Source: a virus (taxonomy: Duplodnaviria; Heunggongvirae; Uroviricota; Caudoviricetes). Taken from it: a DNA stretch of 30,880 bases. The translations under genes were made by a program, and so were the position numbers. This document shows, one piece after another, positions 1-30,880 of the stretch. The notes under the pieces are model-generated. The model made no database searches and was not told the origin of the DNA. It was given only the letters and a program-made list of their open reading frames with translations. Every line of letters starts with the position of its first letter. Position 1 is the first letter of the stretch. Location: the IMG/VR virus record IMGVR_UViG_648276660_000001; one strand, given 5' to 3'.

Positions 1-117
1 GGCGGTCTTTTCATATCTATTCGTACCTCAAAGGTAATAAAAAACCAAATCTGGTTGATCTTTTTTTTGTGTCAGCACAAAATGACCGTAATCCCAATAC
101 TAATAACAGGGCTTACC

Positions 118-318
118 ATGGAAATCATTACACGTATTGATGCCGCAAAGCGCGGACTTAAACGCTACTACACCGGAAAAACATGTAAGCACGGACATGA
201 CAGTGAACGCTGGGTTTACAACGGACACTGTGTTGAGTGCACCATGGAATCAAACCGTCGTATCAGGGCAGAGATTAAGCAGATCATGATTAATTCCTCC
301 CCACAACATTCAAGCTGA
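118..318 (+). CDS. Hypothetical small Cys/His-rich (zinc-binding-like) protein; start uncertain (ORF open from 55, alternative ATG at 82)
   Basis: ORF 55..318; motif C-K-H-G-H ... H-C-V-E-C in translation; no strong RBS at any candidate start; palindromic operator-like site lies upstream at 23..38. Confidence 0.4.
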   Translation: MEIITRIDAAKRGLKRYYTGKTCKHGHDSERWVYNGHCVECTMESNRRIRAEIKQIMINSSPQHSS

Positions 319-333
319 TAGCGGAGATTAATC

Positions 334-1131
334 ATGAGCAGACATGCAACAGATTGGGCCTGGGAGACAGATCCAGGTAGCTCATCATTAAAGCTCATAC
401 TGCTCTCGATGGCTGACAGAGCCGATGAATATAACCTCTGCTACCCCAGCATAGAACGCCTCGTTAAAGACACTTGCCTGAATAAAAAAACCGTGCAGGC
501 CGGGCTTATATCGCTCATGAAAATGGGGCTTATTTCAGATACCGGAGAGAGAAAGGGAGCGACAAAAAGAGTGCGGGTTTTCTCTCTTAATATAACCAAA
601 AACGGGAACATTAAAGGCAACCGGGAGGGGGGCAATGAACCCGAAAACGGGAATATTCCCAAAAACGGGATGTTGAATGATCCCAAAAACGGGATGTTGA
701 ATGATCCCAAAAACGGGATCCAGAACCAGTCATATAACCAGTCATTTAACCAAGAGAGGGAGAGCAGGACAAAAAGCGGGGATTCTGTGCCTCATGACCC
801 CGGAGCAAACAACGCCGTGATGAATAACTTTGTTCCTCCTGGTGGGCCAGGGCAATTAGGCAAATTTGTCATGCATGAACAATGGCAGCCATCAGATGAC
901 TTTCTTCGGAAAAGCTCATTGCAGGGGATCTACCTGGACAGTCTGCCAACGGCACAGGAACTTGCAGAGTTCAGAATTTACTGGATGGCTGAGGGTAAGG
1001 CATACCATCAGGCACAGTGGGAGCAGAAGCTGGCAAGGCGGCTGCAGATTAGCAGACAGAAGCAATCAACATTACCTGATAACAACGTTCCGCACTGGAA
1101 CAGCCCTGAAGCATGGGAGGATTTCTTGTGA
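334..1131 (+). CDS. Phage replication initiation protein, lambda O-like, with the origin iterons embedded in the gene
   Basis: GGAG RBS 7 nt before ATG 334; N-terminal region looks like a helix-turn-helix initiator domain; central repeated peptide PKNGMLNDPKNG is encoded by the iteron array; position immediately upstream of a lambda P-like gene. Confidence 0.8.
   Translation: MSRHATDWAWETDPGSSSLKLILLSMADRADEYNLCYPSIERLVKDTCLNKKTVQAGLISLMKMGLISDTGERKGATKRVRVFSLNITKNGNIKGNREGGNEPENGNIPKNGMLNDPKNGMLNDPKNGIQNQSYNQSFNQERESRTKSGDSVPHDPGANNAVMNNFVPPGGPGQLGKFVMHEQWQPSDDFLRKSSLQGIYLDSLPTAQELAEFRIYWMAEGKAYHQAQWEQKLARRLQISRQKQSTLPDNNVPHWNSPEAWEDFL
596..718. repeat. Iteron array (five copies of CC(C)AAAAACGGGA, last three spaced 24 bp) - probable replication origin inside the initiator gene
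   Basis: Direct repeats read at 596, 640, 658, 682, 706; arrangement matches lambda ori lying within gene O (established knowledge). Confidence 0.7.
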
Positions 1132-1913
1132 ACAACGTTTTTACCGCGATACAAAACCGTGACGGAGAAGCCCTTTCTCGCATGTCAGGTTATGAGCATC
1201 AGTACGTCAACAATGACAATGTGGTGAACATGTCAGCAGAGAGGCTTGTTGATGCCCTTTTTAAACAGCTGAAACAACTGTTTCCGGCGGCAGTGGTAAC
1301 CAACCTGAAGACGCCAGAGCAGGAAGTTGCTGCAAAACAGCAGTGGATTGCTGCGTTTGCCGAAGGGGGGATCCGAACCCGTGAACAGGTTTCTGCTGGT
1401 ATGCGCCACGCCCGCGCCAGTGAATCTCCGTTCTGGCCGTCTCCAGGGCAATTTATCAAGTGGTGCAAAGACAGCAAGATGGTTCTTGGCGTCACCATTG
1501 ACGATGTGATGGCGGAGTTTCACCGGTACAGCAAGGAAAAAAGTTTATATCCTGGTGGTCCCGAAAGATTCCCGTGGCGACATCCGGTTATGTACTGGGT
1601 CGTATGTGATACCCGCCGTGCAATGTATCAGCGCCAGCTTAGCGAGATTGAGGTTGAGAAACACGCACGCAGGCTGCTCGATGATTGGGCGAAAAAGGTG
1701 GCTTCCGGACAGCAGATACCCGATCCGGTGATCAGCATACAGGCAAAGCCAGAGCCCATGAGTACGCCTCCGGACACAGGGAGAGACGTTTACCATCCAC
1801 CAGGGCGAAGTTTCGGGTGCATGCCTAACGCCGCCACCCTTGGGGGAATAACACCGGCGCAGTGGCTGATGGAGGAATACAGGCGGGGAAAGGCGGCAGG
1901 ATTTATCAAGTAA
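1128..1913 (+). CDS. Replication protein, lambda P-like (DnaB helicase loader)
   Basis: Translation shares a recalled block with lambda P (FPAAVVTNL...QQWIAAFAEGGIRTREQVSAGMRHAR...PFWPSPGQFIKWC...YPW...YW); GTG 1128 overlaps the upstream TGA stop (GTGA) with GGGAGG RBS 7 nt upstream; ATG 1113 is the alternative start. Confidence 0.8.
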   Translation: MNNVFTAIQNRDGEALSRMSGYEHQYVNNDNVVNMSAERLVDALFKQLKQLFPAAVVTNLKTPEQEVAAKQQWIAAFAEGGIRTREQVSAGMRHARASESPFWPSPGQFIKWCKDSKMVLGVTIDDVMAEFHRYSKEKSLYPGGPERFPWRHPVMYWVVCDTRRAMYQRQLSEIEVEKHARRLLDDWAKKVASGQQIPDPVISIQAKPEPMSTPPDTGRDVYHPPGRSFGCMPNAATLGGITPAQWLMEEYRRGKAAGFIK

Positions 1914-1984
1914 TACCAGCGCGATAGCGCATTTTTTTACGCCTCGACAATTACCTGTTAGGTAATAAAATATTCTAAAATCTA

Positions 1985-2028
1985 TTGATTTCGTGTCTTA
2001 TGTGGTTTTTAATTACCTCAGAGGTAAA
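1985..2028 (+). promoter_or_regulatory. Predicted sigma70 promoter (-35 TTGATT 1985..1990, 17-bp spacer, -10 TTTAAT 2008..2013) overlapped by palindromic operator ATTACCTcagAGGTAA (2012..2028); a second operator copy lies at 1950..1966
   Basis: Read directly from sequence; the right operator half-site AGGT doubles as the Shine-Dalgarno for the gene starting at 2031. Confidence 0.55.
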
Positions 2029-2030
2029 TC

Positions 2031-2375
2031 ATGAGAAAACAGATACAGGCTCTTGGTCGACTCAAAACAGGTCAGATGAACAAAACAGAATCTGCGTATT
2101 GCCAGCACCTTGAGCTGCGTAAACGTGCAGGAGAAATCGTCTGGTATCGATTTGAGGGTATCAAGCTGCGGTTAGCTGACAACACGTTCTATACGCCCGA
2201 TTTTGCTGTGATGCTCGCCACCGGCGAGATGGAACTGCACGAAGTGAAAGGTTTCTGGACCGACGACGCCAGGGTGAAAACCAAAGTCGCCGCAGATCAG
2301 TATCCGTTCCGAATCATCGGGGTAACGGTTAAACCAAAGAAAGCAGGTGGTGGCTGGATCATCGAAGAGTTCTGA
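2031..2375 (+). CDS. Hypothetical protein, tentatively DUF1064-like (nuclease-fold family common in phage nin regions)
   Basis: ATG preceded by GAGG RBS; 114 aa; pattern ...YTPDF.V......E.KG...D.....K...AAD.YP resembles recalled DUF1064 proteins (not verified by search). Confidence 0.6.
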   Translation: MRKQIQALGRLKTGQMNKTESAYCQHLELRKRAGEIVWYRFEGIKLRLADNTFYTPDFAVMLATGEMELHEVKGFWTDDARVKTKVAADQYPFRIIGVTVKPKKAGGGWIIEEF

Positions 2376-2436
2376 ATCGACGATCTTTTTAGTTATCAAT
2401 GTTATCAATAAGTTATGTGGATAAGCGAGGGTAAAG

Positions 2437-3000
2437 ATGGAAAGTAATATCAAATGGTTAGTTGCCGCCGGGCATGAGATGGCTTCTGAACTGAAAGCAG
2501 AATGTGGTGCCGTTGATATGCGCAGTGTGGCAAAGCTGATCAGCGATTTGGCAACGCAACTGGAAGTGCAACTGGTGCGTGCTAATGCGCTGGCCGAAGA
2601 CCAGCAGAAAGCGATTGAGTCAATTAAGCAGGCTGATGCAGCTGTTAAGTTGGCACACGAGAAGTTTTCGGCGCTGGCAGCGGAGAATGCGGGGCTAAAG
2701 TCTGGCGCTATGGACGAAATCAAGGTTATCAACCGTGGAGGGCAGGCATATTGCGTAAAAGATGGAGTGCAAGTTAATCCCATGTATGCAAGAGGGTGGA
2801 ATGACTATCGCGCAAAGTCTCTGCAATCAGACACCCCAGCTACCGATGCTTTTCTGGCTGAAATTGAACGCAAAGCAATCCGCAAGTTCATTAACAGCAT
2901 TGAACACATCCTGCGTGACAAGCTGTCTCCGTATGACACCGAAGAGATGCTTGAGGCTATGCGTATTTTTCTGGAAGAACAGAGTGGTGAGCAAAAATGA
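2437..3000 (+). CDS. Hypothetical protein
   Basis: 187-aa ORF with GAGGG RBS upstream of ATG; same strand and operon context. Confidence 0.65.
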   Translation: MESNIKWLVAAGHEMASELKAECGAVDMRSVAKLISDLATQLEVQLVRANALAEDQQKAIESIKQADAAVKLAHEKFSALAAENAGLKSGAMDEIKVINRGGQAYCVKDGVQVNPMYARGWNDYRAKSLQSDTPATDAFLAEIERKAIRKFINSIEHILRDKLSPYDTEEMLEAMRIFLEEQSGEQK

Positions 3001-3314
3001 CAATCACAAAACAACGGGTAGAAGAAATCATATCCCGCATTGAAATGTATGGACATGGTGCAGGATATACCGCTGACGAGGTTTATGACCTAGCTGTACT
3101 GGCGCTGAATTTATCAAATATCGCAAACCTGAAGCGATACGAGCTTGATATGGGTGGTTGTGACTCGTGCGGTCAGGATTGTGGCGCTGACATGACTGAA
3201 GATTCTGATGGCAATTATGTCCTGTTTGATGACGTGGTTAAGTTGTTTGAGTTTGATACAACCACTCAGAAGTTAGAAGGCCCAGCAAAGGAGGCAACCA
3301 GTGAGCAAGATTGA
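2997..3314 (+). CDS. Hypothetical protein
   Basis: 105-aa ORF; ATGA start/stop overlap with the upstream gene (translational coupling). Confidence 0.6.
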   Translation: MTITKQRVEEIISRIEMYGHGAGYTADEVYDLAVLALNLSNIANLKRYELDMGGCDSCGQDCGADMTEDSDGNYVLFDDVVKLFEFDTTTQKLEGPAKEATSEQD

Positions 3315-3876
3315 CTATCAGGCACTGCGTGAAAAGGCAGAGAAAGCAACGTGTGGTGTGTGGTCGCTCGAATATGGAGAGGGACGATTTGATGGTGATG
3401 ATGCACTAATTCATCGCGAGGTTGCTGGATATATTCCTATTTGCAGAATTGAAGGAGCGCATCCTGAAAGCGGTTTCGATGAAGATTTCCAAACTGAACA
3501 GCAGGCCAATGCTGAATTCATCGCCGCAGCCAATCCGGCTACTGTGCTGGCGCTTCTGGATGAACGGGAAAGAAACCAGCAATACATCAAATCACGCGAC
3601 CAGGAGAACGAGGATATTGCGCTAACGGTAGGGAAGCTGCGCGTTGAGCTGGAAGCCGCAGAGAAGCGCATAGCAGAACTGGAAGCGCGGGAAGTTCAAT
3701 TACCGACTCGCTACGACCTTCGATATGGACATCCGATAAATGCAGATGAGCGACATGTCATGATACCTAAAGAAAATGGCAGTTGGCTTTACCTGATTGA
3801 CCTAGAACACGCATTACGCGTCGCTGACATTCGCATCAAAGGAGACGCAGGAGAACAAAACGATGAAAAACCGTAA
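3301..3876 (+). CDS. Ead/Ea22-like family protein (tentative)
   Basis: GTG start with AGGAGG RBS 7 nt upstream; translation contains NAEFIAAANPATVLALLDERE and a coiled-coil-like segment recalled from Ea22-like prophage proteins. Confidence 0.65.
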   Translation: MSKIDYQALREKAEKATCGVWSLEYGEGRFDGDDALIHREVAGYIPICRIEGAHPESGFDEDFQTEQQANAEFIAAANPATVLALLDERERNQQYIKSRDQENEDIALTVGKLRVELEAAEKRIAELEAREVQLPTRYDLRYGHPINADERHVMIPKENGSWLYLIDLEHALRVADIRIKGDAGEQNDEKP

Positions 3877-4035
3877 AGCAAAATTACTTCTTTTATCGCG
3901 TTCGACGGGGTACGAGAGGCTACCAATCAGCAATCACAAACGGGCGGTGATCGGCATGTTTGGTAGGGTGGTATTCGCATTTAACTATAAACCCACCGCG
4001 TCGCGGAACAGACGAGAGAAGGGGGACGCAGTGCG

Positions 4036-4224
4036 ATGAAAAACCGTAAGGAAAAAATTCTGTTAGCTCGCAGAAACGGTGTTGGGGTCTGGCGATGGTT
4101 GAGGATTAGTAACAGACGAGTGAGGTTGACGGGGTGTTGCGGGGTGATGGGGCACAGTTGTTGCAAAAAGCCCAGCGCGGCGCAAAACCGCTGGAAAAAC
4201 CACCTGCGCGCTAAAGGAGACTGA
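4036..4224 (+). CDS. Doubtful small Arg-rich ORF inside a G-rich, repeat-containing intergenic region
   Basis: 62-aa ORF with weak RBS; its first ~25 nt duplicate the 3' end of the gene ending at 3876, so it may be a recombination scar rather than a gene. Confidence 0.2.
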   Translation: MKNRKEKILLARRNGVGVWRWLRISNRRVRLTGCCGVMGHSCCKKPSAAQNRWKNHLRAKGD

Positions 4225-4225
4225 T

Positions 4226-4435
4226 ATGGCTATTGCCGCAAGTTACACCATGCATCTCTACTGTGATTGTCGCCAGTGTACAAATGGTAAATATCAAACG
4301 CCAGACTTCGGTGAGTATATCGGTACGTCATGGGCTGGCTGTGCAAAAGAGGCGCGCAAGGACGGCTGGCGAATAAGCAAAGACAAAACACGTGCTTTTG
4401 CGCCAGGGCATAAAGTTTTAAGGATTAACAAATGA
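4226..4435 (+). CDS. Hypothetical small Cys-containing protein
   Basis: AGGAG RBS 7 nt upstream of ATG 4226; 69 aa. Confidence 0.6.
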   Translation: MAIAASYTMHLYCDCRQCTNGKYQTPDFGEYIGTSWAGCAKEARKDGWRISKDKTRAFAPGHKVLRINK

Positions 4436-4944
4436 CCACTATTACCAGAGAACAGGCACAGAAAATTATTGAAGCAGCCGATGAGGTTATTAGTGCGCTG
4501 GCCGGAACTAATGAGGATGTTAACCCTGATAGCGATAACATGCTACGTCTGTGGGATGACCTGAATGACCGTCACGCGCCCCCTGAAGTTGTGCGTGAGC
4601 TGGCACGTATTGTGCTGGCATCGCTGGAAGCAGAACCGATGGCATGGCGATATCGCTACGTGAAAAAAGGCATTACGGACTCACAGGGGGAGCCGTGGGT
4701 TGGTGACTGGAAATATGTACCGACAAAAGAGGATTGCAACGACAGACCGAACTATGAAATTCAGGCGTTATTCACTGCCCCGCCTGTGCCACTGACACCA
4801 GAAGGATTGATTAAAGCAGTGCGCTTCTATGAACAGGTTAAGCGTGAGAATCCGCCAGTCGAAACCGGAGCATGGAAAGACGCTGTTGACTGGGTGCTCA
4901 AAGAGGCTTGCCAGGCTGTAAACATTGGTACCAAAGGAGAGTGA
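4432..4944 (+). CDS. Hypothetical protein, MTTIT-family paralog 1
   Basis: ATGA overlap with the upstream stop; N-terminus MTTITREQ; shares ELARIVLASLEAEP block with the paralog at 5140. Confidence 0.7.
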   Translation: MTTITREQAQKIIEAADEVISALAGTNEDVNPDSDNMLRLWDDLNDRHAPPEVVRELARIVLASLEAEPMAWRYRYVKKGITDSQGEPWVGDWKYVPTKEDCNDRPNYEIQALFTAPPVPLTPEGLIKAVRFYEQVKRENPPVETGAWKDAVDWVLKEACQAVNIGTKGE

Positions 4945-4945
4945 G

Positions 4946-5137
4946 ATGAACGGACAAATATCAATTGTTCGACCGGGAGCATGTGACGATAGCGAGATAC
5001 GAATGATTATTCGTCTGGCGATGGGGAAAACAATAACCGCTCTCATTACTCCAGAAAATCTCGCATTAGCATTAACCGGAAAGTCAGACCTACCAGTAGA
5101 GCTAAAGCTGCGAAATGTTGAGATTAAGGTGAAATAG
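4946..5137 (+). CDS. Hypothetical small protein
   Basis: RBS AAAGGAGAGTGAG immediately before ATG 4946 (same RBS string as the gene at 5555); 63 aa. Confidence 0.5.
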   Translation: MNGQISIVRPGACDDSEIRMIIRLAMGKTITALITPENLALALTGKSDLPVELKLRNVEIKVK

Positions 5138-5139
5138 CT

Positions 5140-5553
5140 ATGACCACTATAACCAAAGAGCGACTACTGACAATCAAGCAGTGGCGCGAAACATACGGAC
5201 CTGGTAGCAACGTTGTACTGCCAGCAGAAGAAGCGGAAGAACTGGCGCGGATTGCTCTGGCAGCGCTGGAAGTCGAGCCGATAGGTTTCCGTTGCAGGCG
5301 CAATGATAACCTTGGTGATTGGAGTTACGTATATCATCGAGAGCCAGATGATTTTGAGCGCAAACATTTAGTGATAGAGGGCATTTACGCCGCCCATCCA
5401 GCACCGGTAGTGCCTGAAGAAGCAACTCCGGAAAACGTAGAAATGCTCTCTGGCTATGTTTCCACGTACAAATTAACCGATAGCGAGCGCGATATTGCTG
5501 CCGAAAGATGGAACGCCTGCCGCGCCGCCATGCTTCAGGGTAAAGGAGAGTGA
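5140..5553 (+). CDS. Hypothetical protein, MTTIT-family paralog 2
   Basis: AGGTGA RBS; N-terminus MTTITKER; ELARIALAALEVEP block shared with paralog 1. Confidence 0.7.
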   Translation: MTTITKERLLTIKQWRETYGPGSNVVLPAEEAEELARIALAALEVEPIGFRCRRNDNLGDWSYVYHREPDDFERKHLVIEGIYAAHPAPVVPEEATPENVEMLSGYVSTYKLTDSERDIAAERWNACRAAMLQGKGE

Positions 5554-5554
5554 T

Positions 5555-6118
5555 ATGACCACTATAACCGATAAGAAACAGTATCCAGGCGAGCAATATC
5601 TTAATGAGCTGATCACCAACATAGAGTTTGCTGCAAGGGCACCAGTTGAAGTCGTGAGAGCAATGGCAGCAGAGCTACAGAAGCGGCGCGAAGCTGATAG
5701 TGCAGAACCTGTAAGTAATCATGAAGAGTTGCCGCTTGATTATCTCCAAGGTCAAAAAGATGGTCTTGAATGGGCTGCGCAGCTTGCAGAAGCAAATCAC
5801 CCACAAACTGGCGACTGGCTTTACGATGACCCGCTGGAGCTGGCTAAAGCTATCAGAAAAGGTCCTGACATGCCTGAATTCGATGGACCAACTCCGGTAA
5901 CTACGGATGGTTGGATAAGCTGTAGTGATCTAATGCCGGAAGACACCAAAATGTTACTGGCATTTAGTCAAGGTGAAATCGTGGCAGCATATTGGAACTG
6001 GGTTGTAAATCCAATTGATTACAAAAAATATAGAGCTTTCACGTATTTATCAGGAAATATCTTGGATGACGTAACTCACTGGATGCCGCTACCAGAGCCG
6101 CCGCAGGAGGTGAAGTGA
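5555..6118 (+). CDS. DUF551-like prophage protein (MTTIT N-terminus, paralog 3)
   Basis: AAAGGAGAGTGAT RBS then ATG 5555; C-terminal region (...[13 protein letters not shown]...HWMPLPEPP) resembles recalled DUF551 domain. Confidence 0.7.
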
Positions 6119-6459
6119 TGGACTATTCACAGTTAAGTGATTTTGAAATTAACAGAATGGTAGGAGACATAATTTTTAAAGGCCTTTGGGCATGTAAACC
6201 GGAAACATCAGGGAATAACACCAACAAATGGTATTACGGAAATACTGATACAACTTTTGAGCCATTAAACCATTTACCTGACTACTGCAATGATCCTAGC
6301 GCCTCATGGCCGATTATTGAGAAACACAGGATTTCTATCTTAGACCAGTTAACTGAATGGTGTGTTGATGCAAAAGGCGTAAGACCAATATTTGATACCA
6401 GACCTCTCCGCGCCGCCATGATTGTATTTCTCATGATGCAGGAAAATCAGAATGGCTAA
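6118..6459 (+). CDS. Hypothetical protein (nin-region type)
   Basis: AGGAGG RBS 7 nt before ATG 6118, overlapping the upstream stop; 113 aa. Confidence 0.6.
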
Positions 6460-6790
6460 ATCAGCAGCAGAGCGCAAAGCCGCTCAGAGAGCCAGACAAG
6501 CTGCATCTGGTGTGCGTAAGCTGGAAATTGTGCTTGATGCTCAGGAAATTGAAATGCTGGAGCGTAACTGCGCCGCCCGGCGCCCTGGTCGCGATCCCTA
6601 TGAAATGGCCGAGTACATCGCGCTGCTGATCCGCCAGGATGATGCACGCGTGCGCGGGCGTATAAAATCGATCAGCAGAAAACGTTGCGGTAAGTGCGGC
6701 GAGAGAGTTCCAGTTAATTCATGCCCGTGTAATGGTGACTCGCAATGCTGGGTGACTAAAGGCTGGCATGAAACGAAATTAATAGTGTGA
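6452..6790 (+). CDS. Hypothetical basic protein with C-terminal Cys cluster (CGKCG...CPC...C); possible DNA-binding or regulatory protein immediately upstream of the late operon
   Basis: ORF with start overlapping the upstream gene end; zinc-ribbon-like Cys spacing in translation; the stop codon lies inside the GTGACATGTCAC palindrome. Confidence 0.6.
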
Positions 6791-6798
6791 CATGTCAC
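6787..6798. repeat. Perfect 12-bp palindrome GTGACATGTCAC, copy 1 of 3
   Basis: Exact string read in sequence; other copies at 9052..9063 and 26595..26606. Confidence 0.9.
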
Positions 6799-6839
6799 GA
6801 GTAGATTATGCATGATGAATTTGATGGGTTTTGAATACT

Positions 6840-6865
6840 GCCGCCAACTATGGCGGCTTTATTTT
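6840..6865 (+). terminator. Putative intrinsic terminator (GCCGCC-aactat-GGCGGC followed by TTTATTTT) at the end of the early/nin region
   Basis: GC hairpin plus T-run read in sequence; lies upstream of the predicted terminase start. Confidence 0.45.
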
Positions 6866-6875
6866 GCATGGTATT

Positions 6876-6892
6876 ATTACCACAACGGTAAC
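6876..6892. promoter_or_regulatory. Variant copy of the TTACC-N5-GGTAA palindrome (ATTACCacaacGGTAAC) just upstream of the terminase small subunit start
   Basis: Half-sites TTACC and GGTAA separated by 5 nt as in the eight consensus copies, but central flanking bases differ. Confidence 0.35.
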
Positions 6893-6908
6893 AATTACCA
6901 CGGTGGTT

Positions 6909-7505
6909 ATGATGCCTGCTGAACCTAAAACCTATAAACGCAAATCAACGCAATTTAAGCCGCTCACAGCAATGCAGGAGGCTTATTGCCAGTCATACAT
7001 CAAAACGCCTGAAAACCAGACTCAGGCAGCGATTAACGCAGGATTCTCCCCAAATACAGCGGCAGTTAAAGCCAGTGTCATGATGCGCGATGAACGCATT
7101 CAAAAACGGATTGCCGAGTTGATGGAGGAGCGCAACAAACGAATGCGCGTCAGTGCTGATTACGTTCTCATGCGCTTGGTGGAGATCGACCAGATGGACG
7201 TGATCGATATCCTCAACGACGATGGGAGCCTTAAACCAATCCGTGAGTGGCCGAAAATCTGGCGCACTACGCTTAGTGGCTTTGATCTGTCATCGACCAT
7301 CATGAACATGAACGAGGATTCGATAGAGACAATCCTCAAAAAAATTAAATGGCCTGACAAGGTGAAGAACCTAGAACTGATTGGTAAGCATGTTGATGTC
7401 AACGCGTTCAAAGAACGTCTGGATGTTAATGTGAATGTGACAATTGCTGATCGCATAGCAGCAGCCAGGAAGCGACTCAAAGAACGTCAGGATGGTAATC
7501 AGTGA
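6909..7505 (+). CDS. Terminase small subunit
   Basis: Translation contains LTAMQEAYCQSY...TQAAINAGFSPNTAAVKAS...RIQKRI, resembling recalled terminase small-subunit HTH domains; directly precedes the large subunit; start set at ATG 6909 after a GGTGG RBS (ORF is open from 6831). Confidence 0.75.
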   Translation: MMPAEPKTYKRKSTQFKPLTAMQEAYCQSYIKTPENQTQAAINAGFSPNTAAVKASVMMRDERIQKRIAELMEERNKRMRVSADYVLMRLVEIDQMDVIDILNDDGSLKPIREWPKIWRTTLSGFDLSSTIMNMNEDSIETILKKIKWPDKVKNLELIGKHVDVNAFKERLDVNVNVTIADRIAAARKRLKERQDGNQ

Positions 7506-8977
7506 CAGATACAGCGTTATCTCCTGAAGAGCAGTTGATCGAGGATATTGCAGGGTTCACTCACGATCCGCTTGGCTATGCCCTCTATGCGTTCCCGTGG
7601 GGGGAAGAGGGGACTGAATTAGCACATGCCACCGGTCCACGTAAGTGGCAGGCTGATGCGTTCCGAGAGATACGTGATCACCTGCAGAATCCAGAGACGC
7701 GCTATCAGCCGCTTATGCTGGCACGTGCTTCTGGTCATGGTATTGGTAAATCCGCATTCATCTCAATGCTGATCAACTGGGGCATGTCCACTTGCGAGGA
7801 TTGTAAGGTTGTGGTGACCGCCAACACCGACAACCAGCTACGAACGAAGACCTGGCCGGAAATTATCAAGTGGTCGAACCTTGCCATCACGAAAGACTGG
7901 TTTACCTGTACCGCTACCGCGATGTACAGCAATGATCCTGGGCACGACAAGCGGTGGCGAGCTGACGCAATCCCCTGGTCTGAGCACAACACTGAGGCAT
8001 TCGCCGGACTACACAACGAGCGCAAACGCATCATCGTGGTATTCGATGAAGCGTCGAACATTGCGGATCTGGTGTGGGAAGTTGCTGAGGGTGCGCTTAC
8101 GGACGAAGACACTGAGATTATCTGGGTGGCGTTCGGAAACCCTACACGTAATACCGGGCGTTTTCGCGAATGTTTCCGCAAATACAAACACCGCTGGAAA
8201 ACTGCGCAGATTGACAGCCGGACGGTGGAAGGTACTAACAAACAGCAGTTGCAGAAATGGGTTGATGACTACGGGGAAGACAGCGACTTCGTTAAAATCC
8301 GTGTGCGCGGCATATTCCCTGATGCATCTGAATTGCAGTTTATCCCTACCGGTCTTACTGATGAGGCAATGAAACGGGTGGTAACCGCTGCGCAGGTGGC
8401 TCATGCTCCGGTGATAATCGGTGTTGACCCGGCATATTCAGGCGTTGATGACGCGGTGATATACCTGCGGCAGGGGTTGCATAGTAAGGTGCTATGGACT
8501 GGCAACAAGACCACTGACGATCTGATTATGGCGAAGCGTATCGCTGACTTTGAAGACCAGTATCAGGCTGACGCGGTGTTCATCGACTTCGGTTACGGAA
8601 CCGGTCTGAAGTCAATCGGTGACGGCTGGGGGCGCACATGGCAACTTGTTCCGTTCGGTGGTGCGTCAACTGACCCTCAGATGCTCAACAAGCGCGGGGA
8701 GATGTTCAACTCATGCAAGACATGGCTGAGGTTGGGCGGGATGCTGGATGACCAGGAAACAGCGGACGATCTGTCGGCGGCAGAGTACAAAGTTCGCGTG
8801 GACGGTAAAATCGTTATCGAACCGAAGGAAGATATCAAAGAACGACTTGGGCGTTCGCCGGGTAAAGGCGATGCGCTACTGCTGACGTTTGCTTTCCCTG
8901 TGTCGAAGCGTCTGCGAATTCCCGGGCAGCAGAACCAGCAAGGCAAGGCCATCACAGATTACGATCCCTATGCTTAA
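7502..8977 (+). CDS. Terminase large subunit (ATPase plus nuclease)
   Basis: Walker A-like ASGHGIGKS, Walker B-like IIVVFDEAS, C-terminal nuclease-like GVDPAY segment; GTGA overlap with the small subunit stop. Confidence 0.9.
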   Translation: MTDTALSPEEQLIEDIAGFTHDPLGYALYAFPWGEEGTELAHATGPRKWQADAFREIRDHLQNPETRYQPLMLARASGHGIGKSAFISMLINWGMSTCEDCKVVVTANTDNQLRTKTWPEIIKWSNLAITKDWFTCTATAMYSNDPGHDKRWRADAIPWSEHNTEAFAGLHNERKRIIVVFDEASNIADLVWEVAEGALTDEDTEIIWVAFGNPTRNTGRFRECFRKYKHRWKTAQIDSRTVEGTNKQQLQKWVDDYGEDSDFVKIRVRGIFPDASELQFIPTGLTDEAMKRVVTAAQVAHAPVIIGVDPAYSGVDDAVIYLRQGLHSKVLWTGNKTTDDLIMAKRIADFEDQYQADAVFIDFGYGTGLKSIGDGWGRTWQLVPFGGASTDPQMLNKRGEMFNSCKTWLRLGGMLDDQETADDLSAAEYKVRVDGKIVIEPKEDIKERLGRSPGKGDALLLTFAFPVSKRLRIPGQQNQQGKAITDYDPYA

Positions 8978-9028
8978 TCCGCTGGTGGGGATAATGTCGT
9001 TGATATCCTCTGATGAGGATAAAACAAA

Positions 9029-9051
9029 GCCAGCTCATCGGCTGGCTGTTT
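9029..9051. terminator. Bidirectional intrinsic terminator (GCCAGC-tcatcg-GCTGGC, T-rich on both sides) abutting palindrome copy 2
   Basis: Hairpin and flanking T/A runs read in sequence between convergent genes. Confidence 0.55.
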
Positions 9052-9063
9052 GTGACATGTCAC
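9052..9063. repeat. Perfect 12-bp palindrome GTGACATGTCAC, copy 2 of 3
   Basis: Exact string read in sequence. Confidence 0.9.
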
Positions 9064-9067
9064 GGTG

Positions 9068-9487
9068 TTATTTAATGGCATTAAATCCAGCGTTGATGGC
9101 TTCCGCAATATTGATGGCACTTGTTTTATCGAAGTGCCCATTCTGAATAAGCGCCGCATGCAGGCATTGTAACTTCATGTTGTATAAGTGTTCGCTCATG
9201 TAATCATTATCACTTTTTGCTTTAGCGTAAACAGCGCGAGAAATATCAAACACATCGCCTTTTTCCATTTCAGAACGTTGTGCTGTTATCCAGTCATGGA
9301 ACGTAACGCTAGTACCATGGTCTTCGCTAAGAGTTAACCCGGCCAGTCCCTCACTCTGAATTACTTCGTAATGCATTTCATTATCAGCAAAAACGCCATA
9401 AAAAATGCAGTCTTCAGCCTGAACGATACGAGAATATTTTAATGGCCATTCATTTAGATACTTAGCCAACATATCAATTGTCTTCAT
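9068..9487 (-). CDS. Hypothetical cargo protein (139 aa) on the opposite strand between terminase and portal
   Basis: AGGTGA RBS 5 nt upstream of ATG (minus strand); no recognisable motif; opposite orientation to flanking structural genes. Confidence 0.65.
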   Translation of the reverse strand: MKTIDMLAKYLNEWPLKYSRIVQAEDCIFYGVFADNEMHYEVIQSEGLAGLTLSEDHGTSVTFHDWITAQRSEMEKGDVFDISRAVYAKAKSDNDYMSEHLYNMKLQCLHAALIQNGHFDKTSAINIAEAINAGFNAIK

Positions 9488-9498
9488 GATCTCACCTT

Positions 9499-9522
9499 AA
9501 AAAAATGCCCGGCGAACCGGGC
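9499..9522 (-). terminator. Intrinsic terminator-like hairpin (GCCCGG-ttcg-CCGGGC plus T7 run on minus strand) ending 1 nt before the RBS of the 139-aa gene
   Basis: Read in sequence; unusual placement suggests an attenuator or read-through control. Confidence 0.45.
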
Positions 9523-9596
9523 GAACTGGAAGCAATGAGTTATGCCTTCCGTGGCTGTACGGGTTTACAGCATGAAGTCATCGCAATGGCGTCCTG

Positions 9597-9642
9597 CTGT
9601 AAAAAGGGCGGTGATAGTCCTTCAAGGGAAACTATCACCGCC
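9597..9642 (-). terminator. Terminator of the tRNA transcript (12-bp perfect stem GGCGGTGATAGT/ACTATCACCGCC followed by CTTTTTA on minus strand)
   Basis: Inverted repeat and T-run read in sequence immediately 3' of the tRNA. Confidence 0.55.
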
Positions 9643-9685
9643 AAGCACCTGGAGCTTCTGGCATCACGGTCCTTAGGCGTGATTC

Positions 9686-9762
9686 TGGCGTGGCATGCAG
9701 GATTCGAACCTGCGACCAACCGCTTAGAAGGCGGTTGCTCTGTCCAACTGAGCTAATGCCAC
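9686..9762 (-). tRNA. tRNA-Arg (anticodon UCU), phage-encoded
   Basis: Minus-strand 77 nt: GTGGCAT-TA-GCTC-AGTTGGACA-GAGC-A-ACCGC-CTTCTAA-GCGGT-TGGTC-GCAGG-TTCGAAT-CCTGC-ATGCCAC-G-CCA; 7-bp acceptor stem, canonical D, anticodon and T arms; anticodon loop CTTCTAA gives TCT; encoded CCA end. Confidence 0.9.
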
Positions 9763-10084
9763 AACGCTGAGAGCACTTAGCCTGTTAAGGCGCCACACTT
9801 TGTCGCGGCTCCATAAATGCTCTCATCGTTGTACCCTCGTCTCTTCCGAGGCGTCACACCGAATCGCCGGGATGGTGAATCCCCGTGCGCGGAATAAAAC
9901 CGCTCGACTTGCACATTCCGGCTACCTGGTTCGTTTGCCCGAGCAAGGGAGGGTGCCCCTTAAACGTATCCAGACCGCTATCGGCGCATGTGCCATACGC
10001 CGTACTGCTCAAAATAAAAGCTCACTCCACCTGTTCAATTTAACGACAAGCCAGTCAGGTTAGTAACCGGAATGAACTCTTTGG

Positions 10085-10121
10085 TTACCTAAAGGGTAAT
10101 AATTAGCGCGTTAAATGTCAA
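10085..10121 (-). promoter_or_regulatory. Predicted minus-strand sigma70 promoter (perfect -35 TTGACA at 10116..10121, 17-bp spacer, -10 TACCCT at 10093..10098) whose -10 is the half-site of operator palindrome TTACCTaaaGGGTAAT (10085..10100)
   Basis: Read in sequence; directs transcription toward the tRNA and the 139-aa gene. Confidence 0.45.
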
Positions 10122-10189
10122 CTTTCTACGATAAATAAATCATATGTGGTTAAATTGGTAATAATTTAATTGCGTACGGAGTCATTGAT

Positions 10190-10396
10190 ATGTGCATGGG
10201 TAGCTCACCATCAGTGCCTGCAACACCAGAAGTTCAGGCAGCACCACAGGAGCAGGATGCCGCCGTTGTTGATGCCCGCGACGAAGAAACACGTCGCCGT
10301 CGCGCTGCTGCTGGTCGTAGTTCTACGCTGCTTACCGGTTCTCAGGGCGACACATCAACTGCTAATACCAGCGGTAAAACGCTGCTTGGTCAGTAA
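10190..10396 (+). CDS. Small virion-associated protein, T7 gp6.7-like (tentative)
   Basis: GGAG RBS; 68 aa starting Met-Cys as in T7 gp6.7 (recalled); its RBS string CGGAGTCATTGA is duplicated before the portal gene; sits immediately upstream of portal. Confidence 0.5.
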   Translation: MCMGSSPSVPATPEVQAAPQEQDAAVVDARDEETRRRRAAAGRSSTLLTGSQGDTSTANTSGKTLLGQ

Positions 10397-10410
10397 CCGG
10401 AGTCATTGAA

Positions 10411-12090
10411 ATGGCGGAAACAACTAAAGAGCGATTGAACAAACAGTTCGCACAACTTGAAAGCGAGCGTCAGTCGTTCGAGCCGCACTGGCGCGAGTTG
10501 AGTGATTACATCAACCCGCGTGGTTCCCGCTTTCTGACTTCTGAGGTCAACCGTAACGATCGACGCAATACACGCATTATTGATTCGACCGGGACTATGG
10601 CGGCGCGCACTCTCGCCAGCGGCATGATGTCAGGCATCACAAGCCCTGCGCGTCCGTGGTTTCGCCTGGCTACGCCAGATCCTGAAATGATGGATTATGG
10701 TCCTGTTAAGTTGTGGCTCGAGGCGGTGCAGAACCGCATGAACGATATGTTCAATAAGTCGAATCTCTACCAGTCTCTTCCGCAGTTATACGGAAGCCTC
10801 GGCACATACAGCACTGGTGCAATGGCGGTGCTGGAGGATGACGAGGACATCATTCGCACAATGCCATTCCCGATAGGCAGTTACTACCTGGCTAACTCAC
10901 CTCGTGGCAGTGTGGACACCTGTTTTCGCAAGTTCTCTATGACTGTTCGTCAGCTTGTTCAGGAGTTCGGGCTAAATAACGTCAGCGAATCCGTAAAAAG
11001 CATGTGGGAAAGCGGCACCTACGAGAAGTGGATTGAAGTGATGCATTCGGTTTACCCGAACATTGACCGCGATACATCGAAGCTGGATAGCAAGAACAAG
11101 CCATTCAAATCGGTTTATTACGAGTTTGGCGGCGATAACGACAAGTTGTTGCGTGAGTCCGGATTCGATGAGTTTCCAATTATGGCTCCGCGCTGGGAAG
11201 TTAACGGCGAAGATGTTTATGGATCATCATGCCCGGGTATGCTGGCGCTTGGACCTGTTAAGGCATTGCAGCTTCTCCAGAAGCGCAAGTCGCAGTTGAT
11301 TGATAAAGCCACCAATCCGCCGATGGTTGCTCCGACTTCCCTCAAGAATCAGCGCGCCTCCCTTCTTCCTGGCGACATCACGTATATCGATCAGATTACT
11401 GGTCAGGATGGTTTCAGGCCTGCTTATCTGGTTAACCCCAGTACAGCAGATCTGGTAGCAGACATTCAGGACACTCGTCAAATCATTAACAGCGCCTACT
11501 TTGTCGATCTGTTCATGATGTTGCAGAACATCAATACCCGCTCGATGCCTGTTGAAGCGGTGATCGAAATGAAAGAAGAAAAACTTCTGATGTTGGGTCC
11601 GGTTCTGGAGCGTCTGAACGACGAATGTCTTAATCCTCTCATTGACCGCGCTTTCTCGATGATGGTGCGTAAAAACATGCTGCCGCCACCGCCAGACGTG
11701 ATGGAAGGTATGCCCCTGAAGGTCGAATACATTTCCGTCATGGCTCAGGCGCAGAAGTCTATCGGCCTGTCCAGTCTGGCGTCCACGGTTAACTTCATTG
11801 GTCAACTTGCGCAAGCGAAACCAGAAGCTCTCGACAAACTCAACGTTGATCAGGCGATCGATGCATTCGCTGATATGTCCGGAGTGTCTCCAACCGTCAT
11901 TGTTCCGCAGGAACAGGTTGAGCAGGCTCGCCAGCAACGAGCACAGCAACAACAGCAGCAACAAATGATGGCGATGGGGATGGCGGCGGCACAGGGTGCC
12001 AAGACGCTAAGCGAAGCTAAAACTTCGGATCCGAGTGTTTTGTCAGCTATGGCGAATGCAGTTAGTGGTCAGGGGGGGCAATCACAATGA
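10411..12090 (+). CDS. Portal (head-to-tail connector) protein, T7 gp8-like
   Basis: 559 aa; Gln/Ala/Met-rich C-terminus (QQQQQQQMMAMGMAAAQGA...) resembles recalled T7 gp8 C-terminus; position after terminase and before scaffold/capsid. Confidence 0.85.
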   Translation: MAETTKERLNKQFAQLESERQSFEPHWRELSDYINPRGSRFLTSEVNRNDRRNTRIIDSTGTMAARTLASGMMSGITSPARPWFRLATPDPEMMDYGPVKLWLEAVQNRMNDMFNKSNLYQSLPQLYGSLGTYSTGAMAVLEDDEDIIRTMPFPIGSYYLANSPRGSVDTCFRKFSMTVRQLVQEFGLNNVSESVKSMWESGTYEKWIEVMHSVYPNIDRDTSKLDSKNKPFKSVYYEFGGDNDKLLRESGFDEFPIMAPRWEVNGEDVYGSSCPGMLALGPVKALQLLQKRKSQLIDKATNPPMVAPTSLKNQRASLLPGDITYIDQITGQDGFRPAYLVNPSTADLVADIQDTRQIINSAYFVDLFMMLQNINTRSMPVEAVIEMKEEKLLMLGPVLERLNDECLNPLIDRAFSMMVRKNMLPPPPDVMEGMPLKVEYISVMAQAQKSIGLSSLASTVNFIGQLAQAKPEALDKLNVDQAIDAFADMSGVSPTVIVPQEQVEQARQQRAQQQQQQQMMAMGMAAAQGAKTLSEAKTSDPSVLSAMANAVSGQGGQSQ

Positions 12091-12383
12091 CAGATTACGA
12101 AGACGATCAACTGAAAGAAGAAAACGCCCGTAAGCAACGTGACATGGCAAAGCGTGAAATTGATGACATTCGCTTTGTCATGAGCAGTGAACAGGGGCGT
12201 CGCGTTGTCTGGTCTGTGCTGGAGAAAGGCCGGGTGTTTTCCGCTATCTCTCCGATGGATGCTATGGCAATGGCATTTAATGAGGGGCAACGCAATCTGG
12301 CGCTGGAACTGTTTCAGCGCGTTATGGCGCATTGCCCTGAACAGTATTTGAAGATGGCCAAAGAGGCCAGTGAACAGGAGTGA
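12087..12383 (+). CDS. Hypothetical protein (98 aa, charged, helical-looking)
   Basis: ATGA overlap with the portal stop; G-rich RBS. Confidence 0.55.
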   Translation: MTDYEDDQLKEENARKQRDMAKREIDDIRFVMSSEQGRRVVWSVLEKGRVFSAISPMDAMAMAFNEGQRNLALELFQRVMAHCPEQYLKMAKEASEQE

Positions 12384-12385
12384 TC

Positions 12386-13081
12386 ATGAATTTATTTGAG
12401 CGTTTGCTGTATCGCCGTCTTTGCAATGAGCAGCCAGCCGATGGCGGGGCAGCTCCGGCTGCGTCAGAACCGTCAGCGCATGCAGGTGATAACCCTGCTC
12501 CAGTTGGTGATCCATCACAACAGGAAGGTGATAAGCCACAACCTGTTGCTGATGGCGATAAACCTGCTGATGACAAAAAGCCTGAAAACGATAAGCAGGG
12601 TGAAAAAAAGGACGGCGATAAACCAGAGGGTGCGCCTGAGAAGTACGAGTTTCAGGCTGCCGAAGGCGTAGAGCTGGATACAGAAGCGTTGAAGGAATTC
12701 GAGCCGGTGGCGCGAGAACTTAACCTGACCAACGAGCAAGCGCAAAAGCTGGTTGATGCTTATCCGAAGATTCTGGCAGGTGTTCAGCAGCGCCAGGCAG
12801 AAGCCTGGCAGAAAACAACCGAGCAGTGGGCTGCGGATGTAAAAGCTGACAAAGAAATCGGTGGCGACAAGTTGATTTCTAACCTTAGCGCCGCACAGCG
12901 TGCGCTTGACCAGTTCGGGACACCTGAGCTCAAAGAATATCTGAACACCACCGGGCTGGGTAATCACCCTGATCTGGTCAAAACGTTCGTGAAAATCGGA
13001 AAGGCGATGTCTGAAGATGGCATGGTCACCGGTGGTAATGAAGGCCAGCGTAGTGCGGCCGAAGTGCTCTATGGCAAATAA
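12386..13081 (+). CDS. Putative scaffolding protein
   Basis: CAGGAG RBS 5 nt before ATG 12386; acidic, Pro/Asp/Lys-rich low-complexity N-terminus and helical C-terminus; located between portal and capsid. Confidence 0.65.
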   Translation: MNLFERLLYRRLCNEQPADGGAAPAASEPSAHAGDNPAPVGDPSQQEGDKPQPVADGDKPADDKKPENDKQGEKKDGDKPEGAPEKYEFQAAEGVELDTEALKEFEPVARELNLTNEQAQKLVDAYPKILAGVQQRQAEAWQKTTEQWAADVKADKEIGGDKLISNLSAAQRALDQFGTPELKEYLNTTGLGNHPDLVKTFVKIGKAMSEDGMVTGGNEGQRSAAEVLYGK

Positions 13082-13095
13082 GAGAGGAAATGACA

Positions 13096-14082
13096 ATGGC
13101 TGTTAAAGGCTTAACTGCGCTAACGCTGGCTGACTGGGGTAAGCGCGTCGATCCAAACGGGAAAGTCGATAAGATTATCGAGCTTCTCGGTCAAACTAAC
13201 CCGATCCTTCAGGATATGCCTTTTGTCGAAGGGAACCTTCCTACCGGACACCGAACCACCATTCGTTCTGGTTTACCTTCAGCTACCTGGCGTTTGCTGA
13301 ACTATGGCGTACAACCAAGCAAATCAACAACGGTGCAGGTCACTGATTCCATTGGCATGCTGGAAACCTATGCTGAAGTCGATAAGTCTCTGGCTGATCT
13401 GAACGGTAATACTGCCGAATTCCGCCTGTCTGAAGACCGAGCATTTATTGAAGCGATGAATCAGGCGATGGCGCAGACGCTGTTTTACGGTGATTCCAGC
13501 GTTAACCCTCAGCAGTTTATGGGACTGTCCTCCCGCTATTCCAGCCTGTCTGCGGGTAATGCTCAGAACATCATTGATGCTGGTGGCACGGGTACAGATA
13601 ACACTTCAATCTGGTTAGTGGTGTGGGGCGAAAACACCGTGCATGGCATCTTCCCGAAAGGGCAGAAGGCTGGCATCCAGATGGAAGATAAAGGCCAGGT
13701 GACACTGGAAGATGCTAATGGCGGCAAGTACGAAGGTTATCGTACCCATTATAAGTGGGACAACGGGCTGACATTGCGTGACTGGCGCTATGTTGTTCGC
13801 ATTGCAAACATCGATGTCAGCAATCTTGACGCTCCTTCTACTGCTGCGAATATCGCAAAACTGATGATTCGTGCCCTTCATCGAATCCCAAATCGTGGGA
13901 TGGGACGTCCTGTTTTCTACATGAACAGAACCATTAACGAAGTGCTTGACCTGCAATCTCTGGAGAAGAGTTCTCTGGCGATCAGCGTGAAAGAGACAGA
14001 AGGCGAATGGTGGACAGAACTTCGTGGTGTGCCGATTCGCGAAACTGACGCACTTCTGGAAACAGAAGCCCGCGTGGTGTAA
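13096..14082 (+). CDS. Major capsid protein
   Basis: GAGAGG RBS 8 nt before ATG 13096; ~328 aa; position after scaffold; followed by a GC-rich stem-loop. Confidence 0.8.
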   Translation: MAVKGLTALTLADWGKRVDPNGKVDKIIELLGQTNPILQDMPFVEGNLPTGHRTTIRSGLPSATWRLLNYGVQPSKSTTVQVTDSIGMLETYAEVDKSLADLNGNTAEFRLSEDRAFIEAMNQAMAQTLFYGDSSVNPQQFMGLSSRYSSLSAGNAQNIIDAGGTGTDNTSIWLVVWGENTVHGIFPKGQKAGIQMEDKGQVTLEDANGGKYEGYRTHYKWDNGLTLRDWRYVVRIANIDVSNLDAPSTAANIAKLMIRALHRIPNRGMGRPVFYMNRTINEVLDLQSLEKSSLAISVKETEGEWWTELRGVPIRETDALLETEARVV

Positions 14083-14098
14083 CGCCTGTTATTAACCT

Positions 14099-14118
14099 GT
14101 GGGCCGCAACAGGCCCAC
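14099..14118 (+). other. GC-rich stem-loop (GTGGGCC-gcaaca-GGCCCAC) after the capsid gene; no T-run
   Basis: Inverted repeat read in sequence; T7-type phages carry a terminator after the capsid gene (established knowledge), but here it may be only an RNA stability or processing element. Confidence 0.4.
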
Positions 14119-14133
14119 TAATGGAGAAAGAAG

Positions 14134-14571
14134 ATGATCACCGACAAACTGTTGATGTTCTCCGAAGCTCAGGCGGTTACGAATACCGCGGCTTCTACTG
14201 ACGTAATCGATCTCGGTCCAATTGATGGAAACCGTCGCGATATCGGCGTGGGTTATCCGCTTGAGTTTTGGGTGCTGGTTAACGAAGCCGCCACGGCAAG
14301 TGGTGAGGCAACTGTAAACATCCAGTTGCAGACGAGTGAGAATAACAGCTCATGGTCCACTATTTATGATAGTGGCGCACTGGCAAAGGCCACCCTGACA
14401 GCAGGTAAGCGAGTTGTTTCTGCAAAGGTGCCAGCCGGTGTTCAGCGATATCTGCGTGTTAACTACTCCGTCGCAACTGGCCCACTAACGGCTGGCAAAT
14501 TCACTGCGGGTATCAATCTTGATGTTGATGCCAATACGCCGTATCCGATCCGCTCAAAAGTAACTGGTTAA
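14134..14571 (+). CDS. Hypothetical virion protein (possible capsid decoration/accessory protein)
   Basis: GGAGAAAG RBS; 145 aa, Thr/Ala/Val-rich beta-like composition; position immediately after capsid. Confidence 0.6.
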   Translation: MITDKLLMFSEAQAVTNTAASTDVIDLGPIDGNRRDIGVGYPLEFWVLVNEAATASGEATVNIQLQTSENNSSWSTIYDSGALAKATLTAGKRVVSAKVPAGVQRYLRVNYSVATGPLTAGKFTAGINLDVDANTPYPIRSKVTG

Positions 14572-14581
14572 GGTGATATTG

Positions 14582-14917
14582 ATGTCAGGTGAGAAACCAA
14601 GATACCGCGTTCTGCGCCTCTCTCATATCCATAACACTCTGTGGCCGGAGGGGGCAGAAATCGAATACGAAGGTGAGCCTGGTAGCGCACTGGAACCTGT
14701 TAACGATGCAGCCAGACAGGCAAAAGCAAAAGTTGCAGGAAAGGTGTCAATGGCAGCAACCAGCACCAAAATCATCAACGATGTGTCAGATGATGGTGAA
14801 CTGGATAAGCTCCGTGAAGAGTACGAATTGCTCTTTAACGAGAAGCCACACCATAACGCCAAAGCCGAAACGCTCCGCGAGAAGATCGCAGATAAGCGTA
14901 AAGAACTGGGCGTGTAA
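14582..14917 (+). CDS. Hypothetical virion-module protein
   Basis: AGGTGA RBS 6 nt before ATG 14582; followed by a hairpin plus T-rich stretch. Confidence 0.55.
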   Translation: MSGEKPRYRVLRLSHIHNTLWPEGAEIEYEGEPGSALEPVNDAARQAKAKVAGKVSMAATSTKIINDVSDDGELDKLREEYELLFNEKPHHNAKAETLREKIADKRKELGV

Positions 14918-14967
14918 GCCTCGCGAATCAGACAAGGGGCTTCGGCTCCTTTATTGCAGGAGTGTAT

Positions 14968-15291
14968 ATGGAACTCGTAAACCTCAAAACCGGCACTGAC
15001 AGCTACCAGGATGAGAGCGGAGAAACCAGAACTCGCGATGAATACCCGTGGGGGCTGTGCATCACTCTTAATAACGACACATTGAATAAGCTGAAGGCAC
15101 AACCTCAGGGCGTCGGAACAGAAGTGATGATAACTGCAAAGGCTGTTATTCGAGGCCTGTCTGCCAGAGAAACTGACGATGGTGTTAATCGCAGCGCCGA
15201 TCTGCAGATCACTGATATGGCGATCGCTCCTGTTTCCGGGGATGTAGAAAAATCAGCGGCTGAAACTCTGTACGGTAACGGAGGTGAGTGA
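14968..15291 (+). CDS. Hypothetical virion-module protein
   Basis: AGGAG RBS 6 nt before ATG 14968; 107 aa. Confidence 0.55.
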   Translation: MELVNLKTGTDSYQDESGETRTRDEYPWGLCITLNNDTLNKLKAQPQGVGTEVMITAKAVIRGLSARETDDGVNRSADLQITDMAIAPVSGDVEKSAAETLYGNGGE

Positions 15292-15896
15292 TGGCCTCTG
15301 TAGTAGAGATCTGTAATCGTGCGCTGTCCAATATTGGCAATAGCCGCAGCATTAACAGCCTGACGGAAGCCAGCAAGGAAGCGGGGGAATGTTCGCTGCA
15401 CTTTGAGGCCTGCCGTGATGCTGTGCTTTCTGATTTTGACTGGAACTTTGCTACCAAACGCGTGGCGCTTGCAGATACGAGCAATCCACCGCCTGACTGG
15501 GAATATGCGTACCAGTACCCGTCCGATTGTCTGCGCATTACTGAAATTATGCTTCCTGGTGTACGCAATCCAACAGCAGCAATGCGCGTTCAGTACGAAG
15601 TAGGTGTAGACACCAACGGAACAGGAAAGTTGATCTACACAGACCAGCCTCAGGCATGGCTCAAGTATGTCTCTCGCGTTACAGATGTGAACATGTTTGA
15701 TGCCATTTTTATGGAGGCGTTGGCCTGGCGTCTTGCGGCAGCTATTAACATGGCGCTGACTGGGAATGCAGACCTCGGTACGTTTGCCCTCAATATGTAC
15801 AATCGCGTGATTCTTAGTGCTGGCTCGCATAGCCAGAATGAATCACAGGAACCACAGCCACCGGTTGACGAGTTTACCATTGCGAGGTTGTCCTGA
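15291..15896 (+). CDS. Tail tubular protein A-like (T7 gp11-like adaptor), tentative
   Basis: GGAGG RBS; ~200 aa; N-terminal pattern I..R.LS.IG...I.SL.E resembles recalled T7 gp11; precedes a gp12-sized gene. Confidence 0.6.
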   Translation: MASVVEICNRALSNIGNSRSINSLTEASKEAGECSLHFEACRDAVLSDFDWNFATKRVALADTSNPPPDWEYAYQYPSDCLRITEIMLPGVRNPTAAMRVQYEVGVDTNGTGKLIYTDQPQAWLKYVSRVTDVNMFDAIFMEALAWRLAAAINMALTGNADLGTFALNMYNRVILSAGSHSQNESQEPQPPVDEFTIARLS

Positions 15897-18367
15897 TGGC
15901 TATCAGTTGGATCCAGCCCAGCTTTGCCGGTGGTGAGATTGGACCGTCGTTGTACGGTCGTATCGACATGGCGAAGTACCAGGTGGCTTTGCGCAAGTGC
16001 GATAACTTTATCGTGCGGCAGTATGGCGGCGTTGAGAATCGACCTGGTACGCGTTTTGTCGGTGCCGCCAAATACCCAAATCGGAAATGCCGCCTGATCC
16101 CGTTCCAGTTCTCGACGGTTCAGACCTATGCTCTGGAGTTCGGACACCAGTACATGCGCGTTATCAAAGATGGTGCGTTGGTGCTGAACAGCAGCAATGT
16201 TATTTATGAAATTGCCACGCCATATACTGAAGCCGATCTGTTCCGAATTAAATTCACGCAAAGCGCAGACGTGCTTACGCTGGTTCATCCGGCATACCCG
16301 CCGAAAGAGTTGCGCCGCTATGCGCATGACAACTGGCAACTGGTTGATGTGGTAACGAAGAACGGGCCATTTGAAGATATCAATATTGACGAGTCAGTGA
16401 CGGTTTATGCCAGCGCCAGCACCGGGACAATTACGTTAACGGCAAGCGCCTCTATTTTTGGCGCGGAGCAGGTAGGCAAATTGTTCTATCTGGAACAGCC
16501 TGCAGTGGATTCAGTGCCGGTATGGGAAACCAGTAAGAGTACGTCGATTGGCGATATTCGCCGTGCAGACAGTAACTACTATCGCGCCGTTACAGCAGGC
16601 AAAACAGGCACTTTGCGCCCTTCGCATACAGAAGGCACATCATGGGATGGCTGGGGCGGATCCGGTGATGATGATACTGGCATTGAGTGGGAGTATCTGC
16701 ACAGTGGTTTTGGCATTGCCCGTATAACTGCTGTAAATGGCACTACTGCAACTGCTGAGGTGATTTCCTATATCCCTTCGCAGGTCGTTGGCGAGGATAA
16801 TGCCAGCTATAAATGGGCTAAATATGCCTGGAACAGTGTTAATGGTTATCCTGGCACTGTTGTTTATTATCAACAACGTCTTTACTTCGCCGCATCGACT
16901 GCGTTCCCTCAGACTATCTGGGCCAGCCGTACTGGGGATTATAAGGATTTTGGCAAAAGCAATCCTACGCAGGATGACGACAGAATTATCTACACCTATG
17001 CCGGGCGTCAGGTTAATGAGATCCGCCACCTGATTGATGTCGGTTCGCTGGTGGCACTGACTTCCGGAGGTGAGTACGTCATCACCGGCGACCAGAACAA
17101 AGTGTTAACCCCATCATCATTTGCATTCAGCTCTCAGGGATCAAATGGCTCAAGCAACGTCCCACCAATTGCCGTGGCGAATATTGCTCTGTTCGTCCAG
17201 GAGAAAGGCAGTGTTGTCCGTGATCTGGCCTACTCATTCGATGTTGACGGCTATCAGGGGAGCGACCTGACCATCCTTGCCAATCATCTTTTTCAGAAGC
17301 ACAGCATTGTTGACTGGTGCTTCTCTATTGTCCCTTACTCCAGCGCCTTCTGCATTCGTGATGACGGTAAATTACTGGTGATGACCTATTTGCGTGATCA
17401 GCAGGTTTTTGCATGGGCACCACAATCCAGTACCGGAAAATATGAAAGCACATGCAGTATCAGCGAAGGAAATGAAGATGCGGTGTATTTCGTCGTTAAC
17501 CGAACCGTTAACGGGCAAACAGTGAGATACATCGAGCGACTGTCCAGCCGTTTATTTACCAGCGATGAAGATGCTTTCTTTGTTGATTCTGGCCTTAGCT
17601 ATGATGGAAGAAACACGTCTGACAGAACGATGACCATCACTGGTGGTTCTGGCGAATGGGATTACCGCGCGGAATATACAATCAGTGTTTCTGGTGGTGC
17701 GTACTTCACCAGTAGTGATGTCGGTGCGCAACTACAGTTCCCTTATACCGGAACTGATCCTGATACTGGCGATGAAGTGTCAAAAGAATTACGTTGCGAC
17801 ATTATTTCTGTAACCAGCAACACCGCTGTAGTGGTTCGTGCTAACAGGAACGTCCCGCCATCCCTCAGGAATGTGGCCACCACGAACTGGCAGATGGCGC
17901 GCCGGGCATTTGGCGGCTTGTCTCATCTTGAAGGTCAGACCGTAAACATCCTCTCTGATGCGAACGTGGAACCACAGAAAGTAGTTTCCGGAGGTGCCGT
18001 CACGCTGGAATCACCGGGGGCTGTAGTGCACATCGGCCTGCCAATAACTGCTGAATTCGAAACACTGGATATCAACATTAACGGACAGGAAACGCTGCTG
18101 GACAAAAAACAGGTGATCCCATCCGTTACTCTGGTTGTGAATGCCAGCCGCGGCATCTGGGCGACTACGCCCGGCGGTAAATGGTACGAATATCCACAGC
18201 GTGAATTCGAGTTCTACGATGATCCTGTTGATGACGCTACCGGAAAAGTAGAAGTGAAACTGGACAGTAACTGGGGCAAAAACGGACGTGTAAGAATCCG
18301 TCAGCTTGACCCGTTGCCGCTGTCTGTTCTTGCCGTTATTCCTCGTCTTACTGTTGGGGGATTCTGA
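15896..18367 (+). CDS. Tail tubular protein B-like (T7 gp12-like nozzle), tentative
   Basis: 823 aa; TGATG start overlap; size and position match T7 gp12 (794 aa). Confidence 0.65.
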   Translation: MAISWIQPSFAGGEIGPSLYGRIDMAKYQVALRKCDNFIVRQYGGVENRPGTRFVGAAKYPNRKCRLIPFQFSTVQTYALEFGHQYMRVIKDGALVLNSSNVIYEIATPYTEADLFRIKFTQSADVLTLVHPAYPPKELRRYAHDNWQLVDVVTKNGPFEDINIDESVTVYASASTGTITLTASASIFGAEQVGKLFYLEQPAVDSVPVWETSKSTSIGDIRRADSNYYRAVTAGKTGTLRPSHTEGTSWDGWGGSGDDDTGIEWEYLHSGFGIARITAVNGTTATAEVISYIPSQVVGEDNASYKWAKYAWNSVNGYPGTVVYYQQRLYFAASTAFPQTIWASRTGDYKDFGKSNPTQDDDRIIYTYAGRQVNEIRHLIDVGSLVALTSGGEYVITGDQNKVLTPSSFAFSSQGSNGSSNVPPIAVANIALFVQEKGSVVRDLAYSFDVDGYQGSDLTILANHLFQKHSIVDWCFSIVPYSSAFCIRDDGKLLVMTYLRDQQVFAWAPQSSTGKYESTCSISEGNEDAVYFVVNRTVNGQTVRYIERLSSRLFTSDEDAFFVDSGLSYDGRNTSDRTMTITGGSGEWDYRAEYTISVSGGAYFTSSDVGAQLQFPYTGTDPDTGDEVSKELRCDIISVTSNTAVVVRANRNVPPSLRNVATTNWQMARRAFGGLSHLEGQTVNILSDANVEPQKVVSGGAVTLESPGAVVHIGLPITAEFETLDININGQETLLDKKQVIPSVTLVVNASRGIWATTPGGKWYEYPQREFEFYDDPVDDATGKVEVKLDSNWGKNGRVRIRQLDPLPLSVLAVIPRLTVGGF

Positions 18368-18831
18368 TGATCGATGTTCAAATTATTCCCGCCACCGAAG
18401 AGCATCTTCAGATGATTTTGCCGGATGTTCGTCAGGCTGATATTGACGAACTGTATGCGGTATCGCTGATGACTACCGAAGATGCGCTGCGTGTTGGTCT
18501 TCGCACTGCGACTATGGCCTGGTCAGGATTTGCGAACGGAGAACTGGTAACCATGTTTGGCGTATCTCCGGCGTCAATGATCGGTGGCAATGGTACGCCC
18601 TGGCTGGTAGGAACCAGCCGTATTGAAAAATATCAGAAGACATTTCTGCGCCACTGCCGCCCTGTATTGCAGCAGATGCTGGCAGTTTATCCGCGCCTGG
18701 AAAACTACGTCGACGAGCGAAACCATGTTGCCAAAGCATGGCTGCACTGGCTTGGATTCAGGCTTGAAGAAGCCGCGCCTTATGGTGCTCTTGGTCTTAA
18801 TTTCCACAGATTTCACATGGAGAGAAAATAA
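18367..18831 (+). CDS. Hypothetical protein at the gp13 position; C-terminus (NHVAKAWLHWLGFRLEE) looks like a GNAT acetyltransferase motif
   Basis: 154 aa; start overlaps upstream stop; the GNAT resemblance is a recalled pattern, not a search result. Confidence 0.55.
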   Translation: MIDVQIIPATEEHLQMILPDVRQADIDELYAVSLMTTEDALRVGLRTATMAWSGFANGELVTMFGVSPASMIGGNGTPWLVGTSRIEKYQKTFLRHCRPVLQQMLAVYPRLENYVDERNHVAKAWLHWLGFRLEEAAPYGALGLNFHRFHMERK

Positions 18832-19376
18832 TGTGCGATCCGGTTATTGCTGGTGGCGCAATGCTCGCCATGAGTGGCATTCAGGCATACACCCAGTACC
18901 AACAGGGAAAGTATGCCTCGAAGGTTGCAGAAGCGAACGCAGATATAGCCACAGCTCAGGCAAATGATGCAATAAACAGAGGTAACGCTGAAGCTGAGCA
19001 ACGGCGCAGAGAGACCCGACAGCGGCTTGGTACACAGGCGGCGACAATGGGGGCTACCGGCGCTGATTTATCTACAGGTAACGCGCTGGATATATTTGGC
19101 GACACTGCCCAGTTTGGCGCTCTTGATTCTCTGACGACGGTGAATAACGCGCAACGCGAGGCTTACGGTTATCAGGTTCAGGCTGCCAACTATAAAGCAG
19201 AAGCCAGTTCAGCCCGTAAACAGGGGAATGTGGGAGCAGCAACAACATTGCTCACTGCGCCTCTGAAGGCATACGGTGCGTACCAGATGTTTGGTGGGAC
19301 GTGGAGTCCGTTTACTCAAAGCACCCCTGCGCCAATCGGAGCAGCAGCAGGAACCAGATTACCCGGAGGATTATAA
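18831..19376 (+). CDS. Internal virion protein B-like (T7 gp14-like), tentative
   Basis: 181 aa beginning MCDPVIAGGAMLAMSGIQA, comparable to T7 gp14 N-terminus MCWAAAIPIAISGAQA (recalled); Ala/Gln-rich. Confidence 0.6.
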   Translation: MCDPVIAGGAMLAMSGIQAYTQYQQGKYASKVAEANADIATAQANDAINRGNAEAEQRRRETRQRLGTQAATMGATGADLSTGNALDIFGDTAQFGALDSLTTVNNAQREAYGYQVQAANYKAEASSARKQGNVGAATTLLTAPLKAYGAYQMFGGTWSPFTQSTPAPIGAAAGTRLPGGL

Positions 19377-21889
19377 TGCCAGTCGTACCAACAGTATCCG
19401 GACGTCAGGTTGAGAGCCGTGGAGTTCAGTCAGCAGGCTTGCAGACGTTTTCTCAGCCAGGTATTGGTGATGCTTTTGTTCGGGCAGGGGCAGAGGCAAT
19501 TGATGTTTTGGGGCAGGCAAAACAGCGTGCCAATATTGCCTTGGCTCAGGAGGCATCTCTTAACCTCAGTCAGATAAGCAGTGATTTGCTGAATAATCCT
19601 GAAACAGGATTGCTTAACCTGAAAGGGAAAAATGCTATTGGAAAAGGCCATGAGTATACGCAGCAGTTTGATGCTCAGGTCGAACAATTGGCTATGTCGC
19701 TGCCGGATGAACAGGCTCGTAATGCTTTCATGCAGCAGGCGCAGCAGCAGCGCATTCAGTTCACTACGCAGGCCGGGCGGCACGAGATAGGGCAAATAAA
19801 TGCCTACGAAGAAGGCCAGTTTCAGGCTACGCTGCTGAACAATGGTAAAAATGCCGCAGCATTGTATGGCGACAACGCCGCATACGTATTGGCTAATAAG
19901 CAAACTTTCCAGCAAATTGAGGATTACGGCATTGCACATGGCTGGAGTGACGAGCAAATCCAGGCCAAGAAAATCGAGTTTAAAGAAGCAACAGCAAAAG
20001 CAACTGCTCAAAATGCTATTGGAGCAAACTATCTTCAGGTAAGATGGCAAAACGGCGAGTTAAGCGATACTGCTGCTGGATCTCGCCGTGCTGTAGCAGA
20101 TAGTGGCTCTTCCGATCGTACCCGCGGTATACGCAACAATAACCCCGGCAATCTTGAATACAGCAAAACTAATCCGTGGGTTGGGCAGACTGGTGATGAT
20201 GGTCGCTTTGCCAAATTCGAAACCCCTGAACACGGTATTCGTGCATTAGGGCGGAACCTGATGTCGTATCAGCGGCAGGGTATTGATACCGTCAGCGAGA
20301 TAATTAATCGCTGGGCACCGCCTACTGATAAAAATGACACTATGTCGTATATCAAAGCAGTGTGCGAACAACTTGGCGTTTCTGCTGATGAGCCTCTCGA
20401 TGCATCAAATCCTGATACCCTGAAGGCGCTTTGTGCAGCCATTATCCATCATGAAAACGGTAGCCAGCCATACAGTGATCAGCAGTTAACTGCAGGTGTT
20501 AGTGCTGCGCTGGGGCTTTCTCAGCTACCGACAAAAAATAAACGTTATACCGGTGTAGCCTGGTTCGATGCTTTAAGTGAATCAGATCAGGCCAGCGTGT
20601 TGCGACAGACTGATGCACTAGCCAGACAACAGCAGGCTGAATATAAAACGATGCTCGACAGCCGGGTTCGCGATGCGACGGCTGCGTATATGCGTGGCGT
20701 TGAATTTCCTAACCCACCTGGTGAGGATGATTTTATTGCAGCTTATGGAGTCAGAGAAGGAAACCTGCGATATACCGAGTTTAAGAATACGCAGATCGCC
20801 GGACAGTATATAGGCTCTTTCCGCAACATGCCGACAAGCAGCATTACAGCATATGTTGAGCAATTACGCCCGGATACTGGTGATACAGGGGAGGGGTATG
20901 CGGCACGCGCAGCTCTTTATGACAACGTTGTTTCGGCTGCAAATCAGGTGATAAAGCAGCGGCAGTCGGATCCTGTGCAGTTCTCTCTTGCCTCCGGACA
21001 GGCAAAGCCTATCGACATGAGCAATAAGGATAACTTTGGACAGAGCGTTGCCTTGCGTGCCGCTCAGGTCAGTGACCTTGCTAAGTCATATGGCACTCCA
21101 CTGACGTTCTTTTCCAAAGACGAGGCCAATCAGATCGGTGTTTTCTTTCGTGATGCGCCAGTTTCCCAACAGGCAGCATATCTCGATACCATCAGGCAGA
21201 GCACTGGTGGTGGGCAGGTGTATATGTCAGCACTACAGCAGATCAGTGCCAACGCTCCATCTGCTGCCGTTGCCGGGATACTGATGGATAAGCCTGGTGG
21301 TATTTTGGCAGAAAAAAACTGGTTTAATCCTGATGTTTCCGTGTCTCCTGAAACCGCAGCGCAGACAATTCTTGCTGGTGCGGCGGCTCGTAAAGGTACT
21401 GATGACGCGAAAGGTATTCCGATGCCTAAAGATGCTGATCTCCGCATTGAGTTTTCTGACATGGTGAAGGATGCATTTGCTGGTGATGCTCAGGGGGCAT
21501 CAATGGCATACGAGATCGCAAAGGACTATTACGCTGGTGTGATGGCGAAAAAAGGCGTGGTATCAGGCGAAATTGACAATGATATCTGGAAACAGGCTGT
21601 TAACGTAGCTACAGGTGGCGTGCATGACTATAACGGAATGGGGAATGTTCTTTTGCCGTGGGGAATGTCTGCAGAGCAATTCGATAAGCAGGTTAATCAG
21701 GCTTGGAATGAACAAGTTGTCGGCACAGGGATAAAAACACCGCTTGGTCAGTATGGTTTGCAAAGTTACGGCGATAGTCAGTACCTGGTGAAACTTGGTA
21801 CTGGTTATCTGCTAAAAGATGATGGTTCTCCCGTTGTTCTTGATCTGACACAGAAGCGTCAGAGATTCTCCGGAGATATTCCGCAATGA
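19376..21889 (+). CDS. Large internal virion/ejection protein with a conserved central block (GIRNNNPGNLEY ... IIHHENG), possibly a cell-wall-acting domain
   Basis: ATG 19376 with GGAGGA RBS and TAATG overlap (the ORF-track extension from 19301 overlaps the upstream gene); 837 aa; position after gp14-like gene. Confidence 0.7.
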   Translation: MPVVPTVSGRQVESRGVQSAGLQTFSQPGIGDAFVRAGAEAIDVLGQAKQRANIALAQEASLNLSQISSDLLNNPETGLLNLKGKNAIGKGHEYTQQFDAQVEQLAMSLPDEQARNAFMQQAQQQRIQFTTQAGRHEIGQINAYEEGQFQATLLNNGKNAAALYGDNAAYVLANKQTFQQIEDYGIAHGWSDEQIQAKKIEFKEATAKATAQNAIGANYLQVRWQNGELSDTAAGSRRAVADSGSSDRTRGIRNNNPGNLEYSKTNPWVGQTGDDGRFAKFETPEHGIRALGRNLMSYQRQGIDTVSEIINRWAPPTDKNDTMSYIKAVCEQLGVSADEPLDASNPDTLKALCAAIIHHENGSQPYSDQQLTAGVSAALGLSQLPTKNKRYTGVAWFDALSESDQASVLRQTDALARQQQAEYKTMLDSRVRDATAAYMRGVEFPNPPGEDDFIAAYGVREGNLRYTEFKNTQIAGQYIGSFRNMPTSSITAYVEQLRPDTGDTGEGYAARAALYDNVVSAANQVIKQRQSDPVQFSLASGQAKPIDMSNKDNFGQSVALRAAQVSDLAKSYGTPLTFFSKDEANQIGVFFRDAPVSQQAAYLDTIRQSTGGGQVYMSALQQISANAPSAAVAGILMDKPGGILAEKNWFNPDVSVSPETAAQTILAGAAARKGTDDAKGIPMPKDADLRIEFSDMVKDAFAGDAQGASMAYEIAKDYYAGVMAKKGVVSGEIDNDIWKQAVNVATGGVHDYNGMGNVLLPWGMSAEQFDKQVNQAWNEQVVGTGIKTPLGQYGLQSYGDSQYLVKLGTGYLLKDDGSPVVLDLTQKRQRFSGDIPQ

Positions 21890-23688
21890 GTTACTTTGGC
21901 CTTAATCCAGTAAACCAGAATCAGCAGCTTGACGAAGCAGCATCAAATCCAGCTGGCTTTAACAGCGATGTTGGTTTTTTCGACAATGCTGTAGGAGCGG
22001 CATTGTCTGGTTTGTACTCCGGGCTGGTGGCAAAGCCAGATCAGTTGCTCTGGGCAGGGATGGATAAAATCGTATCCCCGATTGCTCAGTTTGTTAACGA
22101 AAACACCTCGCTCAATGACACTTCAGTTTCATACATTGCCGAGCAGAGAAAACTAGCAGAGCAGCAGGTTAAGCGGCTGACGCCTGATGCCGCGACAACT
22201 GGAACCGCCGGGCAGGTTCTTTATGGGTTGTTCGATATGGGCGGGCAGGCTGTTGTTGGTACAACGCTCGGTGGTCCGGTCGGAGGTGCTGCGGCGGTAA
22301 CTTCGCTACAGGGTTTTTCTGAGTTTGAACGGCTGACAGCACAGGGTGTTGATTTCAGGACGGCGCAGGAAGCGGGATTAGTGCAGGGCATTACTGCTGG
22401 TGCCGGAACGCTGATCCCTATAAGCCTCGGGTTACGTGCTGGTGGTGCGCTGGCGGAAGGTGTGGCGGCTCAGCTTGCGCGGACGGGTGAAAGTTCAGTG
22501 CGACGCGCCGCAGCAACAGCAGTACGTGCAACGCCAGATATTGCCTATGCCGCAGGTACAAATATTGCGTTCGGTATGGCACAGCGTGGGCTTACTGCAA
22601 AAACGCTTCGTGATGGTGGCTATAGCGAAATGGCTAATCAGTATGATGTGTTGGATCGACAGGCAATTGCTATTGATGCTGTTCTTGGAGTGGCGTTTGG
22701 TGGTGTCGGCAGATTTATTAACTCTCGCGGCGAGTCTACAAGCGCACCAAATTTTTCACCAGTTGATGTCGATGCTGCACTGGCGGCGAATGCCGCTCAT
22801 CATGCTGAAATTGATATTGCTCCCGGTGTGCCGATCAACGTGCTTTCGCGTAATTCGCACATTCAGGCTCTGCGAAAAGCCATGTCTGATGTTAGCCAGG
22901 GGAGACCTGTAGACGTTGCCAGCATTGTTGAGTCTGCATCTTTCAGTGAAATTCCTGGGCGCAAGAGTCTGCTTTCTCAGGCAGTTAATGAGGCTCTGTC
23001 ATCTGTAGATGATGGAGTAACGGCGCGCGCTATAGAAAATCGGTTGCTTGAAGAACAGGCCGCGCAGCTTTTGCCGCGTGGCGATAGACAGGTTTACCAG
23101 TCTGAAATCGCTAATAGCCAACGAATTATTGAAAATCTCACTGAACAGCGCGCACAAATTCTTGCAGAAGAGCCAACCGGTAGCGGTAAAGCTTTGTCTC
23201 GTGCTCGATCAGATAAACAGGCCAGACTTCGCGATATTGATCAACGAATCCGGCAGGCACAAGAACGCCTGGAGTTTTCCCGTAACGCGTTGGCACCGCA
23301 CGAGCCTGGCGGTCAGTTTTTTGAAGCTCGAGCAGAACTGGCACGACGACAGCAGGCAGAAAGTGAACTTAATGCTCAGGCTGTTTCATTCTATAAAACA
23401 GCAGAGGTCAGGACGCCAGACGAAGTAGCTCCTTTTGAGCCCGGTAAGATATTGCAACAGACAGAACAAAAAATGATGGCAGATCCGGCAGGAGATATTG
23501 ATCTGCGTATAGCTGAAGACTCGCTGCTTGAATCTCCGGACATGATAATCACCGTGCTGGATGATGATGGTAATCCACAATCGCGCAGTGCGCGTGAAGT
23601 ACTGGATGAAGCGAACAGGGAAAGTGAGCAGGCAATACAGGATTCCAGCCTGTTTGATGTTGCTGTGGCGTGTTTCTTGAGAGGTTAA
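21886..23688 (+). CDS. Large internal virion/ejection protein (Gly/Ala-rich N-terminal half, charged coiled-coil-like C-terminal half)
   Basis: 600 aa; ATGA overlap with upstream gene. Confidence 0.7.
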   Translation: MSYFGLNPVNQNQQLDEAASNPAGFNSDVGFFDNAVGAALSGLYSGLVAKPDQLLWAGMDKIVSPIAQFVNENTSLNDTSVSYIAEQRKLAEQQVKRLTPDAATTGTAGQVLYGLFDMGGQAVVGTTLGGPVGGAAAVTSLQGFSEFERLTAQGVDFRTAQEAGLVQGITAGAGTLIPISLGLRAGGALAEGVAAQLARTGESSVRRAAATAVRATPDIAYAAGTNIAFGMAQRGLTAKTLRDGGYSEMANQYDVLDRQAIAIDAVLGVAFGGVGRFINSRGESTSAPNFSPVDVDAALAANAAHHAEIDIAPGVPINVLSRNSHIQALRKAMSDVSQGRPVDVASIVESASFSEIPGRKSLLSQAVNEALSSVDDGVTARAIENRLLEEQAAQLLPRGDRQVYQSEIANSQRIIENLTEQRAQILAEEPTGSGKALSRARSDKQARLRDIDQRIRQAQERLEFSRNALAPHEPGGQFFEARAELARRQQAESELNAQAVSFYKTAEVRTPDEVAPFEPGKILQQTEQKMMADPAGDIDLRIAEDSLLESPDMIITVLDDDGNPQSRSAREVLDEANRESEQAIQDSSLFDVAVACFLRG

Positions 23689-23693
23689 ATTAA

Positions 23694-26168
23694 ATGAGAC
23701 AGGAATGTATACAAGCGGTCCAGCAGGCGGCGCAGCGCACGTTAACGGCGCGAGAAATACAGAACATTGAAGACCGCATTTATCGAAATATGCGCTCCAT
23801 TGCTCGTGATGACCCGATGTCGTGGCGACAACTTTCCGAATCAGAACGGTTGTATCGTGCAGCACAATTGGCATCTGAAGAATTACAGCGAGAAGCGGCA
23901 TTAAAGAAACGTCGTGTGGCCCTCACTATAGCCGCACGTCAGAGATTGGATAAATTTATCAATAGCTATCAAGGGGCTGATGGGAAACTTGGCGCTCTTA
24001 ACCGTACTATTGCTTTTAATGCAGACGGTAAATCGAATTTCCTCTCTGTTGAATCCAGAACAAAAGCCACCCGTGATTATGCATTGAGTCAATTGCAGGA
24101 GGCATTCGAAGCAGTTGATCCTCGCTTTTTTGGTCTGTTTGAAGATGAAGCGGGCGTACGTGACCTGGTATATGAAATGCGGGGGCAAAATACTGGCAAT
24201 GCTAAAGCAAGAAAAGGTGCTAAGGCGTGGAGAGAAGTTACAGAGCTGCTGCGCCGCCGGTTTAATGATGCTGGTGGGGACATTGGCTATCTCGAAAACT
24301 GGGGGATCCCTCAACATCATTCTATGGAAAAGGTTGGGGCGGTATCAAAGGATAAGTGGGTTAGCGATGTTATAGGTAAGCTGGATCGCAAATATTATAC
24401 CCGAGCCGATGGACAACTGATGAACGATGCCGAGTTGTCTGAATTTCTTGGAGAGGCTTATAACACGATCGCTACTGGTGGGCTGAATAAGCTTACTGAT
24501 ACCGGAATGCGAATTTCCGGCGCACGTGCTAACCGTGGTAATGCATCACGACAGATACATTTCAAAGATGCAGATTCCTATCTGCAATATCAGCAACTTT
24601 ATGGCGATCGCTCTCTATGGGAAATCATGGTCGGTCACCTGGAAGGTATCAGTAAAGATATTGCGCTGGTGGAAACATATGGCCCAAACCCCGATCATGT
24701 TTTCCGCTCCCTTCTTGATCAGGTTAAGGCAGAAACGGCAACAGCTAACCCGAGTAAAACCGGTAGCGTCGAGCGTCTGGCGAACAAAACAGAGAACTTG
24801 TACAACTTTATTTCCGGAAAAACACAGCCTGTAGCGAATCCGCACATCGCGCGATGGTCTGACAATATCCGCAACTGGCTGGTTGCCAGCAGACTCGGAT
24901 CCGCGTTGCTGTCATCGTTCTCTGATCTTGGAACCATGTATCTGTCTGCGAAGGTTACCAACCTTCCAATGAACCAGTTATTTCGCAACCAGCTTGAAGC
25001 TATGGACCCAACGAACCGTACAGAACTTGCGCGGGCGCGCCGCGCTGGCCTGGCGATGGAATCTCTACTTGGCAGCGTTAACCGCTGGGCGATGGATAAT
25101 ATGGGGCCGTCTGTGTCTCGTTGGGCGGCAACGGCGGTAATGCGTGCCAGTGGGCTTACAGCATGGTCAGATGCGCACAAGCGCGCCTATGGCGTAACCA
25201 TGATGGGAAGCCTGGGAGAAGTAGTGTCACGGACACCAGACCTTCGTAGCCTCGATGACTCTGATTTTCGTATCCTGAAAAGCAAAGGGATTACTGACAC
25301 AGACTGGAGCGTATGGAAGCTGGCGCAACAGGAGGACTGGGGGAACGGTAATAATACGATGCTGACACCGGAAAGCATTATGCGTATCCCTGATTCAGCA
25401 GTTAAACATCTTGGTGAGCCTGAACGCGTGAAATTTGAGGCAATGCGTAAACTGCTCGGTGCCGTAACTGAAGAAGTTGATATGGCTGTTATTACACCGG
25501 GCGCACGTGAACAGATGTTCGTAGGGTCTGGTCTTCAGCGTGGAACATGGAAAGGTGAATTAACGAGAAGTGTTTTCCTGTTTAAATCGTTCCCTATCTC
25601 GGTAGTTATGCGTCACTGGCATAGAGCTATGGGGATGCCGTCTGCTGGTGGGCGTGCGGCATATATAGCAACGTTTTTAGCAAGCACAACCATGCTTGGT
25701 GCTCTTTCCATGCAGATTACTGATCTTATTAATGGGAGAAATCCAAAAGAAATGACCGGTGACAACATGGTTAAATTCTGGATAAATGCATTTTTAAAAG
25801 GTGGTGGGGCAGGGTTGTATGGTGATTTTCTTTTCTCTGACCACACCAGGTACGGGAGCGGCGCACTAGCGTCGATGCTTGGCCCGGTAGCTGGTCTGGT
25901 TGATGACGTAGTGAAGATTGCTCAGGGCATACCGTTAAATGCTGTGGAAGGGAAGAATGAGCAGACTGGTGGTGATCTGGTTAAGCTTGGGAAAGGTTTG
26001 ATGCCTGGTGCGAATCTCTGGTACTTGAAGGCGGCTCTCGATCACATGATCTTTAATCAGATGCAGGAGTATTTTTCACCAGGCTATTTGCGTAAAATGG
26101 AGCAACGTTCGAAGAAAGAGTTTAACCAGACATACTGGTGGCGACCTCAGGATGTCACTCCGCAATAA
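23694..26168 (+). CDS. Large internal virion/ejection protein
   Basis: 824 aa; last large gene of the late operon before the accessory island. Confidence 0.7.
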   Translation: MRQECIQAVQQAAQRTLTAREIQNIEDRIYRNMRSIARDDPMSWRQLSESERLYRAAQLASEELQREAALKKRRVALTIAARQRLDKFINSYQGADGKLGALNRTIAFNADGKSNFLSVESRTKATRDYALSQLQEAFEAVDPRFFGLFEDEAGVRDLVYEMRGQNTGNAKARKGAKAWREVTELLRRRFNDAGGDIGYLENWGIPQHHSMEKVGAVSKDKWVSDVIGKLDRKYYTRADGQLMNDAELSEFLGEAYNTIATGGLNKLTDTGMRISGARANRGNASRQIHFKDADSYLQYQQLYGDRSLWEIMVGHLEGISKDIALVETYGPNPDHVFRSLLDQVKAETATANPSKTGSVERLANKTENLYNFISGKTQPVANPHIARWSDNIRNWLVASRLGSALLSSFSDLGTMYLSAKVTNLPMNQLFRNQLEAMDPTNRTELARARRAGLAMESLLGSVNRWAMDNMGPSVSRWAATAVMRASGLTAWSDAHKRAYGVTMMGSLGEVVSRTPDLRSLDDSDFRILKSKGITDTDWSVWKLAQQEDWGNGNNTMLTPESIMRIPDSAVKHLGEPERVKFEAMRKLLGAVTEEVDMAVITPGAREQMFVGSGLQRGTWKGELTRSVFLFKSFPISVVMRHWHRAMGMPSAGGRAAYIATFLASTTMLGALSMQITDLINGRNPKEMTGDNMVKFWINAFLKGGGAGLYGDFLFSDHTRYGSGALASMLGPVAGLVDDVVKIAQGIPLNAVEGKNEQTGGDLVKLGKGLMPGANLWYLKAALDHMIFNQMQEYFSPGYLRKMEQRSKKEFNQTYWWRPQDVTPQ

Positions 26169-26177
26169 GGAACAACA

Positions 26178-26591
26178 ATGAAGGAATTATTGCTGTTATC
26201 GGTATTTTTGATATCCGCTTGCTCGACATCCTATGATGTTTATGACGGTGTTGATAAGGCATATTGCGACAAAGTTAAAATGGATTTTTCTCTTGCCAAG
26301 ACGGCGAAGGATAGTTGTATTGATCACTACGTCAAGACTTATACCAAGCCAGCCTCATCGGCATCTGATATTGCTGAAGGTGCTGTGTTTGAGTGTAACA
26401 AGGTGATATCCATCGCAGCGAGTTCTTCATACGATGCTGCTGTATGTGCAATGGCTGAAAGAAACGGCATGTCAGTGCAAAAAATTAATAGCATGATAAG
26501 CAGTAATGACGAAGCCAAAATAAGAACTGATATCAGCTCGGTGAAAAAAGATGCCATGAACAGAGTTGTAAAATATCAGTCATCTTTATAA
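26178..26591 (+). CDS. Putative lipoprotein (cargo gene; candidate superinfection-exclusion or envelope protein)
   Basis: AAGGAA RBS; N-terminus MKELLLLSVFLISAC has a signal peptide with lipobox-like LISA-C; AT-rich relative to neighbours; followed by palindrome copy 3 and a terminator. Confidence 0.65.
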   Translation: MKELLLLSVFLISACSTSYDVYDGVDKAYCDKVKMDFSLAKTAKDSCIDHYVKTYTKPASSASDIAEGAVFECNKVISIAASSSYDAAVCAMAERNGMSVQKINSMISSNDEAKIRTDISSVKKDAMNRVVKYQSSL

Positions 26592-26594
26592 GTC

Positions 26595-26606
26595 GTGACA
26601 TGTCAC
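26595..26606. repeat. Perfect 12-bp palindrome GTGACATGTCAC, copy 3 of 3
   Basis: Exact string read in sequence. Confidence 0.9.
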
Positions 26607-26607
26607 A

Positions 26608-26631
26608 GGCCGCTTTCGCGGCCTTGTTTTT
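26608..26631 (+). terminator. Intrinsic terminator (GGCCGC-tttc-GCGGCC followed by TTGTTTTT)
   Basis: Read in sequence between convergent genes. Confidence 0.7.
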
Positions 26632-26791
26632 AACGAATGCCACCGCCACCCGGGCGGGAATCCGCAGAACGCCCACCGCAGCGGGAGCCGTCAGCAGCAG
26701 TGTCGCTGTCGTGCTGACAACGACCGGCAAAGGCCTGAGTTGAAGCTACCAGAGACAACAAAACGAACAGTGCAGCAAATGCTTTTTTCAT
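26630..26791 (-). CDS. Small secreted peptide (53 aa precursor, about 31-aa Gly/Arg/Cys-containing mature part)
   Basis: Minus-strand ATG at 26791; textbook Sec signal MKKAFAALFVLLSLVASTQAFA with AxA cleavage motif; weak RBS; ORF track gives a longer N-terminally extended version. Confidence 0.45.
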   Translation of the reverse strand: MKKAFAALFVLLSLVASTQAFAGRCQHDSDTAADGSRCGGRSADSRPGGGGIR

Positions 26792-26861
26792 TGTGAAATT
26801 TCCATCTATAAGCCACCTCAATGTGGCGTCAATGAGTGTAGCACTGACTTTTGTTTCGCCC

Positions 26862-26884
26862 ACAAAAAAGCCCGCAGCGCGGGC
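26862..26884 (-). terminator. Intrinsic terminator of the minus-strand two-gene operon (GCCCGC-agc-GCGGGC then TTTTTTGT on minus strand)
   Basis: Read in sequence; hairpin overlaps the stop codon at 26884. Confidence 0.65.
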
Positions 26885-27324
26885 TATTCTTCTTCATCAT
26901 TAAAAAGCGGATTGTTGTTTCCATCTGATGAAAGGAAAGGTATGTGTTCTCTTGAAAATCCAACAATGACAATTTCATTATCATTTTTTGCATAATGAAT
27001 GCATTCATTAGAATGCCTTCCGCCAGGGTTGAAATTTAAGTTAATGGTATAATTCTTAAATGTGTTTGGATACCATGTTGGCCCACAATGATAATGCCAA
27101 TAATTCTCTTGCTCATAATTGTCTGAGCCGGGAATTTTATCATGGTTATCATCAACCCACGAGGGCTTGTTTTTTCCAACAAGCGCCCTTCCATTGGCAA
27201 CATCCTCTAAAAAACTTTGTATGATTTTTATTTCATCATCAGTAAGGAAAGGTCCGTCTACAGCGAAAGGGGTGTTGCTTTCCCCATGTAGAAAACTATT
27301 AGATATTCTAATGTTAAACTTCAA
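26884..27324 (-). CDS. Hypothetical cargo protein (about 146 aa; His/Cys-containing motif WHYHCG ... GGRHSNECIHY), second gene of a two-gene operon
   Basis: Predicted TTG start at 27324 with AGGAG RBS 6 nt upstream; the ORF-track N-terminal extension to 27465 overlaps the upstream small gene in another frame; markedly AT-rich. Confidence 0.5.
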   Translation of the reverse strand: MKFNIRISNSFLHGESNTPFAVDGPFLTDDEIKIIQSFLEDVANGRALVGKNKPSWVDDNHDKIPGSDNYEQENYWHYHCGPTWYPNTFKNYTINLNFNPGGRHSNECIHYAKNDNEIVIVGFSREHIPFLSSDGNNNPLFNDEEE

Positions 27325-27344
27325 GGAAAACTCCTGATGTGCTT

Positions 27345-27512
27345 CTATTTGGAGCGAAATGCCGCCTTGAAGTCGCTGAAAGATGTTCCTGTCTGGTAAA
27401 CCATATCCTTGTCGCGCTCTTTGCTTGCGCGGCCAAGCATAACTTTTCCAATGACATCCCAGCATTGCTTGGCTTGTTCATTGTGCTGAGTACGATTTTT
27501 CAACGCTGTCAT
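27345..27512 (-). CDS. Hypothetical small protein (55 aa), first gene of the two-gene operon; absent from the ORF track (below size cut-off)
   Basis: Hand-translated from minus strand: MTALKNRTQHNEQAKQCWDVIGKVMLGRASKERDKDMVYQTGTSFSDFKAAFRSK; AGGAGG RBS 6 nt upstream of ATG 27512; stop TAG at 27345. Confidence 0.55.
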   Translation of the reverse strand: MTALKNRTQHNEQAKQCWDVIGKVMLGRASKERDKDMVYQTGTSFSDFKAAFRSK

Positions 27513-27523
27513 ATCGCGCCTCC

Positions 27524-27567
27524 TTTACCTTTAAGGTAATAGTACGCTATTCACCCACAGTCTGCAA
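27524..27567 (-). promoter_or_regulatory. Predicted minus-strand promoter (-35 TTGCAG at 27562..27567, 17-bp spacer, -10 TACTAT at 27539..27544) with operator palindrome TTTACCTttaAGGTAAT (27524..27540) at the transcription start
   Basis: Read in sequence. Confidence 0.5.
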
Positions 27568-27611
27568 TCTGTACAGAATTATTTAAAGGCACATCCCTGT
27601 GCCGCCGCCCG

Positions 27612-28298
27612 TCAGAAGAACCCAGCCTTGTCGTTGATGTACTCCGCGTGGGTCTGGATATCACGCAGGCATTTGCTCACACCAACAATGTAGCAGAACA
27701 TGGTGGTCAGCTCCGCCGCCGCGCCCGATACGTCGTGCCCGTCTTCCTGTAACTGGTTCAGCAGATTCATCAGCAGTGAGTTCTCCGTCAGGCCGAGAAC
27801 ACCAGACGGAGAATGAATCAGGCTGCGGTAGCCGGGCTTCAGTGGGGCACTGTAGGTTTTGTTCTCTATCTTCATTGCCTGCATCACTGCTGATGCTGTG
27901 GCGTTGGCTACCTGGTCGGCAACTATCTTTATGCGTTCTTCCTGCGGGAGCGAGTTTTTAATGTAACTTCCGGTGCGGCGGATCTGAGGAAGAACCTCAC
28001 CTGTAACCCATTTACGAAAGCGGTAGGGGATAGTGCCTGGTGTCACTGCGTCGCGGCAGCGGAGGATCAGTGTGTAGAGGCCTGACTCGTTGATAATATT
28101 GGTTTCACCTTGACGGCCTAAGTTAAATTTAGCCCTTTCATCATCATCAAGAGATTTTATTGACATAGTGGGGTTTGTCAGTTGAAGAGCTTTAATAACG
28201 TCTTTGGCAACAAACCAAGGATTTCCATCAATAACAATGGCTCGAATGGTGGCTTCTGATTCAAAATGAAAAACAGATGGGGTTACGTTAGCAGTCAT
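27612..28298 (-). CDS. Antirepressor (Bro-N N-terminal domain plus Ant/KilA-C-like C-terminal domain)
   Basis: Translation contains FHFESEATIRAIVIDGNPWFVAKDVIKALQL, typical of Bro-N/AntA domains (recalled); ATG 28298 with GGTGA RBS 6 nt upstream (GTG at 28307 is the alternative). Confidence 0.8.
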   Translation of the reverse strand: MTANVTPSVFHFESEATIRAIVIDGNPWFVAKDVIKALQLTNPTMSIKSLDDDERAKFNLGRQGETNIINESGLYTLILRCRDAVTPGTIPYRFRKWVTGEVLPQIRRTGSYIKNSLPQEERIKIVADQVANATASAVMQAMKIENKTYSAPLKPGYRSLIHSPSGVLGLTENSLLMNLLNQLQEDGHDVSGAAAELTTMFCYIVGVSKCLRDIQTHAEYINDKAGFF

Positions 28299-28456
28299 AG
28301 TGATCACCTTTTAGTATGGTTAATCACCACCTGAGGTGCAAATCTCGTTGGTGGTGAGACGTACAGGGTTTGCACTACCGGCTAAAAGGACCCGGCGCAC
28401 CTTTCGGTGCCCCTGCACGTCCCACCATAATTCTGGCATGACTGTGCTATACGCAT

Positions 28457-28478
28457 AAAAAAACCACGTCTGGCGTGG
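28457..28478 (-). terminator. Intrinsic terminator inside the antirepressor leader (CCACG-ccaga-CGTGG followed by TTTTTTT on minus strand)
   Basis: Hairpin plus U7 read in sequence, about 160 nt upstream of the ant start. Confidence 0.5.
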
Positions 28479-28640
28479 TATGCGCCTTTTAGTAATCCGG
28501 GGTGCAAATCCCGGCACTGGATTTTGCCAGTGCCCGATTACTATGGCACAAGAGGAGTGCGATGTAAATTTACCGAAAAGGTAATGATAAGCGCGAAAAA
28601 ACATTAAAATCAACCGTATTTGGTTGATTGCGTTTAACGC

Positions 28641-28678
28641 TTGATCACCTGAAAGCAAGATATTACCTTTAAGGTAAT
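28641..28678 (+). promoter_or_regulatory. Predicted plus-strand promoter (-35 TTGATC 28641..28646, -10 TACCTT 28664..28669) overlapped by operator palindrome ATTACCTttaAGGTAAT (28662..28678)
   Basis: Read in sequence; drives the gene starting at 28698. Confidence 0.45.
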
Positions 28679-28697
28679 GTTATTGTGAGGAAAAGCA

Positions 28698-29426
28698 ATG
28701 GAAGTTTTCTGGATAGTTGTTGGTGTGGTTGCGGTGATTATTTACGTTATCAACCAGAACAAGACTAAGATCTCTGATCGTACGGTCGTTAATCAGAACA
28801 AAACGATAAAGACCGAAGATGGGGAGATAACGATTAATCGTACACAGGTGATAGAGCACACATCTACTCAGTTTCAAAAAACTGGAGGTAACGCGCCTGA
28901 TATTTCCGTACCTCCTGCTTATGATAGTGCGGTAATCCAGACATATTATAAACAGCAGGAGTTAGCAAAAGAGAGGCAACTGATTCAGCCAAAGCCGTTT
29001 ACAGCTGAGCTTCCACCTGGAGTGTCAACGCGTCCGGCATATCATGGAAGATTCCCTGGTGATGACATATCGTCTCAGTCATTTAAAAAAGCACCTCAGG
29101 CAGTATCAGAGCCAGCAAGAATATCTTCTGTATCGCCGCCAAAAGAAGAATCAGCTAACAGAGTTTCAAGCGGTAGCAAGCAGTGCTTGCGATGCAGAAT
29201 AAACCTTCCATATGAAAAATTCAGGAAATCGTCAAAAAATCCGGATGGATTGACTAAGTGGTGTGCAAGGTGTCTCGATGGCCCAAAGAATACACGTCAT
29301 ATGAAGTGGTGCCCAATTTGTAATGTCCGCAGAAAACGAACCAGCTTTTACCCTAATAATCAAAATGCGGACGGCTTAATGGCATGGTGCAAAACGTGCT
29401 GGGACGAGCACAAAGCGAAACGATAG
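28698..29426 (+). CDS. Membrane-anchored protein with C-terminal repeated zinc-ribbon motifs (cargo gene)
   Basis: GAGG RBS; N-terminal hydrophobic helix MEVFWIVVGVVAVIIYVI; C-terminus has four CxxC pairs, two in near-identical context (PDGLTKWCARCLD and ADGLMAWCKTCWD); followed by a terminator. Confidence 0.7.
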   Translation: MEVFWIVVGVVAVIIYVINQNKTKISDRTVVNQNKTIKTEDGEITINRTQVIEHTSTQFQKTGGNAPDISVPPAYDSAVIQTYYKQQELAKERQLIQPKPFTAELPPGVSTRPAYHGRFPGDDISSQSFKKAPQAVSEPARISSVSPPKEESANRVSSGSKQCLRCRINLPYEKFRKSSKNPDGLTKWCARCLDGPKNTRHMKWCPICNVRRKRTSFYPNNQNADGLMAWCKTCWDEHKAKR

Positions 29427-29428
29427 GC

Positions 29429-29452
29429 CGCTCTTGCGGCCTTTAAATTTAC
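29429..29452. terminator. Bidirectional intrinsic terminator (GGCCGC-tcttg-GCGGCC then TTTAAATTT)
   Basis: Read in sequence between convergent genes. Confidence 0.6.
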
Positions 29453-29706
29453 CGGGTTTGTTTTCGTAATTGTTCGGCACAATAGTCGAGATGTGTTTGC
29501 AGATCCTGCATAGACATCTGTGAGCTGGTGACGTAGTTAATCAGTGCAGTCAGTTCGGCAAGTGGGCCATCGACATTAAATCCATCCTTATCGAGATCCC
29601 GGAGTAATTTCATCAAGTGCGATCCCTCCACCAGTGACCTGACGCCTCCCGGCGTGTGAATCCTTTCGGTAAATCCGTCTTCCAGTGGATAGTGATACTG
29701 CTGCAT
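29449..29706 (-). CDS. Small Ant C-terminal-domain-only protein (about 85 aa), candidate SOS-inducible antirepressor
   Basis: Translation from MQQYHYPLEDGF... is homologous to the C-terminal third of the 228-aa antirepressor at 27612..28298 (shared SLL.NLL..L...G..V.G..AELT..F.Y); GGAG RBS 8 nt upstream of ATG 29706; LexA box 22 nt upstream; ORF track shows a longer version without RBS. Confidence 0.6.
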   Translation of the reverse strand: MQQYHYPLEDGFTERIHTPGGVRSLVEGSHLMKLLRDLDKDGFNVDGPLAELTALINYVTSSQMSMQDLQTHLDYCAEQLRKQTR

Positions 29707-29727
29707 CTTATCTTCTCCATGCAATAA

Positions 29728-29743
29728 CTGTATATTTATACAG
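29728..29743. promoter_or_regulatory. Canonical LexA (SOS) box CTGTATATTTATACAG
   Basis: CTGT-N8-ACAG with AT-rich centre read in sequence, overlapping the likely -10 region of the minus-strand gene starting at 29706. Confidence 0.7.
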
Positions 29744-29781
29744 TAGCAAATAATTTGTTTGCTATCCAGCACGTTTTGCAA

Positions 29782-29798
29782 ATTACCTGAAAGGTAAT
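29782..29798. promoter_or_regulatory. Operator palindrome ATTACCTgaaAGGTAAT adjacent to a TTGCAA -35-like hexamer of the SOS-box promoter
   Basis: Read in sequence. Confidence 0.5.
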
Positions 29799-29901
29799 AT
29801 CTATTCGTATTCACAGTCTTTCTATCCATATATGGTTTTTCAGGTAATAGAATAACCAGATATGCGGCGCAACGGGTGCTGCGACTATCTGGAGATTTAA
29901 C

Positions 29902-30880
29902 ATGACGGTCTCAACCGAAGTTGACCACAACGAATACACCGGTAACGGCGTTACGACATCATTTCCGTATACCTTCCGTATTTTCAAAAAAACCGACCTG
30001 GTTGTTCAGGTGTCTGACCTGAACGGGAACGTAACAGAATTGGTTCTGGATACCGGTTATAAGGTAACTGGAGCGGGCACTTATAGTGGCGGTGAAGTGG
30101 TTCTCCCGTCGCCGCTTGCTGCTGGCTGGCGAATTACGATAGAGCGTGTGCTTGATGTGGTGCAGGAGACTGATCTTCGCAATCAGGGAAAATTTTTCCC
30201 CGAAGTTCATGAAGATGCATTTGACTACCTGACGATGCTGATCCAGCGATGTTTTGGGTGGTTCAGACGTGCATTGATGAAACCATCTTTGCTTGCAAAA
30301 TATTACGATGCAAAGCAAAACAAAATTTCTAACCTTGCAGATCCATCATTTGAGCAGGACGCTGTAAATAATCGCTCAATGCGTAATTATGTCGATGCTG
30401 CAATCGCCGGGGTTGTTGGTGGTTTTGGTTGGTTTATACCGTCAGGAAGCGGGGCAAGACAACGAACATTTCAAAGCAAAATGAGGGATATAATTTCTCC
30501 TTGTGATTACGAAGATAATATTTTTATGATTAAGGAGTTGATATCCAAAGGCAAAAATGCCGCTGTTTTTAACTCATATTATACTTTTGTTATTACTGTT
30601 GGCGAATGGGGTGATTACCCTACACTCAAAGATGCAATCATTGCAGCCCAGTCAATGAGACCTATGTGGGATGGTGGTAATGCTTTCTGCGAAATAAGAA
30701 TTAAGACCGGGCATATTATCAACTATCAAATTGAATTCAGTTCAGGTGTTGATTTGTCTTGGATTAAAATAACATCAGAAGACTCAGTGGTTTTCTCTGA
30801 CACTCGTTTGTTTACTAAAATCGTTAGAACGTATTACGAATACAAGTATTTATTTTACATTTGCGATGCAGCAAAAAGTC
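29902..30880 (+). CDS. Tail fibre/tailspike protein, 5' partial (T7 gp17-like N-terminal particle-binding domain followed by the start of a divergent, AT-rich receptor-binding domain); continues beyond the window
   Basis: GGAG RBS 7 nt before ATG 29902; N-terminal region resembles recalled T7 tail-fibre N-domain (...ISNLADPSFEQDAVNNRSMRNY...); then SGSGARQRTFQSKMRDIISPCDYED, reminiscent of tailspike/depolymerase beta-helix starts; no stop codon before the window end. Confidence 0.75.
   Translation, partial: MTVSTEVDHNEYTGNGVTTSFPYTFRIFKKTDLVVQVSDLNGNVTELVLDTGYKVTGAGTYSGGEVVLPSPLAAGWRITIERVLDVVQETDLRNQGKFFPEVHEDAFDYLTMLIQRCFGWFRRALMKPSLLAKYYDAKQNKISNLADPSFEQDAVNNRSMRNYVDAAIAGVVGGFGWFIPSGSGARQRTFQSKMRDIISPCDYEDNIFMIKELISKGKNAAVFNSYYTFVITVGEWGDYPTLKDAIIAAQSMRPMWDGGNAFCEIRIKTGHIINYQIEFSSGVDLSWIKITSEDSVVFSDTRLFTKIVRTYYEYKYLFYICDAAKS

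What the first reader, a model, noticed from the sequence alone, without database searches (positions are those of the whole stretch)
23..29798. Eight-copy 17-bp palindrome ATTACCT-N3-AGGTAAT positioned at promoters: operator set of an unidentified regulator
Seen in sequence: copies at 23-38, 1950-1966, 2012-2028, 10085-10100, 27524-27540, 28569-28585, 28662-28678, 29782-29798, plus a variant at 6876-6892. All are intergenic. In five cases a sigma70-like -35/-10 pair can be read with the palindrome starting at or just after the -10 hexamer. With about ten fixed positions, fewer than 0.1 chance occurrences are expected in this window (rough estimate). The stem is invariant while the 3-nt centre varies, which favours protein recognition of DNA over a purely structural RNA hairpin; in two cases the AGGT half-site is also the Shine-Dalgarno of the downstream gene. 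The core ACCT-N3-AGGT matches the published palindrome bound by the antitoxin/regulator MqsA, so an MqsA-like factor (host or phage) is one hypothesis; the regulator is not obviously encoded in this window. The controlled genes span the nin-region, the tRNA, the antirepressor, cargo operons and the late operon.
Basis: partly seen in the sequence, partly recalled or inferred. Interest (0 to 1): 0.8.

Follow-up and report, generated by a model that had tools for sequence, protein, structure and literature searches.

The report
Known repressor operators of an epsilon15-like prophage
The repeated palindrome is real, but it is the already-annotated operator of the prophage's own immunity repressor, whose gene lies about 430 bp outside the window, so it is an ordinary feature of epsilon15/phiV10-like phages and not a site for an unknown or MqsA-like regulator.

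Summary
The window has nine good copies and one degenerate copy of a 17-bp palindrome, against about 0.1 expected by chance. All lie between genes. The conserved core is TTACC-N5-GGTAA, not ACCT-N3-AGGT.

The window is part of an epsilon15/phiV10-like (Uetakevirus) prophage inserted at guaA of E. coli MS 198-1. The epsilon15 GenBank record already labels the same motif, at matching positions, as "protein_bind: repressor; lysogeny".

The repressor gene lies about 430-1000 bp left of the window. It is flanked by five more copies, three good and two degenerate. Its product matches the crystallised SPC32H repressor (PDB 5D50) over its full length and is identical to the ZX5 repressor, which shuts off lytic genes when overexpressed.

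The motif occurs 8-12 times in each of six repressor-bearing genomes. I found no copies in 107 kb of host DNA. In a scan of viral contigs, clusters of the motif occur almost only in Uetakevirus DNA.

The MqsA idea is not supported. MqsA's published site is AACCT-N3-AGGTT. Only 13 of 49 unique sites have its ACCT/AGGT core, and the repressor shows no similarity to MqsA.

I could not test binding directly, and could not open the key papers.

Verdict: already known; low interest.

The parts
22..38 (.). Operator copy CGTACCTCAAAGGTAAT. It sits just after the terminator of the Cro-like gene gp41 and upstream of the gp42-like gene (118-318).
   Evidence: Identical to the phiV10 site at 33111.
1917..2035 (+). 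Conserved regulatory cassette: terminator (GCGC-N4-GCGC plus T7), distal operator, -35 TTGATT, 17-nt spacer, -10 TTTAAT overlapping the proximal operator, Shine-Dalgarno, then the ATG at 2031.
   Evidence: Alignment of six Uetakevirus genomes. The cassette is kept in epsilon15-type phages that have different flanking genes. It is absent from other phages that share DUF1064 or P.
1950..1966 (.). Distal operator ATTACCTGTTAGGTAAT (perfect), 62 bp from its partner.
2012..2028 (.). Proximal operator ATTACCTCAGAGGTAAA. It overlaps the -10 (2008-2013), the likely transcription start and the Shine-Dalgarno of the DUF1064 gene.
6876..6892 (.). Operator ATTACCACAACGGTAAC. It follows a terminator (6840-6857) and overlaps a -10-like TATTAT (6872-6877), upstream of terS.
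   Evidence: Homologous to the annotated epsilon15 repressor site at 12-27.
6894..6910 (.). Degenerate second operator ATTACCACGGTGGTTAT. Its right arm supplies the Shine-Dalgarno for the terS ATG at 6912.
   Evidence: The same paired arrangement occurs in phiV10 (86/104) and epsilon15 (11/29).
10084..10100 (.). Operator GTTACCTAAAGGGTAAT, between tRNA-Arg (9686-9762, minus strand) and the head/portal operon (starts 10190).
   Evidence: Homologous to the annotated epsilon15 site at 2931-2947.
27524..27540 (.). Operator TTTACCTTTAAGGTAAT, 12 nt upstream of a 55-aa minus-strand gene (27345-27512) and downstream of the BRO-N gene.
28569..28585 (.). Operator TTTACCGAAAAGGTAAT. It overlaps the -10 and start region of a minus-strand promoter-like site (TTGATT-18-TATCAT, 28613-28584) that faces the BRO-N gene.
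28662..28678 (.). Operator ATTACCTTTAAGGTAAT (perfect), 20 nt upstream of the 242-aa gene (28698-29426) and 93 bp from the 28569 site.
29782..29798 (.). Operator ATTACCTGAAAGGTAAT (perfect), in the region between the divergent ant and tailspike genes.
   Evidence: Homologous to the annotated epsilon15 site at 19895-19911.
29726..29745 (.). LexA (SOS) box AACTGTATATTTATACAGTA in front of ant. It belongs to the same induction circuit.
   Evidence: Conserved across the genus, including SPC32H.
29449..29706 (-). The ant gene: a small antirepressor of 85 aa.
   Evidence: 88% identical to SPC32H Ant.

Best explanation
The palindromes are operators of the prophage's own lysogeny repressor, Rep. Rep is a 194-aa protein with two helix-turn-helix regions. 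Its gene lies about 430-1000 bp to the left of the window. The small Cro-like protein gp41, encoded next to rep, probably shares the same sites.

The window belongs to an epsilon15/phiV10-like podovirus prophage. This genome is divided into separate transcription units, several of which begin with a terminator followed by a promoter. An operator overlaps that promoter, either at the -10 and start site or within the spacer. Bound Rep would therefore block RNA polymerase at the early-right, replication/nin, packaging, head and accessory-gene units, and at the ant-tailspike intergenic region, all at once. Operator pairs exactly 62 bp apart (about six helical turns) would allow one Rep tetramer to hold two sites.

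Induction would follow the scheme published for SPC32H. DNA damage removes LexA from the box in front of ant, Ant is made, Ant breaks up the Rep tetramer, and every operon is released together.

Shown here: the motif, its enrichment, its positions, its homology to annotated sites, and its co-occurrence with rep, gp41 and ant. Inferred: binding by Rep, the promoter assignments, DNA looping, and the order of events at induction.
For: - Annotation: the epsilon15 GenBank record labels 7 ATTACC-N5-GGTAAT sites 'protein_bind: repressor; lysogeny'. Four correspond in position to window sites: before terS, before the head operon, between ant and tailspike, and between the replication and nin-like genes.
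- Source: the window matches E. coli MS 198-1 at 99.9%. In that prophage, rep is flanked by 2 copies on the leftward-promoter side. A tripartite cluster (one good copy plus two degenerate ones) lies between rep and gp41.
- Repressor identity: Rep matches SPC32H Rep (PDB 5D50) at E = 4e-42 over its full length. It is 100% identical to the ZX5 repressor, whose overexpression cut lysin and holin transcripts by more than 99.9% (PMC9782041).
- Published binding mode: SPC32H Rep is reported to bind palindromic sites as a tetramer (PMC9638917).
- Enrichment: 8-12 copies in each of six Rep-bearing genomes, with Rep only 43-100% identical among them, against at most 0.07 expected. No copies in two phages with only a remote match to part of Rep.
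- Host background: 0 exact cores in 107 kb of host DNA, including a lambdoid prophage, against 11 in the 41-kb prophage.
- Viral contig scan: 34 of 36 loci with 3 or more sites carry a Uetakevirus marker gene; 59 of 68 single-site loci carry none.
- Protein conservation: the stretch NLVNRW in the Rep N-terminal domain, a candidate recognition helix, is invariant, as is the gp41 segment AGTTSHYIQ.
- Not a hairpin: the variable arm positions do not covary, and the predicted hairpins are weak, -3.3 to -4.8 kcal/mol.
- Spacing: the 62-bp pair spacing is identical in all six genomes.
- Induction module: Ant is 88% identical to SPC32H Ant, and a LexA box lies in front of it.
Against: - No binding experiment could be run or read. 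The primary papers were not available: Kropinski 2007 (PMC2698709), Kim & Ryu 2013 (PMC3807360) and Kim 2016 (PMC4983836).
- The GenBank annotation is a prediction by its authors.
- Sequence data cannot separate Rep from gp41 as the binder, because both have invariant helix-turn-helix segments.
- Most promoter assignments are weak consensus matches. The scanner found no more promoter-like sites than in shuffled sequence.
- The six genomes are related, so shared positions and the shared 62-bp spacing are not independent observations.
- The operator at 22 has no partner 62 bp away.
Confidence: 0.85

Rival explanations
1. The sites are bound mainly by the Cro-like protein gp41 (76 aa, encoded just left of the window) rather than by Rep. 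They would then act during lytic growth, not in maintaining lysogeny.
For: gp41 matches phrog_35, 'transcriptional repressor'. It lies divergent from rep across a tripartite operator cluster. Its segment AGTTSHYIQ is invariant across the genus, and the protein is more conserved overall than Rep.
Against: In classical phage switches both proteins share the same operators, so this adds to the main explanation more than it competes with it. The epsilon15 annotation names the repressor. ZX5 Rep alone shuts down lytic transcripts. SPC32H Rep is reported to bind palindromic sites.
Confidence: 0.07
2. Host antitoxin MqsA, or an MqsA-like factor, binds the ACCT-N3-AGGT core and so ties prophage expression to the host toxin-antitoxin stress response.
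For: Six of the window's sites contain ACCT-N3-AGGT, which overlaps the published MqsA core.
Against: MqsA's site is AACCT-N3-AGGTT (PMC4894380). Every phage site has T, not A, before ACC (TTACC...GGTAA). Across six genomes, positions 7 and 11 are T/A in only about 50% of sites, and only 13 of 49 unique sites keep the full core. The motif tracks the phage's rep, gp41 and ant genes in Salmonella, Klebsiella and Enterobacter phages. Rep has no significant similarity to MqsA.
Confidence: 0.03
3. The palindrome is the binding site of a phage-encoded activator, for example the PerC-family or AlpA-like protein of the early-left operon. Alternatively it is simply part of a phage-specific promoter consensus.
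For: The motif sits at promoters, and its ends (ATTA/TAAT) contribute to -10-like hexamers. PerC-like and AlpA-like regulators are encoded in the prophage.
Against: Overlap with the -10, the start site or the spacer is the geometry of repression, not activation. The densest clusters flank rep and gp41, as expected for an immunity operator. The motif's position relative to the promoter hexamers varies between sites, so it is not itself a promoter element.
Confidence: 0.04
4. The palindromes act as RNA or DNA hairpins, for example as terminators, processing sites or replication signals.
For: They can form stems of 5-7 bp, and several lie next to terminators.
Against: The stems are AT-rich and weak (-3.3 to -4.8 kcal/mol), and no U-tract follows them. 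Pairs 1:17, 7:11 and 8:10 are complementary no more often than in shuffled columns, and single-arm changes are not compensated. Separate GC-rich terminators sit alongside them.
Confidence: 0.01

Closest known systems
Predicted repressor operators of Salmonella phage epsilon15 (GenBank AY150271.2; Kropinski et al. 2007, Virology 369:234)
   Same: Same 17-bp palindrome, ATTACC-N5-GGTAAT. Same genus. Matching positions: before terS, before the head operon, between ant and tailspike, in the replication/nin intergenic cassette, and flanking the repressor gene.
   Different: This prophage is the phiV10 type. Its Rep is only about 42% identical to epsilon15 Rep. It carries extra operators in an accessory-gene region (27524, 28569, 28662). 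The phiV10 GenBank record does not annotate operators.
Rep-Ant-LexA switch of Salmonella phage SPC32H (PDB 5D50/5D4Z; Kim & Ryu 2013; Kim et al. 2016)
   Same: Rep is homologous over its full length (E = 4e-42). Ant is 88% identical. The LexA box and the ant-tailspike region are conserved. SPC32H carries 12 copies of the same motif.
   Different: The Rep C-terminal half has diverged. I could not read which operators were tested experimentally in SPC32H; what I state about the mechanism comes from secondary citations and from memory.
Genome-wide operator networks of phage P1 (C1 repressor) and mycobacteriophage L5 (gp71 'stoperators')
   Same: One repressor with many operators spread across the genome, silencing many transcription units directly rather than through a cascade. 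This comparison rests on general knowledge and was not tested here.
   Different: The P1 and L5 sites are asymmetric and the proteins are unrelated. Here the sites are symmetric palindromes placed at promoters.
MqsA palindrome AACCT-N3-AGGTT (PMC4894380)
   Same: Both have an ACC ... GGT inverted repeat with a similar spacing, and both are read by helix-turn-helix proteins.
   Different: The flanking base differs (TACC versus AACC). The T/A next to the core is not conserved in the phage motif. The proteins are not detectably related.

Membership tests
epsilon15/SPC32H-type Rep operator set | 17-bp palindrome matching ATTACC-N5-GGTAAT | tested here: met
   Nine window sites score at least 10 of the 12 fixed positions, and eight contain exact TTACC-N5-GGTAA. 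The sites annotated in epsilon15 have the same sequence pattern.
epsilon15/SPC32H-type Rep operator set | Sites at positions matching the annotated epsilon15 sites | tested here: met
   The pre-terS site, the pre-head-operon site, the ant-tailspike site and the replication/nin cassette all align with the epsilon15 sites.
epsilon15/SPC32H-type Rep operator set | A cognate Rep gene in the same element, with operators clustered around it | tested here: met
   rep lies at L003 8998-9582, about 430-1000 bp left of the window. It matches 5D50 at E = 4e-42. Operators lie at L003 8863, 8925 and 9637, with degenerate copies near 9654 and 9686.
epsilon15/SPC32H-type Rep operator set | The motif co-occurs with Rep/Cro/Ant genes and is absent elsewhere | tested here: met
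   8-12 copies in each of six Rep-bearing genomes and none in two outgroup phages. No exact cores in 107 kb of host DNA. 34 of 36 multi-site viral loci carry Uetakevirus markers. The two exceptions are low-GC phages with their own XRE-type repressors.
epsilon15/SPC32H-type Rep operator set | Direct, sequence-specific binding by Rep | not testable with these tools
   This needs a gel-shift, footprinting or ChIP experiment. The primary papers were not available.
Rep-Ant-LexA induction module (SPC32H type) | A small Ant gene preceded by a LexA box | tested here: met
   Ant is 88% identical to SPC32H Ant. A LexA box lies at 29726-29745, two mismatches from the consensus. The region is conserved across the genus.
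MqsA binding site | Palindrome AACCT-N(2-3)-AGGTT | tested here: not met
   All sites read TACC/GGTA, with T rather than A outside the ACC core. Only 13 of 49 unique sites keep ACCT-N3-AGGT.
MqsA binding site | An MqsA-like regulator (zinc-ribbon plus XRE helix-turn-helix) as the binder | tested here: not met
Whether the host carries mqsA was not checked.
Intrinsic terminator / structured RNA hairpin | A stable GC-rich stem followed by a U-tract, or covarying stem positions | tested here: not met
   Predicted stability is -3.3 to -4.8 kcal/mol, with no U-tract and no covariation. The terminator scan does not report these sites.

The most novel reading that the evidence does not exclude
A subset of the operators, the six window sites that happen to read TACCT-N3-AGGTA, might also be recognised by the host antitoxin MqsA. 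Prophage transcription would then respond to toxin-antitoxin or stress signalling as well as to Rep, Ant and LexA. A less exotic and more likely novelty is that the strictly conserved 62-bp operator pairs are bridged by a single Rep tetramer, which would loop the DNA around each promoter.
Probability: 0.03. Interest if true: 0.55.

Novelty: already known. Interest (0 to 1): 0.12.

Why it matters
It matters little beyond annotation. The result assigns a regulator to ten sites in this prophage. It moves the terS start from 6831 to 6912. It shows that phiV10-type E. coli prophages use the same operator as epsilon15 and SPC32H although their repressors are only about 42% identical. It also suggests that this genus silences most of its transcription units directly, through one repressor acting at terminator-promoter-operator modules. 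That organisation could be useful for engineering these phages, for example phiV10-based reporter phages for E. coli O157. It could also help predict which accessory genes stay silent in lysogens.

Tried and rejected
- Papers I could not open: Kropinski 2007 (by DOI and PMC2698709), Kim & Ryu 2013 (PMC3807360) and Kim 2016 (PMC4983836).
- Text searches that found nothing relevant: the consensus string I recalled (ATTACCWDWWNGGTAAT), ATTACC/GGTAAT with 'phage repressor', and 'Uetakevirus operator'.
- The phiV10 GenBank record has no operator features.
- MqsA hypothesis: rejected on motif, conservation and protein comparison.
- Hairpin or terminator reading: rejected.
- 'Common host repeat': rejected.
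- I looked for a partner operator 62 bp downstream of site 22 and found none.
- I looked for a canonical operator upstream of the lysis genes of this prophage, which lie outside the window. There was none, although phiV10, epsilon15, SPC32H and Tyrion have a variant there.
- The strict promoter scanner supported only two sites (1950 and 28569), and its counts did not exceed those in shuffled sequence.
- Sequence conservation could not separate Rep from gp41 as the binder.


Full report

Yes. The exact pattern ATTACCT-N3-AGGTAAT occurs three times (1950, 28662, 29782), against 0.00 expected. With up to two mismatches there are eight sites (22, 1950, 2012, 10084, 27524, 28569, 28662, 29782). The expectation is 0.09, and no shuffle reached eight.

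The variant at 6876 is real. A degenerate second copy follows it at 6894. What all copies share is TTACC-N5-GGTAA. The 7-bp arm with a 3-nt centre is not the shared unit.

All sites lie between genes. The only apparent exception is 6876/6894, which fall inside the terS reading frame as annotated in the MS 198-1 and phiV10 records (start TTG 6831). Similarity to epsilon15 terS begins at residue 28, the ATG at 6912, so the annotated start is too early.

**2. What is the window?**

It is a Uetakevirus, that is, an epsilon15/phiV10-like temperate podovirus. The best phage matches are PAS61, EC.W1-9, phiv142-3, TL-2011b and phiV10, at about 96-97% identity over the aligned parts.

The window is 99.9% identical to a prophage inserted at the 3' end of guaA in E. 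coli MS 198-1 (NZ_CP146687.1). In that prophage the window begins just right of the immunity region. The repressor gene rep (L003 8998-9582, minus strand) and a divergent Cro-like gene, gp41 (L003 9737-9967), lie within the 1 kb to the left of window position 1.

**3. The motif is already annotated.**

The epsilon15 GenBank record (AY150271.2) carries seven features labelled 'protein_bind, repressor, lysogeny'. Their sequences are ATTACC-N5-GGTAAT. They lie:
- before terS;
- before the head operon;
- between gp19 (the ant homologue) and the tailspike gene;
- left of the repressor gene (three copies);
- between the replication gene and the next early gene.

Window sites 6876, 10084, 29782 and 1950/2012 are the positional counterparts of these.

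From memory, Kropinski et al. 2007 gave the consensus as ATTACCWDWWNGGTAAT and proposed that it is the operator. I could not open that paper to check.

**4. Evidence linking the motif to the phage repressor.**

*Immunity region.* In the full prophage, two copies (L003 8863 and 8925, 62 bp apart) bracket a strong leftward promoter, TTGACA-17-AATTAT. The last two bases of its -10 are the first two bases of the operator. Between rep and gp41 lies a tripartite cluster: L003 9637, plus degenerate copies near 9654 and 9686. This is the classical layout of an immunity operator.

*The protein.* Rep matches the crystallised SPC32H repressor (PDB 5D50) at E = 4e-42 over residues 1-190. It is 100% identical to the repressor of phage ZX5. 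Overexpressing the ZX5 repressor lowered endolysin and holin transcripts by more than 99.9% (PMC9782041). SPC32H Rep is reported to bind palindromic DNA sites as a tetramer and to be taken apart by the antirepressor Ant (PMC9638917).

*Distribution.*
- Six genomes whose Rep proteins are 43-100% identical each have 8-12 sites, against at most 0.07 expected. These are phiV10, epsilon15, this prophage, SPC32H, Enterobacter phage Tyrion and Klebsiella phage BUCT711.
- Two phages with only a remote match to part of Rep have none.
- 107 kb of MS 198-1 host DNA, including a lambdoid prophage, has no exact core. The 41-kb prophage has 11.
- I scanned IMG/VR for ATTACC-N5-GGTAATAA. Of 36 loci with three or more sites, 34 encode a Uetakevirus Rep, gp41, Ant, portal or capsid homologue. 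Of 68 single-site loci, 59 encode none.

*A mobile cassette.* The 115-bp intergenic cassette at 1917-2035 is conserved at about 75% in epsilon15-type phages, even though their flanking genes differ (a RuvC-type resolvase in place of DUF1064). Phages outside the genus that share DUF1064 or P do not share the cassette.

*Candidate recognition segments.* The stretch NLVNRW in the Rep N-terminal domain is invariant, in line with the invariant half-site. The gp41 segment AGTTSHYIQ is invariant too, so sequence data cannot say which of the two proteins binds, or whether both do.

**5. How it probably works.**

A modular layout recurs. A terminator closes one transcription unit. An operator follows immediately (window 22, 1950 and 6876; L003 8925 next to the rep terminator). 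A promoter then restarts transcription, with an operator across its -10 and start site.

The clearest example is TTGATT-17-TTTAAT over operator 2012. That operator also covers the Shine-Dalgarno sequence. At 1950, and possibly at 29782, the operator fills the spacer between the -35 and -10 hexamers instead.

The operator pairs at the leftward promoter and in the 1950/2012 cassette are exactly 62 bp apart in all six genomes, with no insertions or deletions between them. This is about six helical turns, so both sites face the same side of the DNA. I infer that one Rep tetramer can hold both sites. This is not shown.

With operators at the early-right, replication/nin, packaging, head and accessory units, at the ant-tailspike intergenic region, and (in relatives) before the lysis genes and int, Rep would silence most of the phage's transcription units directly.

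Induction would follow the SPC32H scheme. The window encodes an 85-aa protein 88% identical to SPC32H Ant. A near-consensus LexA box lies in front of it at 29726-29745, and the whole intergenic region is conserved across the genus.

**6. Rival explanations.**

*MqsA.* Its published site is AACCT-N3-AGGTT (PMC4894380). The phage sites have T rather than A outside the ACC core. In 49 unique sites from six genomes, positions 7 and 11 are T/A only about 50% of the time. Only 13 sites keep ACCT-N3-AGGT. The centre of the dyad is A or T in 98% of cases. Rep against MqsA gives E = 1.2. This lead is not supported.

*Hairpin.* The stems are weak, -3.3 to -4.8 kcal/mol. Pairs 1:17, 7:11 and 8:10 are complementary no more often than in shuffled columns. 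Rejected.

*Activator site or promoter element.* The overlap with the -10 and start site, and the clustering around rep, argue against this.

*gp41 as the sole binder.* This cannot be excluded, but it complements the main explanation more than it competes with it.

**7. Limits.**
- I could neither run nor read any binding experiment.
- The GenBank features are predictions by the record's authors.
- Most promoter calls are weak consensus matches. The strict scanner found no excess over shuffled sequence.
- The palindrome's own 'AT' contributes to the -10-like hexamers.
- The compared genomes are related, so shared positions are not independent observations.

**8. Verdict.**

It is the known operator set of the epsilon15/SPC32H-type repressor, seen here in a phiV10-type E. 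coli prophage. Novelty: already known. Interest: low.

Noticed in passing
window 29726-29745 and 29449-29706: A near-consensus LexA box (AACTGTATATTTATACAGTA) lies 20 nt upstream of an 85-aa minus-strand gene that is 88% identical to the SPC32H antirepressor Ant. This suggests SOS induction through an antirepressor rather than through repressor cleavage.
   Followed up: partly
window 6831-6914: The terS start annotated in the MS 198-1 and phiV10 records (TTG 6831) is probably 27 codons too early. Similarity to epsilon15 terS starts at the ATG at 6912. The extra stretch contains a terminator (6840-6857) and two operators.
   Followed up: yes
window 657-752: A perfect 24-bp tandem repeat (2.6 copies, TCCCAAAAACGGGATGTTGAATGA) and a 12-bp repeat lie inside the DnaT-like replication gene (334-1131). 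They look like iterons of a replication origin.
   Followed up: no
window 22, 1950, 6876; L003 8863/8925: Operators sit immediately after intrinsic terminators. Operator pairs are exactly 62 bp apart in all six genomes compared, which suggests insulated operons and possibly DNA looping by a tetramer.
   Followed up: partly
window 9686-9762: A tRNA-Arg (anticodon TCT) gene lies on the minus strand between terL and the head operon. It is present in SPC32H and absent from epsilon15 and phiV10.
   Followed up: no
L032 3816-3894; L067 10758-10934: Two low-GC IMG/VR phage contigs unrelated to Uetakevirus carry tight triple clusters of TTACC-N5-GGTAA. Each cluster lies next to an XRE-type CI-like repressor, and in L067 an ImmA-like protease gene as well. 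The same palindrome seems to be used by unrelated repressors.
   Followed up: partly
window 27612-28298 and 28698-29426: An accessory region holds a BRO-N domain gene and a 242-aa gene with endonuclease VII/HNH-like zinc-finger matches. Relatives annotate the BRO-N gene as an 'anti-repressor'. The region has three operators of its own, so these cargo genes are probably also silent in the lysogen.
   Followed up: no
L003 3781-3797 (outside the window, upstream of int): A weaker copy, ATTACCTTAAAGGTATA, is conserved upstream of the integrase gene in this prophage and, with minor base differences, in phiV10, epsilon15 and SPC32H. It may be an operator for int.
   Followed up: no
L003 42520-42535 (outside the window, upstream of the lysis genes): This prophage lacks the operator variant that relatives have before the lysis cassette. 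A different palindrome, AACCAT-AA-ATGGTT, lies there instead.
   Followed up: no

Follow-up and report, generated by a model that had tools for sequence, protein, structure and literature searches.

Dispersed immunity operators and a small protein linked to palindromes at operon boundaries of an epsilon15/phiV10-type prophage

Closest described phages and the genome plan

Temperate podoviruses of the epsilon15/phiV10 type (genus Uetakevirus) are widespread in E. coli and Salmonella and serve as reporter phages for E. coli O157, and there is apparently no worked-out account of their late-gene control in the searchable literature. In lambda, the Q gene, PR', tR' and the lysis genes come before cos and terminase. 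P1 immunity is organized around many dispersed C1 operators together with immI, in which the c4 antisense RNA controls an antirepressor. Here, we compare these systems with a window of 30,880 nucleotides (the whole stretch of DNA analyzed, IMGVR_UViG_648276660_000001, to which all coordinates refer unless stated otherwise), which extends from replication genes to the start of a tailspike gene.

The window covers part of an epsilon15/phiV10-type temperate podovirus prophage (Uetakevirus) integrated at guaA of E. coli. The region has 96-97% nucleotide identity, over 93-98% of its extent, to HEMP4, ZX5 and phiV10; the match to phiV10 (96.6% identity over 93% of 20.5 kb) is colinear, as is that to epsilon15 (~76%), and this colinear similarity to the type members places the window in the genus by nucleotide sequence. 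At least 80% of the region is present in 283 of 5426 complete E. coli genomes. The plan agrees as well: the matching prophage, phiV10 and epsilon15 are all annotated with a gp49-type gene, terS/terL and so on to the tailspike, the lysis cassette and an integrase/att at guaA. With phiV10 and epsilon15 this prophage shares the guaA-side integrase, one set of capsid, tail and ejection genes, and the positions of the operators and palindromes described below, and in all three the gp49-type gene lies directly ahead of terS and the lysis genes follow the tailspike; this prophage differs from the other two in nin-like accessory genes, tailspike and antirepressor island and, in the stretch seen, lacks the O-acetyltransferase of phiV10 and the serotype-conversion genes of epsilon15.

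The order runs from immunity, replication and a nin-like early-right operon to terS-terL and a small minus-strand insert, and then through portal, capsid, tail tube and ejection proteins, an antirepressor island, the tailspike and the lysis cassette. An earlier note on this DNA had described the order as a mosaic of a lambda-type replication and nin region with a T7-like virion module. The gene order and sizes that it gave are confirmed by open reading frames on the plus strand, and the order is real; it is not an unusual or new mosaic, because it matches the ordinary plan of the genus. A gene order without Q or lysis genes before terminase is the standard published Uetakevirus layout and is already known.

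The replication genes bear out half of what the note had called O-like and P-like genes. A lambda P-family helicase loader is encoded at 1128-1913 (plus strand; PF06992, 4.4e-55), but the replication initiator at 334-1131 (plus strand) carries HTH_36 and DnaT DNA-binding domains (from Pfam matches of the translated frame and the RefSeq-annotated matching prophage), and membership in the lambda O family was rejected on these domains. Of a lambda-type module, in which a P loader and an O-family initiator occur together, only the P half is therefore present. Inside the initiator gene, 24-bp tandem repeats (657-719) resemble origin iterons. Farther along, genes for DUF551, Ead/Ea22 and DUF1064 proteins lie upstream of a NinX-family nin-region gene (6115-6459, plus strand; PF10765, 2.4e-14).

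As in lambda, an early-right operon with P-family and nin-type genes stops just short of the late genes, and an intrinsic terminator marks the junction. Unlike in lambda, a Q-family protein is missing, the lysis genes occupy the far end of the late region, and the late genes are divided among several units that each have an immunity-type operator. As the note had claimed, no Q gene precedes terminase (no Q-family Pfam domain at E <= 0.01 in any plus-strand frame of 1-7000), nor does a lysis cassette, there being none in the ~120-nt gap between the gene for a 112-aa protein, the last early gene, and terS. This gap, across which the note had seen terminase follow directly, is free of lysis genes but not empty: it holds a palindrome, a terminator, an extended -10 and two operators. 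Whole-genome comparison locates the lysis cassette (holins, GH19 endolysin, Rz/Rz1) 3' of the tailspike in the same prophage, phiV10 and epsilon15; here it begins just outside the window (prophage record L001, 40587-42384). Because no Q-family gene and no lysis cassette precede terminase, late control must be organized differently from that of lambda, as the note had concluded.

Virion genes and distant T7 relatives

The terminase genes come first in the late region. The gene for the small subunit, terS (6909-7505, plus strand; PF03592, 1e-29), is followed by terL (7502-8977, plus strand) for a P1 PacB-like large subunit (phrog_2, 1.3e-52; phrog_5902; phiV10 annotation). A T7-type terL was rejected; the only overlap is the generic phrog_2 (T7 gp19, 6.3e-08), and there is no pairwise similarity to T7 gp19.

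The virion genes that follow all lie on the plus strand. A 68-aa protein starting Met-Cys (10190-10396) is epsilon15 gp3-like; it occupies the position of T7 gp6.7, and homology to gp6.7 was not detected by BLASTP, phmmer or PHROG. The portal, with a Q/A/M-rich C terminus (10411-12090; PF12236, 4.9e-187; PDB 8ck0), is of the T7 gp8 family, and portal and gp8 cross-match reciprocally in PHROG (phrog_332 and phrog_449). Next come a Bbp19-like protein (12087-12383; PF25181) and a 231-aa acidic protein, Pro-rich and then helical (12386-13081; phrog_458), which by its sequence looks like a scaffold; the database label “protease” for it has neither PDB nor NCBIfam support. The capsid set (13096-15291) is of the epsilon15/BPP-1 type and consists of a major capsid protein of the epsilon15 gp7 family (13096-14082; PF20911, 1.7e-148), a Bbp16-like cement protein (14134-14571; PF21190, 3.6e-49), a gp9-like protein (14582-14917) and the gp10 staple (14968-15291; PF21628, 1.1e-51), and the gp7 and gp10 members again place the window in Uetakevirus. 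At 15291-18367, a tail adaptor or tubular protein A (201 aa) and a nozzle or tubular protein B (823 aa) (phrog_394, phrog_376) match the “Connector” (8.1e-26) and “Tail Nozzle” (5.5e-217) of PDB 8ck1. Two internal virion proteins (18367-19376) follow: one of 154 aa that has phrog_308 in common with T7 gp13 and one of 181 aa, again starting Met-Cys (18831-19376), that matches Pfam T7_gp14 (PF24072, 2.5e-7; 31.2 bits versus a cut-off of 27). Three large ejection or internal proteins of 837, 600 and 824 aa (19376-26168; PHROG matches) come next, the 837-aa protein containing a transglycosylase-like segment and the 824-aa protein corresponding to epsilon15 gp17, an IVP-D homologue; the last gene of the virion operon is at 26178-26591.

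How far does the likeness to T7 extend? Shared with T7 are the portal family, the gp13 and gp14 homologues, tail tube proteins A and B followed by internal proteins, the sizes of the gp11 and gp12 counterparts, and two small proteins starting Met-Cys, comparable to gp6.7 and gp14. T7 differs in that its terminase genes come last and its transglycosylase-like segment is in the last large protein rather than the first, and this phage is temperate and has no phage RNA polymerase: no single-subunit enzyme of this kind is annotated in the whole prophage, phiV10 or epsilon15, which sets them apart from the Autographiviridae. BLASTP and phmmer of the window proteins against T7 gave no significant match. 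The tail tubular and large core proteins agree in size and order with T7 gp11, gp12, gp15 and gp16 without a BLASTP match, a phmmer match or a common PHROG; published HMM-HMM work relates the proteins of the tail tube, along with the large protein encoded last, to gp11, gp12 and gp16 and finds no such relation for gp15 (PMC4819975). The capsid has no similarity to T7 gp10, capsid and scaffold belong to Pfam/PHROG families other than those of gp10 and gp9, and a capsid, scaffold and terminase of T7 type (gp10, gp9, gp18/gp19) are absent.

The T7-like virion module of the earlier note thus survives at profile level for the portal and the gp13-like and gp14-like proteins and fails for capsid, scaffold and terminase, with no BLASTP match for any protein. 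Of its two Met-Cys proteins, the gp14-like one is upheld by Pfam and the gp6.7-like one by position only; its gp11/gp12-sized tail genes and three large internal genes hold in size and order, the similarity of the tail genes and the last large protein to T7 coming from the published HMM-HMM work and not from direct comparison. Distant or probable T7 relatives are limited to the portal, tail tube/nozzle and internal ejection proteins; capsid, scaffold and terminase come from other lineages.

Terminators, operators and the late units

Intrinsic terminator t1 (6840-6865, plus strand; GCCGCCAACTATGGCGGC + TTTATTTT) ends the early-right operon and is annotated in phiV10 and epsilon15. Just beyond it lies a putative terS promoter (6869-6909, plus strand) with the extended -10 TGgTATTAT (6869-6877), overlain by two copies of the operator TTACC-N5-GGTAA (6877-6891 and 6895-6909). 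Because an open reading frame from the annotated TTG at 6831 would span t1, the true terS start is probably the ATG at 6909 or 6912, and the epsilon15 start aligns at 6909/6912. Hairpin terminator t2 (9028-9047), stronger on the minus strand, lies between terL and the minus-strand insert (9068-9762), which comprises a 139-aa moron gene with no function assigned (9068-9487, minus strand) and a tRNA-Arg(TCT) (9686-9762, minus strand). The portal-operon control region (10085-10168, plus strand) combines an operator, TTACCTAAAGGGTAA (10085-10099), with a conserved block, CATATGTGGTT-N5-GGTAATAAT (10141-10168), common to the epsilon15 portal and tailspike upstream regions. Terminator t3 (26607-26631, plus strand) closes the virion operon. 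At the window's end (29783-30880, plus strand), the tailspike control region, with an operator (29783-29797) and a conserved block with TAGAAT (29827-29853), leads into the first portion of the tailspike gene (from 29902). This non-palindromic block, CATATNTGGTT-N5-GGTAATA, stands ahead of portal and tailspike in both phages.

The 15-bp palindrome found ahead of terS, of the portal operon and of the tailspike is identical to the immunity operators flanking the repressor gene. The window holds 10 copies versus 0.5 expected by chance, and epsilon15 has 15 copies at equivalent places, annotated in its record as repressor sites; before the lysis cassette, epsilon15 has an operator, and none was found in this prophage. 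We propose that the late genes form at least three units (terS-terL, a portal-to-gp18 operon and the tailspike), each of which would be bounded by intrinsic terminators and preceded by an operator copy. Because each late unit is preceded by the palindrome of the repressor gene, it seems rather probable that the prophage repressor itself shuts each one, with no Q cascade in between. A simple occlusion mechanism is not evident at the portal and tailspike, because their operators lie ~45-60 bp upstream of the promoter-like block and do not overlap it. In ZX5, overexpression of the repressor lowered holin and endolysin transcripts by 99.97-99.99%, and the antirepressor has been tested experimentally as well (PMC9782041).

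Copies of the operator at 27525, 28570 and 28663 flank the antirepressor island (27525-28677, minus strand; Rfam scores above gathering, operator search and annotation). The island comprises an annotated BRO-N gene (27612-28298, minus strand), a C4 antisense RNA upstream of that gene (28347-28432, minus strand; RF01695, 77.8 bits; gathering score 45) and an isrK-like RNA (28457-28533, minus strand; Rfam). A C4-family RNA upstream of an antirepressor gene is the arrangement of a P1-type immI, and dispersed operators before many operons and a PacA/PacB-like terminase are further likenesses to P1. The differences are that the repressor here is an Xre-type HTH protein with symmetric operators and that neither an Lpa-type late activator nor a P1-type late promoter was recognized.

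The 112-aa protein and its candidate sites

The last gene of the early-right operon (6452-6790, plus strand), directly upstream of terS in all Uetakevirus records, encodes a 112-aa protein of the epsilon15 gp49/phiV10 p55/N15 gp46 family (phrog_536). The earlier note's description of it as Cys-rich holds, with six Cys invariant among close relatives. In the AF2 model (pLDDT 93), a basic N-terminal helix, a ribbon-helix-helix (RHH)-like core and a C-terminal 4-Cys zinc module are predicted, from which we infer a nucleic-acid-binding protein. Its predicted core and its association with a short palindrome recall the RHH regulators (Arc/Mnt of P22, CopG, MetJ, antitoxins); it differs from these in its added helix and zinc module and in putative sites located at gene ends rather than at known promoters. 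No Pfam match to the Q family was obtained, and no solved structure or Pfam family spanning the whole protein was found. A relation to TraR was rejected (profile match, E 0.036, not significant), the Cys spacing departing from the CxxC-N17-CxxC that follows a long helix in DksA/TraR zinc-finger proteins, which bind in the secondary channel of RNA polymerase.

Across unrelated phage types, this family is tightly linked to a 12-base palindrome, GTGAC-N2-GTCAC (GTGACATGTCAC here), at the 3' end of its own gene. The prophage has exactly three copies, all at operon ends and next to intrinsic terminators: PAL1 (6787-6798), a perfect palindrome that overlaps the 112-aa gene's stop codon; PAL2 (9052-9063), after the t2 hairpin, between terL and the minus-strand moron; and PAL3 (26595-26606), at the end of the virion operon, with t3 immediately after. 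Two of the three sites are convergent junctions. Epsilon15 also has three copies at the same operon ends; PAL3 with t3 has its equivalent in epsilon15 and phiV10, and PAL2 in epsilon15. Homologue stop codons carry the palindrome, at or near, in epsilon15, ZF40, N15, P2-like phages, Chlobot and Kp4865-1; in P2-like loci it is near the stop in 50 of 54, versus 2 matches in 323 kb elsewhere, and 75 of 79 close relatives retain it, even those with different DNA downstream. From this distribution, GTGAC-N2-GTCAC is likely the cognate site of the 112-aa protein. The link to terminators may be specific to Uetakevirus, because in ZF40 and N15 the additional copies are not at terminators but within early coding sequence (repA, the cII-like gene and a PL-operon gene).

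What would a protein at these sites do? Because its three putative sites adjoin the terminators ending the three rightward operons, we posit that the 112-aa protein most likely tunes transcription across the boundaries at t1, t2 and t3. It could act as a DNA-bound roadblock or insulator, or as a late repressor of early transcription, without activating late genes. RHH proteins are mostly repressors, all three sites are at operon ends and two at convergent junctions, protein bound to the ZF40 and N15 copies within early genes would stop elongation, and P2-like loci keep isolated half-sites at a fixed spacing. However, why reinforce an efficient intrinsic terminator? This reading, possible though we would lean against it, also leaves unexplained the palindromes that adjoin the ribosome-binding site of the next gene in N15, Chlobot, K233 and L147. 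Those copies would suit an N-like RNA mechanism, in which the Arg-rich N-terminal helix binds the hairpin GUGA-CNNG-UCAC and polymerase reads through t1, t2 and t3 to make one long late transcript. R8 and R13, within a mostly conserved N-terminal RKxxQRxR, are among the top conserved residues, the palindromes are in transcribed DNA, beside terminators here, the ZF40 and N15 copies occur in leftward and rightward early operons (compare nutL/nutR), and the helix plus zinc module weakly resembles RNA-polymerase-binding TraR in the profile match mentioned above. But PAL2 is downstream of the t2 hairpin on the plus strand, variants that recur (GTGTCCGGTCAC) disrupt the hairpin with no compensatory change and, with the conserved half-sites, better suit DNA recognition, an RHH core typically binds double-stranded DNA, and the TraR match carries the flaws already given; we consider RNA binding of this kind improbable.

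A reading built on the earlier note's suggestion of a late activator, that in a lambda x T7 mosaic the Cys-rich protein replaces Q and switches on late promoters, draws on the gene's place before terS, the predicted fold, the PHROG family label “transcriptional regulator” and Vibrio phage K233, where the homologue lies ahead of the region for lysis and terminase and the terS start codon has a copy of the palindrome 19 nt before it. Against it, the architecture is the ordinary one, the conserved promoter-like blocks of portal and tailspike lack the palindrome, two of the three sites abut a terminator with no space for a promoter, P2-like phages carry the homologue after gene A, and the label has no traceable experimental basis. 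N15 holds both a homologue and a Q-like gene, which argues against the protein as a general replacement for Q, and we judge the suggestion unlikely. The late switch might instead be elsewhere, for example, a PerC-family activator in the leftward early operon, outside the window, with the 112-aa gene as an accessory nin-type gene. This prophage, phiV10 and epsilon15 all conserve such a regulator, and the block before portal and tailspike could be an activator-dependent promoter; the tight pairing of the 112-aa gene with the palindrome would go unexplained, and we give this account little credence. More speculatively, and on balance doubtfully, the gp49/N15-gp46 family could be an undescribed regulator class that recognizes GTGAC-N2-GTCAC and, at t1, t2 and t3, decides whether transcription crosses the boundary, achieving the early-late coupling of Q in a different way. 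Taken as a whole, a Uetakevirus slice with proposed repressor-operator late units and a proposed role of the 112-aa protein at the palindromes is very probably the best explanation.

As first stated, the finding redescribes the known plan of a common prophage genus and changes little. The 112-aa regulator and its palindrome are, from the sequence patterns, a modest new lead on late control, and the dispersed immunity operators of each late unit and the promoter-like block upstream of portal and tailspike are testable. Beyond the genus, an uncharacterized family of small proteins is tied to a specific palindrome in temperate phages of podo-, myo- and siphovirus type. If it is true that the 112-aa protein controls termination, it would represent a new type of phage transcription switch.

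Identity and plan of the region

The 20.5 kb surrounding the finding match the temperate E. coli podoviruses HEMP4, vB_EcoP_ZX5 (ZX5), PAS61 and phiV10 at 96-97% nucleotide identity over 93-98% of the region, and Salmonella phage epsilon15 at ~76% identity; at least 80% of the region is present in 283 of 5426 complete E. coli genomes. The top match is a prophage adjoining guaA in strain MS 198-1. The window, which begins just to the right of the immunity region and ends 1 kb into the tailspike gene, differs from that record: one extra base in the window leaves intact the DUF551 gene that is split in the MS 198-1 RefSeq record (indel at ~6001-6040), and substitutions lie at ~3561-3760 in the Ead/Ea22 gene, a pseudogene in the same record.

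The earlier note had described a lambda-type replication and nin region joined to a T7-like virion module, with no Q antiterminator or lysis cassette before the terminase. Its observation is confirmed: every ORF that it listed was found, in the order and sizes given, the Pfam Q-family domain is absent from all forward frames of 1-7000, and the tailspike is followed by the lysis cassette (two holin-like genes, a GH19 endolysin and Rz/Rz1) in the MS 198-1 prophage, phiV10 and epsilon15, at positions 40587-42384 of the first of these, ~1.7 kb past the window end. This layout, without Q or early lysis genes, is the already known plan of the genus, and the interpretation placed on it is partly supported. 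The gene called O-like actually encodes an initiator with HTH_36 and DnaT domains; the P-like gene directly after it is a genuine member of the lambda P family, with NinX, DUF551, Ead/Ea22 and DUF1064 genes downstream. Within the initiator gene, tandem repeats of 24 bp (657-719; 2.6 copies, 100% match) and of 12 bp (724-752) are probably origin iterons, encoding a repeated PKNGMLND peptide.

To what extent is the virion module T7-like? Searches of all 19 proteins against 15 T7 proteins by BLASTP and phmmer gave no significant match, and the T7 links hold at the profile level only. The portal belongs to the Pfam family of T7 gp8 (4.9e-187) and cross-matches reciprocally with the T7 portal PHROG, the 154-aa protein shares a PHROG with T7 gp13, and the 181-aa protein scores above the cut-off of Pfam T7_gp14. 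The portal also has a match in PDB entry 8ck0. For the 201-aa and 823-aa tail proteins the matches are "connector" and "nozzle" chains solved for a related phage (PDB entry 8ck1), with no link to T7 gp11/gp12 either directly or via PHROG. Published HMM-HMM work ties epsilon15 tubular tail proteins A and B, IVP-A, IVP-B and IVP-D to T7, found no epsilon15 counterpart of IVP-C (gp15), and grouped the terminase and capsid of epsilon15 with those of siphoviruses (PMC4819975). In contrast to T7, the capsid here belongs to the epsilon15 gp7 type and comes with a gp10 staple and a Bbp16-type cement protein, scaffold and terminase are both of non-T7 type, and a phage RNA polymerase is not among the annotated genes. 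The virion module is therefore that of the epsilon15 lineage, whose tail and ejection apparatus is distantly related to that of T7, and not a T7 module attached to a lambda one. Two smaller readings in the earlier note concern individual proteins. The product of 12386-13081, labelled a protease, was reasonably called a scaffold: its N-terminal part is acidic and Pro-rich, its C-terminal part looks helical by eye, and PDB and NCBIfam searches lent no support to protease activity. The 68-aa and 181-aa proteins begin Met-Cys (codons at 10190-10195 and 18831-18836, respectively), as do T7 gp6.7 and gp14; homology between the 68-aa protein and gp6.7 was not detected.

A palindrome that accompanies the 112-aa gene

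The Cys-rich 112-aa protein encoded at 6452-6790 (+) belongs to a small family of 160 cluster representatives (E <= 0.001), with homologues in N15 (gp46), phiKO2 (gp45), ZF40, P2-like Yersinia phages and Vibrio phages. Conservation is seen in a basic N-terminal stretch, in a central core and at four Cys. No match was found in Pfam, NCBIfam or PDB sequences, and a TraR/DksA assignment was discarded, the profile match being weak and the Cys spacing wrong. An AF2 model built from 51 diverse family members is confident (pLDDT 93) and supersedes a poor one from 19 close homologues only (pLDDT 58); Foldseek of the model against the PDB returned nothing informative. In other phages the homologue occupies the final or a near-final position in the early-right operon, and in N15 it coexists with a Q-like gene.

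This prophage has exactly three copies of the perfect 12-bp palindrome GTGACATGTCAC (motif GTGAC-N2-GTCAC), and epsilon15 has three at matching positions; each copy in the window lies beside an intrinsic terminator closing a rightward operon. PAL1 (6787-6798) overlaps the 112-aa gene at its stop codon and precedes terminator t1 (6840-6865) by 41 nt. PAL2 (9052-9063) lies 4 nt from the hairpin of t2 (9028-9047), between terL and a minus-strand gene; the insert that separates terL from the portal operon comprises this 139-aa gene (phrog_4846) and a tRNA-Arg(TCT), both on the minus strand (9068-9762), and carries strong minus-strand terminators at 9642-9607 and 9522-9507. PAL3 (26595-26606) abuts t3 (26607-26631), with 0 intervening bases, where the virion operon ends.

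Based on its linkage to the gene across unrelated phages, we infer that GTGAC-N2-GTCAC is the cognate site of the 112-aa protein, for which the comparative evidence is strong. In 75 of 79 close relatives the gene and the motif are found together, also where other DNA has taken the place of the downstream sequence. Diverged loci were gathered with two single diverged family members, the close alignment having yielded only near-identical loci. In N15, ZF40, Chlobot and Kp4865-1 the motif lies at or beside the stop codon of the homologue, and 50 of 54 P2-like loci have it near the stop (2 matches in 323 kb elsewhere); a 31%-identical subfamily has paired copies downstream of the gene. As a separate observation, a near-perfect LexA box, TACTGT-N8-ACAGTA, precedes the gene after the homologue in Kp4865-1 (Klebsiella) and P2-like Yersinia phages (~2810-2850 in locus L151, ~5400-5425 in locus L006), which suggests SOS-controlled inserts at that junction.

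How might such a site be read? Comparison with the CRP, LexA and lac consensus sites argues against a host site of those types, as spacing and sequence both mismatch. A P1-type late-promoter element centred at -22 was also rejected: the required TANNNT hexamer fits at PAL1 of this prophage only, and not in epsilon15 or at PAL2 and PAL3. The palindrome could serve as the -35 of a PR'-like promoter before t1 at site 1 only; such a role is impossible at sites 2 and 3. Conserved half-sites, palindrome variants that lack a compensating change, and the predicted RHH fold of the 112-aa protein speak for binding of the palindrome as DNA. Recognition of an RNA hairpin is kept alive by the arginine-rich helix of the protein and by the position of the palindromes next to terminators and ribosome-binding sites. 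In ZF40 and N15 the additional palindrome copies lie within early genes, which is more in keeping with a roadblock or an N-like role than with activation of a promoter.

Dispersed operators and late-gene control

Between the 112-aa gene and terS lies a gap of 120 nt that contains, in order, PAL1, t1, an extended -10 motif (TGgTATTAT, 6869-6877) and two operators of the form TTACC-N5-GGTAA (6877-6891 and 6895-6909). The TTG start of terS at 6831 (RefSeq, phiV10) would carry the ORF across t1 and the operators; the epsilon15 start aligns to ATG 6909/6912, and one of these is most likely the true start here. With 0.5 copies expected, the window has 10 of this immunity-type 15-bp operator palindrome (starts at 23, 1951, 2013, 6877, 6895, 10085, 27525, 28570, 28663 and 29783), and the whole prophage has 15 at <=1 mismatch. 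Copies lie on either side of the repressor gene and ahead of terS, the portal operon, the tailspike, the antirepressor island and the DUF1064 operon; the 15 copies of epsilon15 occupy corresponding positions and are annotated in its record as repressor sites. In both this prophage and epsilon15, a conserved block CATATNTGGTT-N5-GGTAATA lies upstream of the portal (here 10141-10168) and tailspike (29827-29853) genes; with its -10-like hexamer, TAGAAT or TAATTT, it may represent late promoters or the site of an activator.

In the model that we propose, the late genes would be divided into several units, each under direct repression by the prophage repressor and with terminators as insulation. 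Overexpressing the repressor in the close relative ZX5 cut holin and endolysin transcripts by 99.97-99.99% (PMC9782041), a drop compatible with direct repression and not proof of it. Such an organization would be closer to that of P1 than to that of lambda. A P1-like control region also lies upstream of the tailspike: as in P1 immI, a C4 antisense RNA (28347-28432, -) and an isrK-like Hfq-binding RNA (28457-28533, -), both above the Rfam gathering score, stand ahead of a BRO-N antirepressor gene (27612-28298, -). No study of late regulation in Uetakevirus, or of N15 gp46, turned up in literature searches. For late-gene control in this genus, an apparently unstudied question, the regulator-palindrome pair and the dispersed operators offer a modest, testable lead.

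What the first reader, a model, noticed from the sequence alone, without database searches (positions are those of the whole stretch)
6787..26606. Perfect 12-bp palindrome GTGACATGTCAC present three times at operon ends
Seen in sequence at 6787-6798 (overlapping the stop codon of the last early gene, just before the terminase region), 9052-9063 (after terminase, abutting a terminator) and 26595-26606 (after the lipoprotein gene, abutting a terminator). Flanking sequences are unrelated, so only the 12-mer is conserved; the chance expectation for a given 12-mer in 30 kb is far below 0.01. Each copy lies within about 50 bp of an intrinsic terminator hairpin. Candidate roles: module-boundary recombination linker, protein-binding site (the spacing does not fit CRP), or RNA processing/termination element.
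Basis: seen in the sequence. Interest (0 to 1): 0.5.

Follow-up and report, generated by a model that had tools for sequence, protein, structure and literature searches.

The report
Phage matS-like operator at operon ends
The thrice-repeated palindrome is real and is the conserved partner site of a small, uncharacterised phage DNA-binding protein whose gene ends inside one copy; the site is the E. coli chromosome-organising matS sequence with one base removed, and it sits at the ends of transcription units in many temperate phages.

The parts
6787..6798 (.). Site 1: GTGACATGTCAC (extended TGTGACATGTCACG); its TGA (6788-6790) is the stop codon of the RHH/zinc-knuckle gene
   Evidence: same register in 29 of 53 independent loci
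9052..9063 (.). Site 2: GTGACATGTCAC at the convergent junction between terL (+) and the accessory gene 9068-9487 (-); 4 nt from that gene's terminator hairpin
   Evidence: syntenic copy in epsilon15 at 2142, and in phiV10 and Tyrion
26595..26606 (.). Site 3: GTGACATGTCAC at the end of the virion-structural operon, 3 nt after the lipoprotein ORF stop, abutting a terminator hairpin
   Evidence: syntenic copy in epsilon15 at 19517, where its TGA is the stop of gp18
6452..6790 (+). Gene of the 112-aa candidate binding protein (epsilon15 gp49 / phiV10 p55 / N15 gp46 family; phrog_536): basic N-terminal helix, ribbon-helix-helix core, long helix, Cys4 zinc knuckle
6840..6857 (+). Intrinsic-terminator-like hairpin plus T-run, 41 nt downstream of site 1 and upstream of two Rep-operator-like sites and the terS start
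9028..9047 (-). Terminator-like hairpin (T-run on the minus strand) for gene 9068-9487; site 2 lies 4 nt 5' of it on the minus strand
26607..26624 (+). Terminator-like hairpin plus T-run that starts at the base after site 3

Best explanation
The 12-mer is the core of a 14-bp double-stranded DNA operator, Y-GTGAC-(AT)-GTCAC-R. It is most likely bound by a dimer of the small ribbon-helix-helix plus zinc-knuckle protein encoded at 6452-6790. That protein is made last in the early rightward operon, and its gene ends inside site 1. Protein and site travel together as a portable module among temperate phages of Enterobacterales and Vibrio. In this phage the three operators lie at the 3' ends of transcription units: the early operon before terS, the terS-terL operon, and the structural operon. 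Each lies on the 5' side of an intrinsic terminator hairpin. I infer that the bound protein acts on RNA polymerase at these boundaries. It would work as a roadblock or insulator that reinforces termination, or blocks read-through from the side of the hairpin that has no T-run, and so keeps neighbouring modules transcriptionally separate. Shown here: the motif, its strict spacing, its linkage to the gene, the predicted RHH fold, and the placement at terminators and mosaic junctions. Inferred: that this protein binds the site, and the sign and mechanism of its effect on transcription.
For: Strict architecture: spacer 2 occurs 74 times in 1.02 Mb of related loci, against 0-3 for spacers 0, 1, 3-8 and for the everted arrangement. 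In 10 complete phages the counts are 23 against 0-1. Flank and centre preferences (position -1 is C or T in 96%; centre AT in 75 of 99) show a symmetric 14-bp site.

Linkage: 53 loci were picked by an N-terminal peptide only. In 35 the motif is within -15 to +40 nt of the gene's stop, 29 of them in one register (G+TGA+C..GTCAC). Fifty of 53 have at least one copy in +/-10 kb, where about 0.02 is expected.

Linkage persists at low protein identity. N15 gp46 (35%) has GTGACTGGTCAC three times, including at its stop. A Yersinia P2-like phage (43%) has the motif at the stop. Vibrio phage K233 (32%) has three copies. ZF40 has three copies, Chlobot one at the gene's end, and Pantoea AH07 one at the stop.

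The half-sites are those of matS, the site of the RHH protein MatP (PMC3603311, PMC8669397).

Placement: 43 of 97 instances have a terminator-like hairpin within 60 nt, against 10% of random positions and 15% of long-ORF stops. In 32 of 36 the motif is 5' of the hairpin, and in 17 it is within 0-4 nt.

DNA rather than RNA: the RNA hairpin is worth -1.2 kcal/mol and the half-sites are invariant.
Against: There is no direct evidence of binding. The protein has no Pfam or NCBIfam family. Its profile similarity to canonical RHH proteins and to MatP is not significant, so the fold rests on a predicted monomer model.

An operator at the 3' end of the regulator's own gene and next to terminators is unusual for RHH repressors, which normally bind promoters. 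No consistent promoter lies next to the sites.

More than half of all instances have no nearby terminator. Some lie just before an RBS and start codon, and some lie inside genes: 186-type cII-like, Q-like, and a roughly 110-aa family. One single function may therefore not cover all copies.

Some family members have no motif at their stop, and three loci have none within 10 kb.

The central dinucleotide is not always the same at all sites of one genome, so there is no clean protein-site co-variation. The half-site never changes across the family.
Confidence: 0.5

Rival explanations
1. The sites are bound by a host protein, most plausibly MatP, because the half-sites are those of matS. The phage would use them to tether its DNA, or to unload MukBEF from it, by borrowing the host Ter-organising system. 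Alternatively they act as decoys.
For: GTGACATGTCAC is consensus matS GTGACATTGTCAC minus one base (PMC8669397, PMC3603311). Hosts of the phages that carry the motif are largely Enterobacterales, Vibrio and Aeromonas, the groups I recall as having MatP (own knowledge). One Vibrio phage site is a perfect 13-bp matS.
Against: Spacing is strictly 12 bp. The 13-bp form is at background, 2 and 1 copies against 74 and 23. All reported matS, including the divergent Photorhabdus GTTAC-N3-GTAAC, keep a 3-bp spacer (PMC8669397). True matS is absent from 500 prophages (PMC3603311). The tight linkage to a phage gene is not explained. SlmA, whose site is 12 bp, needs G at position 5 and a pyrimidine at position 6, which are C and A here (PMC3020112).
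Confidence: 0.1
2. The motif is a recombination linker: a short conserved junction sequence at which accessory genes and modules are exchanged among phages, with or without help from the linked protein. It has no regulatory role.
For: Homology breaks exactly at the motif at all three positions. At site 1, 47 loci have a conserved left flank and an unrelated right flank. At site 2, 19 loci do. At site 3, 9 loci have a conserved right flank only. At least five or six unrelated genes abut each of sites 1-3 in relatives.
Against: Twelve to 14 bp is below the length needed for RecA- or Red-type exchange (own knowledge). The motif is also kept inside coding sequences and in single-copy genomes such as Chlobot, where no exchange partner exists. 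Strict spacing and symmetric flank preferences point to recognition by a dimeric protein. A selected element beside variable genes gives the same breakpoint pattern.
Confidence: 0.12
3. The element works in RNA. It would be a short 3'-UTR or intercistronic hairpin or sequence, GUGACAUGUCAC, bound by the protein or a host factor. It would modulate the adjacent terminator (antitermination), mRNA 3'-end stability, or translation of the next gene.
For: The motif lies in the transcript immediately 5' of terminator hairpins in 32 of 36 cases. Elsewhere it lies 5-18 nt upstream of an RBS and ATG. The protein has a basic N-terminal helix and a zinc knuckle.
Confidence: 0.08
4. The protein-site pair organises DNA rather than transcription. 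Like MatP tetramers, the protein would bridge the two or three sites into loops, insulating topological domains or helping replication or packaging.
For: There are typically two or three dispersed copies per genome. MatP is among the closest structural neighbours, with the longest aligned stretch. Sites lie at domain or operon boundaries.
Against: Several phages carry a single copy (Chlobot, Yersinia phage). The close, oriented juxtaposition to terminator hairpins is not explained by looping. No oligomerisation domain equivalent to the MatP coiled coil was shown.
Confidence: 0.15

Closest known systems
MatP / matS (E. coli Ter macrodomain system)
   Different: The spacer is 2 bp, not 3, and strictly so. 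There is no detectable sequence homology to MatP (no Pfam MatP hit). A four-helix-bundle N-domain and a C-terminal coiled coil are not apparent; there is a Cys4 zinc knuckle instead. The sites lie in a prophage at guaA, at gene ends and terminators, not in Ter.
Omega repressor (pSM19035) and its heptad operators
   Same: An RHH protein reading short units spaced 7 bp apart. The unit WATCACW resembles TGTCACR, and GTGA..TCAC has the same 4-bp gap as two inverted omega heptads (PMC2441792).
   Different: Omega sites are arrays of 7-10 heptads at promoters, and the reported minimal pairs are direct or converging. Here there is one diverging pair, at gene ends. No sequence homology was shown.
P22 Arc/Mnt and other phage or plasmid RHH repressors (CopG, ParD, TacA, AmrZ)
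   Same: Predicted fold and size of the DNA-binding domain, and a short palindromic target.
   Different: Those bind operators that overlap promoters, usually their own. This site lies at the 3' end of the regulator's gene and beside terminators. There is an extra zinc knuckle. Sequence-family membership was not met.
SlmA-binding sequence (GTGAGTACTCAC)
   Same: A 12-bp palindrome with the same outer GTGA...TCAC (PMC3116907, PMC3020112).
   Different: Positions 5 and 8 are C and G instead of G and C, and position 6 is A. SlmA binding is impaired by changes at position 5 (PMC3020112). SlmA is a TetR-type protein.
Lambda Q and its DNA site at PR' (regulator gene immediately upstream of its own cis site and a terminator)
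   Same: A small zinc-containing regulator whose gene is directly followed by its presumed DNA site and then a terminator, ahead of late genes (own knowledge of lambda).
   Different: No promoter or pause signal was identified at the sites. N15, Chlobot and AH07 carry both a Q-like gene and this module, so it is not the Q equivalent. No homology to Q.
TraR / DksA-type zinc-finger RNA-polymerase-binding proteins
   Same: The C-terminal half (long helix, C-x2-C-G-x2-[LI]-P ... C, short helix) aligns weakly with TraR and YbiI (E 0.03-0.05, hhalign probability 44%).
   Different: The fourth cysteine position differs. There is no Pfam zf-dskA_traR hit in 70 members. The long helix is at the same time helix B of the RHH. 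Not established.

Membership tests
Ribbon-helix-helix (RHH) DNA-binding superfamily (for the linked protein) | beta-strand, helix, helix core fold | tested here: met
Ribbon-helix-helix (RHH) DNA-binding superfamily (for the linked protein) | Significant match to an RHH sequence family (Pfam RHH_1, RHH_5, Arc, MetJ and others) | tested here: inconclusive
   None for the window protein. There are weak sub-threshold hits to RHH-type families (RHH_5, RHH_1, the TacA1 antitoxin family, RepB-RCR_reg) in 6 of 70 members. hhalign against Arc, Mnt, CopG, omega and ParG aligns the right segments but gives probability 1%.
Ribbon-helix-helix (RHH) DNA-binding superfamily (for the linked protein) | Obligate dimer whose two strands form the DNA-reading sheet | not testable with these tools
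   Only single-chain prediction was available.
MatP/matS | 13-bp site GTGAC-RNY-GTCAC | tested here: not met
   The half-sites are met but the spacer is 2 bp. The 13-bp form is at background, and there is none in the full prophage.
MatP/matS | Protein homologous to MatP (Pfam MatP; four-helix bundle, RHH, coiled coil) | tested here: not met
MatP/matS | Sites confined to the Ter macrodomain of the chromosome | tested here: not met
   The sites are in a prophage integrated next to guaA and in many phage genomes.
SlmA-binding sequence | 12-bp GTGAGTACTCAC, with G, T, A and G required at positions 1, 2, 4 and 5 | tested here: not met
   Position 5 is invariably C and position 6 is mostly A. Requirement taken from PMC3020112.
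CRP site | TGTGA-N6-TCACA | tested here: not met
   The gap between TGTGA and TCACA is 4 bp.
Epsilon15-type prophage repressor (Rep) operator | ATTACC-N5-GGTAAT | tested here: not met
   This is a different motif. It is annotated in epsilon15 and found 11 times in the window at other places.
Intrinsic terminator | G+C-rich hairpin followed by a T-run | tested here: not met
   The 12-mer itself folds at only -1.2 kcal/mol and has no T-run. The adjacent hairpins at 6840, 9028 and 26607 do meet the definition.
TraR/DksA zinc-finger family (C-terminal half of the protein) | C4 zinc finger CxxC-x17-CxxC after a long helix; match to zf-dskA_traR | tested here: inconclusive
   PDB profile search gave YbiI at E 0.028 and TraR at E 0.044. 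hhalign probability is 44%. There is no Pfam hit. Only three cysteines are invariant.

The most novel reading that the evidence does not exclude
Temperate phages of MatP-containing bacteria carry their own system parallel to MatP/matS but distinct from it. It consists of a small RHH protein with a TraR-like zinc knuckle and 12-bp 'matS minus one' sites. The sites are kept distinct from host matS by a single base of spacing and are placed at operon ends. There the DNA-bound protein would either engage RNA polymerase, to set termination or read-through at the adjacent terminator, or pair the sites to insulate transcription and topological domains. That would be a CTCF-like boundary element in a phage genome.
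Probability: 0.2. Interest if true: 0.85.

Novelty: new variant of a known kind. Interest (0 to 1): 0.66.

Why it matters
If the pairing is confirmed, it assigns a DNA target and a likely role to a protein family that is annotated only as 'hypothetical' or 'transcriptional regulator'. The site-1 junction of this prophage type (the gene's 3' end, the motif and the terS leader) is present in about 9% of complete E. coli genomes. The family occurs in N15-, P2-, lambda-, ZF40- and epsilon15-type phages.

It would also add a new class of cis-element, a protein operator built into the 5' flank of intrinsic terminators and into gene junctions, to the known parts of phage genomes. This bears on how mosaic modules are kept transcriptionally independent.

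The one-base difference from matS gives a direct experimental handle on how RHH proteins measure half-site spacing. It also bears on why prophages avoid true matS (PMC3603311). No paper in the searched library mentions the 12-mer or phage matS-like sites.

Tried and rejected
1. Rep (prophage repressor) operator: rejected. The epsilon15 record annotates ATTACC-N5-GGTAAT as the repressor site, and that motif occurs elsewhere in the window.

2. CRP, FNR, LexA and SlmA sites: rejected on spacing or key bases (PMC3020112).

3. RNA structure: fold energies are no better than shuffles for the 12-mer, and there is no Rfam family at the sites.

4. Promoter: GTGACA is a 5/6 match to the -35 hexamer. The scan finds a weak GTGACA-18-CATGAT site at site 1 only. 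There is no -10 at sites 2 and 3, and no constant geometry in relatives, so this was dropped.

5. Late antiterminator (Q analogue): weakened, because N15, Chlobot and AH07 have both a Q-like gene and this module. In addition, Rep-operator-like sites directly precede terS and the portal operon.

6. pac or terminase site: sites flank terS-terL here and precede terS in Vibrio K233, but there is no such relation in N15, ZF40, Chlobot or the P2-like phage.

7. Sequence-based family assignment of the protein (Pfam, NCBIfam, PDB phmmer, hhalign against RHH proteins and MatP) led nowhere.

8. The first AF2 run, on a shallow alignment, gave pLDDT 62 and meaningless Foldseek hits. Only the deep alignment worked.

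9. Fusion proteins in the family were uninformative.

11. The Dupaigne 2012 MatP-matS structure paper could not be read.

12. A count of the motif in a whole host chromosome could not be made.
Full report
**1. Observation**

GTGACATGTCAC is present exactly three times, at 6787-6798, 9052-9063 and 26595-26606.
- With up to two mismatches there are five matches, against 1.08 expected. None of 100 dinucleotide-preserving shuffles reached five.
- It is the only perfect 12-bp palindrome that recurs in the window.

- Site 1 contains the TGA stop of ORF 6452-6790 and lies 41 nt before the hairpin 6840-6857.
- Site 2 lies between the stop of the minus-strand ORF 9068-9487 (4 nt away) and the hairpin 9028-9047. 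That hairpin is terminator-like on the minus strand and is also 4 nt away.
- Site 3 lies 3 nt after the stop of a 137-aa lipoprotein-like ORF and abuts the hairpin 26607-26624.

**2. What the window is**

The window is an epsilon15/phiV10-like (Uetakevirus) temperate podovirus.
- A near-identical prophage sits next to guaA in E. coli MS 198-1. In 50 kb covering the whole prophage and its host flanks, the motif occurs only at the same three places.
- The site-1 region is found in 502 of 5426 complete E. coli genomes.
- Epsilon15 shares only about 79% DNA identity in the conserved genes. It has the identical 12-mer at the three syntenic positions: 2142, 19517 and 39612.
- The epsilon15 GenBank record annotates a different motif, ATTACC-N5-GGTAAT, as the repressor operator. 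That motif also occurs 11 times in the window, including two copies directly before the terS start. The palindrome is therefore not the immunity operator.

**3. The real motif**

Relatives show the conserved element is GTGAC-N2-GTCAC.
- In 1.02 Mb of related loci this form occurs 74 times. Spacers of 0, 1 and 3-8 bp, and the everted arrangement, occur 0-3 times each, with about 1 expected.
- In ten complete phage genomes the counts are 23 against 0-1.
- Across 99 instances the centre is AT in 75. The base before the motif is C or T in 96%, and symmetrically the base after it is G or A. The site is therefore a symmetric 14-mer, YGTGAC-AT-GTCACR.
- The half-sites alone are not enriched in the prophage: 57 against about 80 expected.

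**4. Linkage to one gene family**

Site 1 overlaps the stop of a 112-aa protein: epsilon15 gp49, phiV10 p55, phrog_536 'transcriptional regulator'. It has no Pfam or NCBIfam family.

A scan of viral contigs for the 14-mer returned many hits at the stop codon of homologues of this protein. These included homologues of only 47-56% identity and ones in non-Uetakevirus contexts.

As an unbiased test I fetched 53 loci from species-representative genomes, using only an N-terminal peptide pattern of the family.
- 35 have the motif within -15 to +40 nt of the stop.
- 29 of these are in one register, in which the motif's TGA is the stop codon.
- A few more ORFs read through the motif in the VTCH frame.
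- 50 of 53 have at least one copy within 10 kb, against about 0.02 expected per locus.

The link survives deep divergence.

| Phage | Protein identity | Motif copies |
|---|---|---|
| N15 gp46 | 35% | GTGACTGGTCAC three times, one at its stop |
| Yersinia P2-like phage | 43% | GTGACGCGTCAC at the stop |
| Vibrio phage K233 | 32% | three copies, one 18 nt before the terS ATG |
| Pectobacterium ZF40 | 69% | three copies |
| Lambda-like Chlobot | 86% | one copy, after the gene |
| Pantoea AH07 | 58% | one at the gene's stop, next to xis-int; one inside the Q-like gene |

The family is small: 207 clusters at 50% identity among 1.84 billion representatives.

**5. The protein**

Alignments show a basic N-terminal segment, a strand-helix-helix pattern and conserved cysteines (C79, C82 and C99, plus one around position 91).
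- Sequence methods failed to place it.
- A first AF2 run on a shallow alignment was poor.
- With a 70-sequence alignment the model reached pLDDT 90.1. Its elements are H5-18, an extended 19-29 segment, H30-42, H52-74, a cysteine knuckle and H100-108.
- Six of 70 family members give weak hits to RHH-type Pfam families.
- The C-terminal half aligns weakly with TraR and YbiI zinc-finger proteins (E 0.03-0.05, probability 44%). I treat this as a lead only.

**6. Resemblance to matS**

- E. coli matS is GTGAC[AG]N[CT]GTCAC, with consensus GTGACATTGTCAC (PMC3603311, PMC8669397). The window's motif is that consensus with one central base removed.
- From my own knowledge, MatP is an RHH protein. My recalled sequence matched PDB 4D8J exactly.
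- The phage sites are strictly 12 bp. Even a divergent MatP keeps a 3-bp spacer (PMC8669397), and true matS is absent from 500 prophages (PMC3603311).
- There is no sequence homology to MatP.
- SlmA's 12-bp site shares the outer four bases (PMC3116907). It requires G at position 5, which is invariably C here (PMC3020112).
- I therefore file the element as working like a matS-type RHH site, but not as a member of MatP/matS.
- The omega repressor reads unspaced 7-bp WATCACW units, one RHH dimer each (PMC2441792). It is a second analogue, for half-sites whose centres are 7 bp apart.

**7. Where the sites sit**

(a) Mosaic junctions. Compared with the window, homology in relatives breaks at the motif.
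- Site 1: 47 loci keep the left flank but not the right.
- Site 2: 19 loci keep only the left flank.
- Site 3: 9 loci keep only the right flank.

(b) Terminators.
- 43 of 97 instances have a terminator-like hairpin within 60 nt. The figure is 10% for random positions and 15% for stops of long ORFs.
- In 32 of 36 cases the motif is on the 5' side of the hairpin in the terminator's own orientation. In 17 of those it is within 0-4 nt.

(c) Other recurring contexts.
- 5-18 nt upstream of the RBS and ATG of the next gene.
- Inside genes, in the two frames that lack the TGA. Examples are the 3' end of 186-type cII-like genes, the start or zinc motif of Q-like genes, and codon 35 or so of a roughly 110-aa family.

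The RNA hairpin is marginal (-1.2 kcal/mol), and no compensatory changes are seen. The element is therefore read as duplex DNA.

**8. Mechanism**

I commit to the following. The palindrome is the operator of the RHH/zinc-knuckle protein encoded at 6452-6790. That protein is made at the end of the early operon and binds beside its own gene and at two further operon ends.

Because of the oriented juxtaposition to terminator hairpins and to gene junctions, the most economical function is action on elongating RNA polymerase at boundaries. This could be a roadblock or insulator. It would reinforce termination, or stop polymerases arriving from the side of a one-directional terminator that has no T-run.

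This fits sites 2 and 3, which lie at convergent junctions. It also fits the contexts where the motif precedes xis-int, LexA-controlled antirepressor promoters, Q or terS. The sign of the effect is not established, and antitermination or looping remain possible. Binding itself is inferred.

**9. Novelty**

The library searches found no mention of the 12-mer or of phage matS-like sites. The protein family is named only 'hypothetical', 'transcriptional regulator' or, in one record, 'RepB-like'. Conservatively this is a new RHH regulator-operator pair with an unusual placement. The more novel reading is a phage-borne counterpart of MatP/matS that is kept distinct from it and marks operon boundaries.

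Noticed in passing
window 22-38, 1950-1966, 2012-2028, 6876-6892, 6894-6910, 10084-10100, 27524-27540, 28569-28585, 28662-28678, 29782-29798: ATTACC-N5-GGTAAT-like sites, the motif annotated as the repressor operator in epsilon15. There are 11 matches with up to 2 mismatches, against 0.8 expected. Two adjacent copies end 1 nt before the likely terS ATG (6912), and one precedes the portal operon. This suggests the late operons are directly controlled by the prophage repressor.
   Followed up: partly
window 28347-28432 (-) and 28457-28533 (-): Rfam C4 antisense RNA (77.8 bits) and isrK (67.4 bits) lie just upstream of the Bro-N antirepressor-like gene 27612-28307 (-). This is a P1/N15 immI-like antirepressor control region. 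In N15, one of the three motif copies (28550) lies just upstream of the corresponding antirepressor operon.
   Followed up: partly
window 9686-9762 (-): tRNA-Arg(TCT) on the minus strand. It overlaps the mechanically listed ORF 9505-9756 (+), which some related records annotate as a protein.
   Followed up: no
window 6808-6834 (+): An eight-codon mini-ORF, MHDEFDGF*, lies between site 1 and its terminator. The peptide M-x-DEFDGF is kept, with synonymous changes, in L132, L133 and L139. The same octapeptide is the C-terminus of the accessory protein beside site 2 in epsilon15, L117 and L133. It could be a remnant of a gene end or a functional acidic tail ending in F (reminiscent of an SSB tail).
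   Followed up: partly
L140:4164, L141:232, L143:2039, L146:3487, L147:1353, L127 (ZF40):5125: In a family of roughly 110-aa proteins the motif is embedded as codons C-D-M-S. Two of the five translated (L141, L140) end in D-I-P-F or E-I-P-Y, which resembles the C-terminal tail of SSB.
   Followed up: no
L008:6283-6330, L009:1250-1300, L143:10349-10370, L183 (Yersinia phage):10000-10070: In several relatives the gene of the RHH protein is followed directly by a promoter with a LexA box (TACTGT-N8-ACAGTA). This presumably drives a Tum- or Ant-type antirepressor, and the motif sits just upstream of the -35.
   Followed up: no
L025:10780-10880, L044:720-800, L054:3120-3200, L073:1900-1960, L111:10820-10900, L170:171-230: Unrelated viral or genomic contigs carry dense arrays of GTGAC/GTCAC half-sites with variable spacing around a copy of the 12-mer. 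This may be an iteron-like region for a different protein that reads the same half-site.
   Followed up: no
L184 (Vibrio phage K233):19491-19503: GTGACACCGTCAC, a perfect 13-bp matS consensus match. Its TGA is the stop of an unrelated gene, and it occurs in a phage that also has three 12-bp sites.
   Followed up: no
window 26869-26885: A second, bidirectional terminator-like hairpin (AGCCCGCAGCGCGGGCT) lies 260 nt beyond site 3. In L084 and L076 the motif lies about 20 nt from a similar hairpin (AAGCCCGCATAGCGGGCTT), as if the segment in between were an insertion or deletion.
   Followed up: no
L185 (Pantoea phage AH07):34430-34441: The motif encodes V-T-C-H inside a C-x2-C-x-G-x-G zinc motif of the Q-like antitermination protein. 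In other prophages (L013, L018, L023, L075, L160) it encodes R-D-M-S at codons 2-5 of a Q-like gene. Two different frames are used to keep the same DNA word in late-regulator genes.
   Followed up: partly

What the first reader, a model, noticed from the sequence alone, without database searches (positions are those of the whole stretch)
9029..10190. tRNA-Arg(UCU) plus an opposite-strand cargo gene inserted between terminase and portal, with a terminator abutting the cargo gene RBS
Seen in sequence: a complete tRNA with anticodon UCU (decodes the rare AGA codon), its own 12-bp-stem terminator, then a second terminator-like hairpin whose U-run ends 1 nt before the Shine-Dalgarno of a 139-aa gene of unknown function. 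A perfect-TTGACA promoter whose -10 is the operator half-site lies about 320 bp upstream, leaving a long GC-rich leader (9763-10084) with no supported ORF. This insertion interrupts an otherwise contiguous late operon; the 139-aa protein is an unassigned cargo (possible anti-defence or host-modulating factor) whose translation may depend on terminator read-through.
Basis: partly seen in the sequence, partly recalled or inferred. Interest (0 to 1): 0.55.

Follow-up and report, generated by a model that had tools for sequence, protein, structure and literature searches.

The report
Unannotated structured phage RNA beside tRNA-Arg
The tRNA, terminators and small cargo gene are real but ordinary; the supposedly empty 320-base "leader" upstream of the tRNA is a conserved, pseudoknotted RNA found in about a third of complete E. 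coli genomes and absent from the Rfam RNA family database.

Summary
- tRNA-Arg(UCU), 9686-9762(-).
- Two terminator hairpins. The second ends directly against the ribosome-binding site of a 139-aa ORF.
- A TTGACA promoter whose -10 lies inside a repressor operator.

The locus is not a private insertion. It is a cassette shared across epsilon15/phiV10-like phages (genus Uetakevirus). Only the cargo gene is swapped; a Klebsiella relative carries a Tad2-like anti-Thoeris gene in that slot.

The new result concerns the "leader".
- Window 10009-9763(-) belongs to a structured RNA family with six covariation-supported helices, two likely pseudoknots and more than 50 invariant positions.
- It has no Rfam match.
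- It occurs in 1840 of 5426 complete E. coli genomes. It sits in the leftward early (pL) leader of lambdoid phages (mEp460, Stx2c phages) and in P1/P7 between trnI and ban.
- A conserved terminator (T1) usually follows it.
- The tRNA occupies a slot that in relatives holds a tRNA-shaped RNA. That segment, up to T1, was published as "sRNA-17".

Function is inferred only. My leading reading (about 0.4) is an RNA that, like the HK022 put RNA, lets RNA polymerase read through T1 and T2. The main rival (about 0.3) is a stable RNA released by RNase P that acts in trans.

The parts
10085..10121 (-). Repressor-controlled promoter: -35 TTGACA (10121-10116), 17-nt spacer, -10 TACCCT (10098-10093), inside the operator palindrome TTACCCTTTAGGTAA (10099-10085).
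   Evidence: Sequence. The operator motif occurs 10 times in the window against 0.5 expected. The same layout recurs at 28640-28677. The -35 and -10 spacing is conserved in epsilon15, SPN9TCW and a Klebsiella phage. The epsilon15 record annotates repressor and IHF sites here.
10010..10084 (-). 5' leader of roughly 75-80 nt between the inferred transcription start and the RNA core.
   Evidence: Conserved with epsilon15 and Klebsiella relatives. Function not analysed. The transcription start is inferred from the promoter, not mapped.
9829..10009 (-). Core of the structured RNA. P1 10002-9997/9987-9982; P2 9978-9971/9928-9921; P3 9908-9906/9868-9866; P3a 9883-9880/9872-9869; P5 9851-9847/9839-9835. 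Candidate pseudoknots: PK1 9993-9988/9916-9911 and PK2 9877-9874/9860-9857.
   Evidence: My covariance model scores it 141.6 bits, E 4e-52. On 35 sequences that are all below 90% identical, 98.7% of cells pair, 11 pairs carry double changes in 76 cells, and 0 of 500 shuffles reach the observed score; slid controls pair 27-45%. There is no Rfam hit even at E<=10.
9763..9832 (-). 3' hairpin ('module A'): conserved stem CAACGAUGAGAGCAUU / AGUGCUCUCAGCGUUG with a hypervariable loop. Its 3' strand carries a boxA-like GUGCUCU motif. It ends exactly at the tRNA 5' end.
   Evidence: Inverted repeat 9761-9779/9814-9832. RNAalifold on 19 relatives gives 16 pairs, 8 of them with compensatory changes. Loop length varies from about 30 to 110 nt.
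9686..9762 (-). tRNA-Arg(UCU) with an encoded CCA.
   Evidence: ARAGORN and Rfam at 73.3 bits. It is present at this junction in 7 of 53 non-redundant relatives. Fourteen others carry a tRNA-shaped frame in the same slot.
9663..9683 (-). Conserved small hairpin AUCACG-CCUAAGGAC-CGUGAU just 3' of the tRNA.
   Evidence: Sequence. Conserved in phiV10, SPN9TCW and the Klebsiella phage, and in lambdoid leaders as AUCACGUUAGGACCGUG.
9597..9642 (-). Terminator T1: 14-bp hairpin plus CUUUUUACAG.
   Evidence: Scan. The motif UUGGCGG-stem-CCGCC-UUUU is found downstream of the core in 30 of 46 relatives on the sense strand and 0 on the antisense strand, with covarying stems. The 3' RACE end of sRNA-17 maps to the homologous U-run.
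9564..9603 (-). Imperfect 18-bp hairpin whose 5' arm overlaps the T1 U-tract.
   Evidence: Inverted repeat I2. Conserved in relatives. Analogous long hairpins follow T1 in lambdoid leaders.
9499..9522 (-). Terminator T2: GCCCGG-UUCG-CCGGGC plus A-U7, abutting the cargo ribosome-binding site.
   Evidence: Scan. One of two alleles of it lies directly before the cargo gene in every Uetakevirus-type locus examined.
9068..9498 (-). Cargo gene: ribosome-binding site AAGGTGAG (9498-9491), ATG at 9487, 139 aa, stop at 9068-9070.
   Evidence: phrog_4846 at 3e-88. 102 enterobacterial homologues, all named hypothetical. Only 27 clusters at 50% identity among 1.8 billion proteins. AlphaFold2 pLDDT 61.7.
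9028..9047 (.). Hairpin shared by the converging terminase operon and the cargo gene; a bidirectional terminator.
   Evidence: Scan, minus strand. phiV10 annotates the same site as a rho-independent terminator for the plus strand. Conserved as AGCCCGC...GCGGGCT in relatives.

Best explanation
Window 10121-9028 (minus strand) is one early transcription unit under control of the phage repressor. The first two paragraphs describe what was shown here; the last two are inference.

Order of parts: promoter and operator; a leader of about 80 nt; a structured RNA of about 245 nt (pseudoknotted core plus a variable-loop hairpin); tRNA-Arg(UCU); a small hairpin; terminator T1; a long hairpin; terminator T2; and a 139-aa accessory gene in an exchangeable slot.

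The structured RNA is the conserved heart of the unit. It is a member of an undescribed family that sits in early operons of unrelated temperate enterobacterial phages. These are the pL leader of lambdoid phages, the P1/P7 ban operon, and epsilon15-like phages.

Because the RNA ends exactly where the tRNA begins, RNase P should separate the two. In relatives the RNA ends where a tRNA-shaped RNA begins.

The role I think most likely resembles that of the HK022 put RNA. The nascent RNA folds, stays with the transcribing polymerase, and makes it resistant to T1 and T2. Transcription from the derepressed promoter then reaches the cargo gene, or the early-left genes in lambdoid phages. The tRNA is a passenger that supplies the AGA decoding the phage uses heavily.
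For: The RNA is real.
- Covariation statistics, a CM score of 141.6 bits, and covariation in the module A stem.
- 127 of 135 pattern-scan copies carry the second conserved block as well.
- The hosts are Enterobacteriaceae genera.
- It occurs in 1840 of 5426 complete E. coli genomes and is never annotated there.

It lies in early, sense-strand positions.
- An operator-overlapped promoter lies here and in relatives.
- In lambdoid phages it lies just after the cI terminator and a promoter with operator palindromes. The authors of the Ayreon record annotate that promoter themselves.
- Downstream genes lie on the same strand.

Terminators follow it.
- T1 is conserved in 30 of 46 relatives on the sense strand and 0 on the antisense strand.
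- Terminator-like sites in the 900 nt downstream number 42 on the sense strand against 16 on the antisense strand.
- In lambdoid phages T1 precedes every protein gene of the operon.
- Ayreon has an annotated terminator further along the same operon.

An RNA-based mechanism has been suggested for a related phage.
- Phage LLS, whose early-left genes are of the same yfdPQR type, has no N homologue. Its authors suggest put-type antitermination (PMC12315714). LLS itself lacks this core (see evidence against).

There is motif-level likeness to put.
- Shared ACGGCG-loop-CAUGCGUCG, which includes the context of the essential U28, and shared GCGG-hairpin-GG(C)AAUG.
- That motif occurs in 2.9 Mb of fetched loci only in this family and in the two putL sites.
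- put keeps working after it is cut from the transcript (PMC9378689). RNase P cleavage at the tRNA would therefore not defeat the mechanism.
Against: - No experiment links this RNA to termination.
- My covariance model does not detect HK022 or HK639 put; HK639 putL scores 0.1 bit. Homology to put is therefore unproven. I also found the shared motif post hoc, and about one chance hit is expected in 2.9 Mb.
- sRNA-17 is seen on a Northern blot as a discrete 193-nt RNA that ends at T1. T1 therefore does terminate, or at least define a stable 3' end, downstream of an intact core.
- Phage LLS has module A, the tRNA-shaped frame and T1 but lacks the core. Either something else handles T1 there or T1 is leaky.
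- In P1/P7 the core sits in mid-operon, right after trnI and before ban, with no T1.
- Epsilon15 has deleted most of the core and the tRNA but keeps T2 and a cargo gene.
- Processive read-through in this phage would also run past the modest terminator at 9028-9047 into the antisense strand of the terminase gene.
Confidence: 0.4

Rival explanations
1. The structured RNA is a stable RNA that acts in trans. It is cut out of the early transcript by RNase P at the tRNA or tRNA-like junction. It then acts on a host or phage target, for example as an anti-defence RNA, a regulatory RNA or part of a ribonucleoprotein. T1 and T2 simply end this RNA operon, and the cargo gene is reached only by leak or from its own promoter.
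For: - The 3' end coincides exactly with a tRNA 5' end in 7 lineages and with a tRNA-shaped frame in 14 others.
- In P1/P7 a tRNA lies directly 5' of the RNA.
- The neighbouring segment, sRNA-17, accumulates as a discrete 193-nt RNA. Its 5' end lies within 4 nt of the junction and its 3' end at T1. Its deletion changes host phenotypes.
- The fold is complex: two candidate pseudoknots and more than 50 invariant positions.
- The distribution is mosaic and moron-like. The RNA is dispensable in epsilon15 and LLS.
- The slot next to it carries anti-defence cargo.
Against: - No target, no partner protein and no evidence that the core itself accumulates.
- In lambdoid phages this reading leaves the whole early-left operon behind T1 with no known way through.
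- The RNA is always in sense orientation and upstream of an operon rather than free-standing.
Confidence: 0.3
2. The region is a nut-type leader. A boxA-like sequence, plus a boxB-like hairpin in relatives, recruits Nus factors and an unrecognised phage protein, as at lambda nutL. The long hairpin is an RNase III site, as in the lambda N leader.
For: - The 3' strand of module A reads GUGCUCU(C/U)(A/U), like boxA. This comparison rests on my own knowledge of rrn and lambda boxA.
- Tracts in tRNA-less relatives have a covarying 5-bp hairpin with loop GGCUGA about 15 nt downstream.
- The epsilon15 record annotates an RNase III processing site in this region.
Against: - The boxA-like tract is base-paired within a conserved stem.
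- The window has a tRNA where the boxB-like hairpin would be.
- No N-like ORF lies between the promoter and T1, and none is reported in LLS.
- This reading does not explain the 180-nt pseudoknotted core.
Confidence: 0.1
3. The core is a sensor of riboswitch type or with a bound factor. It sets how much transcription passes T1.
For: Aptamer-grade conservation and pseudoknots lie upstream of a conserved terminator.
Against: T1 lies 200-600 nt from the core, with variable inserts or a whole tRNA in between. There is no alternative pairing between the core and T1 typical of an expression platform. P1/P7 copies lack T1.
Confidence: 0.08
4. The stretch is a plain long leader without a function of its own, or it codes on the plus strand as the mEp460_037-type ORF annotated in some records.
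For: A stop-free frame on the window's plus strand exists in 29 of 35 relatives. The mEp460 and Ayreon records annotate ORFs over it.
Against: Compensatory base changes occur in six helices. The lengths of the variable segments fall in all three mod-3 classes. The conserved blocks are separated by indels. The annotated ORFs differ in strand and frame between records.
Confidence: 0.03

Closest known systems
HK022 putL/putR and the HK639 putL-like antiterminator RNA
   Same: Both are cis-encoded RNAs just downstream of a repressor-controlled early promoter in phages that lack N, with terminators further along the operon. They share the hairpin sequence ACGGCG...CAUGCGUCG and a GCGG-hairpin-GG(C)AAUG arrangement.
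   Different: put is about 70 nt with two stems. This RNA is 170-245 nt with five or more helices and two candidate pseudoknots. It starts 50-80 nt after the transcription start rather than at +1 to +3. There is one copy per phage. My covariance model does not score put. Antitermination has not been tested.
sRNA-17 of the mEp460-like prophage in E. coli K1 RS218 (Song et al. 2020, PMC7719688)
   Same: It comes from the same leader. Its 193 nt run from the junction at the 3' end of this RNA (CGUUGUGGUGAAU...) to T1. The window shares T1 and the small hairpin before it.
   Different: sRNA-17 is the segment downstream of the core. That study used the core plus module A as a 'promoter fragment'. 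In the window the tRNA-shaped body of sRNA-17 is replaced by a real tRNA-Arg.
Lambda N leader / nutL
   Same: Both are long leaders of more than 200 nt after pL, with a boxA-like tract and a large hairpin before the first gene.
   Different: No N gene. The boxA-like tract is paired. The core has no counterpart in lambda.
RNAs matured by RNase P at a tRNA or tRNA-like neighbour (P1/P7 C4 RNA, P4 CI RNA, eukaryotic MALAT1-mascRNA); this comparison rests on my own knowledge
   Same: The end of a non-coding RNA is defined by an adjacent tRNA-like structure.
   Different: Processing here is inferred only from geometry. The sRNA-17 5' RACE end lies within 4 nt of the junction.
Phage-borne tRNA-Arg(UCU), for example in Stx phages and phiV10 relatives
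   Same: Same anticodon. The phage genes are rich in AGA. The tRNA is annotated in several relatives.
   Different: Nothing notable. This part is ordinary.

Membership tests
tRNA (Rfam RF00005) | Cloverleaf that scores above the gathering threshold, with an anticodon loop | tested here: met
   73.3 bits against a threshold of 29. ARAGORN calls Arg with anticodon tct.
put antiterminator RNA (HK022 type) | Lies downstream of an early promoter, in sense orientation to the operon | tested here: met
put antiterminator RNA (HK022 type) | Two-stem fold of about 70 nt with the family's conserved sequence | tested here: not met
   My covariance model of this family gives 0.1 bit on HK639 putL and nothing on HK022 putL. 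Only short motifs are shared. No put model was available for the reverse test.
put antiterminator RNA (HK022 type) | Suppresses downstream terminators and depends on the beta' zinc-binding domain | not testable with these tools
   Needs reporter or in vitro transcription assays.
Lambda-type nut site | boxA plus boxB hairpin and an N-family protein | tested here: not met
   The window has only a boxA-like tract, and it is paired. The boxB-like hairpin occurs only in tRNA-less relatives. No N-like ORF was found.
Any Rfam 15 family | cmscan match to the leader | tested here: not met
   Nothing in 9763-10084 at the gathering score or at E<=10. Nothing in the lambdoid or P7 copies at E<=0.1.
sRNA-17 | 193-nt RNA running from the junction to T1, with a tRNA-shaped body | tested here: inconclusive
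   T1 and the preceding hairpin are shared. The body is replaced by tRNA-Arg in the window.
Intrinsic terminator | GC-rich hairpin followed by a U-run | tested here: met
   T1, T2 and 9028-9047. In vivo 3' end at the T1 homologue.
Tad2 or other known anti-defence proteins (for the 139-aa cargo) | Match to a Pfam, PADLOC or solved-structure profile | tested here: not met
   No hit. Tad2-like is found only in the Klebsiella phage's gene in the same slot.

The most novel reading that the evidence does not exclude
The core is a new class of phage structured RNA with ribozyme- or riboswitch-grade architecture. It is excised from early transcripts by RNase P at a tRNA or tRNA-mimic 'punctuation mark'. 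It acts in its own right, for example by binding RNA polymerase or another host machine, or by countering a defence system. It would have gone unseen in phage P1, Stx2c phages and a third of complete E. coli genomes.
Probability: 0.3. Interest if true: 0.85.

Novelty: new variant of a known kind. Interest (0 to 1): 0.66.

Why it matters
If the RNA is an antiterminator, it would be a second and much larger architecture for RNA-only control of RNA polymerase. It would also explain how the many lambdoid phages that lack N express their early-left genes, a gap that phage genomics papers have noted. If it is not, it is still a very common and highly conserved phage RNA of unknown role, sitting in textbook genomes such as P1 and in Shiga-toxin phages. 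It also changes how the published sRNA-17 should be read, because the DNA used as that sRNA's "promoter" is itself transcribed, structured RNA. The cargo slot flanked by conserved terminators is a ready place to look for new anti-defence genes.

Tried and rejected
- Rfam found nothing for the leader at the gathering score or at E<=10.
- A full-text search of papers for the RNA's conserved sequence strings found nothing relevant.
- King et al. 2011 on new put RNAs is not held in the library. I took put sequences from the HK639 and HK022 records instead.
- The covariance model against put gave no significant score.
- E. coli K-12 prophage CPS-53, which carries the yfdPQR genes, lacks the RNA.
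- The RS218 genome is not in the collection. I mapped sRNA-17 through its primers instead.
- Phage LLS lacks the core.
- The idea that a gene starts at the conserved GUGGUGAA was dropped. The ORFs there are short and not conserved, and the tract pairs as an acceptor-like stem.
- The cargo protein gave no functional lead. Pfam, PADLOC, a PDB profile search and an exhaustive profile search returned no hit with a known function. The AlphaFold2 model has low confidence and its Foldseek matches are meaningless.
- I considered a phi29 pRNA-like packaging role because the RNA lies between terminase and portal. I rejected it because lambdoid and P1 copies sit elsewhere.
Full report
**1. Where the window comes from**

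The region matches epsilon15/phiV10-like podoviruses (genus Uetakevirus). Phage HEMP4 covers 100% of window 8900-10450 at 95.5% identity. phiV10 covers 73% at 98% identity, the gap being the cargo gene.

**2.

- ARAGORN and Rfam both call tRNA-Arg(UCU) at 9686-9762(-).
- Terminator T1 is a 14-bp hairpin at 9642-9607 followed by CUUUUUACAG. Terminator T2 is GCCCGGUUCGCCGGGC at 9522-9507 followed by A-U7 at 9506-9499.
- AAGGTGAG follows T2 without a gap, and the 139-aa ORF starts at 9487.
- The promoter is TTGACA (10121-10116), a 17-nt spacer, then TACCCT (10098-10093). The -10 lies inside the palindrome TTACCCTTTAGGTAA.
- That palindrome type occurs 10 times in the window against 0.5 expected.
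- The same promoter-in-operator layout recurs at 28640-28677.
- Epsilon15 annotates the homologous site as a repressor binding site.
- The unit is therefore an early, repressor-controlled one. It diverges from the portal operon and converges on the terminase operon at a shared hairpin, 9028-9047.

**3. The locus is a genus-wide cassette, not an insertion**

- Alignments with phiV10, SPN9TCW, a Klebsiella phage and epsilon15 show the block from promoter to T2 is conserved across genera. The exception is epsilon15, which has deleted most of the RNA and the tRNA. The gene between T2 and the bidirectional terminator differs.
- The genes found in that slot are:
  - phrog_4846 here;
  - PF13876 (N4 gp49 / Sf6 gp66 family) in phiV10 and epsilon15;
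  - phrog_11227 in SPN9TCW;
  - a Tad2-like Thoeris anti-defence domain (PF11195, 4e-26) in the Klebsiella phage.
- The window's protein has 102 enterobacterial homologues, all named hypothetical.
- It has only 27 clusters at 50% identity among 1.8 billion proteins.
- It has no Pfam, PADLOC or PDB relative. Its AlphaFold2 model is poor, with pLDDT 61.7.
- Its C-terminal helical module of about 50 aa is shared with proteins that carry a different N-terminal half.

**4. The tRNA rationale is conventional**

- AGA is used about 8 times per 1000 codons in the window's ORFs, mostly in early and tail genes. It is absent from the cargo gene.
- This is several-fold above the roughly 2 per 1000 I recall for E. 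coli K-12, which I did not compute here.

**5. The "leader" is a structured RNA family**

Distribution:
- BLAST with 9763-10110 found about 82% identical, unannotated DNA in lambdoid phages (mEp460, cdtI, Stx2c phages, Ayreon), in P7, and in Klebsiella, Salmonella and Enterobacter relatives.
- It is present in 1840 of 5426 complete E. coli genomes, 554 of the sites being on plasmids. RefSeq annotates nothing there other than the adjoining tRNA-Arg.
- P1 itself carries it in the 286-nt gap between trnI and ban, unannotated among that record's 535 features.
- A pattern scan recovered copies from Escherichia, Citrobacter, Klebsiella, Kosakonia, Phytobacter, Kluyvera, Enterobacter, Erwinia and other genera. 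It also recovered 120 or more viral contigs.
- 127 of the 135 unique copies carry the second conserved block as well. The eight that do not include the non-enteric hits, which look like chance matches.

Structure:
- Fifty-three copies remain after removing pairs at or above 90% identity. Thirty-five of them give a 200-column alignment with 54 invariant columns.
- The alignment shows P1, P2, P3/P3a and P5, and two candidate pseudoknots.
  - PK1 pairs the invariant GGCACAU with the invariant AAUGUGC.
  - PK2 pairs the loop (C/A)ACC with GGU(G/U).
- 98.7% of cells pair. Eleven pairs show double changes in 76 cells. No shuffle in 500 reaches the observed score. Slid controls pair only 27-45%.
- PK2 has one covarying pair. 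PK1 never varies, so it is untested.
- A 3' hairpin (module A) has a conserved stem with 8 of its 16 pairs showing compensatory changes. Its loop is hypervariable, from 30 to 110 nt.
- Copy lengths fall in all three mod-3 classes, which argues against coding.
- My covariance model scores the window at 141.6 bits. Rfam 15 has nothing, even at E<=10.

**6. Context of the family**

- In lambdoid phages the RNA follows the cI terminator and a promoter with operator palindromes, which is the pL position. Ayreon's authors annotate that promoter.
- The genes downstream are on the same strand. They include yfdP/Q/R-type and ParB-like genes.
- A conserved terminator homologous to T1 (UUGGCGG-stem-CCGCC-UUUU) follows the core in 30 of 46 copies on the sense strand and never on the antisense strand. 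Its stems covary.
- It is followed by a long hairpin and a second hairpin.
- Only 7 of 53 copies have tRNA-Arg at the 3' junction. Three copies, of P1/P7 type, have tRNA-Ile/Met(CAU) directly 5' of the RNA.
- In 14 tRNA-less copies the tRNA slot holds a segment of 62-202 nt. It has:
  - an acceptor-like stem, GUGGUG/CACCAC;
  - a covarying 5' hairpin;
  - a hypervariable middle;
  - a T-arm-like hairpin that abuts the 3' strand.
- I infer that RNase P cuts at the same junction in all of these.

**7. Link to published work**

- The primers in Song et al. 2020 (PMC7719688) show where sRNA-17 lies. It is a 193-nt RNA confirmed by Northern blot and RACE. It runs from CGUUGUGGUGAAU, within 4 nt of that junction, to the T1 U-run.
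- Their "promoter fragment" for ArcA binding is exactly the core plus module A. Their qRT-PCR amplicon begins at the 5' end of the core. The core is therefore transcribed together with sRNA-17.
- The paper itself reports no Rfam homologue for sRNA-17.

**8. Function (inference only)**

For a put-like role:
- The early-leader position.
- The terminators that lie ahead of all the genes in lambdoid copies.
- The absence of an N homologue in LLS, a phage with the same type of early-left genes. Its authors proposed put-type antitermination (PMC12315714).
- Short motifs shared with HK022 and HK639 putL (ACGGCG...CAUGCGUCG and GCGG-hairpin-GG(C)AAUG), found nowhere else in 2.9 Mb of fetched DNA.
- The fact that put acts after release from the transcript.

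Against it:
- No score for put with my model.
- sRNA-17 ends at T1 in vivo.
- LLS has module A, the tRNA-shaped frame and T1 but no core.
- P1/P7 copies lack T1.
- Epsilon15 has lost most of the core and the tRNA, through a deletion between a repeated UUCCCUUGAUGCU in the P2 and T1 loops. It still keeps T2 and a cargo gene.

I put the cis-antitermination reading at about 0.4 and a trans-acting RNA released by RNase P at about 0.3. A nut-type leader, a sensor and a non-functional leader make up the rest.

**9. Verdict**

The tRNA, terminators and cargo gene are ordinary and already partly annotated in relatives. The adjacent RNA is a widespread, undescribed structured RNA family. Its closest functional analogue is put, but it fails the membership test for that family.

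Noticed in passing
window 28347-28533 (-), with the ORF at 27612-28307 (-): C4 antisense RNA (77.8 bits) and IsrK (67.4 bits) lie in tandem upstream of a 231-aa ORF. This looks like a P1 immI-style anti-repressor control module in a Uetakevirus. The same IsrK and C4 pair occurs in mEp460 (L005 4847-5035), a lambdoid phage that also carries the structured RNA.
   Followed up: partly
window 23, 1951, 2013, 6877, 6895, 10085, 27525, 28570, 28663, 29783: There are ten copies of the operator palindrome TTACC-N5-GGTAA against 0.5 expected. Control by one repressor at many dispersed operators recalls P1 C1.
   Followed up: partly
L003 (epsilon15) 2189-2297: Epsilon15 keeps only P1 and half of P2 of the RNA. 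The breakpoint joins the P2 loop to the T1 loop at a shared UUCCCUUGAUGCU repeat and removes the rest of the core and the tRNA. The P2 and T1 loops share this motif in Salmonella-type copies.
   Followed up: partly
L163 (phage LLS) 31780-32260 (-): The LLS pL leader has module A, the tRNA-shaped frame, a T1-like terminator and the later hairpins. A different 5' module of about 120 nt, ending in its own terminator-like hairpin, stands in place of the core. The leader seems to be built from exchangeable RNA modules.
   Followed up: no
L005 (mEp460) 2312-2504 (-) and 2497-2745 (-): The published sRNA-17 'promoter fragment' used for ArcA gel shifts is itself the transcribed structured RNA. The sRNA-17 5' end is therefore probably a processing site, not a transcription start.
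   Followed up: yes
L008 (Klebsiella phage ST512-KPC3phi13.3) 1635-2156 (-): The gene in the cargo slot carries a Tad2-like Thoeris anti-defence domain (PF11195, 4e-26). This marks the terminator-flanked slot as a likely anti-defence locus.
   Followed up: partly
window 9071-9487 (-); proteins P0093, P0094, P0097, P0099: The last 50 or so residues of the cargo protein (KSDxDYxxEHLYNMKLQCLHAALIQ...AINAGFDAIK) are a confident two-helix module. They also occur fused to an unrelated N-terminal half, which suggests a shared docking or oligomerisation domain.
   Followed up: no
window 10010-10084 (-); L083 about 540-600 nt after the core start; L012 and L067 module A loops: A motif GUCGUUAAAU-N6-9-GGAGUG(A/C)GCU recurs in three places: upstream of the core in Uetakeviruses, inside module A loops, and after T1 in lambdoid leaders. 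It is unexplained.
   Followed up: no
L164 (P1) 1519-1804, that is NC_005856 71009-71294: Phage P1 carries the RNA core in the trnI-ban gap, with no annotation in a record that has 535 features.
   Followed up: partly

What the first reader, a model, noticed from the sequence alone, without database searches (positions are those of the whole stretch)
20100..20470. Conserved-looking GIRNNNPGNLEY ... IIHHENG block inside an internal virion protein
Seen in sequence: a compact, motif-rich segment (RNNNPGN, W..Q.GDDGRFAKF.TPE.G.RAL, IIHHENG) embedded in an otherwise low-complexity ejection protein. In T7-type phages the cell-wall-degrading domain sits in the largest internal protein; here a candidate enzymatic domain appears in the first of three large proteins, suggesting domain shuffling. 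Function is unverified.
Basis: partly seen in the sequence, partly recalled or inferred. Interest (0 to 1): 0.4.

Follow-up and report, generated by a model that had tools for sequence, protein, structure and literature searches.

The report
Cell-wall-cutting domain in phage ejection protein
The conserved block is a real, already-described type of peptidoglycan-cutting enzyme domain (the kind solved in the phage Enc34 endolysin) sitting in the middle of an internal virion protein of a phiV10/epsilon15-like E. coli phage, where it most likely opens the cell wall during DNA injection; it is ordinary for this phage group.

Summary
Observation confirmed. All quoted motifs are in the + strand gene 19376..21889 (837 aa): GIRNNNPGNLEY at aa 251-262 and IIHHENG at aa 356-362. 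The full domain is aa 249-380 (nt 20120-20515), slightly longer than the flagged span.

It is an Enc34/PHA02564-type muralytic domain:
- phmmer gives E 2e-17 to PDB 7Q47 and 9e-39 to 9VVP Gp29.
- The three residues called catalytic in Enc34 (Glu131, Trp79, Tyr95) are conserved as E360, W313 and Y325.

The gene is the ortholog of phiV10 gp18 and epsilon15 gp15, the latter already annotated 'putative lytic transglycosylase'. It lies directly after a T7-gp14-family gene, in the ejection-protein operon.

Domain shuffling is supported:
- Of 831 phage records that match the protein, only 28 cover at least 80% of it; the other listed hits fall within aa ~204-414.
- Kayfunaviruses carry the domain at the N-terminus of their gp16 equivalent.
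- BcepC6B gp15 is a full-length homologue without the domain.
- BPP-1 Bbp11 has an SLT domain in a similar position.

The flanks are structured helical regions, not low-complexity sequence. Activity in this protein is untested. Verdict: already known, low interest.

The parts
19376..21889 (+). Gene for the 837-aa virion protein, ortholog of phiV10 gp18 and epsilon15 gp15. GGAGG lies at 19365-19369. The ATG overlaps the upstream stop (TAATG), and the gene's own stop overlaps the next start (ATGA).
   Evidence: 98.4% nt identity to phage HEMP4 and 93.5% to phiV10. Annotations. PHROG 992 matches over the full length.
20120..20515 (+). Enc34/PHA02564-type peptidoglycan hydrolase (muralytic) domain, aa 249-380. 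This is the block the finding describes.
20126..20161 (+). GIRNNNPGNLEY motif (aa 251-262), the N-terminal signature of the family.
   Evidence: G, R, NNN, G and N are invariant in 33 family members and largely invariant in 21 proteins with the gp15-like architecture.
20312..20314 (+). Trp313 codon (in RWAPP), equivalent to Enc34 Trp79.
   Evidence: Alignment to 7q47_A, position, conserved in at least 90% of sequences. Role taken from PMC8943055.
20348..20350 (+). Tyr325 codon (in MSYIKAV), equivalent to Enc34 Tyr95.
   Evidence: Invariant. Role taken from PMC8943055.
20453..20455 (+). Glu360 codon (in IIHHENG), equivalent to the proposed catalytic Glu131 of Enc34.
   Evidence: Invariant in 21 diverse gp15-like proteins. 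PMC8943055.
19472..20053 (+). N-terminal long-helix region, aa 33-226. It is part of the conserved gp15-family scaffold.
   Evidence: AF2 of the full-length protein. hhalign to BPP-1 Bbp11 (prob 95.8%) and to BcepC6B gp15. 71-77% identity to epsilon15 and Klebsiella orthologs.
20063..20131 (+). Predicted disordered linker, aa 230-252, just before the domain. It appears to be a site where modules are inserted or exchanged.
   Evidence: pLDDT below 50. The 935-aa variants carry about 98 extra residues here. BcepC6B gp15 has a gap from here to about aa 389.
20558..21886 (+). Post-domain helical region (aa 395-640) and C-terminal alpha/beta region (aa 658-837). From about aa 530 onward the sequence is mosaic between phage lineages.
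   Evidence: C-terminal identity is 88-99% to the phiV10/65FD type but 21-23% to the epsilon15/Klebsiella type.
18831..19376 (+). Upstream gene, a T7 gp14-family internal virion protein (the outer-membrane pore component in T7).
   Evidence: Pfam PF24072 scores 31.2 bits against a gathering threshold of 27. PHROG 418 'internal virion protein'.
18367..18831 (+). Internal virion protein gene, counterpart of epsilon15 gp13 and in the T7 gp13/IVP-A position.
   Evidence: PHROG 308. Annotations. PMC4819975.
21886..23688 (+). Second large protein (600 aa), counterpart of epsilon15 gp16. No enzymatic domain was detected.
   Evidence: PHROG 1145. No Pfam match and no significant PDB sequence match.
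23694..26168 (+). Third large protein (824 aa), counterpart of epsilon15 gp17, which is assigned as the T7 gp16 (IVP-D) homologue. It has no muralytic domain.
   Evidence: PHROG 684. PMC4819975 Table 2. No Pfam or PDB match.

Best explanation
The block is the catalytic domain of an Enc34/PHA02564-type peptidoglycan glycosidase, a lysozyme-like all-helical fold. It is inserted, through a disordered linker, into the middle of a helical virion protein. That protein is the ortholog of epsilon15 gp15 and phiV10 gp18, and it is encoded in the ejection-protein operon of a phiV10-like temperate podophage of E. coli.

Shown here:
- Family membership by sequence and by predicted fold.
- Conservation of the Glu/Trp/Tyr active-site signature.
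- Strong purifying selection on the domain.
- Synteny with T7-type internal virion proteins.
- The cassette-like distribution of the domain among phages.

Inferred:
- The protein is packaged in the virion and expelled through the tail at infection.
- The domain folds in the periplasm and locally cleaves the glycan strands of the murein. The family's characterised members suggest N-acetylglucosaminidase activity.
- This clears a path for the trans-periplasmic DNA channel, as the SLT domain of T7 gp16 does.
- The phage's separate holin-endolysin-spanin cassette, seen in phiV10, handles lysis at the end of infection.
For: Family membership:
- phmmer: 7q47_A (Enc34 endolysin catalytic domain) E 2.2e-17; 9vvp_L (Gp29, residues 3-151) E 8.9e-39.
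- Profile searches: E 5.6e-45 and 8.3e-52.
- AF2 model of aa 240-400: pLDDT 88, pTM 0.82.
- Its only significant Foldseek PDB hits are 7q47_A/B (E 7e-11, TM 0.73).

Active site: Enc34 Glu131, Trp79 and Tyr95 (PMC8943055) align with E360, W313 and Y325. E360 and Y325 are invariant and W313 is at least 90% conserved in 21 diverse homologues.

Biochemistry of the family: the Enc34 ORF39 catalytic domain and M4Lys both degrade peptidoglycan in vitro (PMC8943055; PMC7143992).

Selection: the domain is the most conserved part of the N-terminal two-thirds (83-86% against 71-77% identity), with dN/dS of 0.02-0.07.

Context:
- The upstream gene hits Pfam T7_gp14, and the neighbours are PHROG internal virion proteins.
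- epsilon15 gp15 is annotated as a putative lytic transglycosylase.
- Hardies et al. place epsilon15 gp15/gp16 as IVP-C candidates and gp17 as IVP-D.
- epsilon15 has an internal core and forms a tube during infection.
- phiV10 has a separate endolysin, holin and spanins.

Modularity.
Against: - No experiment exists on this protein or, as far as I could find, on epsilon15 gp15. It is absent from the 2017 table of virion-associated lysins.
- The catalytic role of Enc34 Glu131 rests on structural superposition in the text I read, not on mutagenesis.
- Bond specificity in the family is unsettled. M4Lys data suggested glucosaminidase plus endopeptidase activity.
- The location of gp15 in the epsilon15 virion is not settled. 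One citation places gp15 and gp17/16 in the tail injection device (Guichard 2013, as quoted). A review names only gp17 as the core protein.
- I could not read the primary epsilon15 papers.
- In T7 the equivalent activity is needed only under some conditions, so the domain may be dispensable in the laboratory.
Confidence: 0.85

Rival explanations
1. The domain is a GH23/SLT-type lytic transglycosylase like the one at the N-terminus of T7 gp16. This is what the epsilon15 GenBank annotation implies (HHpred hit to SltB, 4anr).
For: The epsilon15 gp15 annotation reads 'putative lytic transglycosylase; HHpred 4anr_A'. The Enc34 paper argues for distant common ancestry with GH23 and GH73 enzymes and a shared catalytic Glu. 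The bond specificity of this protein is untested.
Against: - No Pfam SLT match even at E<=1, whereas T7 gp16, BPP-1 Bbp11 and BcepC6B gp16 match SLT clearly.
- In Enc34 the Glu-bearing helix is in a permuted order relative to GH23/GH73.
- M4Lys digestion products indicated glucosaminidase rather than anhydro-muropeptide formation.
Confidence: 0.08
2. The domain is a catalytically dead relic. It serves only to bind peptidoglycan, or acts as a structural spacer that anchors the ejection channel in the wall.
For: No activity data exist for this protein. The domain sits inside a structural protein. Binding of sugars to Enc34 crystals could not be shown.
Against: The Glu/Tyr/Trp signature and the RNNNPGN motif are invariant or nearly so across homologues that are 19-74% identical to the window protein and across stand-alone endolysins. 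dN/dS is 0.02-0.07. Relatives as close as 37-40% identical are active enzymes.
Confidence: 0.04
3. The protein acts at the end of infection as an endolysin (lysis from within), not at entry.
For: Many family members are true endolysins next to holins. PHROGs label several families containing the domain as 'endolysin'.
Against: - The gene lies in the virion-structure operon between a T7_gp14-family gene and the IVP-D homologue, with start/stop overlaps consistent with translational coupling.
- The protein is 837 aa with large helical flanks.
- The close relative phiV10 has a separate holin, endolysin and Rz/Rz1 cassette.
- The phiV10 ortholog is annotated as a structural protein in GenBank.
Confidence: 0.03

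Closest known systems
Hafnia phage Enc34 ORF39 endolysin catalytic domain (PDB 7Q47; NCBI CDD family PHA02564) and Salmonella phage BSPM4 M4Lys
   Different: Those are 26-kDa lysis-cassette endolysins with a C-terminal transmembrane domain. Here the domain is internal to an 837-aa virion protein and has no transmembrane segment after it. The AF2 model also shows a short beta-hairpin (aa 271-281) in the loop that Enc34 has between helices 1 and 2.
Salmonella phage epsilon15 gp15 and E. coli phage phiV10 gp18 (genus Uetakevirus)
   Same: Orthologs with the same gene order. phiV10 gp18 is 94% identical overall. epsilon15 gp15 is 57% identical overall and 86% identical in the domain.
   Different: The C-terminal ~300 aa of epsilon15 gp15 is of another type (23% identity). 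The window protein also has a ~65-nt replaced patch at aa 205-225.
Kayfunavirus internal virion protein D (gp16 equivalent; PDB 9VVP chain L 'Gp29'; IMM-002 gp70)
   Same: Carries the same Enc34-type domain, about 50% identical, and is likewise an ejection protein of a podophage.
   Different: There the domain is at the extreme N-terminus (aa 3-130) of the third and largest internal protein (~1295 aa), not in the middle of the first large one.
T7 gp16 N-terminal lytic transglycosylase domain
   Same: Presumed same job: a virion-borne wall-cutting domain on an ejection protein that opens the murein for the DNA channel (PMC8954989).
   Different: It belongs to a different family: Pfam SLT, E 1.7e-31, with no match to the Enc34-type profile. 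It is on IVP-D, at the N-terminus.
BPP-1 Bbp11 and BcepC6B gp15/gp16 (epsilon15 structural supergroup)
   Same: They share the helical gp15-type scaffold. BcepC6B gp15 aligns over nearly the full length (prob 99.3%, E 1e-20). The Bbp11 N-terminal region aligns with prob 95.8%. The gene position after the IVP-B gene is the same.
   Different: Bbp11 carries a Pfam SLT domain at aa 325-406 instead. BcepC6B gp15 has no muralytic domain, and its neighbour gp16 carries SLT.
phiKMV gp36 and SP6 gp36 / K1-5 gp38 (gp15-position proteins with lysozyme domains)
   Same: They set a precedent for the wall-degrading domain sitting on the gp15-position protein rather than on gp16.
   Different: According to those papers, they carry lysozyme-type domains, C-terminal in phiKMV gp36. 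I did not test them here.

Membership tests
Enc34 / PHA02564-type muralytic domain | Significant sequence similarity to the characterised catalytic domain | tested here: met
   phmmer E 2.2e-17 to 7q47_A. Family profile E 5.6e-45.
Enc34 / PHA02564-type muralytic domain | Enc34-like helical fold (two overlapping helical bundles around a groove) | tested here: met
Enc34 / PHA02564-type muralytic domain | Catalytic glutamate (Enc34 Glu131) on the fifth helix | tested here: met
   E360 in IIHHENG aligns with RHENG of 7q47. It is invariant.
Enc34 / PHA02564-type muralytic domain | Conserved Trp79 and Tyr95 equivalents | tested here: met
   W313 (RWAPP) and Y325.
Enc34 / PHA02564-type muralytic domain | Peptidoglycan-degrading activity | not testable with these tools
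   Needs a zymogram or turbidity assay. Shown only for Enc34 ORF39 and M4Lys.
T7-type internal virion / ejection protein module | Gene lies in the block tail tube B - IVP-A - IVP-B - large proteins | tested here: met
   PHROG 376 tail protein at 15896..18367, PHROG 308 and 418 internal virion proteins, and Pfam T7_gp14 on the gene immediately upstream.
T7-type internal virion / ejection protein module | Protein present in virions and ejected at infection | not testable with these tools
   I found only secondary citations for epsilon15.
T7 gp15 (IVP-C, periplasmic tunnel protein) | Sequence or profile similarity to T7 gp15 | tested here: not met
   hhalign of the A4 profile against T7 gp15 gives probability 0.13%, E 0.44. 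Hardies et al. also failed by HMM methods.
T7 gp15 (IVP-C, periplasmic tunnel protein) | Fold similarity to solved gp15 structures | tested here: inconclusive
GH23 / SLT lytic transglycosylase | Match to the Pfam SLT domain (PF01464) | tested here: not met
   No Pfam family at E<=1. The positive controls T7 gp16, Bbp11 and BcepC6B gp16 all match.

The most novel reading that the evidence does not exclude
The epsilon15-type gp15 scaffold may be the true, highly diverged counterpart of the T7 gp15 periplasmic-tunnel protein. It may have a dedicated, recombination-prone slot, the disordered linker after the N-terminal helical region. Unrelated wall-degrading modules appear to be swapped in and out at that slot:
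- an Enc34-type domain here;
- an SLT domain in BPP-1 Bbp11;
- nothing in BcepC6B gp15;
- an extra ~98-aa module of unknown function in the 935-aa E. coli and Klebsiella variants.

If so, in these phages the lysin is built into the tunnel protein itself rather than delivered on gp16.
Probability: 0.3. Interest if true: 0.35.

Novelty: already known. Interest (0 to 1): 0.15.

Why it matters
There is little new biology here.

- The domain family has been solved and assayed (Enc34, M4Lys).
- The ortholog in epsilon15 is already annotated as a wall-degrading protein.
- The mosaic placement of lysin domains on podophage ejection proteins is an established theme.

The practical value is annotation. 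phiV10-like records call this gene 'head protein', 'capsid and scaffold' or 'hypothetical protein'. It can be re-labelled as an internal virion protein with an Enc34-type peptidoglycan hydrolase domain, with E360 as the residue to mutate.

It is also worth knowing that this very large domain family (over 13,000 clusters at E<=1e-10) has no model in the Pfam or NCBIfam copies searched. HMM-based pipelines that rely on those libraries will therefore miss it.

Tried and rejected
- **Pfam and NCBIfam:** scans of the protein and of the block gave nothing.
- **Frameshift at aa 205-225:** I suspected a double frameshift. The nucleotide alignment shows a same-length ~65-nt replaced patch, so it is mosaicism and not a frameshift.
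- **Recent horizontal acquisition:** GC content is flat at 0.47-0.51 across the gene.
- **The ~98-aa insert of the 935-aa variants:** no PDB or Pfam match, and only a weak hit to a PHROG of unknown function.
- **The other two large proteins:** neither has a significant PDB sequence match or a Pfam match.
- **Papers not reached:** I could not retrieve Guichard 2013, Jiang 2006 or Chang 2010, or any paper for PDB 9VVP.
- **Model coordinates:** they are not exposed by the tools, so I could not measure whether E360, W313 and Y325 cluster in the groove.
- **Minus strand:** there is no ORF of 60 aa or more under 20100-20470, and the longer minus-strand ORFs nearby overlap this conserved gene. There are no Rfam hits in the gene.
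Full report
**What is there**

The window is a phiV10/epsilon15-like (Uetakevirus) temperate podophage of E. coli. Over the first 25 kb it matches phages PAS61, phiv142-3, HEMP4 and phiV10 at about 97% nucleotide identity.

The finding lies in the + strand gene 19376..21889. GGAGG sits 6 nt upstream of the ATG. The ATG overlaps the stop of the upstream gene, and the gene's own stop overlaps the next start. The 837-aa product is 98.8% identical to the HEMP4 protein. At the nucleotide level the gene is 93.5% identical to phiV10 gp18 and about 73% identical to epsilon15 gp15 over the first 61% of its length.

- GIRNNNPGNLEY at aa 251-262.
- WVGQTGDDGRFAKFETPEHGIRAL at aa 268-291.
- IIHHENG at aa 356-362.

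The flagged span equals aa 242-365. The conserved, confidently folded unit is aa 249-380, nt 20120-20515.

**What the block is**

Pfam and NCBIfam give nothing. PHROGs shows the same stretch shared by families labelled endolysin, tape measure protein and tail injection transglycosylase.

Against PDB sequences the whole protein matches only two chains, and both matches fall on this block:
- 9vvp_L 'Gp29', residues 3-151, E 8.9e-39.
- 7q47_A, the catalytic domain of the phage Enc34 endolysin, E 2.2e-17.

Profiles sharpen these matches and find nothing else.

The Enc34 paper describes this domain as follows (PMC8943055):
- It is family PHA02564, an all-helical variant of the lysozyme fold.
- It is muralytic on E. 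coli, P. aeruginosa and H. alvei.
- Glu131, Trp79 and Tyr95 are the conserved catalytic signature.
- It is probably an N-acetylglucosaminidase.

The related M4Lys also degrades purified peptidoglycan (PMC7143992).

In the HMMER alignment these three residues correspond to E360, W313 and Y325 of the window protein.

**Conservation**

- In 33 family members the RNNNPGN, RWAP, Y and HENG positions are invariant or nearly so.
- In 21 proteins with the same architecture, which are 19-74% identical to the window protein, all 25 invariant columns lie between aa 251 and 378. They include Y325 and E360.
- Against epsilon15 and a Klebsiella prophage ortholog the domain is 83-86% identical. The N-terminal region is 71-77% identical, the region after the domain 75-76%, and the C-terminal 300 aa 21-23%.
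- dN/dS in the domain is 0.02 against phiV10 and about 0.04-0.07 against more distant orthologs, with synonymous sites near saturation.
- GC content shows no sign of recent import.

**Context**

- The gene immediately upstream (18831..19376) reaches the Pfam gathering score for the T7_gp14 family.
- The gene before that is a PHROG internal virion protein. Before that come the 823-aa tail protein (PHROG 376, 'tail protein') and the product of 15288..15896, counterpart of epsilon15 gp11, which the record's HHpred note relates to T7 tail tubular protein A.
- Downstream lie a 600-aa and an 824-aa protein with no recognisable enzymatic domain.
- Hardies et al. assign epsilon15 gp17 as the T7 gp16 (IVP-D) homologue and gp15/gp16 as candidates for IVP-C. 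Their figure marks muralytic domains in these modules (PMC4819975).
- The epsilon15 record already labels gp15 'putative lytic transglycosylase'.
- phiV10 has a separate holin-endolysin-Rz/Rz1 cassette. That argues that the virion-borne domain serves entry rather than lysis.

**Architecture of the whole protein**

The full-length AlphaFold model (21-sequence alignment, mean pLDDT 80.8, pTM 0.48) predicts the following layout:

| Residues | Prediction |
|---|---|
| 1-41 | low confidence (pLDDT below 50) |
| 33-226 | long helices |
| 230-252 | low-confidence, probably disordered linker |
| ~253-380 | the muralytic domain |
| 395-640 | a helical region |
| 658-837 | an alpha/beta C-terminal part |

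The flanks are therefore structured, not low-complexity.

**Domain shuffling**

- tblastn of the whole protein finds 831 phage records. Only 28 cover at least 80% of it, and the other listed hits fall within aa ~204-414, most of them within 248-406.
- A profile search of 1.84 billion cluster representatives finds 18,473 proteins at E<=1e-3 and 13,007 at E<=1e-10.
- Among the best 150 of these, 71 are stand-alone proteins of 260 aa or less. In longer proteins the domain is N-terminal in 11, central in 53 and C-terminal in 13. Two carry 2 or 4 copies.
- The hosts of the domain include chi-like and Enc34-like endolysins next to holins, D3112/JBD-like siphophage virion proteins, PM2 gene V, small Vibrio phages and microviruses.
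- In Kayfunavirus IMM-002 the domain occupies aa 3-130 of the 1296-aa gp16 equivalent. That is the place where T7 gp16 has a Pfam SLT domain.
- Within the epsilon15 structural supergroup, BcepC6B gp15 aligns with the gp15-type profile over almost its full length (prob 99.3%, E 1e-20). It has only about 38 residues opposite aa 234-389, so it lacks the domain. Its neighbour gp16 carries an SLT domain.
- BPP-1 Bbp11 shares the N-terminal helical region (prob 95.8%) and carries SLT at aa 325-406.
- Common 935-aa E. coli prophage variants and a Klebsiella phage have about 98 extra residues of unknown function in the linker just before the domain.

The linker after the N-terminal helices thus behaves as a slot where modules are exchanged.

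**Mechanism and rivals**

Most likely (0.85), this is an active virion-associated peptidoglycan glycosidase that is expelled with the other ejection proteins. It would cut the murein locally so that the trans-periplasmic DNA conduit can form, as described for T7 gp16-N (PMC8954989). The steps from packaging to periplasmic action are inferred by analogy and from synteny.

Rivals:
- A GH23-type lytic transglycosylase (0.08). There is no SLT match, and the Glu-bearing helix is in a permuted order.
- An inactive binding module (0.04). The active-site signature is invariant.
- A lysis-from-within endolysin (0.03). The gene is in the structural operon, and relatives have a separate lysis cassette.

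**Caveats**

- No assay exists for this protein or for epsilon15 gp15 in the texts I could reach.
- The role of Enc34 Glu131 rests on superposition.
- Bond specificity in the family is unsettled.
- The location of gp15 in the epsilon15 virion is described inconsistently.

**Verdict**

The feature is already known at the level of the family, the ortholog and the general principle. Interest is low (0.15).

Noticed in passing
window 19988-20050 (aa 205-225 of the same protein): A patch of about 65 nt is unlike phiV10, 65FD and epsilon15 (ATAKATAQNAIGANYLQVRWQ against KVADAALSQWSANNAI.FIQS). It has the same length as in those phages, and the flanks are nearly identical. This is a local mosaic replacement, not a frameshift. 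It must be shared by phage HEMP4, whose protein is 98.8% identical overall.
   Followed up: partly
P0133 (935 aa, common in E. coli prophages) and L003:7001-9829 (Klebsiella phage ST11-OXA245phi3.2): These orthologs carry about 98 extra residues directly before the RGIRNNNPGN domain (PYGGEP..GNINLFNRPSVKNEDGTISTVRTISIG..LLSDDEAIALYEKTGKHLGIFD..). There is no Pfam or PDB match, only a weak hit to PHROG 19413, which has unknown function.
   Followed up: partly
window ~20960-21886 (aa ~530-837): The C-terminal third of the protein is mosaic. The window, phiV10 and Salmonella phage 65FD share one type (88-99% identity). epsilon15 and the Klebsiella phage share another type that is only 21-23% identical.
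   Followed up: partly
window 28347-28432 (-) and 28457-28533 (-): Rfam hits above the gathering score to C4 antisense RNA (77.8 bits) and isrK (67.4 bits). Both lie just upstream, in the direction of transcription, of an anti-repressor (Ant-like) gene at 27612..28307 (-). This looks like a P1/P7-style immunity module.
   Followed up: no
window 9686-9762 (-): A tRNA-Arg (anticodon TCT) gene lies between the terminase and portal regions, on the strand opposite to the structural genes.
   Followed up: no
P0241 (762 aa) and P0242 (1259 aa), from the representative search: These proteins carry four and two tandem copies of the Enc34-type domain, respectively. This is an unusual multi-copy architecture for a muralytic domain.
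   Followed up: no
Literature: PMC8954989, Table 1: The review lists 'Epsilon 15 gp11 (229 aa), gp12 (499 aa), gp13 (708 aa)' as gp14/15/16-like proteins. These sizes do not fit the epsilon15 record AY150271.2, where gp11 is 201 aa and tail-tube-A-like, gp12 is 825 aa and gp13 is 154 aa. The row looks as if it came from a P22-like phage. Its statements about epsilon15 having 'small' gp15/gp16 should be treated with caution.
   Followed up: partly
Domain family as a whole: A family with over 13,000 50%-identity clusters at E<=1e-10 has no model in the Pfam-A or NCBIfam copies searched. The precomputed Pfam column is empty for all listed members.
   Followed up: partly
window 28698-29426 (+): A 242-aa ORF (PHROG 6762) has C-terminal zinc-finger-like matches to endonuclease VII, HNH and Lar-type families. 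It sits among minus-strand anti-repressor-region genes, and phiV10 has no counterpart at this position.
   Followed up: no

Follow-up and report, generated by a model that had tools for sequence, protein, structure and literature searches.

Two convergent accessory genes with export signals behind the ejectosome genes of an epsilon15/phiV10-like Escherichia coli prophage

Introduction

Small exported phage proteins that act against incoming phages, in the periplasm or at the outer membrane, include T4 Spackle, T5 Llp and phi80/N15 Cor, and Spackle is a small, helical and disulfide-containing protein. Regulators of the MgrB type, about 50 aa long, have a hydrophobic helix at the N-terminus, and their short tail in the periplasm carries two essential Cys. 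Prophage accessory genes of the moron type were reportedly defined by Juhala et al. in 2000 by their own promoter, flanking terminators, an atypical base composition and their presence in some close relatives but not in others. In phage P22, the gene sieA is located between gene 16 and gene 9, and its product blocks DNA injection via the E-proteins gp16 and gp20 (PMC10883804).

The window analysed here, a stretch of 30,880 nucleotides, is an epsilon15/phiV10-like E. coli prophage (Uetakevirus). A sequence-only reading had described two convergent, envelope-targeted cargo genes in it, one for a lipoprotein and one for a small secreted peptide. That the two are accessory ('cargo') genes of a prophage and carry export signals was confirmed, but a link between them was not supported, as they co-occur only in a minority of prophages. 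The chances are about even that they are two independently acquired accessory genes of Uetakevirus prophages, with both products envelope-bound and with the lipoprotein and peptide roles proposed below.

The cargo slot behind the ejectosome genes

The last structural gene of the prophage (23694..26168, + strand) encodes an 824-aa gp17-like internal virion (ejectosome) protein, which equals phiV10p20 and matches the virion structural protein family phrog_684 (E=0), and a T7 gp14-like internal virion protein is encoded upstream of it (18831-19376). The cargo slot lies directly after the gp17-like gene and has the tailspike downstream, which is the location of SieA-type genes. Further to the right, a leftward operon (26884..28298, - strand; Pfam and the RefSeq CDS table) comprises a BRO-N protein (27612-28298, - strand; Pfam Bro-N, E=5e-20), a 55-aa ORF (27345-27512, - strand; RefSeq CDS table) and an AT-rich 146-aa ORF (26884-27324, - strand), which includes phiv142-3 orf10 as judged by primer match. 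This operon ends in a terminator at 26869..26885 (- strand) with a 7-bp stem (6 GC pairs) followed by TTTTTTG. The 3' ends of the lipoprotein and peptide ORFs converge over 38 bp, with a terminator hairpin (26607-26624) in between. This is the Rho-independent terminator of the late operon (26607..26632, + strand), in which a stem of 7 bp (6 GC pairs) is followed by TGTTTTT, and its T-run overlaps the stop codon of the peptide gene.

The slot is bounded by the last ejection-protein gene and the tailspike region. It is hypervariable, and at least seven unrelated envelope-targeted ORFs occupy it in sister prophages. Among 80 IMG/VR contigs with the identical peptide, it holds the lipoprotein in 11, a 98-aa multi-TM protein in 20, another lipoprotein in 5, a 186-aa secreted protein in 6 and a 33/46-aa two-TM protein in 3; proteins of 123 and 113 aa were also found, and about 31 of the contigs have no gp17-like gene within 5 kb. 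Another gene occupies the slot of phiV10. Searches with the alternative cargos gave no functional assignment for any of them. The lipoprotein and the 123-aa secreted slot protein align with both Cys in register at an hhalign probability of 27%, which is only suggestive of a distant relation. Behind their ejectosome genes, epsilon15/phiV10-like prophages thus offer a natural library of envelope proteins without a known role, with at least seven types. If these are exclusion factors, they would open new ways to study the passage of podovirus ejection proteins through the periplasm, and would have a bearing on phage-therapy host range in E. coli.

A perfect 12-bp palindrome, GTGACATGTCAC, at 26595..26606 marks the slot at its right edge. 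The window has three exact copies of it, and one copy precedes the small-terminase gene. It adjoins the terminator, is conserved in phiV10, TL-2011b, epsilon15 and prophages of Kluyvera, Klebsiella and Buttiauxella, and every one of the alternative slot cargo ORFs ends at it. The conserved palindrome at cargo junctions may explain the exchange of genes in the slots. It is not the epsilon15 repressor operator, which has a different sequence (ATTACC-N5-GGTAAT).

The lipoprotein gene and its product

The 137-aa lipoprotein precursor is encoded at 26178..26591 (+ strand), with the signal peptide at 26178-26219 and the Cys15 codon at 26220-26222. Lipoprotein signals of the PROSITE PS51257 type have K or R in residues 1-7, an uncharged hydrophobic stretch, a lipobox [LIVMFWSTAG]2-[LIVMFYSTAGCQ]-[AGS]-C and a Cys at position 15-35. 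At the N-terminus of the precursor, MKELLLLSVFLISAC, K2 is followed by uncharged hydrophobic residues and the lipobox (L)-I-S-A-C, read directly, with Ser at +2 after Cys15, and the automatic name of the protein in UniProt is 'Lipoprotein'. The LISA-C lipobox and the AT-richness given for this gene in the sequence-only reading both stood, the GC content being 39.4% against 49-51% in the adjoining structural genes. The mature part of 123 aa contains Cys30, Cys47, Cys73 and Cys90. In an alignment with six relatives, with identities down to 26%, the lipobox and these four Cys are invariant. AlphaFold gives a confident helical bundle with the four Cys (pLDDT 85), and the equal 17-residue spacings of Cys30-Cys47 and Cys73-Cys90 suggest two disulfide staples across an antiparallel helix pair.

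The gene was also rightly placed at the end of the late operon. It is the last cistron, with a start codon 9 nt past the stop of the gp17-like gene and the ribosome-binding site AAGGA, and is followed by the terminator. No sigma-70-like promoter was detected upstream of it, so the lipoprotein may be made only late in infection, which is unusual for an exclusion factor that protects a lysogen. In the prophages compared, the gene is always immediately 3' of the gp17-like gene, even where the lipoprotein is 55% identical and the adjacent gp17-like protein only 24%. The far higher conservation of the lipoprotein argues against tight co-evolution of the two.

Homology searches placed the lipoprotein in a full-length match to PHROG 8691 (E=1.6e-91, 1-137 of 137), an entry without function. 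A relative of known function was found neither by sequence nor by fold. An exhaustive HMMER search added just four more distant relatives of about 140 aa; three of them were aligned, and each is a lipoprotein. Another word-index search, run with the alignment of the lipoprotein, gave no further relatives. For both the lipoprotein and the peptide, Pfam, NCBIfam and PADLOC gave sub-threshold noise only, and profile searches of the PDB gave no match. The noise in the scans of the two proteins and 24 diverse peptide relatives consisted of Linker_histone, Spackle, HxsA3, MarB and PhrK. In PADLOC-DB 2.0, neither protein nor any of three neighbouring ORFs had a match at E <= 1. The earlier statement that neither protein belongs to a family that can be named therefore agrees with these searches, since the PHROG entries (8691, and 14503/3117 for the peptide) are function-less.

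In the proposed mechanism, the lipoprotein gene would be translated last in the late/ejectosome operon. Its product would pass through Sec, receive its lipid at Cys15 and, as predicted from Ser at +2, be sorted to the outer membrane. Its helical bundle would face the periplasm, where its most likely role would be to hinder DNA delivery or productive adsorption by related phages.

The peptide gene and its product

The 53-aa peptide precursor is encoded at 26630..26791 (- strand), with the signal peptide codons at 26791-26726, the mature 31 aa at 26725-26633 and the stop at 26632-26630. It reads MKKAFAALFVLLSLVASTQAFA|GRCQHDSDTAADGSRCGGRSADSRPGGGGIR. Substrates of Sec and signal peptidase I have a positive n-region, an h-region of 7-15 residues and small residues at -3 and -1. 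The peptide has the n-region MKK and an h-region of 13 residues, AFAALFVLLSLVA, followed by STQ-A-F-A|G with small residues at -3/-1, and this pattern is kept in 38 plus 24 homologues despite sequence variation. In the 38 homologues, the mature part is nearly invariant and the signal peptide drifts. A textbook Sec signal peptide and a 31-residue mature part with two Cys (Cys25 and Cys38) were thus read correctly in the earlier description, and homologue conservation agrees. In 13 enterobacterial orthologues, the third-codon positions of the core vary at 25/25 sites, with a pS of 0.72 and a pN of 0.11, so the ORF is conserved, as the sequence-only reading had demanded of it.

Both genes are under purifying selection. 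The pN/pS is 0.15 for the peptide gene and 0.07 for the lipoprotein gene, in which 32 synonymous and 8 non-synonymous differences were counted against 95%-identical orthologues. RefSeq annotates both ORFs (WP_000661385 and WP_000708858), and it is highly probable from these sequence features that both genes are real and that their products are exported. The exact peptide sequence is present on at least 1000 public contigs. Full-length matches were obtained to phrog_14503 (E=2.3e-40, 1-53 of 53) and PHROG 3117 (E=4.1e-36), both 'membrane associated protein' entries without function, and the anchor suggested by the RefSeq name of the peptide, 'transmembrane anchored protein', has no support in its sequence. 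In the AlphaFold model, the mature part of the peptide has no stable fold (pLDDT 49-65). The precursor would be exported by Sec and cut after AFA, and the product would be a hydrophilic, near-neutral peptide of 31 aa and 3.06 kDa with a Cys25-Cys38 loop closed by a predicted disulfide.

The promoter and leader of the peptide gene (26792..26843, - strand) contain a TGn with the -10 box TACACT (26843-26835), the hairpin GCCAC-N6-GTGGC (26827-26812) and an SD-like GGA (26803-26801). In all of 13 genera the -10 box keeps the form TAnnnT, 49-44 nt ahead of the ATG, and the pairing of the 5' hairpin is retained through changes on both sides at 4/4 predicted pairs. A transcription start near 26828 (- strand) is inferred from this promoter sequence. 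Terminators bracket the gene at 26885-26869 (- strand) and 26607-26624, and the former isolates it from the BRO-N operon. In terms of the moron definition, the peptide gene has terminators and a predicted promoter of its own, and the lipoprotein gene is joined to the late operon, with no promoter of its own detected. Both genes deviate in composition and are present in some close relatives and absent from others: the GC content of the peptide gene is 57.4% against 49% in the window, that of the lipoprotein gene deviates in the other direction, and phiV10 differs, its peptide gene being reduced to a 3' remnant. The peptide gene would be a typical moron, bracketed by terminators and served by a sigma-70 promoter and a 5' hairpin of its own. 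In phiv142-3, this gene is orf11, which is absent from a table of genes significantly up-regulated in serum, and the table is silent on basal expression (PMC7724020).

A peptide family across phyla

The family to which the peptide belongs was found in 57 species-level genomes and has the core C-x5-D-[TR]-A-[AS]-DGSRCG-x-R-[AS][AS]-xx-R-P-GG. This core is also present in Rhizobiales, cyanobacteria, Vibrio, Bacteriovorax and myxobacteria. Between E. coli prophages and rhizobia or cyanobacteria it hardly changes, with about 20 near-invariant residues, and it is kept across phyla at GC contents of 46% to 65%. Some family members are lipoprotein-tethered and others form the C-terminal part of larger secreted proteins, an arrangement that points to action in the periplasm. 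Pfam searches of the larger proteins with the core at the C-terminus gave no informative domain, and neighbour clustering with a Pfam census of 44 non-enterobacterial peptide loci gave no recurrent partner and no phage hallmark families. The core had no match in Pfam, NCBIfam or the PDB, nor in the literature as searched by name, accession and motif. The peptide is prophage accessory cargo with an export signal, as first described, but it is not specific to prophages: distant phyla have the core in their chromosomes too, next to unrelated genes. This chromosomal occurrence argues against phage-directed exclusion and favours a general envelope or fitness role, so that a general periplasmic role of the peptide is likelier than phage-specific exclusion.

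As its most likely role, the peptide would be a ligand or inhibitor, in the periplasm, of a component common to diderm envelopes, and as such a fitness trait of the lysogen. That it binds a conserved periplasmic target is possible but somewhat doubtful. The same doubt applies to the wider proposal that the 53-aa gene is a phage-captured member of an undescribed cross-phylum class of Sec-exported micro-proteins of about 27 residues with one disulfide loop, free or lipid-tethered, that act on a shared component of the diderm envelope. If true, the near-invariance without a partner gene would be explained by a periplasmic target that is conserved universally and bound by the peptide. Synthesis of a 3-kDa peptide is feasible, so the target could be found directly. 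Although roughly 8-10% of complete E. coli genomes carry it, the peptide has no entry in Pfam, NCBIfam, the PDB or the searchable literature.

Alternative explanations

The two genes are adjacent and convergent, share one terminator region and both have products with predicted export, all of which would fit a functional pair, a lipoprotein receptor or immunity protein and a secreted ligand or toxin, kept as a convergent cassette. Their distribution already largely refutes this pairing and makes it highly improbable. The lipoprotein accompanies the identical peptide in only 11 of the 80 contigs, the lipoprotein prophages of Cedecea, Citrobacter and Enterobacter have no peptide gene, the peptide family outside Enterobacterales has no lipoprotein partner, and among 5426 complete E. 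coli genomes the lipoprotein gene was found in 22 and the peptide module in 422-537. It is very likely, instead, that the two genes are independent modules. For the lipoprotein, a role in superinfection exclusion is proposed tentatively, from the sieA-equivalent position and the variability of the slot. An unlikely alternative is a role in lysogen fitness or virulence like that of Bor/Iss/TraT, for instance in serum resistance: lambda Bor is a precedent of a lipoprotein moron in a late region and many carriers are APEC, ExPEC or clinical isolates, but similarity to Bor/Iss/TraT or another family was not found, an own promoter was not detected and the strict position behind the ejectosome genes is left unexplained. 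The neighbouring phiv142-3 orf10, part of the 146-aa ORF, is reported to increase serum resistance (PMC7724020), which also speaks for this type of factor.

For the 53-aa ORF, it is barely conceivable that it is no protein gene and that its conservation stems from a non-coding RNA, from an element associated with a terminator or from the ORF on the other strand at 26600-26743. It is short, GC-rich, of low complexity and flanked by two terminators, with a weak Shine-Dalgarno, and its RNA folds somewhat better than shuffles (z = -2.4). However, the codon pattern given above (25/25, amino acids kept), the drift of the signal peptide with a constant physico-chemical pattern and the constancy of the core at such different GC contents all speak for a protein, and Rfam gave no match above threshold. 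A peptide anchored by an uncleaved N-terminal helix, which modulates a sensor kinase or transporter from the periplasmic face as MgrB does, would agree with the database name, with the resemblance to the architecture of MgrB and with the lipoprotein-tethered relatives, which show that function is compatible with membrane proximity. This is rather improbable, since the hydrophobic core has only about 13 residues, all homologues have the conserved small-x-Ala|Gly site typical of cleaved signal peptides and the N-terminal sequence varies freely, unlike a functional TM segment. Slightly less credible still is superinfection exclusion by the peptide itself. Its prophage site between ejectosome and tailspike genes, its occurrence in 307 IMG/VR contigs and the plausibility of autonomous expression in the lysogen favour such a role, but the core also occurs in non-phage chromosomal contexts in Rhizobiales, cyanobacteria and others. 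Moreover, the peptide is 100% identical across contigs with differing slot cargo and with gp17-like proteins of 24% to 100% identity, and hence does not take part in an arms race. A general periplasmic role accordingly remains the preferred reading for the peptide.

Comparison with known systems

Several other identities were rejected for the peptide: a lasso peptide (Gly1-Asp8), as the N-terminus is not conserved and maturation genes are absent; a bacteriocin or microcin, as immunity and export genes are absent and export goes into the producer's own periplasm; an arbitrium-like signal, as a receptor gene is absent and the family occurs in non-phage contexts; and a Bowman-Birk-like protease inhibitor loop, as Arg-Ser lies outside the disulfide loop. 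In D-[TR]-A-[AS]-D-G-S-R-C-G, the residues Asp1, Asp5, Gly6 and Cys9 are in register with the DxDxDGxxCE calcium loop of Excalibur/EF-hand-like domains, and both loops lie in a Cys-Cys-bounded extracytoplasmic mini-domain. In the peptide, however, loop positions 3 and 10 are always Ala and Gly, respectively, which leaves two ligand positions missing, and the first Cys lies 5 residues upstream of the loop instead of about 28. Membership in Excalibur (PF05901) or the EF-hands was rejected on the missing ligand positions, and Pfam gave no match at E <= 10 for 24 members and none for the window peptide. MgrB has no sequence relation to the peptide, which differs from it in a conserved signal-peptidase site, a fully hydrophilic tail and a cross-phylum, often phage-borne distribution.

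The peptide gene shares autonomy features, deviant composition and patchy presence with the lambdoid morons lambda bor and lom, but what it encodes, a peptide of 31 aa, comes from an unrelated family that spans phyla. T4 Spackle, T5 Llp and phi80/N15 Cor have in common with the window proteins that they are exported small phage-encoded products; membership in Spackle (PF25676) was rejected, with no match above the gathering score (27 bits). P22 SieA crosses the inner membrane several times, carries an FxRYPxEAxxFNK motif and is expressed from the prophage. The lipoprotein differs in having no TM segment after the signal peptide and no such motif, and neither a promoter of its own nor a sequence relation to SieA was detected. 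It was rejected as a SieA family member for want of multi-pass TM segments, the motif and any match to types A-C. What the two share is that both are envelope proteins, and that the lipoprotein occupies the sieA-equivalent slot of a temperate podovirus, between the last ejection-protein gene and the tailspike gene (PMC10883804).

Gene order and content of the variable region

E. coli chromosomes such as NZ_CP033635 match the segment 26000-27600 at 100% identity, and the phages phiv142-3, HEMP4, phiV10 and TL-2011b match parts of it at 96-99%. Based on RefSeq and the phiV10 annotations, the gene order of the window is of the epsilon15/phiV10 (Uetakevirus) type. Terminase, portal, capsid and tail genes come first, followed by internal virion protein genes, including one for a T7 gp14-like protein (18831-19376) and three for large proteins, the last being the 824-aa gp17-like gene (23694-26168). 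After this gene, a short variable region houses both cargo genes, followed by a leftward BRO-N operon and a tailspike gene that continues past the window end.

The sequence-only reading had placed two convergent cargo genes here, encoding a lipoprotein (26178-26591, plus strand) and a 53-aa secreted peptide (26630-26791, minus strand). Both ORFs were found exactly as described, and "cargo" was the right term, as both are prophage accessory genes. They converge on a 38-bp spacer with a strong terminator (26607-26624), confirming the arrangement; their pairing is coincidental, judging by their separate distributions. Of 5426 complete E. coli genomes, 22 have the lipoprotein gene and 537 the 304-bp peptide module (26593-26896), 422 of the latter at a coverage of at least 80%. 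Where prophages of Cedecea, Citrobacter and Enterobacter carry the lipoprotein, its terminator is directly followed by a BRO-N or pRha gene, and the peptide gene is absent. The two genes are separate modules.

The contents of the slot, which is bounded by the gp17-like gene and the peptide, were surveyed in 80 IMG/VR contigs with an identical peptide. The slot holds the window lipoprotein in 11 contigs, a 98-aa protein with multiple transmembrane (TM) segments in 20, a 186-aa secreted protein in six, a different lipoprotein (LLVGC) in five, a phiV10 gp21-like two-TM protein of 33/46 aa in three, and a 123-aa secreted protein and a 113-aa TM protein in one each. About 31 contigs lack a gp17-like gene within 5 kb (TL-2011b type, with Arc/Ant adjoining the peptide). 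Searches with the alternative cargos gave no known function.

All alternative cargo ORFs of this slot end at a perfect 12-bp palindrome, GTGACATGTCAC, which has three exact copies in the window (26595-26606, in the cargo spacer, 6787-6798 and 9052-9063), against a chance expectation that we estimate at about 0.004. Each copy lies between an accessory-gene stop and a rho-independent terminator, and the palindrome is kept at such junctions in phiV10, TL-2011b, epsilon15 and Kluyvera, Klebsiella and Buttiauxella prophages, while the flanks diverge. The phiV10 GenBank record opens mid-palindrome, inside one copy. Candidate roles of the palindrome are protein binding, module exchange at the junction and a link to packaging; it is distinct from the epsilon15 repressor operator. 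Just upstream of the small-terminase gene, ATTATTACCACAACGGTAACAATTACC (6868-6900) resembles ATTACC-N5-GGTAAT, a sequence that in epsilon15 forms the annotated repressor-binding sites in the corresponding location.

Directly upstream of the peptide gene lies a 146-aa ORF (26884-27324, minus strand) with a GC content of 35.6%, for which phrog_5954 was the only family match. It contains the region named orf10 in phiv142-3, the subject of the sole published study found on the cargo region (PMC7724020). There, orf10 was reported to be 17-fold induced by serum and to aid serum resistance and K1 capsule gene expression; orf11, the peptide gene, is absent from the list of serum-up-regulated genes (PMC7724020). 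In TL-2011b and EC.W1-9, different genes occupy the position of this ORF, with a YafO-family toxin annotated in TL-2011b.

The lipoprotein

The lipoprotein gene encodes 137 aa, starts 9 nt past the gp17-like stop, with an AAGGA ribosome-binding site in front, and has a GC content of 39.4%, compared with 49-51% in its neighbours. It is invariably found 2-9 nt behind the gp17-like gene, and Cedecea keeps this position with a 55% identical lipoprotein and an only 24% identical gp17-like protein. The gene is the last of the ejectosome operon and occupies a hypervariable slot. As no sigma-70-like promoter was found upstream of it, its product is likely to be made together with the late proteins. 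The N-terminus, MKELLLLSVFLISAC, conforms to the lipobox rule, and residue +2 is Ser, which is the outer-membrane sorting rule in E. coli.

Compared with 95%-identical Citrobacter/Enterobacter orthologues, 32 synonymous and 8 non-synonymous differences were counted (pN/pS 0.07). The family is tiny: 17 clusters were found in a 5.8-billion-sequence index, an alignment query of which gave no further relatives, and an exhaustive search of 1.84 billion sequences gave seven representatives. The lipobox Cys and four more Cys are invariant among relatives down to 26% identity. The AlphaFold model is confident and all-helical (pLDDT 85, residues 21-110 above 90). Cys30-Cys47 and Cys73-Cys90, each with a 17-residue spacing, fall on consecutive long helices. 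These spacings suggest that disulfides 30-90 and 47-73 may staple an antiparallel helix pair, which would be consistent with a periplasmic, DsbA-oxidised protein.

The 123-aa secreted protein at locus L107, from a prophage with an only 26% identical gp17-like protein, shows a weak 42-residue alignment to the lipoprotein in which both Cys match up (hhalign probability 27%), and may be a distant, non-lipidated relative.

The peptide gene and its family

The peptide ORF reads MKK-AFAALFVLLSLVA-STQAFA/GRCQHDSDTAADGSRCGGRSADSRPGGGGIR. By sequence, the precursor has the canonical features of a signal-peptidase I substrate, and its 31-aa mature part contains two Cys (3.06 kDa, pI about 8, GRAVY -1.19). 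Across 38 homologues, the signal peptide varies freely while the mature part stays near-invariant (G23, C25, H27, D30, A32, D34-G49). In the core, all 25 third-codon positions vary among 13 enterobacterial orthologues (pS 0.72, pN 0.11), and 21 orthologues including alphaproteobacteria gave pS 0.80 and pN 0.20. The reading frame is therefore fixed, and this codon-position pattern rules out both a non-coding element and an opposite-strand ORF as the source of the conservation. Both cargo ORFs are genuine genes under selection, with conserved predicted export signals.

The peptide ATG lies 78 nt downstream of a strong leftward terminator (26885-26869) that closes the BRO-N operon. The sequence upstream of the gene diverges among 13 genera except for three elements: an invariant TAnnnT (TACACT at 26840-26835, minus strand, with TGn in front), a short 5' hairpin GCCAC-N6-GTGGC (26827-26812, minus strand), the pairing of which survives changes on both sides, and a GGA/AGG element. 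The hairpin, which the predicted mRNA has at its 5' end, occurs as GCCGC/GCGGC, GCTGC/GCAG and GCCGTC/GATGGC in other loci (L006-L018) and may be an mRNA-stabilising stem-loop or a regulatory site. The 304-bp module moves as one unit among differing phage backgrounds and is reduced to a 3' remnant in phiV10. This layout is that of a textbook moron, an autonomous unit.

With one genome scanned per species, a pattern search identified 57 loci with the core C-x5-D-[TR]-A-[AS]-D-G-S-R-C-G-x-R-[AS]-[AS]-x-x-R-P-G-G-x, in which C, D, A, DGSRCG, R and GG are invariant. The peptide gene thus belongs to a cross-phylum family, mostly of ORFs of 44-60 aa consisting of signal peptide and core. Loci occur in Enterobacterales, where those examined (L009, L010, L013 and L018) are Uetakevirus-like prophages, and in Tolumonas, Vibrio, many Rhizobiales, Rhodoferax, Bacteriovorax, one myxobacterium and nine cyanobacteria. 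Beyond the Enterobacterales the copies lie among unrelated housekeeping genes, and no partner gene was found to recur; a few alphaproteobacterial copies sit inside predicted prophages. Lipoprotein-type members were found in Anabaena/Dolichospermum (LIVTSC), one Beijerinckiaceae genome (LALTAC) and Bacteriovorax, and larger secreted proteins of several cyanobacteria carry the core as their C-terminal module; this points to a core that works outside the cytoplasm, free or tethered. Core-bearing proteins of Nostoc and Nodosilinea (L054 and L059), without a match in Pfam, have in common an N-terminal motif with two Cys, L-x-C-[YF]...L-x2-L-C-G-[FY]-V, which is connected to the core by a Ser/Pro/Gly-rich linker.

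Possible functions and relation to known systems

The lipoprotein is not a homologue of P22 SieA, the gene of which has the equivalent position. Its slot position and the diversity of envelope proteins found there suggest that it might work like SieA, and a periplasmic role directed at the DNA delivery or adsorption of phages is a tentative possibility. The main rival to this role, a Bor/Iss-like fitness factor, is considered unlikely.

For the peptide, release into the periplasm, where it would bind a component common to diderm envelopes, is a tentative proposal. A membrane-anchored, MgrB-like peptide is less likely than such release and binding. A phage exclusion factor, the kind of role raised by the sequence-only reading, is less probable still: the family has a non-phage distribution, and E. 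coli prophages with different ejectosome proteins and slot cargos carry the identical peptide, both of which count against it.

No match to the peptide was found in Pfam, NCBIfam, PADLOC, PDB or the searchable literature. In its AlphaFold model, the signal helix is the one confidently predicted part. Its D-x-A-x-D-G-x-x-C-G is similar to the DxDxDGxxCE calcium loop of Excalibur/EF-hand proteins; however, it lacks two ligand positions and gave no HMM match, and it is not filed there. Prophage accessory genes for envelope proteins are a well-known kind of feature, of which these specific families are uncharacterised members, and the most noteworthy lead is the cross-phylum conservation of the peptide.

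What the first reader, a model, noticed from the sequence alone, without database searches (positions are those of the whole stretch)
28299..28697. Structured 400-bp leader with internal terminator and duplicated hairpin motif upstream of the antirepressor: possible immI-like RNA control
Seen in sequence: no RBS-supported ORF; two copies of a CTTTTAGTA...GGTGCAAATC unit, each presenting GTGCAAAT in a hairpin loop; an 8-bp perfect hairpin GGCACTGG/CCAGTGCC; a minus-strand intrinsic terminator (hairpin plus U7) about 160 nt upstream of the ant start codon; divergent operator-containing promoters on both flanks. By analogy with P22 immI, where antirepressor synthesis is tightly controlled including by an antisense RNA, this could be a transcription attenuator or small RNA gating antirepressor expression. 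The duplicated unit could instead be the relic of a duplicated RBS region.
Basis: partly seen in the sequence, partly recalled or inferred. Interest (0 to 1): 0.6.

Follow-up and report, generated by a model that had tools for sequence, protein, structure and literature searches.

The report
P1-type C4/IsrK antisense control of antirepressor
The "structured leader" is a textbook-type phage RNA switch, an IsrK-like small RNA followed by a C4 antisense RNA that masks the ribosome-binding site of the antirepressor gene, so it is a real but already known kind of element that is simply unannotated in this E. coli prophage.

Summary

They are not a P22 sar-like system. On the minus strand the region holds a complete P1/P7-type immI module:
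- a promoter (-35 at 28568-28563, -10 at 28545-28540);
- an IsrK-like 77-nt RNA (28533-28457) that carries target boxes a1 and b1 and ends in the intrinsic terminator;
- target boxes a2 (28342-28336) and b2 (28314-28307), with b2 overlapping the Shine-Dalgarno sequence of a Bro-N antirepressor gene (ATG at 28298).

Rfam scores are above the curated cut-offs: C4 77.8 bits against 45, isrK 67.4 against 50.

Both are complementary to the two exposed segments of C4. Across 20 phages, including P1, the a' segment has 11 different sequences. Its exact complement is present at a2 in 20 of 20 and at a1 in 19 of 20, with no match between phages that carry different alleles.

The same layout occurs in Gifsy-1, where IsrK was studied experimentally, and it is already annotated in APSE phages.

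Verdict: a new, unannotated member of a known kind, of low to moderate interest. The only twist is an a-box allele that differs from the closest Uetakevirus relatives.

The parts
28663..28677 (.). Operator-like palindrome TTACCTTTAAGGTAA, 21 bp upstream of the divergent plus-strand ORF 28698-29426
   Evidence: one of 8 exact (10 with 1 mismatch) TTACC-N5-GGTAA sites in the window, against 0.5 expected. The protein that binds it is not identified.
28570..28584 (.). Operator-like palindrome TTACCGAAAAGGTAA that abuts the -35 of the leader promoter. Its centre is about -44 from the inferred transcription start.
   Evidence: present at the same place in the Uetakevirus relatives TL-2011b, Tyrion, Kp4865 and KpOXA245, with varying central bases. 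Its role (repression or activation) was not tested.
28540..28568 (-). Sigma-70-type promoter: TTTACA (28568-28563), 17-bp spacer, TG-extended CATAGT (28545-28540). The inferred start is near 28533.
   Evidence: 9 of 12 matches with the TG extension; a -35/-10 pair lies at the same distance from the isrK 5' end in all 20 phages and corresponds in position to the annotated P1 promoter P1c4 (P51b). The start site is inferred, not mapped.
28457..28533 (-). IsrK-family small RNA (the a1b1 element). It comprises hairpin 1 (28533-28514), the a1 hairpin (28513-28496), a single-stranded b1 box and an intrinsic terminator.
   Evidence: RF01394, 67.4 bits (cut-off 50), full length. RF03163 c4-a1b1 scores 38 bits, below its cut-off of 46.7, at 28546-28494; 6 of 10 hairpin pairs show compensatory changes; z = -2.3.
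28502..28508 (-). a1 box UUUGCAC, in the 8-nt loop of the second IsrK hairpin; complementary to a' of C4
   Evidence: Predicted 98% unpaired.
28485..28492 (-). b1 box CUAAAAGG; complementary to b' of C4
28456..28479 (-). Intrinsic terminator: ACCACG-CCAGA-CGUGGU followed by U7
   Evidence: A terminator hairpin plus U-run is conserved in all 20 phages. Read-through was shown for the Gifsy-1 homologue (PMC4825925) and is inferred here.
28347..28432 (-). C4 antisense RNA (Rfam extent). By alignment with the annotated 77-nt P1 C4, the mature RNA is predicted at 28426-28350 and is followed by an ACCA-like 3' tail.
   Evidence: RF01695, 77.8 bits (cut-off 45), model positions 1-87; 27 pairs, 14 with compensatory changes.: -48.5 kcal/mol, z = -6.0. 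Processing is inferred from P1.
28382..28389 (-). b' box CCUUUUAG, in the loop of the second internal hairpin of C4
28369..28375 (-). a' box GUGCAAA, in the single-stranded junction between hairpin 2 and the closing stem of C4
   Evidence: fixed structural position after CCGGUA. Predicted 99% unpaired.
28336..28342 (-). a2 box UUUGCAC, 4 nt after the Rfam extent of C4 (7 nt after the predicted mature 3' end)
28324..28331 (-). Conserved GGUGGUGA element between a2 and b2. It can pair with the 3' strand (UCACCACC) of the C4 closing stem.
   Evidence: a helix of at least 7 bp is possible in 18 of 20 phages, with some co-variation. Nearly invariant. Role unknown.
28307..28314 (-). b2 box CUAAAAGG, overlapping the ant Shine-Dalgarno AAGGUGA (28310-28304); the ATG is at 28298-28296
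   Evidence: It occupies the position of the P1 b2 site, which overlaps the icd RBS.
28320..28439 (-). Candidate 39-codon upstream ORF that runs through C4 and a2 and stops 22 nt before the ant ATG (possible counterpart of Gifsy-1 orf45)
   Evidence: an ORF spanning C4 exists in only 13 of 20 phages, in differing frames, and this one has no clear Shine-Dalgarno. Weak evidence.
27612..28298 (-). Regulated gene: a 228-aa Bro-N domain protein (putative antirepressor)
   Evidence: PF02498, E = 5e-20. RefSeq annotates a BRO-N domain-containing protein. A positional counterpart in the Uetakevirus ZX5 promotes lytic growth when overexpressed (PMC9782041).

Best explanation
This is a P1/P7-type immI RNA switch controlling a Bro-N antirepressor in a Uetakevirus (phiV10/TL-2011b-like) prophage of E. 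coli.

Proposed sequence of events:
1. Transcription starts near 28533 on the minus strand, from a promoter whose -35 abuts a TTACC-N5-GGTAA operator.
2. Most transcripts stop at the intrinsic terminator. This gives a 77-nt IsrK-like RNA that displays the a1 and b1 boxes.
3. Read-through transcripts carry C4 and the ant mRNA.
4. C4 is probably cut out as a 77-nt RNA, as in P1. It exposes two segments, b' (CCUUUUAG) and a' (GUGCAAA).
5. These pair with b2 and a2 just upstream of ant. Because b2 overlaps the Shine-Dalgarno, ant translation is blocked and the prophage repressor stays active.
6. The IsrK-like RNA carries the same two boxes. It competes for C4, or for the C4 part of the read-through transcript. 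The balance of short RNA, C4 and mRNA then decides whether the antirepressor is made.

Shown here: family membership, the fold, the complementarity and its co-variation, and the conserved promoter and terminator. Inferred from P1 and Gifsy-1: processing, the direction of regulation, and the decoy role of the short RNA.
For: - Rfam hits are above the curated cut-offs: C4 77.8 bits against 45 and isrK 67.4 against 50, both full length and on the ant strand.
- Both target boxes occur exactly twice, in the same order, flanking C4. None is expected by chance.
- The layout matches the annotated P1 immI feature for feature: promoter P51b, a1 (7 nt), b1 (8 nt), a 77-nt C4, a2 (7 nt), b2 (8 nt) at an RBS.
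- All 19 other phages examined have isrK followed about 24 nt later by C4. P1's upstream a1b1 element was taken from its annotation rather than scanned with the isrK model.
- The a' segment has 11 alleles among the 20 phages. Its complement is at a2 in 20 of 20 and at a1 in 19 of 20. None of 356 cross-phage comparisons between different alleles matches. b' co-varies in the same way.
- The C4 structure has 14 of 27 pairs with compensatory changes; z = -6.
- Compared with TL-2011b, the promoter and operator region is 94.5% identical. The substitutions include a coordinated replacement of all three a-type boxes, alongside changes in the C4 stem, the terminator, the spacer and the start of ant.
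- Gifsy-1 has the same isrK, C4 and antirepressor order. The pairs proven there by compensatory mutation (G28-C162, G31-C159) fall in a1 and a'.
- The regulated gene has a Bro-N domain.
- a' and a1 are predicted to be about 98% unpaired.
Against: - There are no expression data for this prophage. The transcription start, terminator efficiency, C4 processing and the sign of regulation are all inferred.
- There is no icd-like ORF between b2 and ant as in P1, so the P1 step of translation-coupled, Rho-dependent termination need not apply.
- The Gifsy-1 study explains activation by cis/trans refolding and an upstream ORF, not by a trans-acting processed C4. The two published models are not reconciled.
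- The upstream ORF here is poorly conserved and ends 22 nt before ant instead of overlapping its start codon.
- b2 is predicted to be largely buried in a local hairpin even without C4 (0.2% unpaired).
- The c4-a1b1 model scores below its cut-off (38 against 46.7).
Confidence: 0.85

Rival explanations
1. A purely cis-acting structural switch of the Gifsy-1 IsrK type. The read-through transcript folds so that a1 pairs with a' in cis and is translationally silent. The only trans-acting RNA is the short IsrK-like species, which opens that fold and activates translation of an upstream ORF and, by coupling, of ant. C4 is never released as a repressor.
For: In Gifsy-1 the a1:a' pairs were shown by compensatory mutations to hold the long transcript inactive, and short IsrK activates it. 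The window has the same layout. It also has a 39-codon ORF through C4.
Against: The predicted minimum-energy fold of the window's whole leader keeps the IsrK hairpins and C4 as separate modules, with no a1:a' pairing in cis. The a2 and b2 boxes are conserved and co-vary with C4 in 20 of 20 phages, which this model does not require. An ORF spanning C4 is absent in 7 of 20 phages. A stable processed RNA downstream of IsrK (STnc1160) exists even in Salmonella, and P1 C4 acts in trans (P1 literature; record annotation).
Confidence: 0.1
2. A P22 immI-like system, in which a cis-encoded antisense RNA (sar-type) transcribed from the opposite strand across the ant ribosome-binding site limits antirepressor synthesis.
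For: The genomic position resembles P22 immI: an antirepressor gene next to the tail-spike or fibre gene of a short-tailed temperate phage, with palindromic operators nearby.
Against: No promoter-like site on the plus strand reads across 28299-28350. No sar family match appears even at E<=1. The neighbouring small proteins match no Pfam family above its cut-off, Arc/Mnt-type families included. Every structured element matches families on the same strand as ant.
Confidence: 0.02
3. The repeated unit is a relic of a duplicated ribosome-binding region, and the hairpins are incidental. Alternatively, the terminator is a classical leader attenuator with no trans-acting RNA.
For: Both copies contain a Shine-Dalgarno-like AAAGG, and a terminator lies between them.
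Against: Both copies keep exact complementarity to C4 while their sequence changes from phage to phage (11 a alleles). A decaying duplication would not do this. No anti-terminator alternative and no leader peptide was found. The unit plus terminator is a curated sRNA family.
Confidence: 0.03

Closest known systems
immI operon of phages P1 and P7: C4 antisense RNA, Rfam RF01695 (Citron & Schuster 1990, 1992; Biere et al. 1992; cited from my own knowledge and from the reference lists seen)
   Same: - The order on one strand is identical: constitutive-type promoter, a1, b1, terminator-like hairpin, a C4 of about 77 nt, a2, b2 at an RBS, then the antirepressor operon.
- The box lengths are the same (7 and 8 nt).
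- The C4 fold is the same.
- An operator lies next to the promoter (Oc4/Op51 for C1 in P1; TTACC-N5-GGTAA here).
- Specificity resides in the box sequences.
   Different: - The b2 box overlaps the Shine-Dalgarno of the antirepressor gene itself. There is no icd gene in between, so repression is probably direct rather than through translation-coupled, Rho-dependent termination.
- The antirepressor is a single Bro-N protein, not Ant1/Ant2.
- The host phage is a short-tailed, integrating Uetakevirus, not a plasmid prophage.
- The box sequences differ: GUGCAAA/CCUUUUAG here against CUGUCAA/UCACUAAC in P1.
IsrK locus of Salmonella prophage Gifsy-1, Rfam RF01394 (Hershko-Shalev et al. 2016, PMC4825925)
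   Same: - The 77-nt sRNA has the same three hairpins and terminator, and is followed by a C4-family element and an antirepressor gene.
- The experimentally proven pairs correspond to a1:a'.
   Different: - Gifsy-1 has a 45-codon upstream ORF whose stop overlaps the anrP start (AUGA). Here the 39-codon ORF is in another frame and ends 22 nt upstream.
- No isrJ lies downstream.
- The box alleles differ. Gifsy-1 a' is ACGCCAA, the allele of phiV10 and TL-2011b, not that of this window.
APSE phages of Hamiltonella defensa (Rouil et al. 2020, PMC7313666; record LR794147)
   Same: A C4-family sRNA and an isrK-family sRNA are annotated immediately upstream of a Bro-N gene, with a'/b' matching the upstream region of that gene. 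This is the same architecture as here.
   Different: The phage lineage and box alleles differ (GUCUCAA/CCUUGUUAG). About 74% identity over the module.
P4 immunity: CI RNA with seqA and seqC (cited in PMC4825925)
   Same: A processed small RNA cut from an untranslated leader pairs with two complementary sites, one upstream and one downstream of itself on the same transcript.
   Different: In P4 the outcome is premature transcription termination of replication genes, not masking of an antirepressor RBS. No sequence or model match was tested or found here.
P22 immI sar RNA
   Same: An RNA limits antirepressor translation by covering its ribosome-binding site.
   Different: sar is transcribed from the opposite strand of its target. 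Here the regulator is encoded on the same strand, upstream of its target, and acts through two short boxes. No sar match.

Membership tests
C4 antisense RNA / P1-P7 immI module | Covariance-model match at or above Rfam's curated score | tested here: met
   RF01695 scores 77.8 bits against a cut-off of 45, model positions 1-87 of 87, at 28432-28347 on the minus strand.
C4 antisense RNA / P1-P7 immI module | Long closing stem that encloses two hairpins, supported by compensatory changes | tested here: met
   27 consensus pairs, 14 with changes on both sides, and the window sequence forms all of them. The minimum-energy fold is the same; z = -6.
C4 antisense RNA / P1-P7 immI module | Two exposed segments (a', b') complementary to sites a2 and b2 just downstream, with b2 at a ribosome-binding site | tested here: met
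   GUGCAAA pairs with UUUGCAC (28342-28336). CCUUUUAG pairs with CUAAAAGG (28314-28307), which overlaps the Shine-Dalgarno AAGGUGA 9 nt before the ATG. Co-variation holds in 20 of 20 phages.
C4 antisense RNA / P1-P7 immI module | A second copy of the targets (a1, b1) upstream of C4 on the same transcript | tested here: met
   The boxes lie at 28508-28502 and 28492-28485. The a1 complement is present in 19 of 20 phages. The c4-a1b1 model itself scores only 38 bits against a cut-off of 46.7.
C4 antisense RNA / P1-P7 immI module | Co-transcription with an antirepressor gene from a promoter upstream of a1 | tested here: inconclusive
   A promoter-like site is conserved in all 20 phages at the position of P1 P51b, and the downstream gene has a Bro-N domain. 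No transcript data exist. Antirepressor activity is known only for a relative.
C4 antisense RNA / P1-P7 immI module | An icd-type ORF between b2 and ant whose translation is needed for ant transcription | tested here: not met
   The b2 box is followed directly by the ant start codon, with no intervening ORF. This feature belongs to P1/P7 specifically, not to the Rfam family.
C4 antisense RNA / P1-P7 immI module | Release of mature C4 by processing (RNase P at the 5' end) | not testable with these tools
   Only the sequence correlate is visible: an acceptor-like stem followed by ACCA at 28352-28349, aligned with the annotated ends of P1 C4.
IsrK sRNA (Gifsy-1 type) | Covariance-model match at or above the curated score, with three hairpins that include an intrinsic terminator | tested here: met
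   RF01394 scores 67.4 bits against a cut-off of 50, model positions 1-77 of 77. Terminator. Compensatory changes in 6 of 10 pairs.
IsrK sRNA (Gifsy-1 type) | Located upstream of an antirepressor gene, with a region complementary to the middle of IsrK in between | tested here: met
   The order is the same as in Gifsy-1, where the intervening region is itself a C4 match of 69 bits.
IsrK sRNA (Gifsy-1 type) | An upstream ORF (orf45) translationally coupled to the antirepressor, with its stop overlapping the start | tested here: not met
   The 39-codon ORF 28439-28320 ends 22 nt before the ATG. An ORF through C4 is present in only 13 of 20 relatives.
IsrK sRNA (Gifsy-1 type) | Hfq binding, and activation of the long transcript in trans | not testable with these tools
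   Requires experiments.
P22 immI (sar, arc, mnt) | Antisense RNA transcribed from the strand opposite the ant ribosome-binding site | tested here: not met
   No plus-strand promoter-like site near 28250-28350. No sar family match at E<=1.
P22 immI (sar, arc, mnt) | Arc/Mnt ribbon-helix-helix repressors flanking ant | tested here: not met
   The small neighbouring ORFs match no Pfam family above its cut-off; only weak, sub-cut-off matches were listed.

The most novel reading that the evidence does not exclude
The module may be a three-RNA immunity circuit in which the abundant terminated IsrK-like RNA is a dedicated sponge for C4. On this reading the a and b boxes are independently exchangeable specificity alleles.

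- This prophage differs from its closest relatives (phiV10, TL-2011b) in the a box only: all three copies are changed and b is unchanged.
- It shares its a allele with unrelated lambdoid Stx phages, while phiV10 shares its a allele with Gifsy-1.

That would predict a network of cross-talk, or of insulation, between antirepressor switches of unrelated co-resident prophages, set by one 7-nt box.
Probability: 0.35. Interest if true: 0.45.

Novelty: new member of a known kind. Interest (0 to 1): 0.25.

Why it matters
For annotation, the intergenic region carries no ncRNA annotation in the RefSeq record examined (E. coli MS 198-1) or in the deposited Uetakevirus records examined. It in fact encodes two curated sRNA families that probably decide when the antirepressor is made, and hence when the prophage induces.

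Related modules occur in about 10% of complete E. coli genomes (531 of 5426) and in many Stx-converting phages.

Conceptually it adds little. The design has been known from P1/P7 since 1990, from Gifsy-1 since 2016 and from APSE since 2020.

The useful by-products are:
- clear evidence that IsrK is the a1b1 element of a C4-type module;
- evidence that the a and b boxes behave as swappable specificity alleles, which could be tested as a source of prophage cross-talk or heteroimmunity.

Tried and rejected
- P22 sar-type antisense RNA: no family match, no plus-strand promoter and no Arc/Mnt-like neighbours. Rejected.
- Relic RBS duplication: rejected by three-way co-variation.
- A coding explanation for the leader: the 112-aa mechanical ORF 28320-28658 and the 39-codon ORF have no Pfam match. 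ORFs through C4 are present in only 13 of 20 relatives, in different frames. Coding is therefore not the conserved feature.
- MAFFT alignment of the whole module: it did not keep the variable boxes in register, so I did not use the count of structure pairs for the intermolecular pairs. I used an anchored self-versus-cross comparison instead.
- RNAduplex on whole RNAs: it opens internal structure at no cost and is uninformative. It was replaced by box-level complementarity and opening energies.
- Attempts to read the primary P1 papers (PMC312442, PMC196329) failed because they are not held. P1 facts rest on the GenBank annotation, on secondary citations and on my own knowledge.
- One literature search returned mostly noise.
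- I did not identify the protein that binds the TTACC-N5-GGTAA palindromes. No repressor gene was found in the window, which begins in the replication region.

Full report
**What is in the sequence.**

The finding lies between a minus-strand gene for a 228-aa Bro-N domain protein (27612-28298; Pfam PF02498, E = 5e-20) and a plus-strand ORF (28698-29426).
- The two copies of CTTTTAGTA and of GGTGCAAATC are present.
- So is the 8-bp hairpin GGCACTGG/CCAGTGCC.
- So is a minus-strand terminator (stem 28479-28463, then T7) that ends 158 nt before the ant ATG.
- Read on the transcribed strand, the repeat is UUUGCAC, a spacer, then CUAAAAGG. This composite occurs exactly twice in the window and never in 100 shuffles.

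**What it is.**

A scan of the region against Rfam gave two full-length matches above the curated cut-offs, both on the minus strand (repeated on the whole window).
- C4 antisense RNA (RF01695) at 28432-28347: 77.8 bits against a cut-off of 45.
- isrK (RF01394) at 28533-28457: 67.4 bits against a cut-off of 50.
- A sub-threshold match to c4-a1b1, the 'a1, b1 targets of C4' (38 bits against 46.7).

It lies between the two repeat copies and is by far the most stable structure here (-48.5 kcal/mol for the predicted 77-nt mature form, z = -6.0).

C4 exposes two segments.
- CCUUUUAG (28389-28382) lies in the loop of its second internal hairpin.
- GUGCAAA (28375-28369) lies in the junction before the closing stem.

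The downstream copy (a2 at 28342-28336, b2 at 28314-28307) ends on the Shine-Dalgarno AAGGUGA of ant. The upstream copy (a1 at 28508-28502, b1 at 28492-28485) lies inside the IsrK-like RNA, with a1 in an 8-nt hairpin loop.

**Comparison with P1.**

The GenBank record of phage P1 annotates the following in order: promoter P1c4 (P51b), a1 (7 nt), b1 (8 nt), the 77-nt C4 RNA, a2 (7 nt), b2 (8 nt) at the icd ribosome-binding site, then icd and ant (sequence).
- The window has the same order, the same box lengths and the same C4 length.
- A promoter-like site (TTTACA, 17 bp, TG-extended CATAGT) sits at the position of P51b relative to the first hairpin.
- The difference is that here b2 is followed directly by the antirepressor gene. 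There is no icd.

**Conservation and co-variation.**

The window is a Uetakevirus (phiV10/TL-2011b-like) prophage.
- It is 100% identical over the queried 405-bp region to a region of the E. coli MS 198-1 chromosome, where RefSeq annotates no RNA gene.
- Related leaders occur in 187 phage records and in 531 of 5426 complete E. coli genomes.

I collected the module from 19 other phages. These were Uetakeviruses of E. coli, Enterobacter and Klebsiella; lambdoid Stx phages; mEp460; P88; ST64B-like F1055; APSE-7; Yersinia, Actinobacillus and Vibrio phages; and P1.
- All 18 that were scanned with the Rfam models have isrK followed by C4 on one strand, 23-58 nt apart (24-25 nt in most). For P1 the upstream a1b1 element and C4 were taken from the record's annotation.
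- C4 has 27 consensus pairs, 14 with changes on both sides.
- The two IsrK hairpins have 6 of 10 such pairs.

The decisive test concerns the intermolecular pairs.
- The 7-nt a' segment sits at a fixed structural position (after CCGGUA).
- It takes 11 different sequences among the 20 phages.
- Its exact reverse complement is present at a2 in 20 of 20 and in the IsrK loop (a1) in 19 of 20.
- None of the 356 comparisons between phages with different a' sequences gives a match.
- b' behaves in the same way.

A relic duplication or a chance hairpin cannot produce this.

**A local allele switch.**

Against its closest sequenced relative, TL-2011b, the divergent promoter and operator region is 94.5% identical, while the module itself is only 71-87% identical by segment.
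- The substitutions include a coordinated replacement of all three a-type boxes: UUUGCAC/GUGCAAA here against UUGGCGU/ACGCCAA there. The b boxes are identical.
- Other substitutions lie in the C4 closing stem, the terminator stem, the spacer and the start of ant.
- The window's a allele is shared with lambdoid Stx2_14744 and PhiR12. The phiV10/TL-2011b allele is shared with Gifsy-1.

This resembles the P1/P7 situation, where C4 specificity underlies heteroimmunity (own knowledge; also stated in PMC12197685).

**Link to IsrK.**

In Gifsy-1 itself, isrK (34316-34240) is followed by a C4 match (69 bits, 34214-34131) and then by the antirepressor gene anrP.
- Numbering from the isrK 5' end reproduces the paper's AUGs at nt 107 and 119.
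- It also places the pairs proven there by compensatory mutation (G28-C162 and G31-C159) inside a1 and a'.

So the experimentally studied 'IsrK binds orf45' interaction is the a1:a' interaction of a C4-type module. The stable RNA STnc1160 downstream of IsrK is in all likelihood the C4 equivalent.

The APSE genome paper had already annotated a C4-family and an isrK-family sRNA upstream of a Bro-N gene, with a'/b' matching that gene's upstream region. The architecture found here is therefore described in the literature.

**Most likely mechanism.**

The steps below are marked as shown here or inferred.
1. Shown: a conserved promoter, an IsrK-family RNA with a terminator, a C4-family RNA, and complementary, co-varying target boxes with b2 on the ant Shine-Dalgarno.
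2. Inferred from Gifsy-1: most transcripts end at the terminator and some read through.
3. Inferred from P1: C4 is cut out of the read-through transcript. The window keeps the acceptor-like stem and an ACCA tail at the position of the annotated P1 ends. C4 then pairs with a2 and b2 to block ant translation, which keeps the prophage repressor active.
4. Inferred: the short RNA carries the same boxes in at least as accessible a form, and so competes for C4 and relieves repression. Predicted unpaired probabilities are a1 0.98 and b1 0.41, against a2 0.41 and b2 0.002.
5. Open: the operator-like palindrome abutting the -35 (centre near -44) probably ties the promoter to a phage DNA-binding protein. 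Whether it represses or activates was not tested.

**Rivals.**

- A purely cis-acting refolding switch with an upstream ORF (the published Gifsy-1 model) remains possible as the main mode. It does not explain the universal co-variation of a2/b2. It also sits poorly with the lack of a conserved ORF through C4: 13 of 20 phages, varying frames, and here 39 codons ending 22 nt before ant.
- A P22 sar-type antisense RNA is not supported.
- A relic duplication or a plain attenuator is not supported either.

**Verdict.**

This is a new, unannotated member of a known kind, of low to moderate interest.

Noticed in passing
window 23-37, 1951-1965, 2013-2027, 6877-6891, 6895-6909, 10085-10099, 27525-27539, 28570-28584, 28663-28677, 29783-29797: The palindrome TTACC-N5-GGTAA occurs 8 times exactly and 10 times with one mismatch, against 0.5 expected. 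The sites I checked lie between ORFs, just upstream of gene starts (the replication genes, a DUF1064 gene and four sites in the antirepressor region). Among the fetched loci it is found only in Uetakevirus relatives and in the host record identical to the window. It looks like the operator of one phage regulator with many dispersed sites, as with C1 of P1. The binding protein was not identified.
   Followed up: partly
window 29449-29709 (minus strand): An 86-aa ORF is 40% identical (E = 9e-20) to the C-terminal third of the Bro-N antirepressor (residues 147-224). It has its own TTACC-N5-GGTAA site upstream (29783-29797). This is a free-standing copy of the antirepressor's C-terminal domain. 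It is homologous to epsilon15 gp19 and phiV10 gp24, and its function is unknown.
   Followed up: partly
window 28324-28331 (minus strand) and the same position in 18 of 20 related loci: A nearly invariant GGUGGUGA between a2 and b2 can pair with the 3' strand (UCACCACC) of the C4 closing stem. Co-variation is seen in a few phages (for example GGUGGCGA with UCGCCACC in Actinobacillus phage pPE4). This would be an alternative to the C4 fold in unprocessed transcripts and would present a2 in a hairpin loop. Its role is unknown.
   Followed up: partly
L005 806-1639, L007 617-1639, L010 597-1748, L012 583-1740, L021 831-1490: In several lambdoid phage records the antirepressor or 'regulatory protein' CDS is annotated as starting well upstream of the ATG that follows the b2 box, so that the CDS covers the whole C4 RNA and the IsrK-like element. 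These N-terminal extensions are probably annotation artefacts. An ORF starting at the conserved ATG of UUAUGGUGGG inside C4 is in frame with the real start in these phages.
   Followed up: partly
window 9686-9762 (minus strand): A tRNA-Arg (anticodon UCU) gene lies in the phage early-to-late junction region. It was found by both ARAGORN and Rfam.
   Followed up: no
window 28608-28629: An AT-rich 8-bp inverted repeat (AATCAACC-N6-GGTTGATT) lies between the two operator palindromes of the divergent control region. The scan flagged it as terminator-like on the minus strand, but it lies upstream of the leader promoter. It is mostly conserved in TL-2011b. It may be a protein-binding site.
   Followed up: no
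window 28698-29426 (plus strand): The divergently transcribed 242-aa ORF has a hydrophobic N-terminus and a Cys-rich C-terminal part (CxxC pairs; a weak, sub-threshold Stc1 match). In TL-2011b the corresponding region is annotated only as a misc_feature 'similar to hypothetical protein', and in phiV10-type phages most of it is missing.
   Followed up: no
window 27345-27512 (minus strand): A 55-aa ORF lies just downstream of ant. A TTACC-N5-GGTAA site sits between its putative -10 and its strong Shine-Dalgarno (AGGAGG). It has no Pfam match. It is a candidate small regulator of the region.
   Followed up: no
L006 630-713 (Escherichia phage GER2): An sRNA-Xcc1 family match (75.7 bits against a cut-off of 53) lies about 500 bp downstream of the C4/isrK module. 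The APSE paper also reports this family in some APSE phages.
   Followed up: no
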